Shown here: piece by piece, positions 1 through 30,680 of the stretch | How positions within the stretch are numbered: position 1 is the first letter of the stretch | Layout: every line of letters begins with the position of its first letter | Assembly (NCBI GenBank): GCA_031257945.1 | Contig: JAIRNU010000078.1 | Coordinates: 1 to 30,680 of the forward strand | Length of the DNA stretch: 30,680 bases | Origin: Holosporales bacterium | GTDB taxonomy: Bacteria > Pseudomonadota > Alphaproteobacteria > BNTO01 | Direction of reading: 5' to 3' | Made by a program: the position numbers and the translations under genes | The notes under the pieces: generated by a model | Database searches by the model: none | Told to the model about the DNA's origin: nothing | The model's input: the letters and a program-made list of their open reading frames with translations, nothing else

Positions 1-52
1 TGAAATCAGGCGCAATTCTAAATCCAAGGCGAGCTATAACTGCTGCACCGCC

Positions 53-150
53 GACACCATTGCAAAAGCGCGGCAATCCGCCGTACGCAGGGTCCCTAAA
101 AAAATGTTGGGAGAGCTCACCGAAAGAACGAAGCTTTCGCAACGGGTCTA
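53..150. repeat. Degenerate copy of the RPE1-like palindromic miniature element
   Basis: 119-150 (accgaaagaacgaagctttcgcaacgggtcta) matches the end of the copy at 28209-28341. 53-68 (gacaccattgcaaaag) resembles the opposite terminal inverted repeat. The interior does not align to the other copies. Confidence 0.6.
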
Positions 151-355
151 CTGTGTATCGCCATTTTGTCTGCCGTCCTCCTTACGACCAATAGCCCAAC
201 TTCTGCAAAGGGGCGATGTTCTTTCCAGACAAAAGGTATCATAAATACAGTTTTTATGACGCCAATGCAAAAAATAAAATATTTGCGCACTGCTCTTCCC
301 TGAATTTCTAAGGTTTGCTACCCTGTGCTCAGATATTTATTTTTTTGCTATGACT

Positions 356-1210
356 TTAACAACAACTAGGTGGCACTTCCCCAGCAGTGGCATCGGCCGC
401 GGCGGCGATATCCACTCCCCCCGGCTTTTCGTGCCCTTCTATTTTTTCGATACAGCGTTTGTTAATTTCTCTGAACAGATCATCTATGCCCTTTACTGCA
501 CGCTCGACGCCAAATGATGTAGCATGTGTGACTTTGGAAAAGTCTTTCTGCGCATGGTGTTTACTGGTTTTATCTACATCTGTACTTTCGGAAAAGTCTT
601 GCTCATCGTCTTTACCGGTTTTATCTGCATATGTACTTTCGGAAAAGTCCTGCGCATGGTGTTTACTGGCTTTATCTGCAACGCTATTTTCGGAATTTAG
701 TTCTACACAAATGCATGAGCCGCCATGCTCATTACACCAATCGTCGACTTCCCTAGGGATTTCGGGCAATGGATTCTTTTCTGACACCTGGTAAACTGCA
801 ATTATAGCAGGATTACGTCTGGCCTGTTGAATAATGTTTTCGCACTTGCGCAGCGTTCCTCTTTTATCGTCATTTCCTTCACGAATTACGACAACGAATA
901 CGTCACTATCTCGTGTAAATAAAGGCACGGTATATTCATAAACAGAGTTGATATCACTAGTAGTATTCAATAACGCAGTCTGTCCCGGGTTAAGGGGGTT
1001 GTCTAGAGGTATCACACAATTTGTAAAGAGGCTCCTCGGCTGGCCCAATTGTCCTTGCGGGACCACTTGTCTATACAGAGCAGCGACTATTTTGGTTTGT
1101 GAATCTCCGATACACGTGACTTTAACGCTACTATCTACAGGAAACACAGAACTACCCCCCAACAAAAAGAATGCGAACAAGGCGCATTTGCGAAATATAC
1201 TGTTTTTCAT
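356..1210 (-). CDS. Exported, degenerate Rab/Ras-like small-GTPase-fold protein with C-terminal CC motif (candidate effector)
   Basis: 284-aa ORF with basic then hydrophobic N-terminus (MKNSIFRKCALFAFFLLGG). KVTCIGDSQTK resembles KVVLIGDSGVGK; PLFTRDSDVFVVV resembles PxYYRDSxxxxLVY; KGIDDLFREINKRCIE resembles the Rab alpha5 KGIEELFxxLxKRMIE; ends in PPSCC. Strong upstream promoter. Confidence 0.65.
   Translation of the reverse strand: MKNSIFRKCALFAFFLLGGSSVFPVDSSVKVTCIGDSQTKIVAALYRQVVPQGQLGQPRSLFTNCVIPLDNPLNPGQTALLNTTSDINSVYEYTVPLFTRDSDVFVVVIREGNDDKRGTLRKCENIIQQARRNPAIIAVYQVSEKNPLPEIPREVDDWCNEHGGSCICVELNSENSVADKASKHHAQDFSESTYADKTGKDDEQDFSESTDVDKTSKHHAQKDFSKVTHATSFGVERAVKGIDDLFREINKRCIEKIEGHEKPGGVDIAAAADATAGEVPPSCC
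531..680 (-). repeat. Three imperfect ~51-bp tandem repeats (17-aa unit) inside the Rab-like gene
   Basis: Units start at 531, 584 and 635 on the + strand. Protein: ADKASKHHAQDFSESTY / ADKTGKDDEQDFSESTD / VDKTSKHHAQKDFSKVT. Confidence 0.9.
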
Positions 1211-1241
1211 AACACGATTCCTAATGATACGACCTACAGGT

Positions 1242-1271
1242 ATTATAGCACAAATTTGAAGTTAAATGCAA
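1242..1271 (-). promoter_or_regulatory. Sigma70-type promoter for the Rab-like gene
   Basis: Minus strand TTGCAT-N18-TATAAT with extended TG (TGcTATAAT); the -10 box lies about 30 nt upstream of the ATG at 1210. Confidence 0.65.
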
Positions 1272-1274
1272 AAA

Positions 1275-1294
1275 TTGTCCAGGTTTGTCCAGGT
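1275..1294. repeat. Perfect 10-bp tandem direct repeat (TTGTCCAGGT x2) next to the -35 box
   Basis: Seen directly in the sequence; 3 nt from the -35 hexamer at 1266-1271. Confidence 0.8.
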
Positions 1295-1435
1295 TCACAT
1301 CAAATGAAAAAAAGGACAGGCAAAAGACGGCGAAAGCCGCACCCTCCAGCATTACTAGCTGCAAGGGCAGCAATCGCCTTCCTAACAAACTGGCTAATTG
1401 CCAACACAAGCCATGCTTATAACCGTCCCAGCGTC

Positions 1436-2275
1436 CTACTCGTCTTCCGCATGCCTTCTGTATGGTTCCAATATTTTCGTGACAGATGGCATTATAGACC
1501 AAGCTGAGTACCCAACAGCAGCGGAAGCAAGTATCAATTTGTATATTCCAAAAAACTTTGGCGCAAAAATACGTCCCAAGAGATACGTAGCTGCAAAGGC
1601 ACTCGCTCCGGCTTTTGCTTGATCAGACAGCAAGAAATAAGGAGTACAAGCATAATACTCCCACCATGATGACACCTTCCCGGTAAACTTGCTGTACAAT
1701 GAAGCTAAGGCCAGAAAATCTGCGTAAGCAATAGCATCCTCACGTTCCTCTATCAATTTCACAAAGGATTTTTTCTTGCTGGCCAAGAAGCCACCGATTG
1801 CGGCACTAATTCCAGCTATACCAGTTACACTTGCAATCACTGCCGGTTTCGCCGTAATGGCACTTATGACCCAATGAGCCAGCGATGCTCCGCCAATCGT
1901 AGACGCCATGGAGAAAAAGATAGAAGTACTCGCACTTTGAGAAAAATAGGAATTTGTGCACAGCATTAGTGCTTTTTCAATCGTAGCTAGCATTGTAAGC
2001 GCCGACAGCTCGTAAAGACAAACATCTACCGCACACTTTCTCGCCGGTCTACTAGCAGCGCCTGCAGCTACAGGGCGGTCTGCAGCACTAACTCCTGGAG
2101 CCTCACAAAACCAAAGGCCCAACGCGAATCCTAGCGGAAACAACCGCCTCCTCCAGGAATTCTCCAAAAAAGAACCAGCAGCACGCTGCGTTCCTACAAC
2201 CCCCGCCCCACCGGTTTCCGTTTCAAACAGTCGTCCCAGAGAAACTGGCAAACATTTCAATATTGTAGTAGCCAT
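1436..2275 (-). CDS. Hypothetical multi-pass membrane protein
   Basis: ORF track gives 1436-2293 (TTG); the first ATG is at 2275. Several Gly/Ala-rich hydrophobic segments (e.g. VIASVTGIAGISAAIGGFLAS, YKLILASAAVGYSAW). No family recognised and the start is uncertain. Confidence 0.65.
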   Translation of the reverse strand: MATTILKCLPVSLGRLFETETGGAGVVGTQRAAGSFLENSWRRRLFPLGFALGLWFCEAPGVSAADRPVAAGAASRPARKCAVDVCLYELSALTMLATIEKALMLCTNSYFSQSASTSIFFSMASTIGGASLAHWVISAITAKPAVIASVTGIAGISAAIGGFLASKKKSFVKLIEEREDAIAYADFLALASLYSKFTGKVSSWWEYYACTPYFLLSDQAKAGASAFAATYLLGRIFAPKFFGIYKLILASAAVGYSAWSIMPSVTKILEPYRRHAEDE

Positions 2276-2362
2276 AAGTATTTCATTACCCAAAAAAGGA
2301 AAGAACGGTTAATTTGTAATATATATCATTAAAAAGTCAAGTATTACCTTTAGGCTGCTTAG

Positions 2363-2508
2363 TAGACCTGTTGCAAAAGCTTCGTTCTTTCGGTAATTTT
2401 GGCGTCGCTCCGATGCTCGAATCCTCACGTACGTCAAGTACGCTGCGGTTCTGCGCTTCGTGGGCTCCTGAAAATCCCTCGAAATTACTCACTTTTGCAA
2501 CAGGTCTA
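2363..2508. repeat. RPE1-like palindromic miniature element, full-length copy (146 bp)
   Basis: Perfect 17-bp terminal inverted repeats TAGACCTGTTGCAAAAG/CTTTTGCAACAGGTCTA with TA at both ends. Minus-strand frame reads RPVAKVSNFEGFSGAHEAQNRSVLDVREDSSIGATPKLPKERSFCNRS, similar to the Rickettsia RPE1 peptide (DVREDxSxGxTxKLP). Confidence 0.9.
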
Positions 2509-2743
2509 TTGAAAAAATTCTCCTGTACGTGTCGTGACTTGGCACGCCGTTGGATAGATCAAACATTTGAGAAAGTTCAGTGAAATGAGATTCAACAAAT
2601 TCTTGAATGCCTAAAAAGCTGTCAACGCCAGATAAAACGGCAAGGATAGCTGTACCAATAATCGCGAGGAAGTTGTGCTTTTGATTGCGATTAGAACGAG
2701 GATCTGGAACATTTACGAAAAAAGCAGAGAGGTGTTTTTGCAT
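2489..2743 (-). pseudogene. ISAs1-family transposase, N-terminal fragment only
   Basis: DPRSNRNQKHNFLAIIGTAILAVLSG and GVPSHDTYRRIF are hallmark ISAs1 (H-repeat) N-terminal motifs. The frame runs into the palindromic element and stops (IDLLQK*). No DDE domain follows. Confidence 0.88.
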
Positions 2744-2822
2744 ATAAAAAACGAGGCGTTGTACCCAATATTGTGATTAATTTAAAGGGGTTTTGGCTAA
2801 TTTTTTTCATGCGTAGGCCCTG
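2509..2822 (-). mobile_element. ISAs1 left-end remnant
   Basis: Transposase 5' fragment plus a candidate left inverted repeat CAGGGCCTACGCATG (minus strand, 2822-2808), resembling the CAGGG starts I recall for ISAs1-family ends. It lies 33 bp after the fabD stop. No right end is visible. Confidence 0.6.
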
Positions 2823-2855
2823 GATGTTATGCTCCGCACCCTACACATTTATTTT

Positions 2856-3830
2856 TCACATGTGTTTGGTATTGGGCACCAAATTTCTTGTAAGGAGGTG
2901 TATATCATCCGCCGTTTGTACGGAAAACATTGGGGCATCAGGGGCACACCGTCGTACTATTCCAGTAAGAACCGCCCCATGTCCAACTTCCAGCAAACAA
3001 TCCACTCCTAGCGCTAATATGGCGCTGACGCTCTCCCGCCAGCGTACGGTCCCTGTAACCTGCTGCGGTAGCATTTCTTTTATAGTAGAGGCGCTTTGCA
3101 CCGCCTGCGCAGTGTAATTTGCAATCAGCGGAATCCTGAGGTCACGCATGTTTACCCCGCCAAGCACCGCGTTCAATTTTTCGGCTGCCGGGGCCATCAG
3201 GGCGCTATGAAACGGCCCGCTAACTGAAAGCATTACCCCCTTCTTTGCGCCCTTATCAAGCGCTGCCCTACGCACCTCCTCCACAGCCAGCAACGGCCCA
3301 GAAACAACGCACTGCCCCGGGCAATTATCATTTGCAATAAAGCATTGCGGGGTGCCGTTGCCGCAACAGTCAGTGATAATATCACCAACGGTTTCGGTGT
3401 CTAGGCCTAGTATAGCGCACATCCCCCCCTTATCCGCGGGGGTTTGCGGACAGGCAGCCTCCATTGCACATGCCCGTTCCTTGATTACCAAAAGGCCTTG
3501 ATGGAATGTTAGCCCGCCAGCAGCCAATATCGCCGCATATTCACCGACAGAATGCCCGGCGACACAGCGAACAGACTGGAAAAATTGCTCGCCGTAGACC
3601 TCTTCAATTGCCCTTAATACCATGGCGCTGGCGGTAAATATTGCTGGCTGGGCGTATTGCGTGGAGGAGAGTAGTTCTGTTGGGCCGTTAAACATAATTT
3701 CCGTTAGGTTGATATGTAAAATATCGTTTGCCTCTTGGGCTAGCGACCTAACAGACGAAAACGCGTCGAATAACGTTTTTCCCATCCCAACGCCCTGCGA
3801 TCCTTGTCCAGGGAACACCATTGCAAGCAT
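2856..3830 (-). CDS. fabD: Malonyl-CoA:ACP transacylase
   Basis: FPGQGSQ, catalytic GHSVGEY, ANDNCPGQCVVSG, VSGPFHS, VRWRESV; AAGGA upstream of the ATG. Confidence 0.97.
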   Translation of the reverse strand: MLAMVFPGQGSQGVGMGKTLFDAFSSVRSLAQEANDILHINLTEIMFNGPTELLSSTQYAQPAIFTASAMVLRAIEEVYGEQFFQSVRCVAGHSVGEYAAILAAGGLTFHQGLLVIKERACAMEAACPQTPADKGGMCAILGLDTETVGDIITDCCGNGTPQCFIANDNCPGQCVVSGPLLAVEEVRRAALDKGAKKGVMLSVSGPFHSALMAPAAEKLNAVLGGVNMRDLRIPLIANYTAQAVQSASTIKEMLPQQVTGTVRWRESVSAILALGVDCLLEVGHGAVLTGIVRRCAPDAPMFSVQTADDIHLLTRNLVPNTKHM

Positions 3831-3890
3831 AGTGTAAGATTCCTTAGCAGAATAACTAGTAACCAGGGGAATTTACCATATTCTTATCGT

Positions 3891-4073
3891 GCCTCAATAC
3901 CCCGCACATTCAGTTGCGCCTTGGACCGTATTTGTGTAAAAACTTAATTCCCATGCGTCGACTGCGTATCACAAGGGATAGCGGAATGCGTATGGTGCTG
4001 ATGTTTCTGCGCTAACGACCGCGTTCGGCCAAGTACATACGGCTTAACAAAAACGACCCTATGTGCTTGAGGC
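3891..4073 (+). ncRNA. ssrS: Probable 6S RNA
   Basis: About 183-nt intergenic rod. GCCTCAA/TTGAGGC, GCACAT/ATGTGC and TTGGACCGTAT/ATACGGCTTAA pair; an asymmetric central bubble and apical stem (CCATGCG/CGTATGG) follow. CCTTGGACCGTATTT resembles E. coli 6S CCCTGAGCCGATATTT. A -10-like TATTCT lies at 3879-3884. Folded by eye only. Confidence 0.55.
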
Positions 4074-4173
4074 AAGAGTTGTTGATAAAAAAAGCGAAGA
4101 CAAATGTCGCATTATGTTTTAAATATTAACTGTGTGGCCTTTAAGTAGATATATCGATATGGCGTATATTTGA

Positions 4174-5301
4174 CTGGATTCCAGCGTTTCTTCCTTGATT
4201 GATGCGATTAGTGGGAAGATTCAATCAATAAAAACTTTCTCGAATTTTGAAAAAAAGTGTGAGGAGTTGTGCTTTTACGAGGCGTTAATAGCCGATCCAT
4301 CGACGTGGAATGATGTAAAAAAGGCGAATGAACTCGCGAAAAAAAAGGCCTCGTTGCAGGAGGAAATTGAGCAAATTTCATTGTGCATACGCCAGTTCTC
4401 TGATTTGCGAGAGCTGTTGGATATGGCAAAGGAGGGCGGCGATGAGCAGGTGTTTAACGAGTGTATTACAGAATTGCAAAAGTTAGCGGCTGATGTTGAG
4501 CATATACACCTTGTGGCCCTGCTTTCCGAGGAGGCTGATAGTTCTAACTGCTTTTTGGAGATTAATTCTGGCGCTGGTGGGACCGAAGCGCAGGACTGGG
4601 TCGCAATGCTGGCTCGGATGTACTCTAGGTGGGCGGAGCGGCGCGGATTTTCGCTAGAGGTAGTCGATGAGATGATAGGAGAGGAGGCTGGTTTTAAGTC
4701 CATCAGTATGAAGATTTCTGGGCTTCGTGCGTATGGTTGGTTAAAGACAGAAAACGGCGTACATCGGCTTGTCCGAATTTCCCCGTTCGATGCTAATGCG
4801 CGGAGACATACGAGTTTTGCTTCTGTATGGACTTACCCGGAAACCAACGACGACATCGATATAAAAATAGAAGAAAAAGACTTGCGCATCGATACGTACA
4901 GGGCTTCCGGCGCTGGCGGGCAGCATGTTAACAAAACAGATAGCGCAATTCGTATTACGCACATTCCTACTGGAATTATTACACAAAGTCAGGTTGATAG
5001 GTCACAGCACCGTAATAGAGCAATGGCAATGGCCTTATTGCGCGCTAGGCTTTACGAATTGGAAATGCGGAAAAAACAGGCATTTTTGGCAGAGCAGGAA
5101 AAAAATAAGACCGATATCGCTTGGGGGAATCAGATTCGCTCATACGTTCTACAACCCTATCAGCTGGTAAAAGACTCCAGGACGGGTGTTGAAGTTGGAA
5201 ATGCGTATGGGGTACTTGATGGTGATATAGATAAGTTTCTCGAAGCATCATTGGTTGCTAGCAAAACAGGGCGTGATGGAGGGGATGGCTCCTCTGATTA
5301 A
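4174..5301 (+). CDS. prfB: Peptide chain release factor 2 (start uncertain: CTG 4174, TTG 4195, or ATG 4159 through an in-frame TGA)
   Basis: RF2-specific SPF motif (RISPFD), GGQ motif (GAGGQHVNKTDSA), GAGGTEAQDW, QIRSYVLQPY. Homology to the alphaproteobacterial RF2 N-terminal helix appears to begin at 4174. Confidence 0.96.
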   Translation: MDSSVSSLIDAISGKIQSIKTFSNFEKKCEELCFYEALIADPSTWNDVKKANELAKKKASLQEEIEQISLCIRQFSDLRELLDMAKEGGDEQVFNECITELQKLAADVEHIHLVALLSEEADSSNCFLEINSGAGGTEAQDWVAMLARMYSRWAERRGFSLEVVDEMIGEEAGFKSISMKISGLRAYGWLKTENGVHRLVRISPFDANARRHTSFASVWTYPETNDDIDIKIEEKDLRIDTYRASGAGGQHVNKTDSAIRITHIPTGIITQSQVDRSQHRNRAMAMALLRARLYELEMRKKQAFLAEQEKNKTDIAWGNQIRSYVLQPYQLVKDSRTGVEVGNAYGVLDGDIDKFLEASLVASKTGRDGGDGSSD

Positions 5302-5302
5302 G

Positions 5303-5439
5303 TAGACCGTTGCGAAAGCTTCGTTCTTTCGGTAATTTTGGCGTCGCTCCGATGCTCGAATCCTTACGTAAATACGCTGTGGTTCTGTTTCGTATGCTCC
5401 TAAAAATTCCTCGAAATTACTCACTTTTGCAACGGTCTA
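5303..5439. repeat. RPE1-like palindromic element copy (137 bp) between convergent prfB and giant gene
   Basis: TAGACCGTTGCGAAAG...CTTTTGCAACGGTCTA; aligns to 2363-2508 with 1+5+2+1 bp deletions. Confidence 0.9.
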
Positions 5440-5504
5440 GTATCCCTAGGATGGTATCCAAAATTTGTACAACTGCGCCAATTTCGCGCAGAATTCAAAA
5501 AGGC

Positions 5505-8500
5505 CTAGTATCGCAGGGTAAATAACGCGCGATCTAAAAGAGAACCGAAGTTAGAAACGATTTTTGTTTGCTGTAAGAAAGTATCCTTTTCGGTTAGGGA
5601 CTTCCCGCGGTCATCCATAATTGGCAAACCATGTTTATCAAATTTTGTTCGGTAAAGGAGGTTTATCACGTTTTGTCCGTCCTCTGTTGTGGTCATTTTT
5701 CCTACTAAATCCAGGAGGTCTGCAGAAAAAATTTGTTTATCTATTGTTTGGATAAAATAAAACAAAAGAGTAAAGTTATTTAAAAGGTGTTTTATTATGC
5801 TGTGAAGTGTTCTAAAACTATCGATAACTTTCGCGTGAGTGCAAATTTCGCAGCCCTCCTCTATTTGCTGCAAGTCATCCAATTTTGAGGAGATGGTCGC
5901 GATGTTAACATCCGTTTCGAACATATATAATGGAAGTAATGGGATGCAGTTTCCTTCTGAGTCAACGGTGTCAAAATCTGGGAGCGCTGAAAGTTTGATA
6001 TCAAGGAGTTCGTGTGTTGGGTGGATGTTTGGTGCCCACTTCGCAACGCCCTTAATCAATGAAATAATCGATAAAGACAGGCCGTCTATAGCGCTAGACA
6101 ACGTCGTTGGGGGAGGGCTTTGTGCATCTGGATTAGCTGAATCATTAGGATTGCCTGGAATGAATCTTTCTAACGTAGCGGCAAGCATTTCATCAAACGG
6201 CGTGTTGGCGAGGCGTTCTGCAAGTTGATCGCTAACGCAAGAATGCCAATCCCCCGCTAATAATTCTTCTGTGAATTGCTTTAATCTCACAATACTTTGT
6301 AAAAATTTAATAATAAACACTTGGTATTGCTCTTTTGTGCAATCGTTGTCATTAGTAATATTGTCGGCAAGCAACCTTATCGTAGAGGAAAGGCTATTGA
6401 TGGCAGATATTAGTTTGAGATCGCACGGTGGACGGTGCAGTACGCTTACTATGGCGTCGAACTTTCTTTTCAAAAAGTGTACTTCTTCGGCTAATGCGGT
6501 AAAAGTCGCCCCACTATACATTACATTATCGTCTGCTATATTTAGCAGCGAATCGTATATCCCATTTATATTATTGGAAATGTGTATTGCTTGGGTATAT
6601 GTTTCTTCCGAAAAAGCAGGCCTTACAAAGGCGACTTCGTCTCTAAGCCAAATAAAAACCTCCGCTAAAACGGTAATTTGTTCCCTCATAGAGTTAAGAT
6701 TGGTTTTGTATAATGCTGCTGCGTTTTGGTATTGAGGCGTGTCGTTGCCATTCCAATAATCCTCAGGTATATGGTCGAACAAAAGTGCGAATTCTAGCGT
6801 TTCCTTGGCTAGCCCAAGGAAAGCCTCGTCTAACAGGCTGGCAGCAGGGGGGGCTTCTTGCGTGCTATCCAATAATTCAGCAATATTATTGGTGTATTGC
6901 CTCCATATAGTAAGTATATCGGTGAATGGTATGCTTACCAATTGCTCTTCAAATAATTGAGCTGGATCGTCGAGGGATGCCATTACTTCAACGGCTTTTG
7001 TGAATTTTCTTAAGTGCTCAAGGATTGCGCTAACACTGTTTGCTTTTTTGATTCCCTGACTTCGAGAGAAAATATTCAGGAGTTTTATGAAAGTATTGAC
7101 GATGGAATTATTCCCTGAATAGATACCCTGTATTAGCTCTTCCTCAAAATGGAAATCAAACAGGATCCGATTATAGCAAATACTTTTTTCCTTCATCATT
7201 TGCGCAAAATTTTGGATATTCAAGGAAGTATTGTTGAGTGCAGATATAATAGATGATATTGCGGTTAATGTATCGCTGTGGGATCCATTTATTTCGATAC
7301 TTGATACTTTTGCGACAAAATTAAGCAATACTGTGTTTATATTCGCGTGGCTTGAGCATATTGAAGATAAGATTTGTTCATACGAAATTGCCTCCTTGAT
7401 GTCTTCTTCTTGGGGCAGGGCAGGGGGGATGCCGAATTCCGCAAAGAAATTAGCAGCAGATAAATAGATATTGTTTTGAAGGACTTCGTTTATGCTGTCT
7501 ATATATGATATTAGCTCGCTGCTCTGGCAGAATACTTCGAAAGAGGCGGCTGGCAAGGAGTTATACTTGGAAAAAAGAGGAACGAAGAGGCTATTTAATA
7601 ACTCGATACTGTTGCTTATTTCAAGAATATTGGAGGTATGCGTCCCGTAGATTATATCGGCTGGCTGTATACTTATGTTATTTACGTTTTCTACAATCGA
7701 ACTAAGCGCGTTGAATATCCATGCTGTTTTTTGAAGTTTCGTGTACAGCCCGTGGCAACAAAATTCCTTCAGTGCGTCGTTTTTGACGGCTATACACGAG
7801 CGAATCAGCCTCAGAATAGCATTTGCGATATTTTGCATCGATGCATTAAAATCCTTTTTTACGCAATTAGCGCATAGTAATTCTTTATCGGCTGGAAGTA
7901 TAAACGTAATTAGTGTGTTGTAGATGTTCTGGCACGACAGTATTAATGCATTTAACGCAATAGACGTTTGTTCAAAATTTTGTAAAGAGCACGCTATTGT
8001 TGGCGCCGCTGTTTCAAATGAGAGCGATAAATCGTCAATAATATAGGAAATTTTGTTTAAAAACCACGGGAATTCCTGGCAAGAAAAATCAAAAGGTTCT
8101 TGCTGTTGCAGGCTAGGCTTTGGGATGCTAGTATTTATTAGCAATTCTTCACAATCATCTTTAAATACTTGTAGTGTTTGTGCCAGCGTAATAATTTGCT
8201 CATTTATATACTTGATTCGGCAGTATTCTTCGGTTTGGGGAACATGGTTTCTCGCGTCTTCCAATGTTATTAAATCTGTTGTTATTTTATTTATATTTTT
8301 AGTTATAATGTCCGCGATATTAATAATTAAACCAGAATTATTTTGTGCTTCATGGTTTAATATTTCACCAATAAACATTTGTGCGGCGGCTAATTGCTCT
8401 TGGGCTTGAAAGAGGTGAGTAAAAGATGACAAACAGCAATCTTCCCCGATACGCGTACTTATTTCTAAAAATTCGTCTGCTAGTTTTTGGTACATATCTT

Positions 8501-11500
8501 TTAATTGCCATAAAACCACTCTAATCCCCCTGTTTTCAGCGCATAGGCAATCGTCTCGACAGCACGGTAGGCACGTATCGCATTCCCGGCATACCGCAAA
8601 TTTTTCGCAAAAGAAGCCCTCTTTCCACTTATCATACGCGCCAAGGATACTTTCAGATACATCAGCAAAAGTTTCTGATAGGCCCTTTATTTTTGCAAGG
8701 AAGTCCGATGGCGCGGTAAGCCTTTTTTCATATGTGTTTTGCATCAACCCGTGCAGTGCCGCGTAGAGGTCTTGATGTGATGACAACGTATTAGCGAAGG
8801 TTTGCACAGCTGTTGCGTACGTCATTTCGTCTGTGGCTAATGGTTTGTATACATTGAAAATAGCGGAATTTGGGAAGTATATAGTCAAAATGTCAGCTAT
8901 TTCGCTGGCTTTTACTATGATTTTCGAAATGCATTCGGCAGCTTGCTCCATATGGCATTCACCATTTATTTCGATATCCTCTATTTGCTTAATAACTGTC
9001 ACGATTCCGGGGGTAATCCCGTCCTTTTGTGTAAACAACGATATAAAGGAGTCAATTGGCAACGAGCATATATTGCTCCAATTAACTGTTACGTATTCAG
9101 AAATTCCATTTATTACTTCGGCTATATACGATGTGTAGTAATTATAATGATGCAATTGCTTTACTGTATCTAAATAGCAGTATCTGGCAAGAATTTCTTG
9201 CAAAGATTCTACACCTATTTGCGCGTTATCAATTAATTCATTCCAATTTTCTGGAATGGCGCCGGTTATACTGTCTTGCTCTGCCTCACAGTAAAAGCAA
9301 AATAACTCCATTTTCGTGGCAAGAATATCGGCTATTAATGTCTTTAACACTGGGAAAATAGGTTTTATTTGTGTCAAAAAGTTGAATAATTGGCGAACGG
9401 CAGGGAAGTGAAATTTCTTATGTTCCAATGCGGCGCATTGCCCGCAAATTGCGTCGTTAAATGCGGCGAGTTGCTTGAAACCTTCGCTTATTGCGCAAAA
9501 CAGCGTGGGGCAGCGGTATGTTGCAGGGTGAATAACGGAAGACTCCGCTGGGGGGTGAAACGCGGTTATTAGCTTATCGACAATGGTCTTTATTTTTAAT
9601 ACGTGTTCTATTTGCTCCACAGCTATGCAGTAACCATCGGATGTATCATCCCCATTGTTCTCTATATTTTCTTCTTGTTCTTGGGGGAATAATTCGTCGA
9701 TAAGCATCGATACCGCGGATACTGTTTCAAGCAGTAGCGCGCCAACAGTGGTTTCCCCTGAGGCAATGTCAATAATCTCATCGTAGCCTTTTATTTGTTC
9801 GGTCAAAATACTTGCCGAGTCCAATAATGTGAAAAGCGTGTATACAAATGTAGAGCAGCATGTCTTTTTTAATATAGTACTTTCTTGGATAAATAAATCT
9901 GGGATGCGTGTGATAGCCGTAAAGGCATCAGCTAAAAGGAACTCAATGCTATTTTTATTTTCGCGCATGCACTCTGTAGGGCTGTAATTAGCCTGCAGGG
10001 AATTTAATAGGTCAGTAAAAAGCGCAGCTAATGTTCCGAAGTACTCCGCGGATTCCGGGTGAAAGTCTTTGACTACGTAATTATCTGAAATATTAACGCT
10101 TTCTTGTATTAAATCTGCTAGTGTGTGCAAATCCGCATTAATCCTGCTGATTAATACTTCATTTGTAACTGTGGTGGTGGGGCCGGCGAAATCATCCGGT
10201 AAATATGTTGGAAGATCTTGGGCAAAAGCCCTCAGCGCCGCGTTTGTTTTTAAATAAATATTGTGCAGATTATCGTCGATATCAGTCAATCCGATGTATT
10301 CAGCGAAATTTATTACGCGGTGCGGGCACACATATTCTTCATTTAAAGAATTTATATTGCTTAATTTTGTGATAGATTGAGGAAAATTTGTTTCCAAAAT
10401 ACTAGTTATTTCTCGCATAGTATTTATAAACGTCGAATGTTCCTCTTCTTCCAAATTTTTGACGAATTGGTTTTTAGTAAATGCAATGGTTTTATTGATT
10501 GCCCTTATGCTGTTATCAATATCAAATAACTTATCGACTTTATGCGGGACGGCTGCGGTTTTTTGCAAAACATCTATAAATTCCGTGTGCGAGTTCAGGA
10601 GGCCCTCCATGGCATCTTTAAGCGGTATTGGATCAGGGACCATATCGTTTTCGCGGATATTATTGAGTATCTCGCGGAATAGTTGCGCCGCTTCTTCCCA
10701 TTTATAGTGAACAACTGTATGGTTAAATAAATCTGTAGTTTGGGCGATGTAAAAAGAATTATTGAGTGATTTTATTATTTCGATTAGCGAGGCATAATCT
10801 CTTTCAATTAGCTGGCCATTGTATGTTTGTGCAGGATAGCCAGCTTTTGGCGGCAAATATACCCCTAATGCCATAAGTTTATCCGTCAATTGTTCCACGC
10901 TATTACTTAAGATTTTATTAACAGAAGCAATAATTTGTGTTTTTTCTGGAAGTGAGGCCGCCGGCTCTGCGGGAACATCGCGGAGGATTTGCTTATACAT
11001 AAGTATTACATTATCGATAAAATTCGCGAACAATTGCACTGTTGTTTTTCTTGCGTCACTTGCGTCTATTCTTAAAAACAAATCCATCTGTTGCGCGAGC
11101 GTTTCAACTAATGCTACAAACTCGTGAAACTCTTTAGCGTATTTTTTGTAAAGCCTATCCTCCATTTGTTGAATAATTTTAAATAATTCTTCTTGAGTTT
11201 TACTTAAAGACGAAATAATCTCGTCGTAATAATATGTATTAGAATTGCAATTTTGGCACACTTTATTGGCAAAAACAGAACAAAAGCGCGCGACTGTATT
11301 CTGAAATTCTTCCACTCCGTAAAGCAACGTTACCAGGCTGTTTTGCAAATTTTGCTGGCTTTCGTAGATGTTTGACGCTTCGGCGTATTGCGTAAAAGCA
11401 TTCAGCTTACCAACAATATCGGCAGCTTTGGCATCAATTAAATCTAAGATTGCAGATACCTTTTGGCAAAAGAGCTCTTCAGAAACGATATGCGCAGTTC

Positions 11501-14500
11501 CGGGCTGCTTTTCCCCGATCAATAATAAGGCGTTACATAAGGCCTGCGTCGCACGGTATAAAAATCTGCATGTTTTTTTCATGTGCGGGGCGATGGCCGG
11601 CGCATTGCAGTGTGCATCTTCTTGTAATTGAATTTTGCCCAACTTATGGGAGGCAATATTTAAACTACATACGGCTTTATTTATATAATTAATCGCCTCA
11701 TCAATTTCTCCTTCTTCAAATATATGTTGATCTATATTTAAATACGGGATAGCGCCATCGAACCCAAACCCAAATTGCTCCAATAAGGAGAGGATGGAGT
11801 ACAGGTACTCATTGCGCGCTACACAACACGTTGGATGTCGCAAAAGGTCACAAATGGCGCTGATACCTGTGACCATGCTTTGGAACACTTGGTCAAGAGC
11901 GACGAAATGCTCTGCCGAGCAAAACCAATTCCAGTCTCCCTGAGCGTACGTACTCTGCATTCCTGAAAATGTTGCAATTATGGCGGATAATACGTCAAGT
12001 ATTTCCTGATCAAAGCACCGCTCATTTCTTTTGGTTCCATTCTCAGATTGAATAACGCCTTTCCACACGGTGATAGCACCGTCCACACTGCATAACGCAT
12101 TTTGCAAGGCGAAAAGGCTGTTTTCAAAGAATTGTACATCGCCGCGGTGTTTTTCTACTGGCTCGATAATAATCGGTTCTTTGTCGTTATCTTGTGTGTA
12201 TTGTTGTACTAAGTCGGTTATATTTTGTACAACAAGTCCTACTTTCAGAAGTTCAAGAAAAAGATTGCGGCGGTCATACTGAATATTTTTTATACTTTCT
12301 ATATGTGTTAATAATGTACTTAACTCGCTTTCGATTAAACTAAGACAAGCTTTTGTATTATTAATATTATTATTTCTAAACAAAAGTAATTTAATATCCG
12401 AAAAAATTGGGAACAAACTGATAATTTTTTTGACAGCATATGTAAGGTTCGAGTAAATCGTATTTTCATATTCAATAATTGCTGAGTTGGAACTTTGTAC
12501 CCCGTCCGCAACATTTGCCAGCAAATCCAGAGTATCTGCTTTAAAGGTCTCCGTCGGTCTTCCACGAATCGCACAAACTTCCCCATTTATCAGGAGGAAT
12601 TTTATGTACTCCATGGCGTCTATTTGTTCAGCCAAAACAGTATTAACCCCTTGCCACGAGGACTGTATGTTTTCATAAAAATCGACGTCTAAGTTGGCAA
12701 GGTTTTTTGCGAGGGCACCGGGTTGCACTTGGTACTCGTTTGGCGGGTCTTTATTTATTGTAAAAGTATTCTTTATGTCGTTCATTTCATCCATAATACG
12801 AAGTGAATCGGAAACAATTGCCTGTAGTATATCTAAAATATAATTATCTTTGTCTATTTCGGTAAAACAAATTTGGTAATTCCCAGATTCCATTCTTGGA
12901 ATTATTTTGTTGGAATTTTCACATATTTGTTGAAAGATTTCCTTTATATTATCGATATATCCCGAAATATTTTCTGAACATTCTGTATCCAAAGAATATT
13001 GTTGAGCCGCCAATATTATTTCTTCCATAACACTATTAATTCCCTCGTAGTTGCTGGAGATAGCGGTTATTTGATCAAGGTACTTTTGGCAGGCGTCGTT
13101 ATGCCCGTACGCTAGCCCTATTTTTTGCCAGGAATCAATAATGGCCTCAGACGGGAATAACGTTTCAGCAATTTCTTTTTCTAATGGCGTTACGTTGTAT
13201 GTGAAGCGTATCTTGGCCCAGCGGGACAGATGAAACGCCTTATAAAATATCTTTGAAACGATATCACTGGATACACCTGTTTCAATGGCATCTTGCAAAA
13301 TAGTATTAAACAAAGCGTCATCTTTTGTTTTATTGTGTTGCAGCGCTTCTACATCTTCTTTTATTTGCTGTTCTGAGAAGACGACTTGAGGTAATTGCTC
13401 AAACTCAACCTGTTTTTCAAGGTTCATATAGTGCAGGAAAGCTTTTTGGCTTTCGTCTATTTGTCGCAAAAATTGTACAAGTGCGGGGAAGCCACACTCC
13501 TGCGGTCCCTCACCGATTTGTTCAAAAAAATTGTTCCAAGTGTCAAACAGAGAAGTTATTACTGGCATTAATTCTGGCGCGTGAAGTATTTCCGTAATTT
13601 TGAAAAGTCCAATTAATTTTTGGATATTTAGGTTGTTTTGCAAAATATTATGCACCGCCTCAGACAACATCGAATATTCCAACGCCTTTATCGTGTCTTT
13701 TATCGTGCAAAAACTTGCTTCTAATGAATTAGTCCATTGCAGCATATCATTTACAGACGCGAATATTTGCACCGGGTTGCAACTTTCGCAAGTAATGTGC
13801 TTGCTCTTCAACAAAGCAAATGCCGTGGCCACAGTGTTAACCGCAGTTTGCAAATTATGTACTCGATCTTCGAATGCTTTCTTATATGGAATGGGAACAC
13901 CGATTGGCGGCGATACGTAGTAGGCTAACGTTTCGCAAATGTCGCGTATTTTGTGCAGAGTTTGTTCGATTTTGTACAAAAAAACTTCTTTTTTGGCGCA
14001 ATTATCGATATTTTCTACCGCTTTTAGGTTTAGCGATTGCGTTGCGGGGATCCCGTACACACCCTCTATACATAATAGGTTTTCATTTATAACTGTGGTG
14101 CTGTTTTTCACACTACTAAGCAATGCCGAATACGCCGCGTCTAAGCAATCGAAATCATCTACTTTGCCAGATAGCGCAGTGCTTATGTTAAGCAGCTCTG
14201 CCGTTATACAATCCAAGGCAAACAGGATGTCGGCGTCTTGCTGCGCAGCAAGTGTTTGCTGCGCCTTTGGAATAATTTTGGCAAAAGAGTGCGCACAAAA
14301 GTAGAGTTGAGTACGGATTTGATCAATAATCGTGGCGGTCTCCGTACAGCAAGTCGGATGCTTTAATTGTGTAGAAAAGTTATGTATTGCTTCTTGTATG
14401 TTTGCCGTATTATATAGTAAATTACTTATATTTTCTGATATTATTTGATTTATATTTATAAAATCGTAGTCGATTTTGTATGGAGCCAATAGCCATTCGT

Positions 14501-17500
14501 CGGACAGCATAGTAAATCTCTTCGCTATTTCCATCAAAGCATTGCGTATTCTAATGTCTGTAGATTCAGTGTGAATGTCCTCAAATATCGGGACTGTAGT
14601 ATTTGCAATAGCGTGTTCGCCGAAGGCATTCTGAGCCCAATCGGTAATCTCCTCTAAAATTTTTATGTGTTGTTTGCGAAGGGCCTCCGTTGCCTTTCCA
14701 TGCTTTTCAATGGCGATACTTTCGTGCAATATATCCGTATTGGTTTTAAGTTTTAATGAAGTTTTCGCAAAGTTTGTGAAGAAAGTTTTAGCTTGTGAAA
14801 GAGTGCTGTGTTGTATTAACTCAGTATAAATTGATAGTTGTTCTATTATTGCTGCAATTTCGTTGTGGAAATGCCCTTCGTAAGAGGGCTCTTTATGTTT
14901 TATAATGTTGAACACGCGGCTAATATTTAATTTTATGTCATTAATACCTCTCGCCAAAGAATAAAGTATAAGCGAACATTCATGAACATTTGGTATTTTG
15001 ACAAGGCTGGTGGCCAAAGCCACATCGCAAATTTGATTTTGCAAAAAATCGAGCGTCCCAATTAATGTCGATAATAAATCCACTATTTCTTCGTGGAAGC
15101 GAAGTATATCATGTCCGGCCAAAGTGTTCGCGAGCTCATTTATTGCATCTGCGATGTAAAGAGTATACTTATATATACGCGTTAGTGAGACGGCAACCTC
15201 AGGCGCTCTCGCGAGCGGATATACAGGAGGCGGATCGCTTTTTGTTATTGCGAGGACGTGGTCGGCGCACAGAGACATTGCGGTCACTATTCCCTGAAGT
15301 GCATTTGATAGGCCCGTAAGCGGCGGGTTATTCTTGTATTCTGACATAGTGTGCAGCTCTTGCTGCGTGGTTTCCAGGTCTGGGCCGCTACCAACCAAAT
15401 CTGCGAGTTCGTTTCTCACGGTATCAGCTGGCTCGCCAAAATCCAGATCCTCCACGAAAAACGGGCTCAGCGTTTTTGCGGCGGTTTCGACTTTTTTCGC
15501 GGCCTCTTCCAACAAAGTTACGCTATCTAAGATAATGCTTATGTCGTTTACCTGTGATAGCGCGATAAAGATATCCTCGAAATCGTCGGAAATTTTATTA
15601 ATTTCGTCTTTTATTTTTGCGGATTTCTCCTCAAAGGCCGCTTGATTATGCAGCAAAGATTGCGGTGCTGTTGCTGTGGCAAAGAGCGCGGCCAGGCCCT
15701 TCAGCCTCAAAGCAATAGCTTGAATTTGGCTTAGATTTTCAGGCGTTATAACGTGCTTATGGCTTATAATAGCCTCGTTTATTATGGCAGCATCAACGTG
15801 GTGTGCGGCTAGGGCTTCGATTATGCGGTCCCAGTAATGCGCGGCAATACTAGGCGTATACGGGAGAATTTCGACAAAGCTACCGGATACGAAGTTAAAC
15901 ATTTCGAAGATTTCTGCTACTTTTTGCAAATTAATGCTCTTTTGGGCGCTATGAGCTGGGTGATTTAGCGCAGAAAATAACGGGGCGCTCATTGTGTCCA
16001 AAAAAGCCGCAAACTCCAATAAGGCGTCATTCATGTCCGTATCCGATTGAAAAGCCAAGGCCGTCAGCTGCGAAATAAATTCCGAGCAAGACAACACGCC
16101 GCTGCAAATTCGGCCTAACGCCGCGCCATCCTTTTTATCGCAGCAAAATATTGCTAGAGAGTCCTTCAGGAAAATAAACGTGACTTTGACATTGCTAACA
16201 GCGTCAATAGCTTTTTCGAAAAAGTCATTAAAGTCGTCGGCGTTAGCGTCTGCCCGATCAATACATTGTTGGCAAAATGTTCCAAAAGGTGATGCTTTAT
16301 CAATAAGATTGTCTAAAAATGCAACTACAGAATCCAAAGTACTTATAATGTTATCGATAGCGCTAAAACTTGAAGAATTAAATGGCGTTGTTAAGCCGTA
16401 ACTTTGCACAAAATGCACTGTGTTCTTTATTTCTAAATAAATTGCATTAATGGCATTTACTATATTATTGTTCACCTCTTTAACTAAAAGGCAAAATACA
16501 TCAGCTTGGGTAAGTTCTTCTACTTGATGTACCTGTGGAACTTCTTCATCAGATATAGTCGCATTGGTTCCGTTAAGTACGGCGACAATGCTGCGCAATG
16601 CAGTGTTAATATAATCGGATTTGCATTTGCCCGTTGGACTAATCGGTTCATCGTAAATTGTTTGAATATAATCGAAGTATTGTTCTAAAGATTCTTTATC
16701 AAAAGCAGCAGCAATATTGTTTAATATAGTATTAACATCTAGCGTATTGTGTAGGGGATTTGTGATAATATAATTTATATTATTAGCAGTATTTGTGAGC
16801 GCAATTGCAATGTCCTGAAGAGTTAGTACTAAGGAGGCACAACAAAGTGATGCATCATAACAATCGTGTATTTCCATTACTTGCTGATAAAGTAAAAATA
16901 ACGCTTGATGAAGGGATGTGTAGTTTTCAATCCAATCCTCGTAAGTAACGATACCATTATTGTGTGCATCGATTATTGTGTATATATTTTCTAAAAATGG
17001 GGTAAGTGCCTGTGATTCGATGTTTTCGATTTGCTCGGCGATAGCTTTGAGGCTAGACGTGATTTCCCCATTTCTAACAACTTTTGCTGCATTATTTTTT
17101 AATTCCGTCACAACAGAGCTCAGGGCGCTGGCATATTCCTCAAAAATAAGGGGAAGCAGCGCGATATCCTGGCAAAGTACGGCCTCACTAAAAAGCGGTG
17201 GATCAGCAATCAATGCCGTGTTATCTTCCTCCCATTCCCCATAAAACGAATCCGTTACGACATCTTTTAGTTCTGGTTCGAACGTAACTGCGGCGTCGAA
17301 GATTTGCGCATATGCTAAAAGTGCGGCGTGGTAATCCTCGGAATCGTCTCCTATTTCTATACTTTTAAAATCGGCAATAAATGTTGCAATTTTATCTGAT
17401 ATATACTTTACGGCGTTATTTACTTTCTTGTTGTTGAAATCATCGATATTTGCTGAAGAATTTTGTATTGCTGTTGTTATTTGATCGCATGATGATATTT

Positions 17501-20500
17501 GCTTTTTTAGTGTATTCAGGAACGTCCTAAAAGAAAAAGATATTCCCTGCCAGTAGCGTACTTCAAGATCAGCCATTATTGGCTCGATTACTTCAACGAT
17601 ATTGTCCATTTCGTTGCCAATATCTCGCAGGATATATTTATCAAGAGAATCAGTTCTTGCGCAGAATTGTATTTGACTATTAGAAAGGTCGTGTAGCGCA
17701 GCTTTCACCGCTAACAATGCATCCCTTAATGACGCGAACGAATCTAATACTTCTTTAGAGTATGTTTGGTCAATATCCATGTTTTGTCGAATGTGTTGTT
17801 CGAGTATCGCAAAGTAACCATCCGAAGGATTACTTAATTCCCGCATATTTTGTAAAATTTTCGTAAGATAAACCGCAATTTTTTCATGCTGGACCGCGTG
17901 CAGGGCATAGCTACTATAATCTGACGGCAAAGACCAAGCCGTTGCCTCGATAATATCGCTGCAAGATGCGATGGCATTATAACAATCAGGGAGACTGTCG
18001 TTTATATCCGAAAGCATTGGGGCAATGCTTTCCGCTCTATCCCGGAAAAGGCCGGCGGGAGCATGCTGAAAAGCGGAATCTATAGATGAGATATAGCTAC
18101 CGATATTAGTTATTTCCTCCGAAATTTTGGTTATTTGCTCGGCGATTAATTGCTTTTGTGGCGATGGCGTCGCACCAATATCATCATCGGTTTCTGGTAA
18201 CGATGCCACGCACACGTTAATTTTTAATAAAATATTTCGTACAGCGGTGGCAACGGTTTCTCCGCATGGCGGGTTGTTGTTGTTTGCAATAACTTGCCCT
18301 GCCAAAGAAACAATATCTTTTAATATTTTCTCAATATTTATATATACACCGTTGAATATATCAGTCTCTTGTATGGCATTAATAATATATTGTACAAATA
18401 TCCCACTAGTAATTATTAAATCAGAAACTATAGGATGTGGCGCTAATTCTGTTTGCGCAAACCAATGGCACAGTTTAGAAAAATTTGAAAGTATGTCCTC
18501 GCTCACCTCTATAATTTTGGCCAAATTGATTTCGTATTGCTCTTGCGTAATTTGCGCTAAAAAGCTTCTGTTTGTTACTTTTTCTACGTCAAAAAGGGGT
18601 TCTTTCGTCCAAATTGCGGCTTTTATTAACGTCGTAATTTTTTGTATAGAGGAAATAACATTGCCGTTAACTTTTTGCGCAACGATTTTTTTGATGCTGT
18701 CAGCGAGGCTATAAACAAATTTATCAATTTGTGGAGTATTCGTTGGGTCAATAATATCGTTGTCTAATAAAAATTGCAGTACTTGGGCGAGTTCTTCTAA
18801 TGGTCCAAGTAATTTATACTGTGCCTCTACTTTCTTTTTAATTTTAAATTCTACATAAGTTTCAGCTAACAAACCCAGTGCATCAGGCTTTATCGCTTGT
18901 AATAAATCCTGTTGGTGTGCGTGCAATGGTTTCTCGCAAAAAACGCACTGGGAAAGGTGCTCCAAACCGTCGCTGTTTTGCAAAAAATCTTGCAACTTTG
19001 TTTTCATTATATGTATGCGTGTGTGGGCCTCGCTTAACTGCTGATGTATTTCTTCCGAATAAATTAGGTATTCGCCTTTCCAATAAATCGCAAGGTCATT
19101 AATCGATTCAAAAATTGCATTGAGTTTTGCAGTTATACTTGTTAATGCAAATGTTACTCTTTCGCTAGCGGGGATTTTATCGTAGTCCTTTTTGAACGGC
19201 TCTATATCAATGTTGTAACACAGCAATATAGTTCTGATCGCATTGCAAAGGTCCTCTGTTTCACTTTCTATTTGGTCAATACTTTGTTCAACAGTAGGCA
19301 GGGACAGTGCATCTGGTATGGTTTTTAAAATACTGTTTATACTAGATATATACTCGTTAATAGGTAGCGCTGGAATAGCTCCGTTCTTTTGTAGATTTAC
19401 TATTTGCTTAAAATATATTGCTAAATTAGTAATATTTTCCTCTATATTAATTATTTTTGCAGTATATATACGGCACGCCTCATTATCCAAAAGCTTTTGC
19501 ACAAAAAGGCCGATGTTCTGCCGTATTTGCCCGCAAATTTCGCGAATTCCCCCCAGAATGGCAGCTTCTTCAGCTTTGCGGAATGCGTTGCACTCAGGGC
19601 ACTTCGCATAAAGTATAGTTGAGTCTTTCATTATATCATTAATGAAAGAGGAAATGTGCTGTAGAGAGTCTACTGCATTTATACTGTAAAGATTTGTATT
19701 TATATTAGCGAAAATTGTGGCGATATGCTGTTCAAGTAAAACACAAATACTTTCAAGAATTTCTTTAATTAAATATAAATCCCCCATTCGTTGAGTACAG
19801 GAAAATTTGAATGGAGGGATAGTATTAGCCGCTTCAGCCGTCTCAGCAACCTCAGCTGTTCTAATTAAACGGTCCAAAAATTCGCTTATTCCAGGAAGAT
19901 CTAACGGGGCGTGGCCTTGGGGTTGTAGTAATAGCTGGTTCTCTAACAGCGCCATTACCGTTTCATCCGCCGCGGCCCGCAGTATATCTTCAAAGCGCAA
20001 TAATTTTTCCAATATATTGTGTGTATATAGCGCAGTATTCGCGCAGCATTTATCGCTAATACTTTCGGCGATTTGCTTTATGGCAAAGGAAAGTTCTTTG
20101 GTAATATCGTGCAACTCCTGCAAAGCAAGTGTTTCTTGTATCGAAATGCTTTGGTTTGTACATTTCTGGCATGAGTACTTGGATGTAATGTCCTCTAAAA
20201 AGGGCAGGCTATTATCCGCGCCTAAGAAACTATTCGCGATATTTACAATTAAGTTTTTGTATTCCGTGTTTACCGCGGCGTCGAAATCTTTTTCTAGAAT
20301 ATCTGCAATATCGTACAGTTGTGCCGTTATCCCCTTTAATAATACGGTATACTTTCGCAAGTATACGTCTTTGTAATCCTCAAGCGGCACACTGAAATAA
20401 TCGAAATCGAAATATGGTGCCGCGAAGTCTATATCGTCGTATTTTTGGGCGATAGCGTAGATCGCAGCACCAACGGCGGCAATTTTCTCTTCCGTTGGTC

Positions 20501-23500
20501 GGGTGCGCAGTGTGTCGAGCAAAGTATTAAGACAGCCAAAAGACTTCGCCAACACTTCTTTTGCGGACTTTGTACCTAAGTTCGATTTTATTAAACTTAA
20601 GGCATACGATATTGTATTTGTGACTTGAAGCGCCCGCGCGAAAGACATTTTTTGTTGATTTTCGCAAGTATCCGGAAGTCGAGCGTTTTTATCCGTATCA
20701 TCCGATATTTCGTTTAAAATTGCGATTAATTGTGGGGAGTTAATATTACTTTCCGCACATAGTATTTCGTGATCATATATCGTCCCCGCCAATGAATGCA
20801 ATACGGACGATGCCTCAGAAAGGGCTCCGCGAATGCCGGCGTTCTTATGATTCTGTCCGCTAATAAATGCTGTATAGTACGATTGTTTTAACGCACCGCT
20901 TAATGTACTTAAACAATGGTACAAGTTCAGGCATTCGTTGCAACTCTCCTCTATACTTTCAAACACGTCAGGGGGAGCAAGCGCAATCGCCCAAGCCCAT
21001 ATATCCTCTATCCACGCCAGCACGTCCCCCATTTCTTGCTGAAGACTTGCGTTTTCTACATCTGTACTAAACGCCTCAAATAAACGCGCATTGTGAAGGA
21101 GTATTCTTGCCGTTTGTACAATACACCTTTCCACGGTCGCCCCAGCATCCAACAAATTTGCCTCTTGGATTTGCTGGGCAATTGCTTTAGCTATGTTAGC
21201 GCACCGCCGGAAGATATTCTTCTTTGCCGTTGTGCAATGGCGCTCCTCTCGAGGATACAAAGCGTCATACAGGTAGAGGGCTTGCGCGGCCATTCCCTTA
21301 ATCTTTTCCTGAATTTCCCTTATTATAAGTATTTGTTCTTGCGAATAGCTATTCACCGGGCCCTCTATACCAATTTCTATATTAGCTATTCCGTAAAGTT
21401 CCGCACTTATGCGTTGGATCGCCTCCCGCTCCTCCATCGAAAAATTGTAATTATTTATAATAGTATTATTGCAAATATGTACAATTTTATCCCCGATATT
21501 TGTTATTTGTTGTAGTATCCTTCTCAAATATACATTATCTGTATTCTCGTTTTGTGGTATTGACGGCGGAGCATGAGGGACAGGATCAACATCGTAGCAA
21601 TCCTTCCAATAATTAAGTTCTTTAAAAATATCATCCAAGTTTATCCCCGTTTCGCTACTTACCCCTGCCTCAAGAGCTCTTTTTATATTTTCAATACCAG
21701 ATAAAATATAAGAAATATTAATGCTTTGCTCCGATTGTATTAACCGATCAACTATATTCTCTATTTTGTACAATACCGCCGTTATATCATATAGTCTTTG
21801 CCTTATGAATGGTGGGGTTTGCGACTGCTCTGCCAGTACTTTCAACAAAGTCTCCCAATATGTTGAAGTATCAATTATATCGCTACGAAACTGCTCCGGA
21901 TTTCTTATTTCTAATTGTATGCCGCTGTGGTAATTTAGCATATATTTAAAATTCGTAAAGTAATCGGCGTACTCTTTCCAAAAAATTTTGTAAATATTGG
22001 CCTTTTCGGCCAGACCTGCGATCCCCTGACAATCAAGCAGTTCGAGCCCCTCCGAAAATGAAGTCACAATATACTGTACAATCGAATTATACAAAGATGC
22101 GGCTTGTATTAAATTTGGCGCAATAGTTTGTAGATTTTCAATACTTGGGGGAATTGGGACGAACGCGCCACCCTCTCCAATAATTTCGCGTAAATCCATC
22201 CAAAGTTGTGCGATTCTCGCATTGCTCAGCCATGCCTCCGGCTTTTGCAAAAAATTTGAGAGAACCCCGTGCCACCGGTCAAAAATATCCAGGGCCCCAG
22301 CCTTATCTGGATTATTGTAAATTAAATCCCCGACAGCCTGCGTTGTGCAAAGCAAAATTTGCGGAAGCCTTATGCACGCCTCTACCTGATAATAATTTTC
22401 GAAAGAATCCCAAGTCGCCTGCAAAAAATCGAAAGCATCCCGTAAGCCGCTATAAGCGGTTTGCAGTGTGACGGACAAAATATCGCTTCCACTGTTATTT
22501 TCGCAAGACGCCGCTGCATTGCGCAAGACATCCATTACGCCTTCCGCGAAATCGCATATTACTTGCGCCTTAAAGTCTATTGGCTTCCAAAGGTCCGACG
22601 GCGGGGCCGTTGCATTATACGCAAAAGTATTAATATTAGCGGATATTTTCTGAATATACTGCATAACTTTATGACGGATAACTTCTACTAGTTCGTGCGC
22701 ATTTATTTCACTATATCGCAAAATATCTGTAACTTTTTTGCTGCGCCTGTAGTCCCCCCAAACGGCCCCCAATACTTCGTTTACAGTAGAAAATATATCA
22801 CTATAATTATCATCCACTTTTATTTTTTGTGTTATTCCTTGGACAACGCTGTTATAGGAAGTAAATATTTTGTCATGTATATCGGGTAACTCGTGCACAA
22901 CCCGCTTCGTAATGGCTTCGATATTGGCAACAATATCCAAAAACGGCAAAGCCAAAGCCGCGGCTGCCTCGCAATCCTTGTAAGCATTAATATTTTTATC
23001 TACCGTAAGTATTGCTGTTTGTATTTCTCGCAAAAGGTATATCTTTTTCGCCAAAAAGTCTTTCTTAATTTCAATATTTTTTATTGGGCTTTGTAGCAAA
23101 TCCACATACTGTTCCGCCGCATCAATTACATTTTGCATTCCAGAACAAAACGTTTTGAAAAACGAAGAGAGGGCGGGCAGATCGTCTTTGGCAATACTGT
23201 TAAAAAAACCAATATTCCCCTCTAGTATTTTGACATCATTTAAAATCCCGTTTATTAACATAATAATTTGCGGGAATATATTTTCTAATGTAAGCCCTTC
23301 CACGGAAATATCTGCGAAAGTATCTATACCATTTTCCAAAATATCCCATAAATTTTTAACAAGTACCGTAAATCCTGCGAAAAAATCACTGGCCAAATCT
23401 ACGTGCGTATTTAATTCTCTTATTACAAGTAATAATTGGTTATACTCGTTCTGCGAATTATATAATGGCGCCGAACACAAGGCGTGTATTTCATTTGATA

Positions 23501-24878
23501 ATAAATACAAATACTTATACATATTTAAAAATTGTTCGGTGGGCTCCTCTTCTGTCCCCCCAACCTTTGCTATCTCTGCTGCTATAAGACCTTCAATGAT
23601 GCCTAATTTTTCCAAAATAGCATTGACGACGTCTGTTTCTGAGATCGCAAGGCCAGACAAAAATTGGTTGAAATACTCCTGTATGCTATCTGTATCTGCA
23701 GGCGATGATAGTGCTGCCATTGCGTCAGACGGCGGCGTGGTGGGGATAAGCAGGCCGTATATTGATGTATAAAAGTCCGCAGCGTCTTTCGTCCCGGCTT
23801 TGGTTTTGTATGTGGCCATTAGGGTATTTATCGCGTCAAATTCGTCTTTAATATTATTGTAATTAGTTGTAGAGATCCTTATAATAGCACTACTGGACGC
23901 TAAAAAAACCAATTGGTCCCACAAAGAACCACTAGCGCTAGCAGAAGTGGTACTACTCCCGAAAATAGTTTTCCAGCACTCATCGCTTGCCAAAATATTC
24001 TTTGTCGCTGCCACTATATCAGCAGTTATCCCAGTCCCGTCCTTATATTCATTTACTATCTTGTTAATAAGCACCGGGCTGAACCCCCTAGAGCCAACCT
24101 GCGTGATTGCATACAAAAGGGACCCTAATTCCGGACTTCCCGCCGCCTTTAATCGTGCGCAGATAGAGCCTGTTGTGCTTGCCGTGTCACCTGGCGTACC
24201 AAGAACAACTGAGTCAGTAATTTTAATTGGCGTTGCCCTAATAGTCGCCAGCACTTTGTTAATGAGACTGTGGTAGGTGTAAACGTCACTGTACATCTCA
24301 TTCACGTTGTTGAGTGCTCCAAGGTACCCCGCAGTGGTATTTGGAAACATTTTGTTATTAAGTACTGCATGATTAAGTAAAATTGATGTATTTACTCCCT
24401 GCGTGATCCCAAAAGTAGCAGCGTATGCTAAGCTTACTCCGGCAGAGAGGATGGTTTCCAAAGATGGGGCGGCTCCATTACTCCATCCTGTTAAATCAAA
24501 GTTGCTTGATCCATTGATATTTGACAACAGATTATATATCTTTTTGCTTTTACCAAATGCAGAAAATGTTCCCTCGTCATCTTTAATATCAGTTATGTTG
24601 CCGTTTGATACCCCTACTCTCACGAGTGTTGTCGTGCTCGGAGATTTACTCCATAAACCTGCAATATCAGTTTGAAGCGAGCGCGAACCTAAAGCGGTAG
24701 AGCTTCCTAAATATGTGGCACAAGTACCAATTGCTGGATTACTACCACTTTGTATTCGCTCCATAAAGGTTGATAAATCGGTGCTCCAGCACCCTATCAT
24801 TATCCACAAAAGGAAAACGAATGGACGCAGCGCAGCAAAAAAACATTGCTTAAAAAACAATTTTATTGTTAAAAGCAC
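5505..24878 (-). CDS. Giant (6457 aa) predicted alpha-helical protein with cysteine-anchored degenerate repeats; possibly exported
   Basis: Uninterrupted 19.4-kb ORF (GTG start). N-terminus with basic residues and a hydrophobic stretch ending MIGC. Amphipathic helical pattern throughout, with recurring CxxC...CC motifs. No named domain recognised. Confidence 0.93.
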   Translation of the reverse strand: MLLTIKLFFKQCFFAALRPFVFLLWIMIGCWSTDLSTFMERIQSGSNPAIGTCATYLGSSTALGSRSLQTDIAGLWSKSPSTTTLVRVGVSNGNITDIKDDEGTFSAFGKSKKIYNLLSNINGSSNFDLTGWSNGAAPSLETILSAGVSLAYAATFGITQGVNTSILLNHAVLNNKMFPNTTAGYLGALNNVNEMYSDVYTYHSLINKVLATIRATPIKITDSVVLGTPGDTASTTGSICARLKAAGSPELGSLLYAITQVGSRGFSPVLINKIVNEYKDGTGITADIVAATKNILASDECWKTIFGSSTTSASASGSLWDQLVFLASSSAIIRISTTNYNNIKDEFDAINTLMATYKTKAGTKDAADFYTSIYGLLIPTTPPSDAMAALSSPADTDSIQEYFNQFLSGLAISETDVVNAILEKLGIIEGLIAAEIAKVGGTEEEPTEQFLNMYKYLYLLSNEIHALCSAPLYNSQNEYNQLLLVIRELNTHVDLASDFFAGFTVLVKNLWDILENGIDTFADISVEGLTLENIFPQIIMLINGILNDVKILEGNIGFFNSIAKDDLPALSSFFKTFCSGMQNVIDAAEQYVDLLQSPIKNIEIKKDFLAKKIYLLREIQTAILTVDKNINAYKDCEAAAALALPFLDIVANIEAITKRVVHELPDIHDKIFTSYNSVVQGITQKIKVDDNYSDIFSTVNEVLGAVWGDYRRSKKVTDILRYSEINAHELVEVIRHKVMQYIQKISANINTFAYNATAPPSDLWKPIDFKAQVICDFAEGVMDVLRNAAASCENNSGSDILSVTLQTAYSGLRDAFDFLQATWDSFENYYQVEACIRLPQILLCTTQAVGDLIYNNPDKAGALDIFDRWHGVLSNFLQKPEAWLSNARIAQLWMDLREIIGEGGAFVPIPPSIENLQTIAPNLIQAASLYNSIVQYIVTSFSEGLELLDCQGIAGLAEKANIYKIFWKEYADYFTNFKYMLNYHSGIQLEIRNPEQFRSDIIDTSTYWETLLKVLAEQSQTPPFIRQRLYDITAVLYKIENIVDRLIQSEQSINISYILSGIENIKRALEAGVSSETGINLDDIFKELNYWKDCYDVDPVPHAPPSIPQNENTDNVYLRRILQQITNIGDKIVHICNNTIINNYNFSMEEREAIQRISAELYGIANIEIGIEGPVNSYSQEQILIIREIQEKIKGMAAQALYLYDALYPREERHCTTAKKNIFRRCANIAKAIAQQIQEANLLDAGATVERCIVQTARILLHNARLFEAFSTDVENASLQQEMGDVLAWIEDIWAWAIALAPPDVFESIEESCNECLNLYHCLSTLSGALKQSYYTAFISGQNHKNAGIRGALSEASSVLHSLAGTIYDHEILCAESNINSPQLIAILNEISDDTDKNARLPDTCENQQKMSFARALQVTNTISYALSLIKSNLGTKSAKEVLAKSFGCLNTLLDTLRTRPTEEKIAAVGAAIYAIAQKYDDIDFAAPYFDFDYFSVPLEDYKDVYLRKYTVLLKGITAQLYDIADILEKDFDAAVNTEYKNLIVNIANSFLGADNSLPFLEDITSKYSCQKCTNQSISIQETLALQELHDITKELSFAIKQIAESISDKCCANTALYTHNILEKLLRFEDILRAAADETVMALLENQLLLQPQGHAPLDLPGISEFLDRLIRTAEVAETAEAANTIPPFKFSCTQRMGDLYLIKEILESICVLLEQHIATIFANINTNLYSINAVDSLQHISSFINDIMKDSTILYAKCPECNAFRKAEEAAILGGIREICGQIRQNIGLFVQKLLDNEACRIYTAKIINIEENITNLAIYFKQIVNLQKNGAIPALPINEYISSINSILKTIPDALSLPTVEQSIDQIESETEDLCNAIRTILLCYNIDIEPFKKDYDKIPASERVTFALTSITAKLNAIFESINDLAIYWKGEYLIYSEEIHQQLSEAHTRIHIMKTKLQDFLQNSDGLEHLSQCVFCEKPLHAHQQDLLQAIKPDALGLLAETYVEFKIKKKVEAQYKLLGPLEELAQVLQFLLDNDIIDPTNTPQIDKFVYSLADSIKKIVAQKVNGNVISSIQKITTLIKAAIWTKEPLFDVEKVTNRSFLAQITQEQYEINLAKIIEVSEDILSNFSKLCHWFAQTELAPHPIVSDLIITSGIFVQYIINAIQETDIFNGVYINIEKILKDIVSLAGQVIANNNNPPCGETVATAVRNILLKINVCVASLPETDDDIGATPSPQKQLIAEQITKISEEITNIGSYISSIDSAFQHAPAGLFRDRAESIAPMLSDINDSLPDCYNAIASCSDIIEATAWSLPSDYSSYALHAVQHEKIAVYLTKILQNMRELSNPSDGYFAILEQHIRQNMDIDQTYSKEVLDSFASLRDALLAVKAALHDLSNSQIQFCARTDSLDKYILRDIGNEMDNIVEVIEPIMADLEVRYWQGISFSFRTFLNTLKKQISSCDQITTAIQNSSANIDDFNNKKVNNAVKYISDKIATFIADFKSIEIGDDSEDYHAALLAYAQIFDAAVTFEPELKDVVTDSFYGEWEEDNTALIADPPLFSEAVLCQDIALLPLIFEEYASALSSVVTELKNNAAKVVRNGEITSSLKAIAEQIENIESQALTPFLENIYTIIDAHNNGIVTYEDWIENYTSLHQALFLLYQQVMEIHDCYDASLCCASLVLTLQDIAIALTNTANNINYIITNPLHNTLDVNTILNNIAAAFDKESLEQYFDYIQTIYDEPISPTGKCKSDYINTALRSIVAVLNGTNATISDEEVPQVHQVEELTQADVFCLLVKEVNNNIVNAINAIYLEIKNTVHFVQSYGLTTPFNSSSFSAIDNIISTLDSVVAFLDNLIDKASPFGTFCQQCIDRADANADDFNDFFEKAIDAVSNVKVTFIFLKDSLAIFCCDKKDGAALGRICSGVLSCSEFISQLTALAFQSDTDMNDALLEFAAFLDTMSAPLFSALNHPAHSAQKSINLQKVAEIFEMFNFVSGSFVEILPYTPSIAAHYWDRIIEALAAHHVDAAIINEAIISHKHVITPENLSQIQAIALRLKGLAALFATATAPQSLLHNQAAFEEKSAKIKDEINKISDDFEDIFIALSQVNDISIILDSVTLLEEAAKKVETAAKTLSPFFVEDLDFGEPADTVRNELADLVGSGPDLETTQQELHTMSEYKNNPPLTGLSNALQGIVTAMSLCADHVLAITKSDPPPVYPLARAPEVAVSLTRIYKYTLYIADAINELANTLAGHDILRFHEEIVDLLSTLIGTLDFLQNQICDVALATSLVKIPNVHECSLILYSLARGINDIKLNISRVFNIIKHKEPSYEGHFHNEIAAIIEQLSIYTELIQHSTLSQAKTFFTNFAKTSLKLKTNTDILHESIAIEKHGKATEALRKQHIKILEEITDWAQNAFGEHAIANTTVPIFEDIHTESTDIRIRNALMEIAKRFTMLSDEWLLAPYKIDYDFININQIISENISNLLYNTANIQEAIHNFSTQLKHPTCCTETATIIDQIRTQLYFCAHSFAKIIPKAQQTLAAQQDADILFALDCITAELLNISTALSGKVDDFDCLDAAYSALLSSVKNSTTVINENLLCIEGVYGIPATQSLNLKAVENIDNCAKKEVFLYKIEQTLHKIRDICETLAYYVSPPIGVPIPYKKAFEDRVHNLQTAVNTVATAFALLKSKHITCESCNPVQIFASVNDMLQWTNSLEASFCTIKDTIKALEYSMLSEAVHNILQNNLNIQKLIGLFKITEILHAPELMPVITSLFDTWNNFFEQIGEGPQECGFPALVQFLRQIDESQKAFLHYMNLEKQVEFEQLPQVVFSEQQIKEDVEALQHNKTKDDALFNTILQDAIETGVSSDIVSKIFYKAFHLSRWAKIRFTYNVTPLEKEIAETLFPSEAIIDSWQKIGLAYGHNDACQKYLDQITAISSNYEGINSVMEEIILAAQQYSLDTECSENISGYIDNIKEIFQQICENSNKIIPRMESGNYQICFTEIDKDNYILDILQAIVSDSLRIMDEMNDIKNTFTINKDPPNEYQVQPGALAKNLANLDVDFYENIQSSWQGVNTVLAEQIDAMEYIKFLLINGEVCAIRGRPTETFKADTLDLLANVADGVQSSNSAIIEYENTIYSNLTYAVKKIISLFPIFSDIKLLLFRNNNINNTKACLSLIESELSTLLTHIESIKNIQYDRRNLFLELLKVGLVVQNITDLVQQYTQDNDKEPIIIEPVEKHRGDVQFFENSLFALQNALCSVDGAITVWKGVIQSENGTKRNERCFDQEILDVLSAIIATFSGMQSTYAQGDWNWFCSAEHFVALDQVFQSMVTGISAICDLLRHPTCCVARNEYLYSILSLLEQFGFGFDGAIPYLNIDQHIFEEGEIDEAINYINKAVCSLNIASHKLGKIQLQEDAHCNAPAIAPHMKKTCRFLYRATQALCNALLLIGEKQPGTAHIVSEELFCQKVSAILDLIDAKAADIVGKLNAFTQYAEASNIYESQQNLQNSLVTLLYGVEEFQNTVARFCSVFANKVCQNCNSNTYYYDEIISSLSKTQEELFKIIQQMEDRLYKKYAKEFHEFVALVETLAQQMDLFLRIDASDARKTTVQLFANFIDNVILMYKQILRDVPAEPAASLPEKTQIIASVNKILSNSVEQLTDKLMALGVYLPPKAGYPAQTYNGQLIERDYASLIEIIKSLNNSFYIAQTTDLFNHTVVHYKWEEAAQLFREILNNIRENDMVPDPIPLKDAMEGLLNSHTEFIDVLQKTAAVPHKVDKLFDIDNSIRAINKTIAFTKNQFVKNLEEEEHSTFINTMREITSILETNFPQSITKLSNINSLNEEYVCPHRVINFAEYIGLTDIDDNLHNIYLKTNAALRAFAQDLPTYLPDDFAGPTTTVTNEVLISRINADLHTLADLIQESVNISDNYVVKDFHPESAEYFGTLAALFTDLLNSLQANYSPTECMRENKNSIEFLLADAFTAITRIPDLFIQESTILKKTCCSTFVYTLFTLLDSASILTEQIKGYDEIIDIASGETTVGALLLETVSAVSMLIDELFPQEQEENIENNGDDTSDGYCIAVEQIEHVLKIKTIVDKLITAFHPPAESSVIHPATYRCPTLFCAISEGFKQLAAFNDAICGQCAALEHKKFHFPAVRQLFNFLTQIKPIFPVLKTLIADILATKMELFCFYCEAEQDSITGAIPENWNELIDNAQIGVESLQEILARYCYLDTVKQLHHYNYYTSYIAEVINGISEYVTVNWSNICSLPIDSFISLFTQKDGITPGIVTVIKQIEDIEINGECHMEQAAECISKIIVKASEIADILTIYFPNSAIFNVYKPLATDEMTYATAVQTFANTLSSHQDLYAALHGLMQNTYEKRLTAPSDFLAKIKGLSETFADVSESILGAYDKWKEGFFCEKFAVCRECDTCLPCCRDDCLCAENRGIRVVLWQLKDMYQKLADEFLEISTRIGEDCCLSSFTHLFQAQEQLAAAQMFIGEILNHEAQNNSGLIINIADIITKNINKITTDLITLEDARNHVPQTEEYCRIKYINEQIITLAQTLQVFKDDCEELLINTSIPKPSLQQQEPFDFSCQEFPWFLNKISYIIDDLSLSFETAAPTIACSLQNFEQTSIALNALILSCQNIYNTLITFILPADKELLCANCVKKDFNASMQNIANAILRLIRSCIAVKNDALKEFCCHGLYTKLQKTAWIFNALSSIVENVNNISIQPADIIYGTHTSNILEISNSIELLNSLFVPLFSKYNSLPAASFEVFCQSSELISYIDSINEVLQNNIYLSAANFFAEFGIPPALPQEEDIKEAISYEQILSSICSSHANINTVLLNFVAKVSSIEINGSHSDTLTAISSIISALNNTSLNIQNFAQMMKEKSICYNRILFDFHFEEELIQGIYSGNNSIVNTFIKLLNIFSRSQGIKKANSVSAILEHLRKFTKAVEVMASLDDPAQLFEEQLVSIPFTDILTIWRQYTNNIAELLDSTQEAPPAASLLDEAFLGLAKETLEFALLFDHIPEDYWNGNDTPQYQNAAALYKTNLNSMREQITVLAEVFIWLRDEVAFVRPAFSEETYTQAIHISNNINGIYDSLLNIADDNVMYSGATFTALAEEVHFLKRKFDAIVSVLHRPPCDLKLISAINSLSSTIRLLADNITNDNDCTKEQYQVFIIKFLQSIVRLKQFTEELLAGDWHSCVSDQLAERLANTPFDEMLAATLERFIPGNPNDSANPDAQSPPPTTLSSAIDGLSLSIISLIKGVAKWAPNIHPTHELLDIKLSALPDFDTVDSEGNCIPLLPLYMFETDVNIATISSKLDDLQQIEEGCEICTHAKVIDSFRTLHSIIKHLLNNFTLLFYFIQTIDKQIFSADLLDLVGKMTTTEDGQNVINLLYRTKFDKHGLPIMDDRGKSLTEKDTFLQQTKIVSNFGSLLDRALFTLRY

Positions 24879-24947
24879 TTTTACTATTAACTAAAACATC
24901 AGTACATATAAAAATGTATAAGTATTATATTTAAAAATAGTAAAGTT

Positions 24948-24976
24948 TTGCCATATTCCGCCAATTTATCTAACTT
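24948..24976 (+). promoter_or_regulatory. Candidate sigma70 promoter for the hcp-like pair
   Basis: TTGCCA-N17-TAACTT about 90 nt upstream of ATG 25069, in the AT-rich divergent region shared with the giant gene. Confidence 0.4.
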
Positions 24977-25068
24977 TTTTGTTTTTCCTCTAGAGCACTG
25001 CCAGTTTTTTATGACATTATTAGTAGGGAAGGGGGGAGTGATCGCGCTACCGATACAGTAGGCCTGGT

Positions 25069-25647
25069 ATGGACAATCCTATTAATTTGCGGATAGGGGG
25101 AATTTCATTCAAAGTCCCGATTTCGCGCAGCGGAAATGGCCTCCTATCGGCAACAGTATCGAGAACCCCAGAGTGGGTGATTATGTTCGATGGTGGGTTA
25201 ACCGCCAGCACGTTAGAAGAATACCCAGATTTCGTGGTATTACTTGGCTTTTTTTCAGAACAAAGCCGGTATGTGTCGGGCAATGTTAACGGCTCCATAT
25301 TCACTTCTGGAAGTGTTCAAGGCGGAGAATACATATTCATTCTACAAAACGGAGAGCACGGTCCAAAGCTTGAACAACAAATGTATAGCGGCAAAAACGT
25401 CCCGTGCGTCAGACTTATACGGTTAGGATGGTCAGAAGGCGCTTTATCTGTTCTGCAGACAATTACACTTACGGTAGTGCGTATTACTCGTTTCATGCAG
25501 AACATCCAATATATTGTGATTGTTGTACAGGCTGGTGCCCGGACTAACGATATTTCAGATTTTAACCAGGCTGATGGTGCTTGTGCGGGTCACAAGATAA
25601 GTACAGTAAATTATTCGGAAAATAAACTTGAGTTCGAGAGTCAATGA
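25069..25647 (+). CDS. hcp: Hcp-like (T6SS inner tube, TssD family) protein 1 with N-terminal extension
   Basis: Colinear by eye with P. aeruginosa Hcp1: GSVQ~GKVN, GPKLEQQMYSGKNVP~TPNLMMACSSGKHYP, TITLTVVRIT~IITLKEVLVS, FNQADGACAG~PQKADGAKDG, VNYSEN~WNIRQN. Confidence 0.75.
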   Translation: MDNPINLRIGGISFKVPISRSGNGLLSATVSRTPEWVIMFDGGLTASTLEEYPDFVVLLGFFSEQSRYVSGNVNGSIFTSGSVQGGEYIFILQNGEHGPKLEQQMYSGKNVPCVRLIRLGWSEGALSVLQTITLTVVRITRFMQNIQYIVIVVQAGARTNDISDFNQADGACAGHKISTVNYSENKLEFESQ

Positions 25648-26270
25648 TACTTAGTGATAACAAATCACAAGCCCAGGGGAACGGCCCGTACGAAATCGCT
25701 AATGTCCCAGGAATGGGGGATTTGAAGGTAATAGTTGTAAGCGAATCAACAAGCCAATTCTTCAACAATCCAAACGGGTCGAAATCGCCCTGGTGGATGG
25801 TTAGCATGAAAGCAGATAACAAAGAGGTGCTATCGTCTACTGTTACTGCCGCGCCGTATAAAGATTACACGGAATTATTTGGGTTTTACATAGAATCGTA
25901 CGTCGTTTTTTCATCAACAATTGCTAACAAACTGTTTGTATCGTCGATAATACATGAAGATTGTATTATCGTTATTCCAAATGCCGGTTATGTGGCGGAC
26001 CTGGAGCAAAAAATGCACTCTGGGGTATTGTTTGGCATGATTACGATTGTGTGCCTTGGGTGGATTAAGGGGACGTTGCAAGTGTACCATCGTATAACGT
26101 TTACTAATTCTTTTCTGGTTTCAATTATTCCTGACCTAGACCGCGCATTTGTTCGCTTTAGGGTTGTAAAGAAGAACCATACTTTTATTCCATTTTCTCA
26201 GGCCGGCGTAAAAGCGGGGCAGTCTATGTGCCTTATCGATTTGACGACTGATACGACGTCAGCTGGGTAG
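25644..26270 (+). CDS. hcp: Hcp-like protein 2, diverged paralog of the upstream gene
   Basis: ATGA overlap with the upstream gene. Shared motifs: LEQKMHSG/LEQQMYSG, LGWIKGTL/LGWSEGAL, ITFT/ITLT, LFGF/LLGF, FSQAGVKAGQ/FNQADGACAGH. Confidence 0.7.
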   Translation: MILSDNKSQAQGNGPYEIANVPGMGDLKVIVVSESTSQFFNNPNGSKSPWWMVSMKADNKEVLSSTVTAAPYKDYTELFGFYIESYVVFSSTIANKLFVSSIIHEDCIIVIPNAGYVADLEQKMHSGVLFGMITIVCLGWIKGTLQVYHRITFTNSFLVSIIPDLDRAFVRFRVVKKNHTFIPFSQAGVKAGQSMCLIDLTTDTTSAG

Positions 26271-26333
26271 TTTTGCCATCCTTTTTTCTTATTTGATATG
26301 ATCCGGTAGCGCAACGGGGTAGGGCAGGGCGGA

Positions 26334-27206
26334 TCATATTTTTCGAGCACATACAATACGCGAAAAATACTCTTGCCCGGATTTCGACAAGACAAAGATA
26401 ACTTTCCCATCAATGCGAAGGTCGACCTTCATGATATCACCAGACGATACTTTCCCTGCATCAATCAATACGGACAGTACATACAGCGCTTTCTCAATAC
26501 CATGATCGGGCAGCTTGACTTCCACGGAATTGCTGAGTTTTAAGTCCCACCGCCGGCCCTGAATAAATGCCATAGCCGCAAGCCGGCCTCTTATATTCTT
26601 GAACCGGTTAATGCTTTTCAATATTGCCGGAGCGTTCGTGCAAGCATTGCGCCCAGACAGTACTGGCAGCCCACGAAAGCATGCATCAATAGGGGCCTGG
26701 ATTTGCTCCCCATCTTGATCAACTAAAACAAATTGATTTTTGTCGTGGTACACGGCAATCGGCTGTCTTTCCGTTATGTAAATATGCAGCCGACCGCAAA
26801 GATTCCTGCATACGCTGGCTTGTTTGACCCACGCAAGCCGCTCTAGTTTGGTCTTCATAGTGCGTACATCGCACTCGAAAATTGGACTCCCGGCGCGAAC
26901 ATTTATAGCATCAAGGATATCACTCTGTTGCAAGCGGTATCGCCCTAGGACCGTTACATCCTTCAAAGTGAATCCTAGCCGCTGTGTCGCGGAATATATG
27001 GCCGTCTCGCAGCAACCAAACAATTTTTGCAAATTATCGTCGTAACTGAAGAAAACCAATCCCGCCAGGCAAAACGACATCAAAAAGCAGCGTCGCCCTG
27101 CTTTTGACGAAAAAAACCACAGCACAGCATGCAGCAAAAGCAAATACGCCTCTGCCGTTAGGCCCCGCTTTTGTGCGGATTTCTTGGACACAACCCTACG
27201 CGCCAC
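26334..27206 (-). CDS. ftsQ: Cell division protein FtsQ
   Basis: N-terminal TM segment, POTRA domain (GFTLKDVTVLG...WVKQASV...ITERQPIA), VLVDQDG, RRWDLKL, KVDLR. Confidence 0.93.
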   Translation of the reverse strand: MARRVVSKKSAQKRGLTAEAYLLLLHAVLWFFSSKAGRRCFLMSFCLAGLVFFSYDDNLQKLFGCCETAIYSATQRLGFTLKDVTVLGRYRLQQSDILDAINVRAGSPIFECDVRTMKTKLERLAWVKQASVCRNLCGRLHIYITERQPIAVYHDKNQFVLVDQDGEQIQAPIDACFRGLPVLSGRNACTNAPAILKSINRFKNIRGRLAAMAFIQGRRWDLKLSNSVEVKLPDHGIEKALYVLSVLIDAGKVSSGDIMKVDLRIDGKVIFVLSKSGQEYFSRIVCARKI

Positions 27207-27274
27207 AGCTATACCACATCAAAACCCCGTCCCAAAAAATCGGCAGCAGGAGACTTGACGCACAACTGCCGCTC

Positions 27275-27886
27275 TTACGCTTGCTCCGCCGCGGCCTGCT
27301 CCTCAAGCCCTCCCCGTTGCGGTTGCACAACATTCGCTAAAACAGTATCACTGTGTACGTTATGCGCTAAATGGCTGCCGTCTGGGATGCTTATATCGCT
27401 TACCACAAAGGACTTGCCAAACGTGGCCCCGCTCAGGTCTATCTCGAATTTTTCAGGGATAGAAATAGGAGAACAAAACAACTCCACATAAGGCATCACT
27501 ACGTTCAAAATCCCGCCCAATTTAAGCGCAGGAGATTTATCTGCATTAATAAACTCAACCGGGACACGCAATTTAATTTGAGAACTGCGATTTACACGCT
27601 GGAAATCCAAGTGCAGCGGGTCCCCAGTTACCGGATGAAGCTGAACATCTTTTGGCAAGACGATCACAGGCTCCTCGTTTTCTACGGATATTTTCACGAC
27701 TTTACTGTAAAAATCCCCTCTATGGCAAAGCAAAGACGCCTCTTTCTTTTTTATTGCCATCATCCGCGGCTCCTTATTGTCGCCATAAATAATGCACGGG
27801 ACTAGGCCATTACAGCGCAACCGCCGGGCCTCCCCAGTTCCTGTCGCCATTTTACGTTCCGCGACCAAAATACTCACCTCACTCAT
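27275..27886 (-). CDS. rplY: 50S ribosomal protein L25/Ctc (long form)
   Basis: TGTGEARRLR...VPCIIYG, KDVQLHPVTGDPLHLDFQ, SPALKLGGILNVV; AAGGAGG RBS at 27891-27897. Confidence 0.96.
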   Translation of the reverse strand: MSEVSILVAERKMATGTGEARRLRCNGLVPCIIYGDNKEPRMMAIKKKEASLLCHRGDFYSKVVKISVENEEPVIVLPKDVQLHPVTGDPLHLDFQRVNRSSQIKLRVPVEFINADKSPALKLGGILNVVMPYVELFCSPISIPEKFEIDLSGATFGKSFVVSDISIPDGSHLAHNVHSDTVLANVVQPQRGGLEEQAAAEQA

Positions 27887-27895
27887 AAGCCCTCC

Positions 27896-28021
27896 TTACC
27901 CCTGACGTGCCTTAAATTTTGGGCACTGCTTATTAATAACATACAACCGGCCCTTCCGCCGTACGATTCTGGACGCTTTATGGCGACTCCTAATCGTTTT
28001 TAAAGAATTCACTACTTTCAT
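27896..28021 (-). CDS. rpmJ: 50S ribosomal protein L36 (41-aa zinc-free alphaproteobacterial type); not in the ORF track
   Basis: Translated by hand: [41 protein letters not shown]. Its TAA overlaps the TAAGGAGG RBS of rplY. Confidence 0.96.
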
Positions 28022-28094
28022 AACAACCACAAAATAAAAAAATCATACCCAGCGCCCGCCGCGCCGCAATAAGCACGCTAGACACCTCTCATTT

Positions 28095-28103
28095 AATGTA
28101 GCA
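28095..28103 (-). promoter_or_regulatory. Candidate extended -10 promoter for rpmJ-rplY
   Basis: TGcTACATT on the minus strand about 75 nt upstream of rpmJ; no convincing -35. Confidence 0.35.
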
Positions 28104-28208
28104 CAATTTCTCTGAAAATAGTGATTAATATTTTTGTGCGGGCTCATATCAAATGGAAAAAAGGGTAAAGAGAGTGGGCTTTTTGCTCCGAGGCGCATAT
28201 GAGGAGAC

Positions 28209-28341
28209 TAGACCTGTTGCAAAAGTGAGGAATTTTTAGGAGCATACGAAGCAGAACCGCAGTGTACTTAACGTACGTGAGGATTCGAGCATCGGAGCGA
28301 CGCCAAAATTACCGAAAGAACGAAGCTTTCGCAACGGTCTA
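28209..28341. repeat. RPE1-like palindromic element copy (133 bp), opposite orientation
   Basis: TAGACCTGTTGCAAAAG...CTTTCGCAACGGTCTA; the reverse complement aligns to 2363-2508 with 1, 2 and 10 bp deletions. Confidence 0.9.
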
Positions 28342-28421
28342 TTGTTTATACAAAATGTATTTGCTTTTGGGTCCTTTTTACAGTAGCTATACAGCAAGCC
28401 GTTTGTTTTATGAGGTGAAGT

Positions 28422-29423
28422 ATGAAAAGGGTGCTGGCGAGTTTACTATTTGTCAACATACTAGCAAGTAACGCGTTTTCAGCGGATGCGCGGCTGGATG
28501 AAAGACCAGCTGAAACGGATTTATTTACGGTAAAAAATACTGCAATTGCTCTGGTTTGTGGGGGGATCACATTTGTCCTTACAACGGTAGGCCAACATGT
28601 AGCAAAGCGATTTTGTTGGAACGTGCCAGGGATTCTCCAAGGCTGGGGGTTCCCCGTAACTCTCGGGGGGGCTAGCTTTTTGGCCTCTTGGATTTACCAC
28701 TACAATAAACGGACAGAATACGTCGTTATCCCCAGAAACGTACGAATCCTTCCCTCTTTTGCAAGGGATCTCAGAGTTCGAACAGTTGAATTTGAAGAAG
28801 GGAGTCGTGTAACAGAGATTCCTTTCGGCTGTTTTGAAGGCTGTTCTTCATTAACAAGTATTACACTTCCAGACGGGATAATCAGAATTCCTAAGAGTTG
28901 TTTTGAAAGCTGTTCTTCGTTAACAAGAGTTACTACTTTAGGTGGTATTGAAGAGATCGGTAGTTGCGCTTTTTATTTGTGTGAAGCTTTAACGTCAATA
29001 AGATTAAGGCAGGTCAAAACAATTGCGGAAAGAGCCTTTCACTTTTGTTTCTCACTTAAAGAAGTATATATTGATGGTCAGGACTGTCGCATTGAAACTC
29101 ATGCATTTGCTAATACTATTTTGAATCGTGCAATTTTTGCTGGAGTCCAAACTATCGATGCCGGAGCTTTCTTCTCAAGTAAGGCCTATATAGATCTGAC
29201 CGAATGTAGCCTGGATATTGGCAACAACGTATCTGCGTTCTTAAGCGGGATTTTTCGAGGCTACAATAACGTTTTCATAGCACACAGCAGTATAGGAAGT
29301 GTTGTTGTTCTTTCTGAAGGCACGTATCGCTTGACTGGGATAGTGGGCGGAGACGGAGTATGGGAAGAGGTCGCAGCGGACGAAGCCAGGAGGCTTTTCC
29401 ATCGACTAAGACACAAAAATTAA
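28422..29423 (+). CDS. BspA-type (TpLRR/LRR_5) leucine-rich-repeat protein with signal peptide and hydrophobic hairpin
   Basis: Repeats IPFGCFEGCSSLTSITLP, IPKSCFESCSSLTRV, IGSCAFYLCEALTSI, IAERAFHFCFSLKEV; signal-like MKRVLASLLFVNILASNAFS; GAGGTG RBS at 28412-28417. Confidence 0.9.
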   Translation: MKRVLASLLFVNILASNAFSADARLDERPAETDLFTVKNTAIALVCGGITFVLTTVGQHVAKRFCWNVPGILQGWGFPVTLGGASFLASWIYHYNKRTEYVVIPRNVRILPSFARDLRVRTVEFEEGSRVTEIPFGCFEGCSSLTSITLPDGIIRIPKSCFESCSSLTRVTTLGGIEEIGSCAFYLCEALTSIRLRQVKTIAERAFHFCFSLKEVYIDGQDCRIETHAFANTILNRAIFAGVQTIDAGAFFSSKAYIDLTECSLDIGNNVSAFLSGIFRGYNNVFIAHSSIGSVVVLSEGTYRLTGIVGGDGVWEEVAADEARRLFHRLRHKN

Positions 29424-29485
29424 GAAACCGCTTTGGCATTATTTCCGTAGCGGACAGGCACTTGGTAGCAATACTTATGCTTGTG

Positions 29486-29494
29486 TGCTATAAT
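29486..29494 (+). promoter_or_regulatory. Extended -10 promoter for the alpha/beta hydrolase
   Basis: Perfect TGcTATAAT about 25-35 nt upstream of the likely start; weak -35. Confidence 0.5.
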
Positions 29495-29519
29495 CAAATT
29501 AAGGATTATTGTATGTTGT

Positions 29520-30188
29520 ATGAGGGTGGTGGTGGATATTTTCATAAAAGGACCAGAGGGAAGGATTGAGGCACGGTACCTTCCTCCGCGCGTTCCGTGC
29601 TTACCTGTGGTAGCGATTTTGCATCCGCATTCGCTTAAGGGTGGGCGCATGGACAATGAGGTCGTGCAGGCGATGAGCCGGTCTTTCCATGAGCAAGGCT
29701 TTGGAACATTGCGCTTTAATTTTAGAGGCGTGGGAAAATCGGAGGGAACGTTCAGCGGCGGCGAAGGCGAGCTTAATGACGCGGCGGCTGCCCTGGATTG
29801 GTTACAATCGTCGCAGCACATCGCGCACAAACTATGGGTTGCGGGTTTTTCTTTTGGTGCTTGGATTGCGATGCAGCTGCTAATGCGCCGCCCGGAGCTA
29901 GAGAGTTTTGTTATTGTTAACCCGCAGGCACACATATTTGATTTCAACTTTTTGGCGCCTTGCCCGGTACCTGGTCAAATCATATATGGGCAAAGTGACA
30001 AAACTATCCCGCTGGAATCGGTTAACGCGTTGGTCGCGAAGTTGCGTGCTCAGAGAGGATTGTACATAGATTACCAGATTGTGGATGATGCGAACCATTC
30101 ATTTGAAGGGAAATTGCAGGAACTGAATCTGTGCATTCAAGAATACATAAAACGGAGTATCAATACGAAAGAACAAATGGCTAGCTAA
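29520..30188 (+). CDS. Conserved alphaproteobacterial alpha/beta hydrolase
   Basis: GPEGRIEARY, ILHPH..GG.MDN, LRFNFRGVGKSEG, nucleophile AGFSFG, putative Asp (GQSDK) and His (ANHSF). The real start is probably ATG 29520 or GTG 29529/29532, not TTG 29481. Confidence 0.92.
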   Translation: MRVVVDIFIKGPEGRIEARYLPPRVPCLPVVAILHPHSLKGGRMDNEVVQAMSRSFHEQGFGTLRFNFRGVGKSEGTFSGGEGELNDAAAALDWLQSSQHIAHKLWVAGFSFGAWIAMQLLMRRPELESFVIVNPQAHIFDFNFLAPCPVPGQIIYGQSDKTIPLESVNALVAKLRAQRGLYIDYQIVDDANHSFEGKLQELNLCIQEYIKRSINTKEQMAS

Positions 30189-30264
30189 GGAATGGGTGAG
30201 GGCAGGGTGCGTGAACTAAGACTGCGAGGAGGTAAAACTTACAGTCTACTTAATGTGTGAGCAA

Positions 30265-30410
30265 TAGACCTGTTGCGAAAGCTTCGTTCTTTCGGTAATT
30301 TTAGCGTCGCTCCGATGCTCGAATCCTCACGTACGTTAAGTACGCTGCGGTTCTGCGCTTCGTGGGCTCCTAAAAATTCCTCGAAATTACTCACTTTTGC
30401 AACAGGTCTA
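30265..30410. repeat. RPE1-like palindromic element, full-length copy (146 bp)
   Basis: Differs from 2363-2508 at 5 positions by my alignment; TA at both ends; open frame on both strands. Confidence 0.92.
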
Positions 30411-30482
30411 TTATCTGTAATTCGCGGCCTGTTTTCTCACCACGCGACGAAACCCGCGCCATGCCTTAACTTTTATACCGCA

Positions 30483-30502
30483 GGGGGAGAGAAATCTCCC
30501 TC
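30483..30502. other. GC-rich hairpin with GAAA tetraloop (possible terminator or RNA element)
   Basis: GGGAGA-GAAA-TCTCCC (30485-30500), extendable to 8 bp; no immediate U-tract. Confidence 0.35.
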
Positions 30503-30680
30503 CCTCCTAGCTTTTAAAAACATGGACAGATATTACTAGACAACACACTGCTACGTTGTGATATTGTCCAAGATCAAACACATATGAGAAAAAATATGTA
30601 GTGAAAAAAGCCTGAAAAGCCCGAAATAAAAAATACAGTATTCACAAAAAGCAAAAAGGCCTCCAGAATGAAGTTAGAAA

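What the first reader, a model, noticed from the sequence alone, without database searches (positions are those of the whole stretch)
4159..4250. prfB lacks the canonical +1 frameshift but has an in-frame UGA right after the nearest ATG: possible readthrough autoregulation
Seen: ATG GCG TAT ATT TGA CTG GAT... The ATG (4159), the TGA (4171) and the RF2 ORF are all in the same frame. From CTG 4174 there are 23+17 residues to the conserved DP, matching alphaproteobacterial RF2 without gaps. The usual shift position (~codon 24, ACT TTC TCG AAT) has no CTT-TGA. ATGGCGTATATTTGAC matches the E. coli shift cassette AGGGGGTATCTTTGAC at 13/16 positions, but a +1 shift here dead-ends (DWIPAFLP*, TGA 4196). 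Established: RF2 alone reads UGA, prfB is often autoregulated at an internal UGA, and UGA-C is a leaky context. Inference: low RF2 allows UGA readthrough and full-length RF2, a frameshift-free feedback loop. Alternatives are termination-reinitiation at CTG/TTG or a plain non-AUG start.
Basis: partly seen in the sequence, partly recalled or inferred. Interest (0 to 1): 0.7.

Follow-up and report, generated by a model that had tools for sequence, protein, structure and literature searches.

The report
RF2 gene gated by same-frame UGA
In a whole order of small-genome gut alphaproteobacteria, the gene for release factor 2 (the protein that ends translation at UGA) starts with ATG, one to three codons and then a UGA in the same frame as the rest of the gene. 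Full-length RF2 can apparently be made only by reading through that UGA, a self-regulating design proposed decades ago and reported in 2016 as never found.

Summary
ATG 4159, TGA 4171 and the RF2 frame (4174-5298) share one frame, and the classic CUU-UGA-C shift site is absent.

- **Not an error.** A second assembly of the source run is identical at about 28x.
- **Conserved.** 19 distinct relatives (59-85% identical), spanning the whole GTDB order, keep ATG, 1-3 codons, then TGA-CTN in frame.
- **Specific to TGA-C.** The inner stop is TGA followed by C in 19/19. The same genes' real terminators are TGA 9, TAA 5, TAG 5, and no terminal TGA is followed by C.
- **Translated right after the TGA.** Coding periodicity begins at the first codon after it. 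No alternative start is conserved; the first ATG/GTG/TTG lies at codon +3 to +44.
- **Natural loss variant.** One nested relative lacks the TGA and fuses the same ATG in frame to RF2.
- **Other codes excluded.** UGA is a normal stop in this genome, tRNA-Trp is CCA, and there is no Sec machinery.
- **Second origin.** A second alphaproteobacterial order shows an independent in-frame TGA-CTR at codon 31.

Best reading: RF2-sensitive UGA readthrough as autoregulation. This is not shown biochemically. Atkins et al. 2016 state that no RF2 gene has this arrangement. This scan noted the same thing earlier on other DNA (e1-5287491, e1-1393426).

The parts
4159..4161 (+). ATG, proposed true initiation codon of prfB
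   Evidence: An in-frame ATG lies 2-4 codons before the TGA in 19/19 relatives (position -4 in 15, -3 in 3, -2 in 1). About 9/19 have an SD-like sequence 3-7 nt upstream. In L007 it is directly preceded by TAA TAA. In L216 the positionally equivalent ATG is fused to RF2 without a stop.
4162..4170 (+). Three sense codons (Ala-Tyr-Ile) between the start and the UGA. Only the last (ATT) is of a conserved type.
   Evidence: Codons -3 and -2 vary almost freely (0.63/0.61/0.75 pairwise difference). Codon -1 is TTT 10, ATT 6, TTC 1, TCG 1, GCT 1.
4171..4173 (+). In-frame UGA, the proposed RF2-sensing readthrough codon
   Evidence: TGA in 19/19 relatives, whereas the same genes' terminal stops are TGA 9, TAA 5, TAG 5. 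Identical in a second assembly at about 28x.
4174..4176 (+). CTG (Leu), giving the +4 C and +5 U context. It aligns with Met1 of shift-less outgroup RF2s.
   Evidence: CT is invariant in 19/19, with the third base G 6, A 6, C 7. It is never TTR, although Leu has six codons. None of 9 terminal TGAs is followed by C. Alignment to MTPQD.../MRAE... outgroups.
4174..5298 (+). RF2 body (375 codons) in the same frame as ATG 4159 and TGA 4171
   Evidence: TIGR00020 490 bits. Coding periodicity starts at codon +1.
4195..4197 (+). TTG, the start an ORF caller picks. Not a conserved start.
   Evidence: It is CTA in the closest relative L209 (85% aa). The first ATG/GTG/TTG after the TGA ranges from codon +3 to +44 among relatives.
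4240..4251 (+). Position homologous to the classic CUU-UGA-C shift site, here TCG AAT TTT GAA, already fused into one frame
   Evidence: Alignment with frameshifting alphaproteobacterial prfB.
4780..4788 (+). SPF tripeptide (UGA/UAA recognition motif of RF2)
   Evidence: Invariant in alignment A1.
4915..4923 (+). GGQ peptidyl-tRNA hydrolysis motif
5299..5301 (+). TAA, the real terminator of prfB
5313..5331 (+). Terminator-like hairpin followed by a T-rich tail after prfB
   Evidence: Consensus scan only.

Best explanation
prfB is translated from ATG 4159. After three sense codons the ribosome meets UGA 4171 in the weak context UGA-CU. RF2 is the only factor that reads UGA. If RF2 is plentiful it releases a tetrapeptide and no RF2 is made. 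If RF2 is scarce the A site stays empty long enough for a near-cognate tRNA, most likely Trp-tRNA(CCA), to decode UGA. Translation then continues in the same frame to give full-length RF2 with a five-residue N-terminal extension. The result is a negative feedback loop that works like the classic prfB +1 frameshift, but by readthrough and without a change of frame. Shown here: the anatomy, its conservation, coding constraint right after the UGA, the lack of any other start, and a natural loss variant. Inferred: that readthrough occurs, the residue inserted, and the dependence on RF2 level.
For: (1) 19 distinct sequences spanning the whole GTDB order and extra metagenome members keep ATG, 1-3 codons, TGA-CTN in frame with RF2.
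(2) The inner stop is always TGA and always followed by C. The same genes' true terminators drift (TGA 9, TAA 5, TAG 5), and 0 of 9 terminal TGAs are followed by C.
(3) Pairwise variability at codon positions 1/2/3 is 0.51/0.34/0.75 for codons +1 to +8, as in the gene body, against 0.69/0.66/0.74 upstream of the ATG. In close pairs, synonymous and non-synonymous codon changes are about equal in codons +1 to +30.
(4) No conserved start follows the TGA: the first ATG/GTG/TTG is at +3 to +44, and the Leu codon is CTA or CTC in 13/19.
(5) The ATG keeps its frame with the TGA although the spacing varies (1, 2 or 3 codons). SD-like sequences lie upstream in about half.
(6) L216 is nested inside the clade (100/99 support). 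It has ATG GAT GCC CTC with no TGA, at the same distance from a shared upstream TATACTGG motif as the ATG of its sister L217.
(7) UGA is an ordinary stop here. It ends 26% of long ORFs, and TGA-split ORF pairs are not in excess (46/44/41). tRNA-Trp is CCA with a 5-bp anticodon stem in 9 genomes. The tRNA-Sec model hits are tRNA-Ser. There is no selB.
(8) A second, independent lineage (order of G133) has an in-frame N-TGA-CTR at codon 31 in 4 genera that group together.
(9) Literature: TGA is the leakiest stop in E. coli and is mostly read as Trp (PMC11126739). B. subtilis prfB mutants raise TGA readthrough from 6% to 19-54% (cited in PMC7918605).
Against: There is no direct evidence of a readthrough product and no RNA or proteome data. 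No conserved RNA structure or Rfam element that could boost readthrough was found. Spontaneous UGA readthrough in bacteria is usually a few percent, which is low for a protein every ribosome needs. The SD in this window itself is weak. Codon -1 is not strictly conserved (TCG and GCT occur once each). Peptidyl-tRNA drop-off on such a short ORF could compete with readthrough. The relatives are kin, so 19/19 overstates the number of independent observations.
Confidence: 0.7

Rival explanations
1. The ATG-N9-TGA is a separate four-codon leader ORF. RF2 itself starts after it by reinitiation or a non-AUG start (CTG 4174 or TTG 4195 in this window).
For: The Leu codon after the TGA aligns with Met1 of outgroup RF2s. 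CTG can serve as a rare bacterial start (own knowledge). The window has TTG at codon +8.
Against: The codon after the TGA is CTA or CTC in 13/19. TTG 4195 is CTA in the closest relative. The first canonical start is at +3 to +44, and codons before it are under amino-acid constraint. L216 uses the leader's ATG as its RF2 start. Coupling to termination would give positive, not negative, feedback.
Confidence: 0.1
2. Another recoding event at the same site carries the ribosome past UGA, for example a 3-nt bypass, or a +1 slip on U-UUU followed by a second compensating event.
For: WTY-TGA-C resembles the shift-prone NUU-UGA-C of classic prfB.
Against: The +1 frame closes at once (GAC TAA, TGA or TAG) in 9/19 and soon in the rest. 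No matching landing codon exists. TTC, TCG and GCT at position -1 cannot re-pair.
Confidence: 0.06
3. UGA is decoded here by dedicated machinery: selenocysteine, a suppressor tRNA, or a partial UGA-to-Trp code change.
For: A Providencia symbiont in transition to code 4 carries a UGG>UGA change in prfB (PMC10540940).
Against: There is no tRNA with a UCA anticodon among 31 tRNAs, and tRNA-Trp is CCA in 9 genomes. The tRNA-Sec model hits are tRNA-Ser(UGA). No selB passes the cut-off in 10 genomes. TGA ends 26% of long ORFs with no excess of TGA-split frames. A 6457-codon ORF has no TGA. G000 is only 84% complete, so a missing tRNA gene cannot be fully excluded.
Confidence: 0.03
4. Sequencing or assembly error, or a decaying pseudogene.
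For: The window comes from a metagenome-assembled genome (110 contigs, 84% complete).
Against: It is identical in a second assembly at about 28x. The same codon is present in 18 other species-level sequences. The rest of the gene is intact, with SPF and GGQ and strong constraint.
Confidence: 0.01

Closest known systems
Classic prfB autoregulatory +1 programmed ribosomal frameshift (SD-like element, CUU UGA C; Craigen and Caskey; reviewed in Atkins et al. 2016, PMC5009743)
   Same: Same gene. An early UGA in a short first ORF, C after the UGA, and a U-rich codon before it. RF2 itself decides between abortive termination and productive continuation.
   Different: The main ORF continues in the same frame, not +1. 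The UGA is at codon 3-5, not about 25. There is no internal SD-like stimulator 3 nt upstream. A +1 shift is a dead end. [quoted passage not shown]
Mimivirus/Megavirus class-I release factor gene (readthrough plus frameshift; Jeudy et al. 2012, PMC3521657)
   Same: A termination-factor gene whose own expression needs readthrough of an internal stop.
   Different: It is viral and a homologue of eukaryotic/archaeal eRF1. It has two recoding events and sits at a different position.
Plant eRF1 autoregulation by readthrough coupled to NMD (Nyiko et al. 2017, PMC5397192)
   Same: The termination factor's level is sensed through readthrough at a stop codon of its own mRNA (abstract).
   Different: It is eukaryotic. 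Readthrough occurs at the end of the ORF and acts through mRNA decay. It does not gate the coding sequence.
prfB of 'Ca. Providencia siddallii' PSAC with a UGG>UGA change (PMC10540940)
   Same: A bacterial prfB with a same-frame UGA that has to be read through.
   Different: That case is a single symbiont, at a Trp codon, in a genome where 20% of genes carry in-frame UGA, and is read as an early code-4 transition. Here UGA is otherwise a normal stop. The site is a conserved add-on 5' of the ancestral start and is kept across an order.

Membership tests
Peptide chain release factor 2 (prfB, TIGR00020) | Profile match above the curated cut-off; SPF and GGQ motifs | tested here: met
   490 bits against a cut-off of 370. 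SPF at 4780-4788 and GGQ at 4915-4923.
Classic prfB +1 programmed frameshift | Short ORF1 ending in UGA followed by C | tested here: met
   ATG, 3 codons, TGA C.
Classic prfB +1 programmed frameshift | Body of RF2 encoded in the +1 frame | tested here: not met
   The body is in frame 0. The +1 frame stops at 4196.
Classic prfB +1 programmed frameshift | SD-like stimulator 3 nt upstream of the slippery CUU | tested here: not met
   The 9 nt before the TGA are ATGGCGTAT ATT in the window and vary in relatives. No GGNGG is conserved there.
Programmed stop-codon readthrough | In-frame stop with the ORF continuing in the same frame | tested here: met
Programmed stop-codon readthrough | The stop and its context are conserved, with coding constraint downstream | tested here: met
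   TGA-CT in 19/19. Periodicity runs from codon +1.
Programmed stop-codon readthrough | Readthrough product detected | not testable with these tools
   No RNA holder or proteome is available. It needs a reporter or mass spectrometry.
Selenocysteine recoding | tRNA-Sec, SelB and a SECIS hairpin after the UGA | tested here: not met
   RF01852 hits are tRNA-Ser(UGA). No selB passes the cut-off in 10 genomes. There is no conserved hairpin.
UGA=Trp genetic code (table 4) | RF2 lost or decaying, tRNA-Trp UCA or a 4-bp anticodon stem, and many in-frame UGAs | tested here: not met
Leader ORF with termination-reinitiation | A usable start codon at or near the leader's stop | tested here: not met
   CTA or CTC follows the stop in 13/19. 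The next canonical start is at +3 to +44.

The most novel reading that the evidence does not exclude
These are natural examples of the long-hypothesised RF2 autoregulation by same-frame UGA readthrough. It evolved at least twice in shift-less alphaproteobacterial prfB genes, at codon 3-5 in this order and at codon 31 in another. Both origins converged on the same short linear signal, UGA-CUN, which may be a portable bacterial readthrough context that needs no RNA structure.
Probability: 0.6. Interest if true: 0.85.

Novelty: new variant of a known kind. Interest (0 to 1): 0.8.

Why it matters
RF2 frameshifting is the textbook case of autoregulatory recoding. The simpler design, readthrough of an in-frame UGA, was predicted before prfB was sequenced, and a major review declared it absent from all known RF2 genes (PMC5009743).

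A conserved natural instance would have several consequences:
- It shows that bacteria can use programmed readthrough for a core housekeeping gene.
- It gives a minimal signal of about 6-9 nt to test in reporters.
- It explains why lineages that lost the frameshift need not have lost feedback control.
- It corrects annotation. Public gene calls for these RF2s are truncated by up to about 85 residues, to 290-371 aa.

Tried and rejected
- **Metagenome scan.** The scan with alignment A1 used generic RF2 peptides and returned only distant RF2s. It was useful as a negative control, not for finding new clade members.
- **RNA structure and known elements.** RNAalifold on 9 sequences (-40 to +100) found 0 pairs. 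Rfam at E<=1 gave no hit. The sigma-70 promoter scan found none. I considered TTGACT as a -35 box, but no -10 follows at 16-18 nt, and the region is coding.
- **Sequencing runs.** No RNA holder is listed. The only holder is the probable source run, kept as contigs, so nothing can be said on expression or RNA ends.
- **Sec machinery.** The tRNA-Sec model rings in all control genomes and hits tRNA-Ser here, so it is uninformative beyond that.
- **RF1 counterpart.** prfA of this genome has a plain ATG start and no in-frame UAG.
- **E. coli cassette match.** The 13/16 match is not conserved beyond TTTGAC(T).
- **Context avoidance at real stops.** Avoidance of TGA-CT at real gene ends (3/130 against about 8 expected) is only a weak hint.
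- **tRNA-Trp.** It shows no 4-bp anticodon stem.
- **Literature.** Searches of the held library found no description of this arrangement. The library lacks most subscription journals.

Full report
**What is there.** At 4159-4179 the + strand reads ATG GCG TAT ATT TGA CTG GAT. This frame runs on without a stop to TAA 5299. The 375 codons after the TGA are a full RF2: TIGR00020 scores 490 bits against a cut-off of 370, and SPF and GGQ are present. The place where most bacteria carry the CUU-UGA-C shift site reads TCG AAT TTT GAA (4240-4251) and is already in one frame. A +1 shift at 4171 would stop at 4196.

**Not an artefact.** The window is contig C66 of a 1.04-Mb, 110-contig, 84%-complete MAG from a termite-gut metagenome. 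An independent Logan contig of the probable source run covers 3900-4500 with no difference at about 28x word depth. That is the same sample, so it rules out a mis-assembly but not a strain peculiarity. Comparison with relatives settles the second point.

**Conservation.**
- The GTDB order holding this genome has one family and 10 species genomes. All 9 whose prfB 5' end is assembled show the same arrangement.
- Two of them are labelled 'MAG: Holosporales bacterium' from termite-gut bins.
- Ten further relatives fetched through the protein database raise the count to 19 distinct sequences, 59-85% identical to the window's RF2.
- All have an in-frame ATG 2, 3 or 4 codons before the stop (1, 3 and 15 cases). 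The stop is TGA in 19/19. The next two bases are CT in 19/19, with the third base of that Leu codon G, A or C.
- Codon -1 is TTT 10, ATT 6, TTC 1, TCG 1, GCT 1.
- As an internal control, the true terminators of the same 19 genes are TGA 9, TAA 5 and TAG 5, and none of the nine terminal TGAs is followed by C.
- About 150 RF2 loci from other bacteria and 242 alphaproteobacterial genomes with an RF2 match gave no other 5' case.

**The codons after the TGA are translated, and nothing else can start them.**
- For codons +1 to +8, pairwise variability at codon positions 1/2/3 is 0.51/0.34/0.75. This is the signature of the gene body. Upstream of the ATG it is flat, 0.69/0.66/0.74 (with all 19 sequences, codons +1 to +6 give 0.49/0.42/0.71).
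- In four close pairs, synonymous codon changes are about as frequent as non-synonymous ones in codons +1 to +30.
- The Leu after the TGA aligns exactly with Met1 of shift-less outgroup RF2s. It is CTA or CTC in 13 of 19.
- The window's TTG 4195 is CTA in its closest relative.
- The first ATG/GTG/TTG after the TGA lies anywhere from codon +3 to +44.
- Gene callers therefore annotate these proteins with ragged, truncated N-termini of 290-371 aa.
- The upstream ATG stays in frame with the TGA even though the spacing differs. About half the sequences have a good SD 3-7 nt before it.

**A natural loss variant.** In a maximum-likelihood tree the 17 TGA-bearing sequences available at that point, plus L216, form one clade (100/99). 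L216 is nested with L217 and L010 (100/99). L216 reads ATG GAT GCC CTC with no stop. Its sister L217 reads ATG TTA TCG TGA CTC. Both ATGs lie at nearly the same distance from a shared upstream TATACTGG motif. The simplest reading is that the leader's ATG is the RF2 start codon and that L216 merely lost the gate.

**Other ways to decode UGA are excluded.**
- In this genome TGA ends 26% of long ORFs. Frame pairs split by a single stop are equally often TGA, TAG and TAA (46/44/41). A 6457-codon ORF contains no TGA.
- ARAGORN finds tRNA-Trp(CCA) with a normal 5-bp anticodon stem and no UCA anticodon. Eight relatives also have CCA.
- Hits of the tRNA-Sec model are tRNA-Ser(UGA), and no selB passes its cut-off in any of the 10 genomes.
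- No conserved RNA structure or Rfam element surrounds the site.

**Mechanism proposed.** Initiation occurs at ATG 4159, and UGA enters the A site at codon 5. RF2 is the only factor that reads UGA, and it competes with near-cognate tRNA. High RF2 gives release of a tetrapeptide. Low RF2 gives readthrough, probably as Trp, and full-length RF2. Feedback follows from the anatomy if readthrough is the productive route. Published data make the step plausible. TGA is the leakiest stop in E. coli and is mostly read as Trp (PMC11126739). B. subtilis prfB mutants raise TGA readthrough from 6% to 19-54% (cited in PMC7918605). C after UGA disfavours termination (PMC5009743). In this genome TGA-C is the least used context at real TGA stops, at 15%, which is a weak hint. 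Being so close to the start codon may also weaken termination and block new initiations while the ribosome waits. That last point is my inference only.

**A second origin.** The class-wide search flagged G133. In its order (one family, 41 reduced gut-type genomes with shift-less, plain-ATG prfB), 4 of 37 genomes carry an in-frame TGA at codon 31. The four are from four genera, at the same alignment column. The contexts are CAT TGA CTG, CGT TGA CTA, AAG TGA CTG and AGT TGA CTG. The four group together (89/80) on long branches. The same hexamer at a different place in an unrelated lineage argues that UGA-CUN is the functional signal.

**Comparison with what is known.** It works like the classic prfB switch but fails two of its defining features: a body in the +1 frame, and an SD-like stimulator. 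It therefore should not be filed as that. Atkins et al. 2016 record that readthrough of an early in-frame UGA was the original hypothesis. [quoted passage not shown] A 2026 survey of prfB autoregulation classifies species only as frameshift-positive or frameshift-negative. The nearest precedents are the giant-virus eRF1-like gene, plant eRF1 and the code-4-transition Providencia prfB. I found no description of this arrangement in the held library. Earlier notes of this same scan report it on other DNA: e1-5287491 for this lineage and e1-1393426 for a gut lineage. I reached the same reading independently, and these notes are not independent evidence.

**Verdict.** I rate it a new variant of a known kind. 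The main gap is biochemical proof of readthrough and of its dependence on RF2.

Noticed in passing
L247 (G133), L237 (G260), L243 (G273), L254 (G280): A second alphaproteobacterial order (reduced gut-type genomes, shift-less prfB with a plain ATG) has an in-frame N-TGA-CTR at codon 31 of prfB in 4 of 37 genomes. The four are from four genera and group together in the RF2 tree. This is an independent origin of a same-frame UGA gate.
   Followed up: partly
L216:601-720: A member nested inside the window's clade has lost the TGA. Its RF2 starts ATG GAT GCC CTC, at the position of the leader ATG of its sister L217. This is a natural ungated variant, useful as a control.
   Followed up: partly
window 5505-24878 (- strand): A single 6457-codon ORF with no Pfam match in either half takes up 63% of the window. 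It contains no TGA. Its nature is unknown.
   Followed up: partly
proteins P0002-P0028: Public gene calls for RF2 of this clade start at arbitrary internal TTG, GTG or ATG codons (290-371 aa). The N-terminal helix is missing from many database entries.
   Followed up: partly
window 28422-29423 (+): A BspA-type leucine-rich-repeat protein (PF13306, 1.7e-40), a family common in host-associated microbes. Elsewhere in the window: fabD at 2856-3830 (-), FtsQ at 26334-27206 (-) and ribosomal protein L25 at 27275-27886 (-).
   Followed up: no
L007 (G005:C91), 3' end of prfB: The genome search reported '1 TAG' inside the RF2 match of G005. The alignment runs past the TAG terminator into the C-terminal tail region. 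I did not examine this.
   Followed up: no

What the first reader, a model, noticed from the sequence alone, without database searches (positions are those of the whole stretch)
5505..26270. Candidate undescribed system: 6457-aa helical repeat protein paired head-to-head with two Hcp-like tube genes
Seen: a giant, almost wholly helical repeat protein and a translationally coupled pair of Hcp-like genes share a 190-bp divergent promoter region. No other T6SS gene (tssB/C, vgrG, baseplate) is in the window. Established: Hcp hexamers stack into the T6SS tube and chaperone lumenal cargo; canonical T6SS has no ruler protein, whereas phage tails and eCIS use helical tape measures at about 0.15 nm per residue; T6SS gene sets have been reported in Holosporales protist endosymbionts. 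Inference, three options: (a) a ruler or lumenal filament for an unusually long tube (about 1 micrometre if fully extended); (b) a giant Hcp-associated cargo or effector; (c) an exported surface or periplasmic filament co-regulated with a tube-like appendage. The signal-like N-terminus and many Cys favour (c) over a classic tape measure.
Basis: partly seen in the sequence, partly recalled or inferred. Interest (0 to 1): 0.85.

Follow-up and report, generated by a model that had tools for sequence, protein, structure and literature searches.

The report
Giant exported rod beside orphan Hcp pair
A termite-gut Holosporales-like endosymbiont carries a real 6457-residue, probably exported, all-helical protein next to two genuine but highly diverged Hcp (type VI secretion tube) genes; the neighbourhood is old but often broken in relatives, so the two are probably separate features rather than one new system.

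Summary
The 6457-aa ORF is intact and is confirmed by a second assembler. The two overlapping small genes are true Hcp-family proteins by profile and by predicted fold.

The "system" reading is weak.
- The pair is one of about six or seven Hcp groups scattered among housekeeping genes. The core hcp sits beside tssB-tssC on another contig.
- The giant is a lineage-restricted family, found in 7 of 10 related genomes at 5700-7700 aa and about 20% identity.
- It matches nothing in Pfam, PHROGs or PDB.
- All six compared giants (five genomic orthologues and one metagenome homologue) have a signal-peptide-like N-terminus.
- It has a conserved N-terminal domain and a cysteine-anchored helical module (CxxC, about 36 residues, CC, about 75 residues, C) that recurs about every 230 residues.
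- This points to an envelope or surface rod made through Sec. It does not fit a tube ruler or Hcp cargo.

The head-to-head linkage recurs in three deep lineages, so it is probably ancestral. It is broken in at least seven other contexts where both genes survive. It is no better kept than ordinary neighbours: 57-69% of adjacent gene pairs are retained between G000 and G001.

The scan had already found the same giant family in another genome (e1-4271541). Its function is still only inferred.

The parts
5505..24878 (-). Giant gene, 6457 codons from GTG 24878. Alternative starts are TTG 24860 and ATG 24764. The product is about 717 kDa.
   Evidence: An independent assembler's contig is identical over 6500-26400. 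Collinear orthologues of 7315-7684 aa occur in G001, G003, G004, G005 and G008, and a 5718-aa one is P0158.
24789..24878 (-). Signal-peptide-like N-terminus (residues 1-30): basic residues, then an 11-residue hydrophobic core ending in I-G-C, a possible lipobox.
   Evidence: Hydropathy maximum is 2.68 at residues 20-30, with no other TM-like segment in the protein. The same type of segment is present in the five other compared giants. This is inferred, not tested with a signal-peptide predictor.
23079..24761 (-). Conserved N-terminal domain (about residues 40-600), richer in Ser/Thr/Asn/Gly, with invariant motifs such as GK..K, S.G and GS..Q.
   Evidence: Alignment A5 of six giant homologues. 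Its profile has no PDB hit below E 0.1 and no hit among 5.8 billion proteins. The profile recognises the truncated ORF in L109 at E 3e-38.
7476..20171 (-). Region with at least 11 copies of an approximately 130-residue cysteine-anchored helical module (CxxC, about 36 residues, CC, about 75 residues, C). The spacing is about 190-240 residues in the C-terminal third and wider upstream.
   Evidence: An iterative HMM converged on 54 modules in five giants, 11 of them here. Shuffled controls gave 0 hits and reversed controls gave 3 marginal hits. Cys autocorrelation reaches z up to 5.6. In orthologue alignment A4, 15 of the 28 invariant columns are Cys.
7179..9311 (-). Modelled fragment (residues 5190-5900, three repeat units): 22 helices, mostly 25-30 residues long, and no sheet.
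   Evidence: AF2 on A4 gave pLDDT 73.1 and pTM 0.48. Foldseek against PDB found no match at or below E 0.001; the best was E 0.05.
5520..5681 (-). Conserved C-terminal motif (residues 6400-6453).
   Evidence: 48% identity to the G004 orthologue over 54 residues, against about 20% elsewhere. A similar tail is seen in G001, G008 and P0158. Its role is unknown.
24879..25068 (.). Divergent intergenic region, 190 bp if the giant starts at the GTG.
   Evidence: There are no sigma-70-like or terminator-like sites. No motif is shared with the 511-bp G001 counterpart beyond chance.
25069..25647 (+). hcp paralog A (P0002, 192 aa), with no signal peptide.
   Evidence: It forms its own orthologue clade with 100/99 support, which includes the giant-linked G001 copy.
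25644..26270 (+). hcp paralog B (P0003, 208 aa). Its start overlaps the stop of paralog A by 4 nt.
   Evidence: It forms its own orthologue clade with 100/99 support.

Best explanation
There are two separate features that happen to be old neighbours.

(1) hcpA-hcpB is a tightly coupled, family-wide orthologous pair of diverged Hcp (TssD) paralogs. It is one of about six or seven Hcp groups in this roughly 1-Mb Holosporales-like endosymbiont genome. The T6SS core genes are scattered: tssB-tssC-hcp on C15, tssA on C65, tssK on C76, tssF on C57 and vgrG on C64. The pair is made in the cytoplasm. It most likely acts as specialised tube subunits or effector carriers of that T6SS (inferred).

(2) The giant gene encodes a lineage-specific, fast-evolving protein of about 0.7 MDa. 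I infer that it is taken across the inner membrane by Sec, using its N-terminal signal, which is lipoprotein-like in some species. I infer that it folds into a long chain of helical-bundle units. I also infer that the near-invariant cysteines staple these units by disulfide bonds in the oxidising envelope. The result would be a rod or filament in the periplasm or on the cell surface.

Shown here: the ORF, its orthologues, the repeats, the conserved cysteines, the helical model, the signal-like N-terminus and the Hcp fold.

Inferred: export, disulfide bonds, rod shape, location, and independence from the T6SS.
For: - Hcp identity.
- Multicopy Hcp groups, with the core copy next to tssBC.
- All orphan hcp copies sit among housekeeping genes.
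- T6SS core genes lie elsewhere in the genome.
- Giant orthologues are collinear at about 20% identity, against a 52.6% median for reciprocal best hits.
- A signal-like N-terminus is present in all six compared giants, and there is no other hydrophobic segment.
- The Hcp pair has no such segment.
- The cysteines are the main invariant residues.
- The modelled fragment is all-helical.
- A DsbA-like thioredoxin ORF is present in the genome.
- The giant's 5' neighbour is the atp operon in G003, tamB in G004 and an unknown 667-aa ORF in G005. G008's hcp pair lies between lspA and accC.
- Base rate of adjacency retention between G000 and G001 is 132/191, about 57% after correction. For divergent pairs it is 25/39.
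Against: - The head-to-head arrangement is found in three deep branches of the pair's tree: G000, G001 and L109. In G000 and G001 the outer flanks differ while the block survives. That is what a selected unit could also look like.
- No signal-peptide predictor, disulfide mapping or localisation data were available.
- DsbB was not found, though the genome is only 84% complete.
- The conserved cysteines could bind metal instead of forming disulfides.
- Only 11% of the giant was modelled, and pTM is only 0.48.
Confidence: 0.6

Rival explanations
1. The giant and the Hcp pair form one co-regulated module. The exported giant would be an envelope or surface filament that works with the T6SS, for example as a tether, a track or an envelope conduit. 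It would be expressed from a shared divergent control region.
For: The divergent arrangement is probably ancestral. It is retained in three deep lineages with different outer flanks. The published T6SS of this group is called non-standard, with apparently missing parts (PMC11909080). The IcmF-related domain was not found here.
Against: The linkage is lost at least three times while both genes are kept, as in G003 and G008. It is no better retained than average neighbours. There is no shared intergenic motif and no promoter-like site. Other hcp paralogs sit next to unrelated housekeeping genes.
Confidence: 0.17
2. The giant is a cytoplasmic or inner-membrane-anchored protein. Its CxxC, CC and C sites would bind zinc or iron, and the N-terminal hydrophobic segment would be an uncleaved anchor or would not be translated at all.
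For: A public gene call starts at M39, downstream of the hydrophobic segment. No Shine-Dalgarno sequence is evident before the GTG or TTG starts. DsbB was not found. CxxC motifs are common metal ligands (general knowledge).
Against: The hydrophobic segment, preceded by basic residues, is conserved in all six compared giants. In five of them it follows an ATG. The cysteines sit at helix ends tens of residues apart, not in compact knuckles. There is no Pfam metal-binding domain.
Confidence: 0.1
3. The giant is a T6SS substrate or effector that the neighbouring Hcp pair carries or chaperones.
For: Orphan hcp genes often lie beside their cognate effectors (general T6SS knowledge). The linkage is seen in three lineages. 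The giant evolves fast, as host-facing proteins do.
Against: Hcp-lumen cargo is small, whereas this protein is about 717 kDa. It carries a Sec-type N-terminus. It is divergent from the pair rather than downstream in the operon. It has no PAAR, Rhs, MIX, FIX or toxin domain. The linkage is frequently broken.
Confidence: 0.07
4. The giant is a ruler or tape measure, or a lumenal filament, for an unusually long tube.
For: It is long and helical. Its length varies between species from 5718 to 7684 aa.
Against: It matches no PHROG or Pfam tape-measure family. It is not in a tail or eCIS cluster. Its Sec-type N-terminus would remove it from the cytoplasm, where T6SS tubes assemble. It folds into roughly 25-30-residue helices packed as bundles, not one extended helix.
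Confidence: 0.02

Closest known systems
Hcp / TssD, the inner-tube protein of type VI secretion systems (Pfam PF05638; e.g. PDB 1y12, 4w64, 3he1)
   Same: The predicted fold and a family-level sequence profile match solved Hcp structures. One paralog follows tssB-tssC, as in the published Holosporales layout [tssB-tssC-hcp] (PMC8163844).
   Different: Neither window protein reaches the Pfam threshold. The Hcp core starts about 35-40 residues into the family profile, so these proteins carry an N-terminal extension. There are six or seven paralog groups in a 1-Mb genome, and this pair lies away from any T6SS gene.
Ebh, the giant cell-wall-associated rod protein of Staphylococcus aureus (comparison from general knowledge)
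   Same: Both are very large and have an N-terminal export signal. Both are tandem helical-bundle repeats that would form a long rod.
   Different: Ebh is from a Gram-positive organism and is built of FIVAR/GA modules that Pfam recognises. No such hit is found here. Ebh has no cysteine ladder and has a C-terminal membrane anchor. There is no sequence relationship.
Disulfide-stapled helical repeat proteins: Helicobacter cysteine-rich proteins (Sel1-like repeats), and the chlamydial cysteine-rich envelope proteins OmcA/OmcB as a functional analogue
   Same: They are exported proteins whose conserved cysteines are thought to cross-link helices or stiffen the envelope of host-associated bacteria.
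   Different: The repeat unit here is about 130-230 residues, not 36. There is no Sel1 or OmcB Pfam match. The protein is 10-20 times larger.
Phage and eCIS tape-measure proteins
   Same: They are long and mostly helical, and their length varies between relatives.
   Different: There is no sequence match, no tail-gene context, a signal-like N-terminus, and bundle-forming short helices.
Scan finding e1-4271541: a 7574-residue exported helical protein with a CxxC/CC cysteine ladder in a Holosporales-like symbiont
   Same: It has the same module and periodicity, and evidently belongs to the same family. I re-derived these features independently.
   Different: That note concerned the protein alone, on other DNA. 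The new points here are the Hcp neighbourhood and its evolutionary history.

Membership tests
Hcp / TssD (T6SS inner tube) | Hcp beta-barrel fold | tested here: met
   The AF2 model of P0003 has only Hcp structures in its top 50 Foldseek PDB hits: E 1.8e-7 to 4e-4, TM up to 0.74 on the target. P0002 was not modelled, but it is a paralog (E 5e-14).
Hcp / TssD (T6SS inner tube) | Sequence match to the family model | tested here: inconclusive
   P0002 and P0003 alone have no PF05638 hit. The family profile A2 hits solved Hcp chains at E 1.7e-8, and 23 of 94 members hit PF05638.
Hcp / TssD (T6SS inner tube) | A T6SS sheath and baseplate are present in the same genome | tested here: met
   tssB/tssC, tssA (19), tssK (93), tssF (95) and vgrG (96) were found. 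The IcmF-related domain was not found in this 84%-complete genome (94). None of these genes is in the window.
Hcp / TssD (T6SS inner tube) | Assembly into hexameric rings and stacked tubes | not testable with these tools
   No multimer prediction or experiment was available.
Phage / eCIS tape-measure protein | Sequence similarity to tape-measure families | tested here: not met
   No PHROG hit and no Pfam hit.
Phage / eCIS tape-measure protein | Encoded inside a tail or contractile-injection gene cluster, and assembled in the cytoplasm | tested here: not met
   The neighbours are housekeeping genes and the hcp pair only. A signal-like N-terminus is present.
Hcp-dependent T6SS cargo effector | Small enough for the Hcp lumen, no Sec signal, encoded downstream of its hcp | tested here: not met
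   The protein is about 717 kDa, has a signal-like N-terminus, and is divergently oriented.
VgrG/PAAR-loaded T6SS effector | PAAR, Rhs, MIX, FIX, DUF4123-adaptor or toxin domain | tested here: not met
   There is no Pfam or NCBIfam domain anywhere in the giant.
Giant exported helical-repeat rod proteins (Ebh-like, functional class) | N-terminal export signal | tested here: inconclusive
   A basic n-region plus an 11-15-residue hydrophobic core is present in all six compared giants. No dedicated predictor was run and no cleavage was shown. The start codon in this genome is uncertain.
Giant exported helical-repeat rod proteins (Ebh-like, functional class) | Tandem helical-bundle repeats | tested here: met
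   At least 11 modules per protein and an all-helix model of three units.
Giant exported helical-repeat rod proteins (Ebh-like, functional class) | Homology to FIVAR/GA or another named repeat | tested here: not met
   No Pfam hit, no PDB fold match, and nothing in the ESM Atlas.

The most novel reading that the evidence does not exclude
The divergent hcpA-hcpB / giant arrangement is an ancestral functional unit of this endosymbiont lineage. In this reading, a megadalton, disulfide-stapled helical rod is exported by Sec and cooperates in the envelope or outside the cell with a non-standard T6SS. It might act as a tether to host structures, or as an envelope component replacing parts this lineage seems to lack.
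Probability: 0.15. Interest if true: 0.85.

Novelty: new variant of a known kind. Interest (0 to 1): 0.48.

Why it matters
Holosporales-like bacteria are widespread obligate symbionts of protists, and how they interact with their hosts is largely unknown.

- **The giant gene.** These roughly 1-Mb genomes spend about 2% of their DNA on a single intact 19-23-kb gene. It is kept open across at least five genera while its sequence drifts to about 20% identity. Its function is therefore probably important to the lifestyle, and it may be a major envelope or host-contact structure.
- **The Hcp genes.** A recent review states that the Holosporineae T6SS apparently lacks an inner-tube gene (PMC11909080). 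Here every one of the 10 genomes of the family carries 4-8 diverged Hcp-family copies, including one beside tssBC. That resolves the apparent gap. It also suggests an unusually elaborate set of Hcp carriers for such small genomes.

The proposed giant-Hcp system would be remarkable if real, but the present evidence does not favour it.

Tried and rejected
- Pfam, NCBIfam and PHROGs on the whole giant found nothing significant.
- phmmer of the small proteins against PDB found nothing. A family profile was needed.
- The ESM Atlas, tried on two parts of the giant, returned no usable features.
- Foldseek of the giant fragment gave only generic helical bundles, best E 0.05.
- The N-terminal domain profile found nothing significant in PDB or among 5.8 billion proteins.
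- Self-BLAST of the giant found no repeats. An iterative HMM was needed.
- The search for related loci with alignment A1 failed for lack of conserved stretches. Alignment A3 gave one Holosporales MAG contig.
- I asked whether the ORFs beside the pair in L001, G002, G003, G007, G008 and G009 are decayed giant fragments. They are not.
- I looked for a conserved regulatory motif in the divergent spacer and found none beyond chance.
- No RNA runs were found, so co-expression is untested.
- P0158's contig could not be fetched, because the protein exceeds the tool's length limit.
- The giant-genes preprint (10.1101/2023.11.21.568195) does not cover this family.
Full report
**Source and setting**

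The window is a whole 30,680-bp contig (C66) of a 1.04-Mb assembly. The assembly has 110 contigs and is 84% complete. The nearest named record is a Holosporales MAG, and the DNA comes from a termite-gut metagenome. The GTDB order holding it contains one family of 10 species genomes, each 0.8-1.3 Mb.

**Observation**

The giant ORF at 5505-24878 (-) is open for 6457 codons. It is by far the longest ORF in the genome; the next is 2060 aa. A contig built by another assembler from run X1 covers 6500-26400 without a single difference. The gene and its junction with the small genes are therefore not an assembly artefact.

The small genes are at 25069-25647 and 25644-26270. They overlap by 4 nt and are paralogs at E 5e-14. 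The rest of the window holds fabD, prfB, ftsQ, L25, a BspA-type LRR protein and a hydrolase, and no T6SS gene.

**The small genes are Hcp**

Neither protein reaches Pfam or NCBIfam on its own, and phmmer against PDB finds nothing. A full-database profile search found 208 cluster representatives. A 94-member profile then hit solved Hcp chains at E 1.7e-8 to 1e-4. 23 of the 94 members hit PF05638. The AF2 model of P0003 (pLDDT 68.8) finds only Hcp structures in its top 50 PDB matches.

The genome has no canonical PF05638 hit at all. It does have these T6SS genes:
- tssB-tssC, followed directly by a family member, on C15
- tssA
- tssK
- tssF
- vgrG

This is the scattered layout published for Holosporales (PMC8163844). 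A review states that the inner-tube gene seems to be missing in this group (PMC11909080). It is not missing here.

**The Hcp family is multicopy**

There are 7 copies in this genome and 4-8 in each of the nine other family genomes. A tree resolves well-supported groups:
- a slowly evolving core hcp beside tssBC
- the P0002 clade
- the P0003 clade
- a second tandem pair
- two singletons

All orphan copies in this genome lie among housekeeping genes such as priA, surA, ptsI, tpiA and mur ligase.

**The giant**

Collinear orthologues of 7315-7684 aa exist in G001, G003, G004, G005 and G008, and fragments exist in G009. One more homologue of 5718 aa was found among 5.8 billion proteins.

Identity between the giants is about 20% over thousands of residues. 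The median for reciprocal best hits between G000 and G001 is 52.6%.

No Pfam, NCBIfam, PHROG, PDB or Atlas relative was found.

All six compared giants begin with basic residues followed by an 11-15-residue hydrophobic core. They have no other hydrophobic segment. G004 has a canonical L-I-S-C lipobox, and this genome has I-G-C at the same place. In this genome only GTG or TTG starts precede that segment, which explains why a public gene call begins at M39.

Residues about 40-600 form a conserved domain. The last 54 residues are also conserved.

An iterative HMM converged on a 130-residue module: CxxC, about 36 residues, CC, about 75 residues, C. It is present 8-12 times per giant. Shuffled controls gave none and reversed controls gave three marginal hits. 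Cys autocorrelation supports the periodicity. In an orthologue alignment at about 20% identity, 15 of the 28 invariant columns are cysteines. The AF2 model of three units is entirely helical.

The same family was noted earlier by this scan on other DNA (e1-4271541).

**Is it one system?**

The head-to-head arrangement recurs in two other places:
- In the closed genome G001, the pair is 511 bp from the giant's start.
- In a Logan contig (L109), a truncated ORF divergent from the pair matches the giant's N-terminal profile at E 3e-38.

On a tree of the concatenated pair, these three cases lie on separate deep branches. The arrangement is therefore probably ancestral.

It is broken elsewhere:
- The giant's 5' neighbour is the atp operon in G003.
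- It is tamB in G004, and an unknown ORF in G005.
- The pair lies between lspA and accC in G008.
- It lies between a histidine kinase and serS in G003.
- It lies beside other unrelated genes in G002, G007, L001 and L110.
- No giant remnants lie beside these pairs.

Overall, the pair's upstream side is visible in about 10 contexts and the giant is there in 3.

Ordinary adjacent orthologue pairs of G000 remain adjacent in G001 in 132 of 191 cases, about 57% after correcting for partial sampling. For divergent pairs the figure is 25 of 39. Shared adjacency in this family is therefore the default and not a sign of function.

The spacer shows no promoter-like site and no conserved motif.

The Hcp proteins lack export signals and the giant has one, so they are made for different compartments.

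**Conclusion**

The components are real and individually interesting. The giant is most likely a Sec-exported, cysteine-stapled helical rod of the envelope or surface. The ruler and cargo readings are disfavoured. A functional tie to the Hcp pair remains possible, at about 15-20%, but it has no positive support beyond an old neighbourhood that is often lost.

Noticed in passing
G000 contigs C15:7005-7568, C18:1771-2977, C2:15613-16242, C100:9342-10151, plus window 25069-26270: There are seven diverged Hcp-family genes in a 1.04-Mb genome, and 4-8 in every genome of the family. A 2025 review says the Holosporineae T6SS apparently lacks the inner-tube gene. The Hcp core starts about 35-40 residues into the family profile, so the family carries an N-terminal extension.
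   Followed up: partly
G001:C1:778458-788717 (+): A second large ORF of 3420 aa in the closed relative genome carries two weak copies of the giant's cysteine module (E 6e-7). It may be a smaller paralog. No such paralog is found in G000.
   Followed up: no
window 24764-24878: A public gene call for the giant (6419 aa) starts at the ATG of residue 39, so it drops the conserved signal-like segment. Upstream only GTG or TTG starts are available, and there is no clear ribosome-binding site.
   Followed up: partly
L028 (G000:C15) 14862-16598 (-): A T4-type large terminase gene (Terminase_6N and 6C) lies on the same contig as tssB-tssC-hcp. It may be a gene-transfer-agent or prophage remnant, as reported for protist endosymbionts.
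   Followed up: no
window 28422-29423; L028 1850-3577; L065 193-1410: There are several BspA-type leucine-rich-repeat (LRR_5) proteins in this small genome. One lies on the tssBC contig and another lies next to the second hcp pair.
   Followed up: no
window 356-1210 (-) and 1436-2293 (-): Two ORFs of about 285 aa have no Pfam or NCBIfam match. A first-stage note reads the first one as a Rab-like pseudo-GTPase.
   Followed up: no
L001 8090-9304 (+): In one related metagenome contig, a tssA (ImpA_N) gene lies about 600 bp downstream of the hcp pair. This is the only case seen of this pair lying near a T6SS core gene.
   Followed up: partly
L036 3303-6845 (G004:C30): In G004 the giant gene directly follows tamB on the same strand, and a surA-like gene lies nearby. 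This is an envelope-biogenesis neighbourhood, which fits an envelope role, but it is a single case.
   Followed up: no

What the first reader, a model, noticed from the sequence alone, without database searches (positions are those of the whole stretch)
6200..21300. Cryptic ~190-245-aa cysteine-anchored repeat running through the giant protein
CC pairs (or CY) occur at + coordinates 7755, 8433, 9174, 9855, 11823, 14346, 16140, 16839 and 20043. The gaps are 678, 741, 681, 1968, 2523, 1794, 699 and 3204 nt, i.e. single units or multiples of about 600-740 nt. CxxC motifs (CANC 7863, CFYC 9288, CQNC 11247, CESC 13779, CQQC 16263, CVFC 18936, CPEC 19590, CQKC 20160) precede the CC-equivalent position by about 36-41 codons. 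A further single Cys (YC/EC/FC) follows the CC about 70-78 aa later. HPTCC occurs twice. This implies roughly 20-25 ancient, highly diverged helical-bundle modules stapled by disulfides or metal ions. I recognise no matching repeat family.
Basis: partly seen in the sequence, partly recalled or inferred. Interest (0 to 1): 0.7.

Follow-up and report, generated by a model that had tools for sequence, protein, structure and literature searches.

The report
Cysteine-clustered helical repeat in giant protein
A 6457-residue exported protein of an uncultured termite-gut endosymbiont (Holosporales) is built from about 22 very old copies of a roughly 216-residue helical module of no known family, and each well-kept copy carries a strictly conserved cluster of six cysteines that probably locks the module shut.

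Summary

- **Cysteine pattern.** All listed CC and CxxC sites exist. Their number and spacing far exceed chance (permutation P<5e-5).
- **Repeat.** Profile-profile comparison of orthologue alignments shows true internal homology, also with every Cys masked. I count 19 in-register units at 90% probability or more (residues 1547-6049, spacing 180-247 aa). Weaker units bring the total to about 22-26.
- **Fold.** One unit folds with high confidence (pLDDT 92.7) into a bundle of 27-30-residue helices, with the cysteines at helix ends and in loops.
- **No known relative.** Pfam, NCBIfam, PDB, AlphaFold DB clusters and the ESM Atlas give no match. Only 22 relatives turn up among 1.84 billion proteins. 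Most (14 of 22) exceed 5,600 residues; the rest are shorter proteins or pieces.
- **Correction.** By co-variation, each CxxC belongs with the preceding CC-C-C, not the following CC. The resulting six-Cys set (CC, +72, +117, then CxxC) gives 8 of the 12 strongest couplings among 19,503 column pairs.
- **Location.** Family members carry N-terminal signal peptides.
- **Still open: disulfide or metal.** Pairwise coupling and two-Cys units favour disulfides. The absence of DsbB (10 genomes) and of VKOR and an active DsbA where searched, plus Cys-to-His swaps (CxxH), favour a metal. Function is inferred: a stapled envelope or surface rod.

The parts
5505..24878 (-). Giant gene, 6457 codons plus stop. 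It is a single-copy gene found in most genomes (8-9 of 10) of an order-level termite-gut Holosporales lineage.
   Evidence: source is a termite gut metagenome; a relative is named 'hypothetical protein [Holosporales bacterium]'
24786..24878 (-). N-terminal signal-peptide-like leader, aa 1-31: basic residues, then a hydrophobic stretch ending IGC. The public gene call (6419 aa) starts at Met39 and omits it.
   Evidence: Sequence read directly. Twelve of the other 13 long family members printed begin with a basic n-region plus a hydrophobic core; G003 was printed from an internal Met, and its leader shows in the open frame. P0002 length. The leader is the clearest and longest hydrophobic stretch; the window-19 scan flags only two other marginal positions, at aa 638 and 2676-2677.
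23832..24785 (-). N-terminal non-repeat region, aa 32-349, conserved among relatives (motifs around GSRG and CW). No known family.
20259..23831 (-). Degenerate N-terminal units, aa ~350-1540, with about five weak matches. This genome lacks about 1000 aa here compared with its orthologues.
6732..20240 (-). Core tandem array, aa 1547-6049: 19 in-register units at 90% hhalign probability or more. Two weaker units at aa ~3045-3440 fill the only gap. Period 180-247 aa.
19590..20048 (-). Six-Cys set A: CC 1611/2, C1694, (C1712), CxxC 1760/3
16263..16844 (-). Six-Cys set B: CC 2679/80, C2752, C2796, CxxC 2869/72
13779..14351 (-). Six-Cys set C: CC 3510/1, C3578, C3627, CxxC 3697/3700. Eleven of the 14 aligned family members (all but this genome, G004 and P0016) have CxxH here.
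11247..11828 (-). Six-Cys set D: CC 4351/2, C4424, C4471, CxxC 4541/4. Five of the six are invariant in 14 orthologues at about 18-25% identity; C4541 is Cys in 13 of 14.
9288..9860 (-). Six-Cys set E: CC 5007/8, C5084, C5123, CxxC 5194/7. Four are invariant in 14 orthologues; C5007 and C5197 are Cys in 13 of 14.
7863..8438 (-). Six-Cys set F: CC 5481/2, C5553, C5600, CxxC 5669/72. Invariant in 14 orthologues.
8541..8609 (-). Eight-Cys insertion, aa 5424-5446 (C-x5-C-x2-C-x2-C-x2-CC-x3-C-x-C), sitting in the CxxC loop of one unit. Conserved in orthologues.
7245..7970 (-). The unit folded alone, aa 5637-5878. Helices at 2-22, 38-67, 73-98, 112-138, 151-177 and 197-223. CxxC sits in a loop, CC at the break between helices A and B, and C148 in the C-D loop.
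   Evidence: pLDDT 92.7, pTM 0.81
5508..6128 (-). C-terminal region, aa 6251-6457, with a family-conserved motif (G-x-P-V ... L-F ... D-x-x-G-x-P) near the end. No known family.
25069..26270 (+). Two small beta-rich paralogous genes transcribed divergently from the giant gene. The same arrangement occurs in the closed relative genome G001. Context only.

Best explanation
The gene encodes a Sec-exported, all-helical protein of about 700 kDa, belonging to a family with no described relatives. After a leader and an N-terminal region of about 320 residues, the chain is a head-to-tail array of about 22-26 anciently duplicated modules of about 216 residues. Each module is a bundle of 27-30-residue helices.

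In well-kept modules, six cysteines gather at one pole of the bundle:
- a vicinal CC at the start of helix B;
- one Cys just after helix C (+72);
- one Cys in the long loop before helix E (+117);
- the CxxC in the loop that opens the next module.

I take this cluster to be a covalent staple, most likely up to three disulfides. The best-supported pair joins the first Cys of the CC to the +72 Cys. The staple would pin the loops and helix ends so that the long thin protein resists unfolding and proteolysis.

I infer that the whole molecule is a rod or fibre in the periplasm or on the cell surface, serving the envelope or host contact. It takes about 2% of a 1-Mb genome and is kept in nearly every genome of the lineage.

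**Shown:** the repeat, the fold class, cysteine conservation and co-variation, the leader, and the narrow distribution.
**Inferred:** the disulfide chemistry, the location beyond the inner membrane, and the function.
For: **Repeat**
- hhalign of 240-aa slices of a 7-orthologue alignment gives P down to 1.8e-11.
- Score of 40 or more in 84/900 pairs, against 4/900 with reversed templates.
- With Cys masked, 40 of the top 160 pairs still score 40 or more, the top-ranked ones over the same or nearly the same aligned ranges.
- An iterated HMM finds 343 units in 23 family proteins. In the window's protein they tile head to tail.

**Fold**
- The 4-unit model is all-helical, pLDDT 72.
- The single unit with a 44-row alignment reaches pLDDT 92.7 and pTM 0.81.

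**Cysteines**
- Cys is the best conserved residue between orthologues: 53%, against 32% for Leu.
- 48 Cys columns are kept in at least 11 of 14 proteins at about 18-25% identity.
- Mean-field DCA on 306 units ranks columns 72-144 first, 73-144 second and 73-190 fourth of 19,503 pairs.
- In the re-phased alignment, the six Cys columns give 8 of the top 12 couplings. The CxxC and the CC of the same unit are uncoupled (ranks 1057-3272), which serves as an internal control.
- Columns 72+144 lie on the same i+j register as the non-Cys contacts of the B-C hairpin (93-118, 90-125).
- Units that keep only the 72+144 pair exist. One is invariant in 14 orthologues (C5234 and C5308).

**Export**
- Signal-peptide-like N-termini across the family (G003's leader).

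**Novelty and distribution**
- No family or fold match.
- 22 hits in 1.84e9 proteins.
- Present in 8-9 of 10 genomes of the order.
Against: - **No known oxidation catalyst.** The DsbB Pfam model found nothing in any of the 10 genomes of the lineage, including a one-contig genome. VKOR was not found in this genome. The only DsbA-like gene is a thioredoxin-fold lipoprotein without a CxxC.
- **Largely anoxic source.** The DNA comes from a termite gut metagenome.
- **Metal-like substitutions.** His replaces the second Cys of the CxxC 6.2 times more often than expected. His and Asp are enriched at the second Cys of the CC. This is typical of metal ligands.
- **Dense Cys insertion.** Eight Cys in 23 residues looks more like a metal-thiolate cluster than four disulfides.
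- **No distances.** No S-S distances could be measured, because the tools return no coordinates.
- **Unknown fate after export.** The route beyond the inner membrane is unknown, and there is no expression or localisation data.
- **Limits of the co-variation.** DCA on about 220-300 related repeats can confuse 'whole Cys set present or absent' with direct contact.
Confidence: 0.55

Rival explanations
1. Same architecture, but the six-Cys pole is a metal-thiolate centre (Zn, perhaps binuclear) rather than disulfides. The thiols stay reduced because the lineage has no Dsb system and lives in a low-oxygen host.
For: - No DsbB in 10 genomes, no VKOR in this genome, and no active DsbA found where searched.
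- CxxC changes to CxxH in 20 units, and in 11 of 14 orthologues at aa 3700.
- His and Asp are enriched at column 73.
- All six Cys columns are mutually coupled rather than falling into three clean pairs.
- The eight-Cys insertion resembles metallothionein.
- The source is a termite gut.
Against: - Units with only two Cys (72+144) are common and conserved. Two thiols cannot hold a metal alone.
- Both residues of a vicinal CC rarely bind the same ion (established structural knowledge, not tested here).
- Aromatic residues often replace a lost Cys. One example is F3510/Y3578 lost together in two related genomes.
Confidence: 0.33
2. The protein is not exported. It would be a cytoplasmic scaffold or a cargo of the lineage's type VI secretion system, linked to the two small divergent genes that another first-stage note calls Hcp-like.
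For: - The T6SS sheath gene TssC is present in this genome and in relatives.
- A review notes that Holosporales T6SS appear to lack a recognisable Hcp (PMC11909080).
- The small gene pair sits next to the giant gene in two genomes.
- The public gene call starts after the leader.
Against: - The leader is conserved across the family (G003's leader).
- The giant gene is not in the T6SS cluster. TssC lies on another contig here and about 117 kb away in the closed genome.
- The small proteins match no Hcp model in Pfam or NCBIfam, and no Hcp chain among PDB sequences.
Confidence: 0.07
3. There is no true repeat. The pattern would come from amphipathic-helix composition plus scattered cysteines.
For: - Plain self-BLAST gives only marginal hits, best E=0.001.
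- Reversed decoys reach about 13% of the real hits in the iterated HMM.
- PDB profile hits are to designed coiled coils.
Against: - The reversed-template control is far below the real signal.
- The top-ranked pairs keep the same or nearly the same aligned ranges when Cys are masked.
- Units tile end to end, most of them matching most of the model.
- The Cys spacing is non-random at P<5e-5.
- The paralogue-enriched alignment raised AF2 confidence from 72 to 93.
Confidence: 0.02

Closest known systems
Ebh / Mrp-type giant helical rod proteins of staphylococci (FIVAR-GA repeats); comparison from my own knowledge
   Same: A bacterial envelope protein in the megadalton range, made of dozens of tandem all-helical bundle modules, and thought to form a long rod.
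   Different: No sequence or Pfam relation. The unit here is about 216 aa rather than about 126 aa. Ebh has no cysteine cluster. The host is Gram-negative, and the protein has only an N-terminal leader.
Giant cross-linked repeat adhesins, for example the 7651-residue Mobiluncus mulieris adhesin (PMC10619420, listed)
   Same: By far the largest protein of a small proteome. Many tandem domains, each locked by an internal cross-link (in that protein: ester, isopeptide, disulfide or thioester).
   Different: Those domains are Ig-like beta folds. Here the modules are helical and the cross-linking residues are six cysteines.
Spectrin, talin-rod and vinculin-type helical bundle repeats of eukaryotes
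   Same: Tandem three- to five-helix bundles of long helices, joined by continuous linker helices.
   Different: No Pfam hit. Structural matches cover only one hairpin (Z about 9, aligned about 65 residues). Whole-unit TM is 0.42 or less. Those proteins are cytoplasmic and lack a Cys cluster.
Cysteine-rich envelope proteins of Chlamydia (OmcA/OmcB); comparison from my own knowledge
   Same: An obligate intracellular bacterium that invests in exported, cysteine-rich structural protein.
   Different: No homology. The chlamydial proteins are small, beta-rich and cross-linked between molecules. Here the co-varying Cys sets lie within one chain.

Membership tests
Any Pfam / NCBIfam repeat or domain family | Score above the curated cut-off of a family model | tested here: not met
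   Whole protein in two halves against Pfam: best E=0.015, far below the cut-offs. Both termini against Pfam at E up to 10. NCBIfam.
Spectrin / FIVAR-GA / other helical rod repeats | Three-helix bundle units of about 106-126 aa that family profiles or fold comparison can recognise | tested here: inconclusive
   No Pfam hit. VIA-align and Foldseek match only single hairpins or give TM of 0.3 or less. Unit length is 216 aa with six helices.
Alpha-solenoids (HEAT / ARM / TPR) | Stacked two- or three-helix repeats of 30-50 aa forming a superhelix | tested here: not met
   The period is about 216 aa. The four-unit model hits cohesin SA2, exportins and similar proteins only at TM about 0.1. No Pfam hit.
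Twin-CX9C / CX3C (CHCH) disulfide helical hairpins | Two CX9C or CX3C motifs facing each other on an antiparallel hairpin | tested here: not met
   The motifs here are CC, single C and CxxC, placed at helix ends and in loops.
Structural zinc sites (zinc ribbon or knuckle, Zn2Cys6) | Four to six Cys/His ligands brought together; metal present | not testable with these tools
   Ligand-like co-variation and Cys-to-His swaps are seen. No coordinates or metal analysis were available.
Sec-exported protein | N-terminal basic n-region, hydrophobic core and small-residue cleavage site | tested here: met
   Read directly in the window's protein and in 12 other long family members, and in G003's open frame. 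No dedicated predictor was available.
Type 1-secreted RTX-type giant adhesins | Ig-like beta repeats, Ca-binding nonapeptides, a C-terminal secretion signal and no N-terminal leader | tested here: not met
   The models of the four-unit stretch and of one unit are all-helical. No RTX or Ig Pfam hit. An N-terminal leader is present.

The most novel reading that the evidence does not exclude
The lineage has no recognisable Dsb machinery, yet keeps about 130 cysteines in one exported protein. They are organised in about 15-20 six-thiol poles plus a metallothionein-like insertion.

The most novel reading is that this is not just a passive staple. The megadalton rod would be a redox- or metal-responsive element of the envelope. 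It could store or buffer metal, or stiffen and relax with the redox state during transmission between anoxic hosts. The in-chain CxxC motifs would act as the built-in oxidoreductase relay that the genome otherwise lacks.
Probability: 0.12. Interest if true: 0.85.

Novelty: new variant of a known kind. Interest (0 to 1): 0.62.

Why it matters
- **A new protein module.** The module is about 216 aa, helical, and carries a six-Cys pole. It folds with high confidence yet matches nothing in Pfam, PDB, AlphaFold DB clusters or the ESM Atlas.
- **A large genomic investment.** It fills a single gene that takes about 2% of a 1-Mb endosymbiont genome and is kept across an order-level, uncultured lineage of Holosporales.
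- **A lead to an unknown biology.** Nothing is known about how these bacteria build their envelope or meet their hosts. The largest, best conserved lineage-specific protein is the obvious place to start.
- **A clean biochemical question.** How does a bacterium with no DsbA/DsbB/VKOR found keep dozens of conserved cysteine clusters in an exported protein?

Tried and rejected
- **Self-comparison.** Plain self-BLAST of the whole protein returned only the identity hit. Windowed BLAST gave marginal hits only. hhalign self-mode on the full alignment printed nothing.
- **Circular first HMM.** The first HMM was built from CC-anchored seeds, so it matches those seeds by construction. I did not use it as evidence.
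- **Word-index search.** The search for giant relatives found only the protein itself.
- **ESM Atlas by features.** No usable hit.
- **Four-unit model.** Foldseek gave only generic solenoids at TM about 0.1.
- **Single-unit model.** Nothing beyond hairpins or TM of 0.42 or less in PDB, VIA-wide, AFDB clusters and the Atlas. This does not prove the fold is new.
- **PDB sequence profiles.** Profiles of the unit and of both termini gave only designed coiled coils and coronavirus HR1 at weak E-values, which I take as compositional.
- **Paired loss of Cys columns.** Among 14 orthologues the test was not significant, because relatedness alone gives perfect correlations (1.4% of far pairs against 2.2% of near pairs) and the alignment is noisy outside the C-terminal half.
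- **Hcp reading of the two neighbour genes.** No support from Pfam, NCBIfam, a PDB profile or a genome-wide Hcp search.
- **Expression.** No RNA holder is listed among public runs.
- **Context of the longest relatives.** The look-up of encoding contigs refuses proteins over 5000 aa.
- **Literature.** Searches found no paper on this family.


Full report
**What is there**

The window's dominant feature is one open reading frame on the minus strand, 5505-24878, of 6457 codons. It has 2.1% cysteine (136 residues). No Pfam or NCBIfam family reaches significance. The flanks hold ordinary housekeeping genes: RF2, FabD, FtsQ and L25.

The assembly is 1.04 Mb in 110 contigs, 84% complete. The DNA occurs in a termite gut metagenome. 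A close relative of the protein is deposited as 'hypothetical protein [Holosporales bacterium]'.

**Check of the observation**

I permuted the 136 Cys positions 20,000 times:
- CC: 9 observed, 2.9 expected (P=0.002).
- CxxC: 14 observed, 2.8 expected.
- CC followed by a Cys at +68..83: 7 observed, 0.8 expected.
- CxxC 36-51 residues upstream of a CC: 4 observed, 0.02 expected.

None of the last three was reached in any permutation. The pattern is not chance.

**Relatives**

A six-frame search of 41 related genomes found open frames of 7300-7700 codons, at 17-27% identity, in 7 of 9 other genomes of the same family. It found none in 31 other families of the class. The GTDB order holds only this family. 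8 of its 10 genomes match a two-unit profile, and a ninth (G002) holds a contig-truncated copy.

A profile search of 1.84 billion representative proteins returned 22 hits. Fourteen exceed 5,600 residues; the rest are shorter proteins or pieces. Most match the two-unit profile in 4-9 separate stretches. The gene is single-copy and takes about 2% of each small genome.

**Is it a true repeat?**

Plain BLAST against itself is marginal, so I used profiles. I aligned seven orthologues, cut the alignment into 240-residue slices and compared all non-overlapping slices with hhalign.
- The best pairs reach P=1.8e-11.
- Among 900 random pairs, 84 score 40 or more and 30 score 50 or more. With the template reversed, a harsh control for helical proteins, the counts are 4 and 0.
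- With every cysteine replaced by X, 40 of the 160 best pairs still score 40 or more, the top-ranked ones over the same or nearly the same aligned ranges. The similarity is therefore not just a cysteine pattern.

An HMM iterated over 23 family proteins collects 343 units, 15-25 per full-length protein. Reversed decoys reach 44.

Matching that unit profile back to the orthologue alignment gives 19 in-register units at 90% probability or more. Their anchors lie at aa 1611, 1802, 2012, 2205, 2449, 2679, 2913, 3510, 3734, 3930, 4141, 4351, 4576, 4777, 5007, 5234, 5481, 5707 and 5941. Two weaker units fill the 2913-3510 gap, and weaker ones lie on both sides. Spacing is 180-247 residues.

Compared with its orthologues, this genome has lost about 1000 residues (four to five units) from the N-terminal third.

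**Fold**

- A four-unit model from six sequences is all-helical, with mean pLDDT 72.
- One unit (aa 5637-5878) was modelled with a 44-row alignment of orthologous and paralogous units. It reaches pLDDT 92.7 and pTM 0.81.
- Its helices lie at 2-22, 38-67, 73-98, 112-138, 151-177 and 197-223.
- The CxxC sits in the loop before the second helix. The CC sits at the break between the second and third helices. The +76 Cys sits in the loop after the fourth helix.

The gain in confidence from adding paralogous units is itself support for the repeat.

Neither model has a convincing structural neighbour:
- Foldseek against PDB finds no hit at E of 0.001 or better.
- VIA-align against 48,161 chains finds only single hairpins, at Z about 9 and about 65 aligned residues.
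- AlphaFold DB clusters give TM of 0.31 or less.
- The ESM Atlas gives TM of 0.42 or less.

**The cysteines**

Between orthologues at about 18% identity, Cys is the most conserved residue: 53% retained, against Leu at 32% and Trp at 30%. In a 14-protein alignment, 48 Cys columns are kept in at least 11 proteins. Of the six-Cys sets in the C-terminal units, set F is invariant in all 14, and sets D and E each miss a Cys in only one (P0017) or two cells.

Over 343 units the Cys-rich model columns are 34 (62%), 37 (33%), 72 (61%), 73 (60%), 144 (58%) and 190 (30%).

Co-variation gives three results:
- **Within a unit,** columns 72, 73, 144 and 190 co-occur (phi 0.35-0.56). The CxxC columns are independent of them.
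- **Mean-field direct-coupling analysis** ranks 72-144 first, 73-144 second and 73-190 fourth of 19,503 column pairs.
- **Across the unit border,** column 190 co-occurs with column 37 of the next unit (phi 0.53). I re-phased the alignment to run from column 60 of one unit to column 59 of the next. The six columns 72, 73, 144, 190, 34' and 37' then give 8 of the 12 strongest couplings. CxxC and CC of the same unit rank only 1057-3272.

So the functional set is CC, C(+72), C(+117) and then the CxxC that opens the next unit. In the window the complete sets are 1611-1763, 2679-2872, 3510-3700, 4351-4544, 5007-5197 and 5481-5672.

Helix topology agrees with a cluster. The helices alternate down and up, so the start of helix B, the end of helix C, the end of the long D-E loop and the loop after the next unit's first helix all fall at one pole. 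Columns 72+144 also lie on the same antiparallel register as the non-Cys couplings 93-118 and 90-125.

This is inference. The tools return no coordinates, so I could not measure distances.

**Disulfide or metal?**

For disulfides:
- Long family members begin with a basic-hydrophobic leader. The leader is the clearest hydrophobic stretch; the scan flags only two marginal positions elsewhere (G003's leader). The cysteines therefore fold outside the cytoplasm.
- The strongest coupling is pairwise.
- Units keeping only the 72+144 pair are common. One of them is invariant in 14 orthologues.
- Two adjacent cysteines rarely bind one ion (my own knowledge).

For a metal:
- The DsbB model finds nothing in any of the ten genomes, one of them closed.
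- VKOR is not found in this genome.
- The only DsbA-like gene is a thioredoxin-fold lipoprotein without a CxxC.
- The habitat is largely anoxic.
- His replaces the second CxxC cysteine 6.2 times more often than expected. The site at aa 3700 is CxxH in 11 of 14 orthologues.
- Eight Cys in 23 residues resembles a thiolate cluster.

I put disulfides at a little over one half and a metal centre at about one third.

**Function**

Nothing here tests function directly. The function is inferred from several features: a leader, about 5,000 residues of stapled helical bundles, conserved non-repeat ends, single copy, and retention in reduced genomes. Together these point to a structural rod or fibre of the envelope or surface, possibly a host-contact organelle.

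The T6SS sheath gene exists in this genome, but on another contig. In the closed relative it lies about 117 kb from the giant gene.

Two small beta-rich genes are transcribed divergently from the giant gene, here and in G001. Another first-stage note calls them Hcp-like. A review states that Holosporales T6SS seem to lack a recognisable Hcp (PMC11909080), so the question is worth settling elsewhere.

**Verdict**

This is a new, very old and strongly diverged helical repeat module with a conserved six-cysteine pole. It fills a giant exported protein that is found in most genomes of an uncultured endosymbiont lineage. It is a new variant of the known kind 'giant tandem-repeat envelope protein'. 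The chemistry of the cluster and the role of the protein remain open, and both are directly testable.

Noticed in passing
window 24765-24878 (aa 1-38 of the giant ORF): The public gene call for this protein (6419 aa) starts at Met39 and drops the signal-peptide-like leader. The leader is visible when the frame is read from the GTG at 24878. It ends in a lipobox-like I-M-I-G-C.
   Followed up: partly
G000 contig C15, L022:676-1713 (-): A 345-aa lipoprotein-like protein has a DsbA/thioredoxin fold but no CxxC active site. It lies about 4 kb from the T6SS sheath gene TssC. It is the only DsbA-like gene found. The DsbB model found nothing in any of the 10 genomes of the lineage, and the VKOR model found nothing in this genome, the only one searched for it.
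   Followed up: partly
window 25069-26270 (+): Two overlapping small paralogous genes (192 and 208 aa, beta-rich, no leader) are transcribed divergently from the giant gene. The same pair sits beside the giant gene in the closed relative genome G001. No Hcp or other family hit by sequence.
   Followed up: partly
window ~21600-23700 (aa ~400-1100): This genome's protein is about 1000 residues shorter than its orthologues. The loss is confined to the N-terminal third: aa 400-1100 here correspond to about 1800 residues in relatives.
   Followed up: partly
window 5508-5800 (last ~90 aa): A C-terminal motif is conserved across the family (G-x-P-V-x-x-L-F ... D-x-x-G-x-P, followed by S-L-L). It has no match in Pfam or PDB. 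It could be a sorting or anchoring signal.
   Followed up: no
window 11247-14351 (aa ~3500-4600): In the middle of the array, Cys-rich and Cys-poor units alternate with a period of about 420 aa. Across the family, the presence of CC in neighbouring units is weakly to negatively correlated (phi -0.05 to -0.19 among the four CC-to-CC comparisons). This hints at an older two-unit super-repeat.
   Followed up: partly
window 28422-29423 (+): A BspA-type leucine-rich-repeat protein (LRR_5, E=1.7e-40). It is a typical host-interaction candidate and lies 3.5 kb from the giant gene.
   Followed up: no

Follow-up and report, generated by a model that had tools for sequence, protein, structure and literature searches.

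We found that two overlapping open reading frames, hcpA (protein P0001) and hcpB (protein P0002), encode proteins that are almost certainly tube-type members of the Hcp family. Both lie in a 30,680-nt stretch of DNA (hereafter the window) that forms contig C66 of a 1.04-Mb genome assembled in 110 contigs and 84% complete; the DNA probably comes from a termite gut metagenome, as an uncultured MAG of an intracellular bacterium attributed to Holosporales. In this order, the T6SS is regarded as the foremost candidate for a machine acting on the host. In a 2025 review of the order, the T6SS of Holosporineae is described as non-standard, with the gene for the inner tube apparently lacking (PMC11909080; the labels TssD and TssJ are exchanged there, yet the inner tube is named as the missing component). 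We show that this tube gene does exist, in the form of a diverged Hcp subfamily of ~190 aa with a predicted extra N-terminal hairpin, and that it was reported as missing because this extended subfamily escapes the Pfam model PF05638 (T6SS_HCP).

The two genes lie in tandem on the plus strand, hcpA at 25069..25647 (192 aa; accessory Hcp paralog of the P0001 type) and hcpB at 25644..26270 (208 aa; accessory Hcp paralog of the P0002 type), and an ATGA at 25644..25647, read from the sequence, joins the hcpA stop to the hcpB start, as the first-pass annotation had described. The hcpA start at ATG 25069 is the first possible one past an in-frame TGA at 25039-25041, and ATG 25644 is the sole hcpB start that retains the N-terminal residues conserved among orthologs. 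The proteins are paralogs (24% identity over 160 aa, E = 5e-14, BLASTP), with the alignment beginning at PEWVI in P0001 and PWWMV in P0002. The LGWxxGxL motif that they had been said to share is real, reading LGWSEGAL in one paralog and LGWIKGTL in the other, and its residues L138, G139, W140, G143 and L145 were invariant in alignment A1. We infer that hcpA and hcpB are co-transcribed and, in the source genome, translationally coupled through the ATGA. The earlier proposal of coupled synthesis therefore holds for this genome and not as a general trait, as the overlap was seen in the source genome only and orthologous pairs are spaced by 6-93 nt.

The homology of both proteins to Hcp is established, and it was shown by structure and by a family profile. 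The AF2 model of P0001, folded with 17 orthologs (pLDDT 78, pTM 0.72), superposed on Hcp 4tv4_B with Z = 18.6 and an rmsd of 2.1 Å over 140/143 residues, and on T6SS Hcp chains overall with Z = 16-18.6 (VIA-align). P0002 was folded with five sequences only, giving a model of moderate confidence (pLDDT 63) that aligned to Hcp 4hkh_A with Z = 13.6 and an rmsd of 3.6 Å over 130 residues (VIA-align), and Hcp or Hcp-fusion chains made up 49 of the 50 Foldseek matches listed for it in the PDB (best E = 2e-5). Tube proteins of phages and of eCIS, among them Afp1, reached just Z = 7-10 against the P0001 and P0002 models. Structure prediction, which the first-pass annotation had named as a check on its claim of deeply diverged Hcp paralogs, thus returned an Hcp fold for both, and the claim is also borne out by a profile of 111 family sequences that matched solved Hcps at E = 5.5e-8. 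Like canonical T6SS-i Hcp/TssD (PDB 4tv4, 4hkh, 1y12, 5mxn), the modelled proteins form a beta-barrel across the whole domain.

Standard sequence models recovered none of this. PF05638, for which the gathering score is 23.5 bits and against which a search had been proposed, gave no match at E <= 10 for any of the seven paralogs of the source genome, P0001 and P0002 among them, nor any match elsewhere in that genome, and NCBIfam gave none for P0001 or P0002; a sub-threshold match of P0002 to AtTam9 (E = 0.034), the sole match among Pfam and NCBIfam, was dismissed as chance. In a word-indexed homolog search, P0001 retrieved only itself and P0002 three relatives, and no relatives were confirmed when the genome contigs were searched with alignment A1. 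An exhaustive profile search yielded 174 cluster representatives, mostly of 180-210 aa. Among the 111 family members, 25 matched PF05638 weakly (best E = 3.6e-6). In its present form, the Pfam model fails to detect the extended Hcp family. Homologs of the pair are annotated 'hypothetical protein', as had been anticipated for copies this divergent, and a profile built from the extended family would correct T6SS annotation in such endosymbionts. Canonical T6SS-i Hcps differ in this respect from the seven copies of the source genome, all of which lack a PF05638 match, and also in length, at ~160 aa compared to ~190 aa for the family, with 31-47 additional N-terminal residues in the latter that are predicted to form a hairpin.

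When the structures are aligned, residue 2 of Hcp falls on residue 32 in P0001 and on residue 48 in P0002. The hcpA extension (residues 1-31; 25069..25161, plus strand) is conserved among orthologs and is predicted to form a beta-hairpin (5-9/12-16) and, after it, a linker of low confidence. That of hcpB (residues 1-47; 25644..25784, plus strand) has predicted strands at 16-20 and 28-32 and a short helix, with a pLDDT of 55-73, and contains PYE..VPG...K.. and GSKSPWWM motifs that are conserved among orthologs. The hairpins of both extensions are predicted with moderate confidence. The N-terminal extensions proposed in the first-pass annotation are thus real, with lengths of 31 and 47 aa that fall slightly under the ~35-50 aa claimed, though that description needs revision. 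The extensions had been called unrelated, but the family HMM aligns across both of them, and a Y-x-I...PG...K-I hairpin-like pattern precedes the (S/T)PEW(M/V) strand in all seven paralogs, with P0001 the most degenerate. They are also no peculiarity of the two genes, being clade-wide and present on the core tube gene too. Judged from sequence, the hcpA and hcpB extensions are a homologous hairpin common to the whole family, core hcp included. We weighed two other interpretations and rejected both. The extension is not merely a diverged Hcp strand 1, which maps to PEWVI / PWWMV, with strand 2 mapping to LLGFF / ELFGF (structural alignments and profile alignment to 7fcf), and it is not a signal peptide, as it is without a hydrophobic stretch.

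With a TssC query, we also retrieved 80 loci spanning many phyla and compared the gene lying directly 3' of tssC in each. Most MAGs labelled Holosporales, Holosporaceae, Paracaedibacteraceae or Caedibacter encoded an Hcp of 187-202 aa after tssC, as did several MAGs labelled just Alphaproteobacteria or Pseudomonadota, and in the closest of these MAGs its alignment to the family HMM starts at position 10. In most of the remaining taxa, which are mainly free-living, the post-tssC Hcp had 158-168 aa and aligned from HMM position 50-60. As far as these sequences reach, an extended core tube gene is characteristic of the clade. Across the same 80 loci, TssC identity between phyla was 57-72%.

All T6SS core genes sought in the source genome are present and are distributed over several contigs, with TssB and TssC on C15, TssA on C65, TssF and TssG on C57, TssK and TssL on C76, TssE on C16, TssM on C88 and VgrG on C64. 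The family HMM found seven members in this genome, of which hcpA and hcpB are just two: a core hcp at C15:7005-7568, directly after tssB-tssC and thus at the tssB-tssC-hcp position that it shares with canonical T6SS-i Hcp; the hcpA/hcpB pair on C66; a second tandem pair on C18; and single copies on C2 and C100. A split T6SS layout with a tssB-tssC-hcp block has been described in Bodocaedibacteraceae, Paracaedibacteraceae and Caedimonadaceae (PMC8163844). The 'Hcp-like superfamily' gene of Ca. Bodocaedibacter vickermanii occurs in such a layout and at the same position as the C15 copy, although a single Hcp-like gene is reported in that work (PMC8163844), compared with seven copies here. The accessory copies are dispersed among housekeeping genes and not inside a T6SS locus, and hcpA/hcpB are not beside T6SS genes in the source genome; on one metagenome contig (L001), tssA lies ~600 bp downstream of the orthologous pair, with one small gene between. 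The first-pass annotation had raised the possibility that the pair forms the tube itself. That role fits better with the core hcp directly after tssB-tssC on C15, which is far better conserved; we infer that the bulk tube is made of the C15 copy, and hcpA/hcpB probably have an accessory rather than a bulk role.

The distribution of the family was assessed in 301 sampled genomes of the class, 33 of which carried it, almost all of them small (0.5-2.1 Mb) and mostly with a single copy. The GTDB order is represented by 10 genomes from one family, each with 4-8 copies. A maximum-likelihood tree of 63 copies resolved seven strongly supported orthogroups that are older than the genera, including a P0001-type orthogroup (9 rows, support 100/99) and a P0002-type orthogroup (7 rows, support 100/98). 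The P0001-type and P0002-type sequences are separate old clades, ruling out a recent tandem duplication as the origin of the pair. The A-then-B order is retained in five other genera (G001, G002, G003, G004 and G008) and on L001; the exceptions are G006, where A occurs without B downstream, and G007, where A and B are on different contigs. The order of the second pair (C18 type) is retained in about nine genomes. Identity between genera was 83-91% for the core copy, 38-44% for A and 35-48% for B, within a range of 33-55% for accessory copies overall, and both members of each pair evolve at a near-equal rate. This rate pattern is that of one bulk structural Hcp accompanied by putative fast-evolving, specialised ones.

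We lean, with some reserve, towards explaining hcpA/hcpB as an accessory ('minor') pair of co-translated Hcps that join in one mixed ring and serve as an effector carrier. The tandem order, kept from genus to genus, favours a mixed ring. Prediction of an hcpA-hcpB heterodimer from orthogroup alignments scored 0.81, 0.82 and 0.81 in three runs, compared to 0.00 for the best control, and this mark was attained by 58/80 solved complexes and 2/110 mismatched pairs. The runs had >= 59% of contacts in common, with a partner pLDDT of >= 75. Within the predicted interface, the P0001 strand 138-147 pairs with the P0002 strand 78-87, which resembles the lateral contact expected of neighbours in an Hcp ring and is a strand-to-strand subunit contact of the kind found in canonical T6SS-i Hcp. 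Residues 16 and 29-32 of the P0002 extension take part in the interface as well, and the model thus suggests that the hcpB extension reaches onto the adjacent subunit. The heterodimer prediction supports, and does not show, binding of A to B, as Hcp ring contacts are abundant among solved structures and a pass may merely reflect likeness to them. Heteromeric assembly, one of the options raised in the first-pass annotation, is therefore plausible given the gene order across genera, the prediction (0.81 vs 0.00) and the Bacteroidales precedent described below, with the qualification that the complex prediction covers a heterodimer alone and is blind to the difference between hetero- and homo-rings. 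On balance, we give a mixed A/B ring an even chance or slightly better, and its use as an effector carrier a little less than that.

Under this favoured account, the C15 copy would form the tube within the TssBC sheath, and A and B, co-transcribed and in this genome coupled in translation, would assemble into a mixed hexameric ring by strand-to-strand contacts between neighbours, with the N-terminal hairpin of hcpB clamping onto hcpA. The ring would join the tube at low stoichiometry, bearing a cognate effector, and contraction of the sheath would deliver that effector to the eukaryotic host. If so, the accessory Hcps could be used as baits for their effectors.

A comparable division of labour is known from Bacteroidales, where the major sHcp assembles into homohexamers and the recognition of effectors falls to heterohexamers of Hcp1-Hcp2 or Hcp2-Hcp3 (PMC13213661, PMC13035841). 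As with the minor Hcps of the B. fragilis T6SS-iii, one conserved major copy is accompanied here by several diverged minor paralogs and minor copies occur in syntenic pairs, and by analogy we propose a mixed effector-carrier ring. The systems differ in T6SS class and phylum, and our models resemble 9vne_B, from a PDB entry for these minor Hcps that was among the matches of both, less closely (Z = 8.9-10.6) than they do T6SS-i Hcps. The copies in our source genome are moreover scattered through a reduced endosymbiont genome instead of lying within a T6SS locus, the pair is without an adjacent effector-immunity cassette, the target is likely a eukaryotic host, and the heteromer is a predicted one. 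Fixed-order heterologous pairs would extend the recently discovered 'minor Hcp heterohexamer' principle, with the heteromer predicted in this case, to an unrelated T6SS class that is probably directed at eukaryotes. Both the T6SS Hcp and minor Hcp heteromers are already known. Relative to PMC8163844 and PMC11909080, what appears to be new is the N-terminally extended Hcp subfamily that evades PF05638, the expansion of this subfamily, which comprises seven conserved orthogroups in ~1 Mb genomes of a termite-gut family, and the presence of two Hcp pairs in fixed order outside Bacteroidota.

Alternatively, A and B could each form separate homohexamers, as independent specialised Hcps with their own effector or tube variant, with the tandem a relic of an old duplication kept under shared regulation. 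The complex prediction would probably pass for homo-pairs too, and most characterised Hcps are homohexamers. The Bacteroidales sHcp is homohexameric as well (PMC13213661), two accessory copies of the source genome stand alone (C2 and C100), and the G006 and G007 genomes show that A can occur without an adjacent B or apart from it. Independent rings nevertheless leave unexplained why A precedes B at six loci across genera despite scrambled flanks, and why a second, independent pair is similarly conserved. The nearly equal evolutionary rates of the partners, the ATGA overlap in the source genome and the placement of A and B in different deep clades, with no recent tandem duplication, also speak against this alternative, which we consider unlikely, if still a substantial contender.

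The first-pass annotation had also raised the option of a tube protein paired with a tube initiator. Afp1 (Pvc1) is the tube of eCIS, and Afp5 (Pvc5) is the tube initiator. On this model, hcpA/hcpB would form a specialised single tube layer similar to Afp5/Pvc5, either as an initiator ring seated on VgrG or as a terminal one. The occurrence of several distinct tube-fold paralogs beside one dominant conserved copy is in line with such a role, as is the fold held in common with eCIS tube proteins (Z = 9-10), and two tube-fold paralogs are encoded together in both cases. The resemblance to T6SS Hcp is far stronger, however, with P0001 reaching Z = 17-18.6 compared to 9.6 for Afp1, and with Z = 12-18.6 for T6SS-i Hcp chains compared to 7.2-10.0 for Afp/PVC chains across the comparisons, and 7.6-9.6 for the Afp1/Afp5 (Pvc1/Pvc5) type. 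The window is without eCIS genes, among them those for sheath, baseplate and AAA+ proteins, and the source genome has a T6SS. Seven paralogs also exceed the need of one adaptor layer. Assembly of the T6SS tube is generally taken to begin at the gp27-like part of VgrG, and no T6SS tube initiator other than VgrG is known. The Afp1/Afp5 option is thus unsupported, and a single specialised layer is highly improbable. That the pair has lost its T6SS function, and now encodes secreted cargo, a host-interacting protein or decaying paralogs, is in keeping with its fast evolution (35-48% identity between genera) and with the absence of T6SS genes from the window, but is extremely improbable given that the A and B reading frames are intact in every genome carrying them, that the old orthogroups of the family have been retained in genomes of 0.8-1.3 Mb, and that the fold and ring-interface strands are preserved in the models.

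Returning to the mixed-ring account, we examined the surroundings of the pair for a partner or cargo. Window genes recognised by Pfam encode FabD, RF2, FtsQ, L25, a BspA-type LRR protein and a hydrolase, and the other window ORFs gave no significant Pfam match; in the 30,680 nt, Pfam identified no T6SS genes beside the pair and no eCIS families, and no recognisable effector or immunity domain among the neighbours flanking the pair. A stem at 26296-26305 / 26330-26339 with a T-run, 3' of hcpB, was evaluated as a terminator and is not claimed (-20 kcal/mol, z-score just -1.08). Upstream, a divergent intergenic region of 190 bp (24879..25068, no strand assigned) presumably contains the promoter of the pair, with no sigma-70-like site detected in it by a consensus scan. 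On the other side of this region, and head-to-head with the pair, lies a giant ORF of 6457 aa (5505..24878, minus strand) to which Pfam assigned no family, a neighbour and possible functional partner.

A 7584-aa open frame is likewise head-to-head with the orthologous pair in G002, which belongs to a different genus and to another branch of the core-Hcp tree, and has weak similarity to the giant ORF (33% identity, confined to a short segment, E = 1e-6). The giant ORF and the pair are on separate contigs in G003 and G008. When the flanks of orthologous pairs were compared with the window proteins by BLASTP, no common neighbours were found at E = 1e-5. We treat the giant ORF as cargo of the pair as a lead and not as a finding. 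The fullest reading built on it, that Holosporales-type endosymbionts assemble their T6SS tube from an invariable complement of seven specialised Hcp rings, each clamped N-terminally and two being obligate heterohexamers, with the A/B ring as dedicated loader of a terminal module of a giant protein (6,457-7,600 aa), is improbable as a whole, but if true would connect a giant host-directed protein with T6SS export. The giant ORF, head-to-head with the pair in two genera, is its sole recurring neighbour, and the other flanks are not conserved.

The hcpA-hcpB pair lies beside a giant open reading frame of 6457 amino acids on the minus strand (positions 5505-24878 of the window), which is without a Pfam family. 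Its homologs were weak, with 23-33% identity, and sat in open frames of 7,300-7,700 amino acids in five other genomes of the family, distributed among four genera; in G002, the family's one complete genome, the giant-frame homolog and the orthologous Hcp pair were arranged head-to-head. On the metagenome contig L001, the orthologous Hcp pair was followed some 600 bp downstream by a block of tssA (ImpA_N), a small gene and corC, in that order (L001:8075-9304), and the same block was present in the window's genome on a separate 3.7-kb contig (C65:282-1547). Between hcpB and the convergent ftsQ, we also assessed an inverted repeat with 10-bp arms and a 24-nt loop followed by TTTT (window 26296-26343), which resembles a terminator but scored no better than shuffled sequence (z -1.08), so that we do not call it one.

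Two further diverged Hcp paralogs, belonging to two other orthogroups, formed a second tandem pair on the minus strand of contig C18 of the window's genome (1768-2947). This pair was flanked by a gene for a BspA-type leucine-rich-repeat protein on one side and priA on the other, and about nine of the family's genomes kept its gene order. The pair's counterpart in G002 adjoins a broken third Hcp copy, the frame of which is split by stop codons (G002:C1:163084-163666). BspA-type leucine-rich-repeat proteins (PF13306) were found at window 28422-29423 (plus strand), C15:1850-3577 and C18:199-1413, two of them near Hcp-family genes. Contig C15 of the window's genome also carries a T4-type large terminase gene (Terminase_6N/6C; 14862-16598, minus strand), possibly left over from a prophage or a gene transfer agent, at a distance of about 7 kb from tssB-tssC-hcp.

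Two single accessory Hcp paralogs of the window's genome were located at C100:9339-10130 and C2:15610-16191. Proteins of the C100 type (223-263 amino acids) have an insertion after strand 1, and the member from the window's genome also has a C-terminal tail. The extended Hcp family included metagenomic members of roughly twice the normal length, namely P0047 (370 amino acids), P0103 (391), P0104 (437) and P0108 (330), which may represent either two Hcps fused in tandem or an Hcp that carries an effector extension; in P0047, two stretches matched the family profile.
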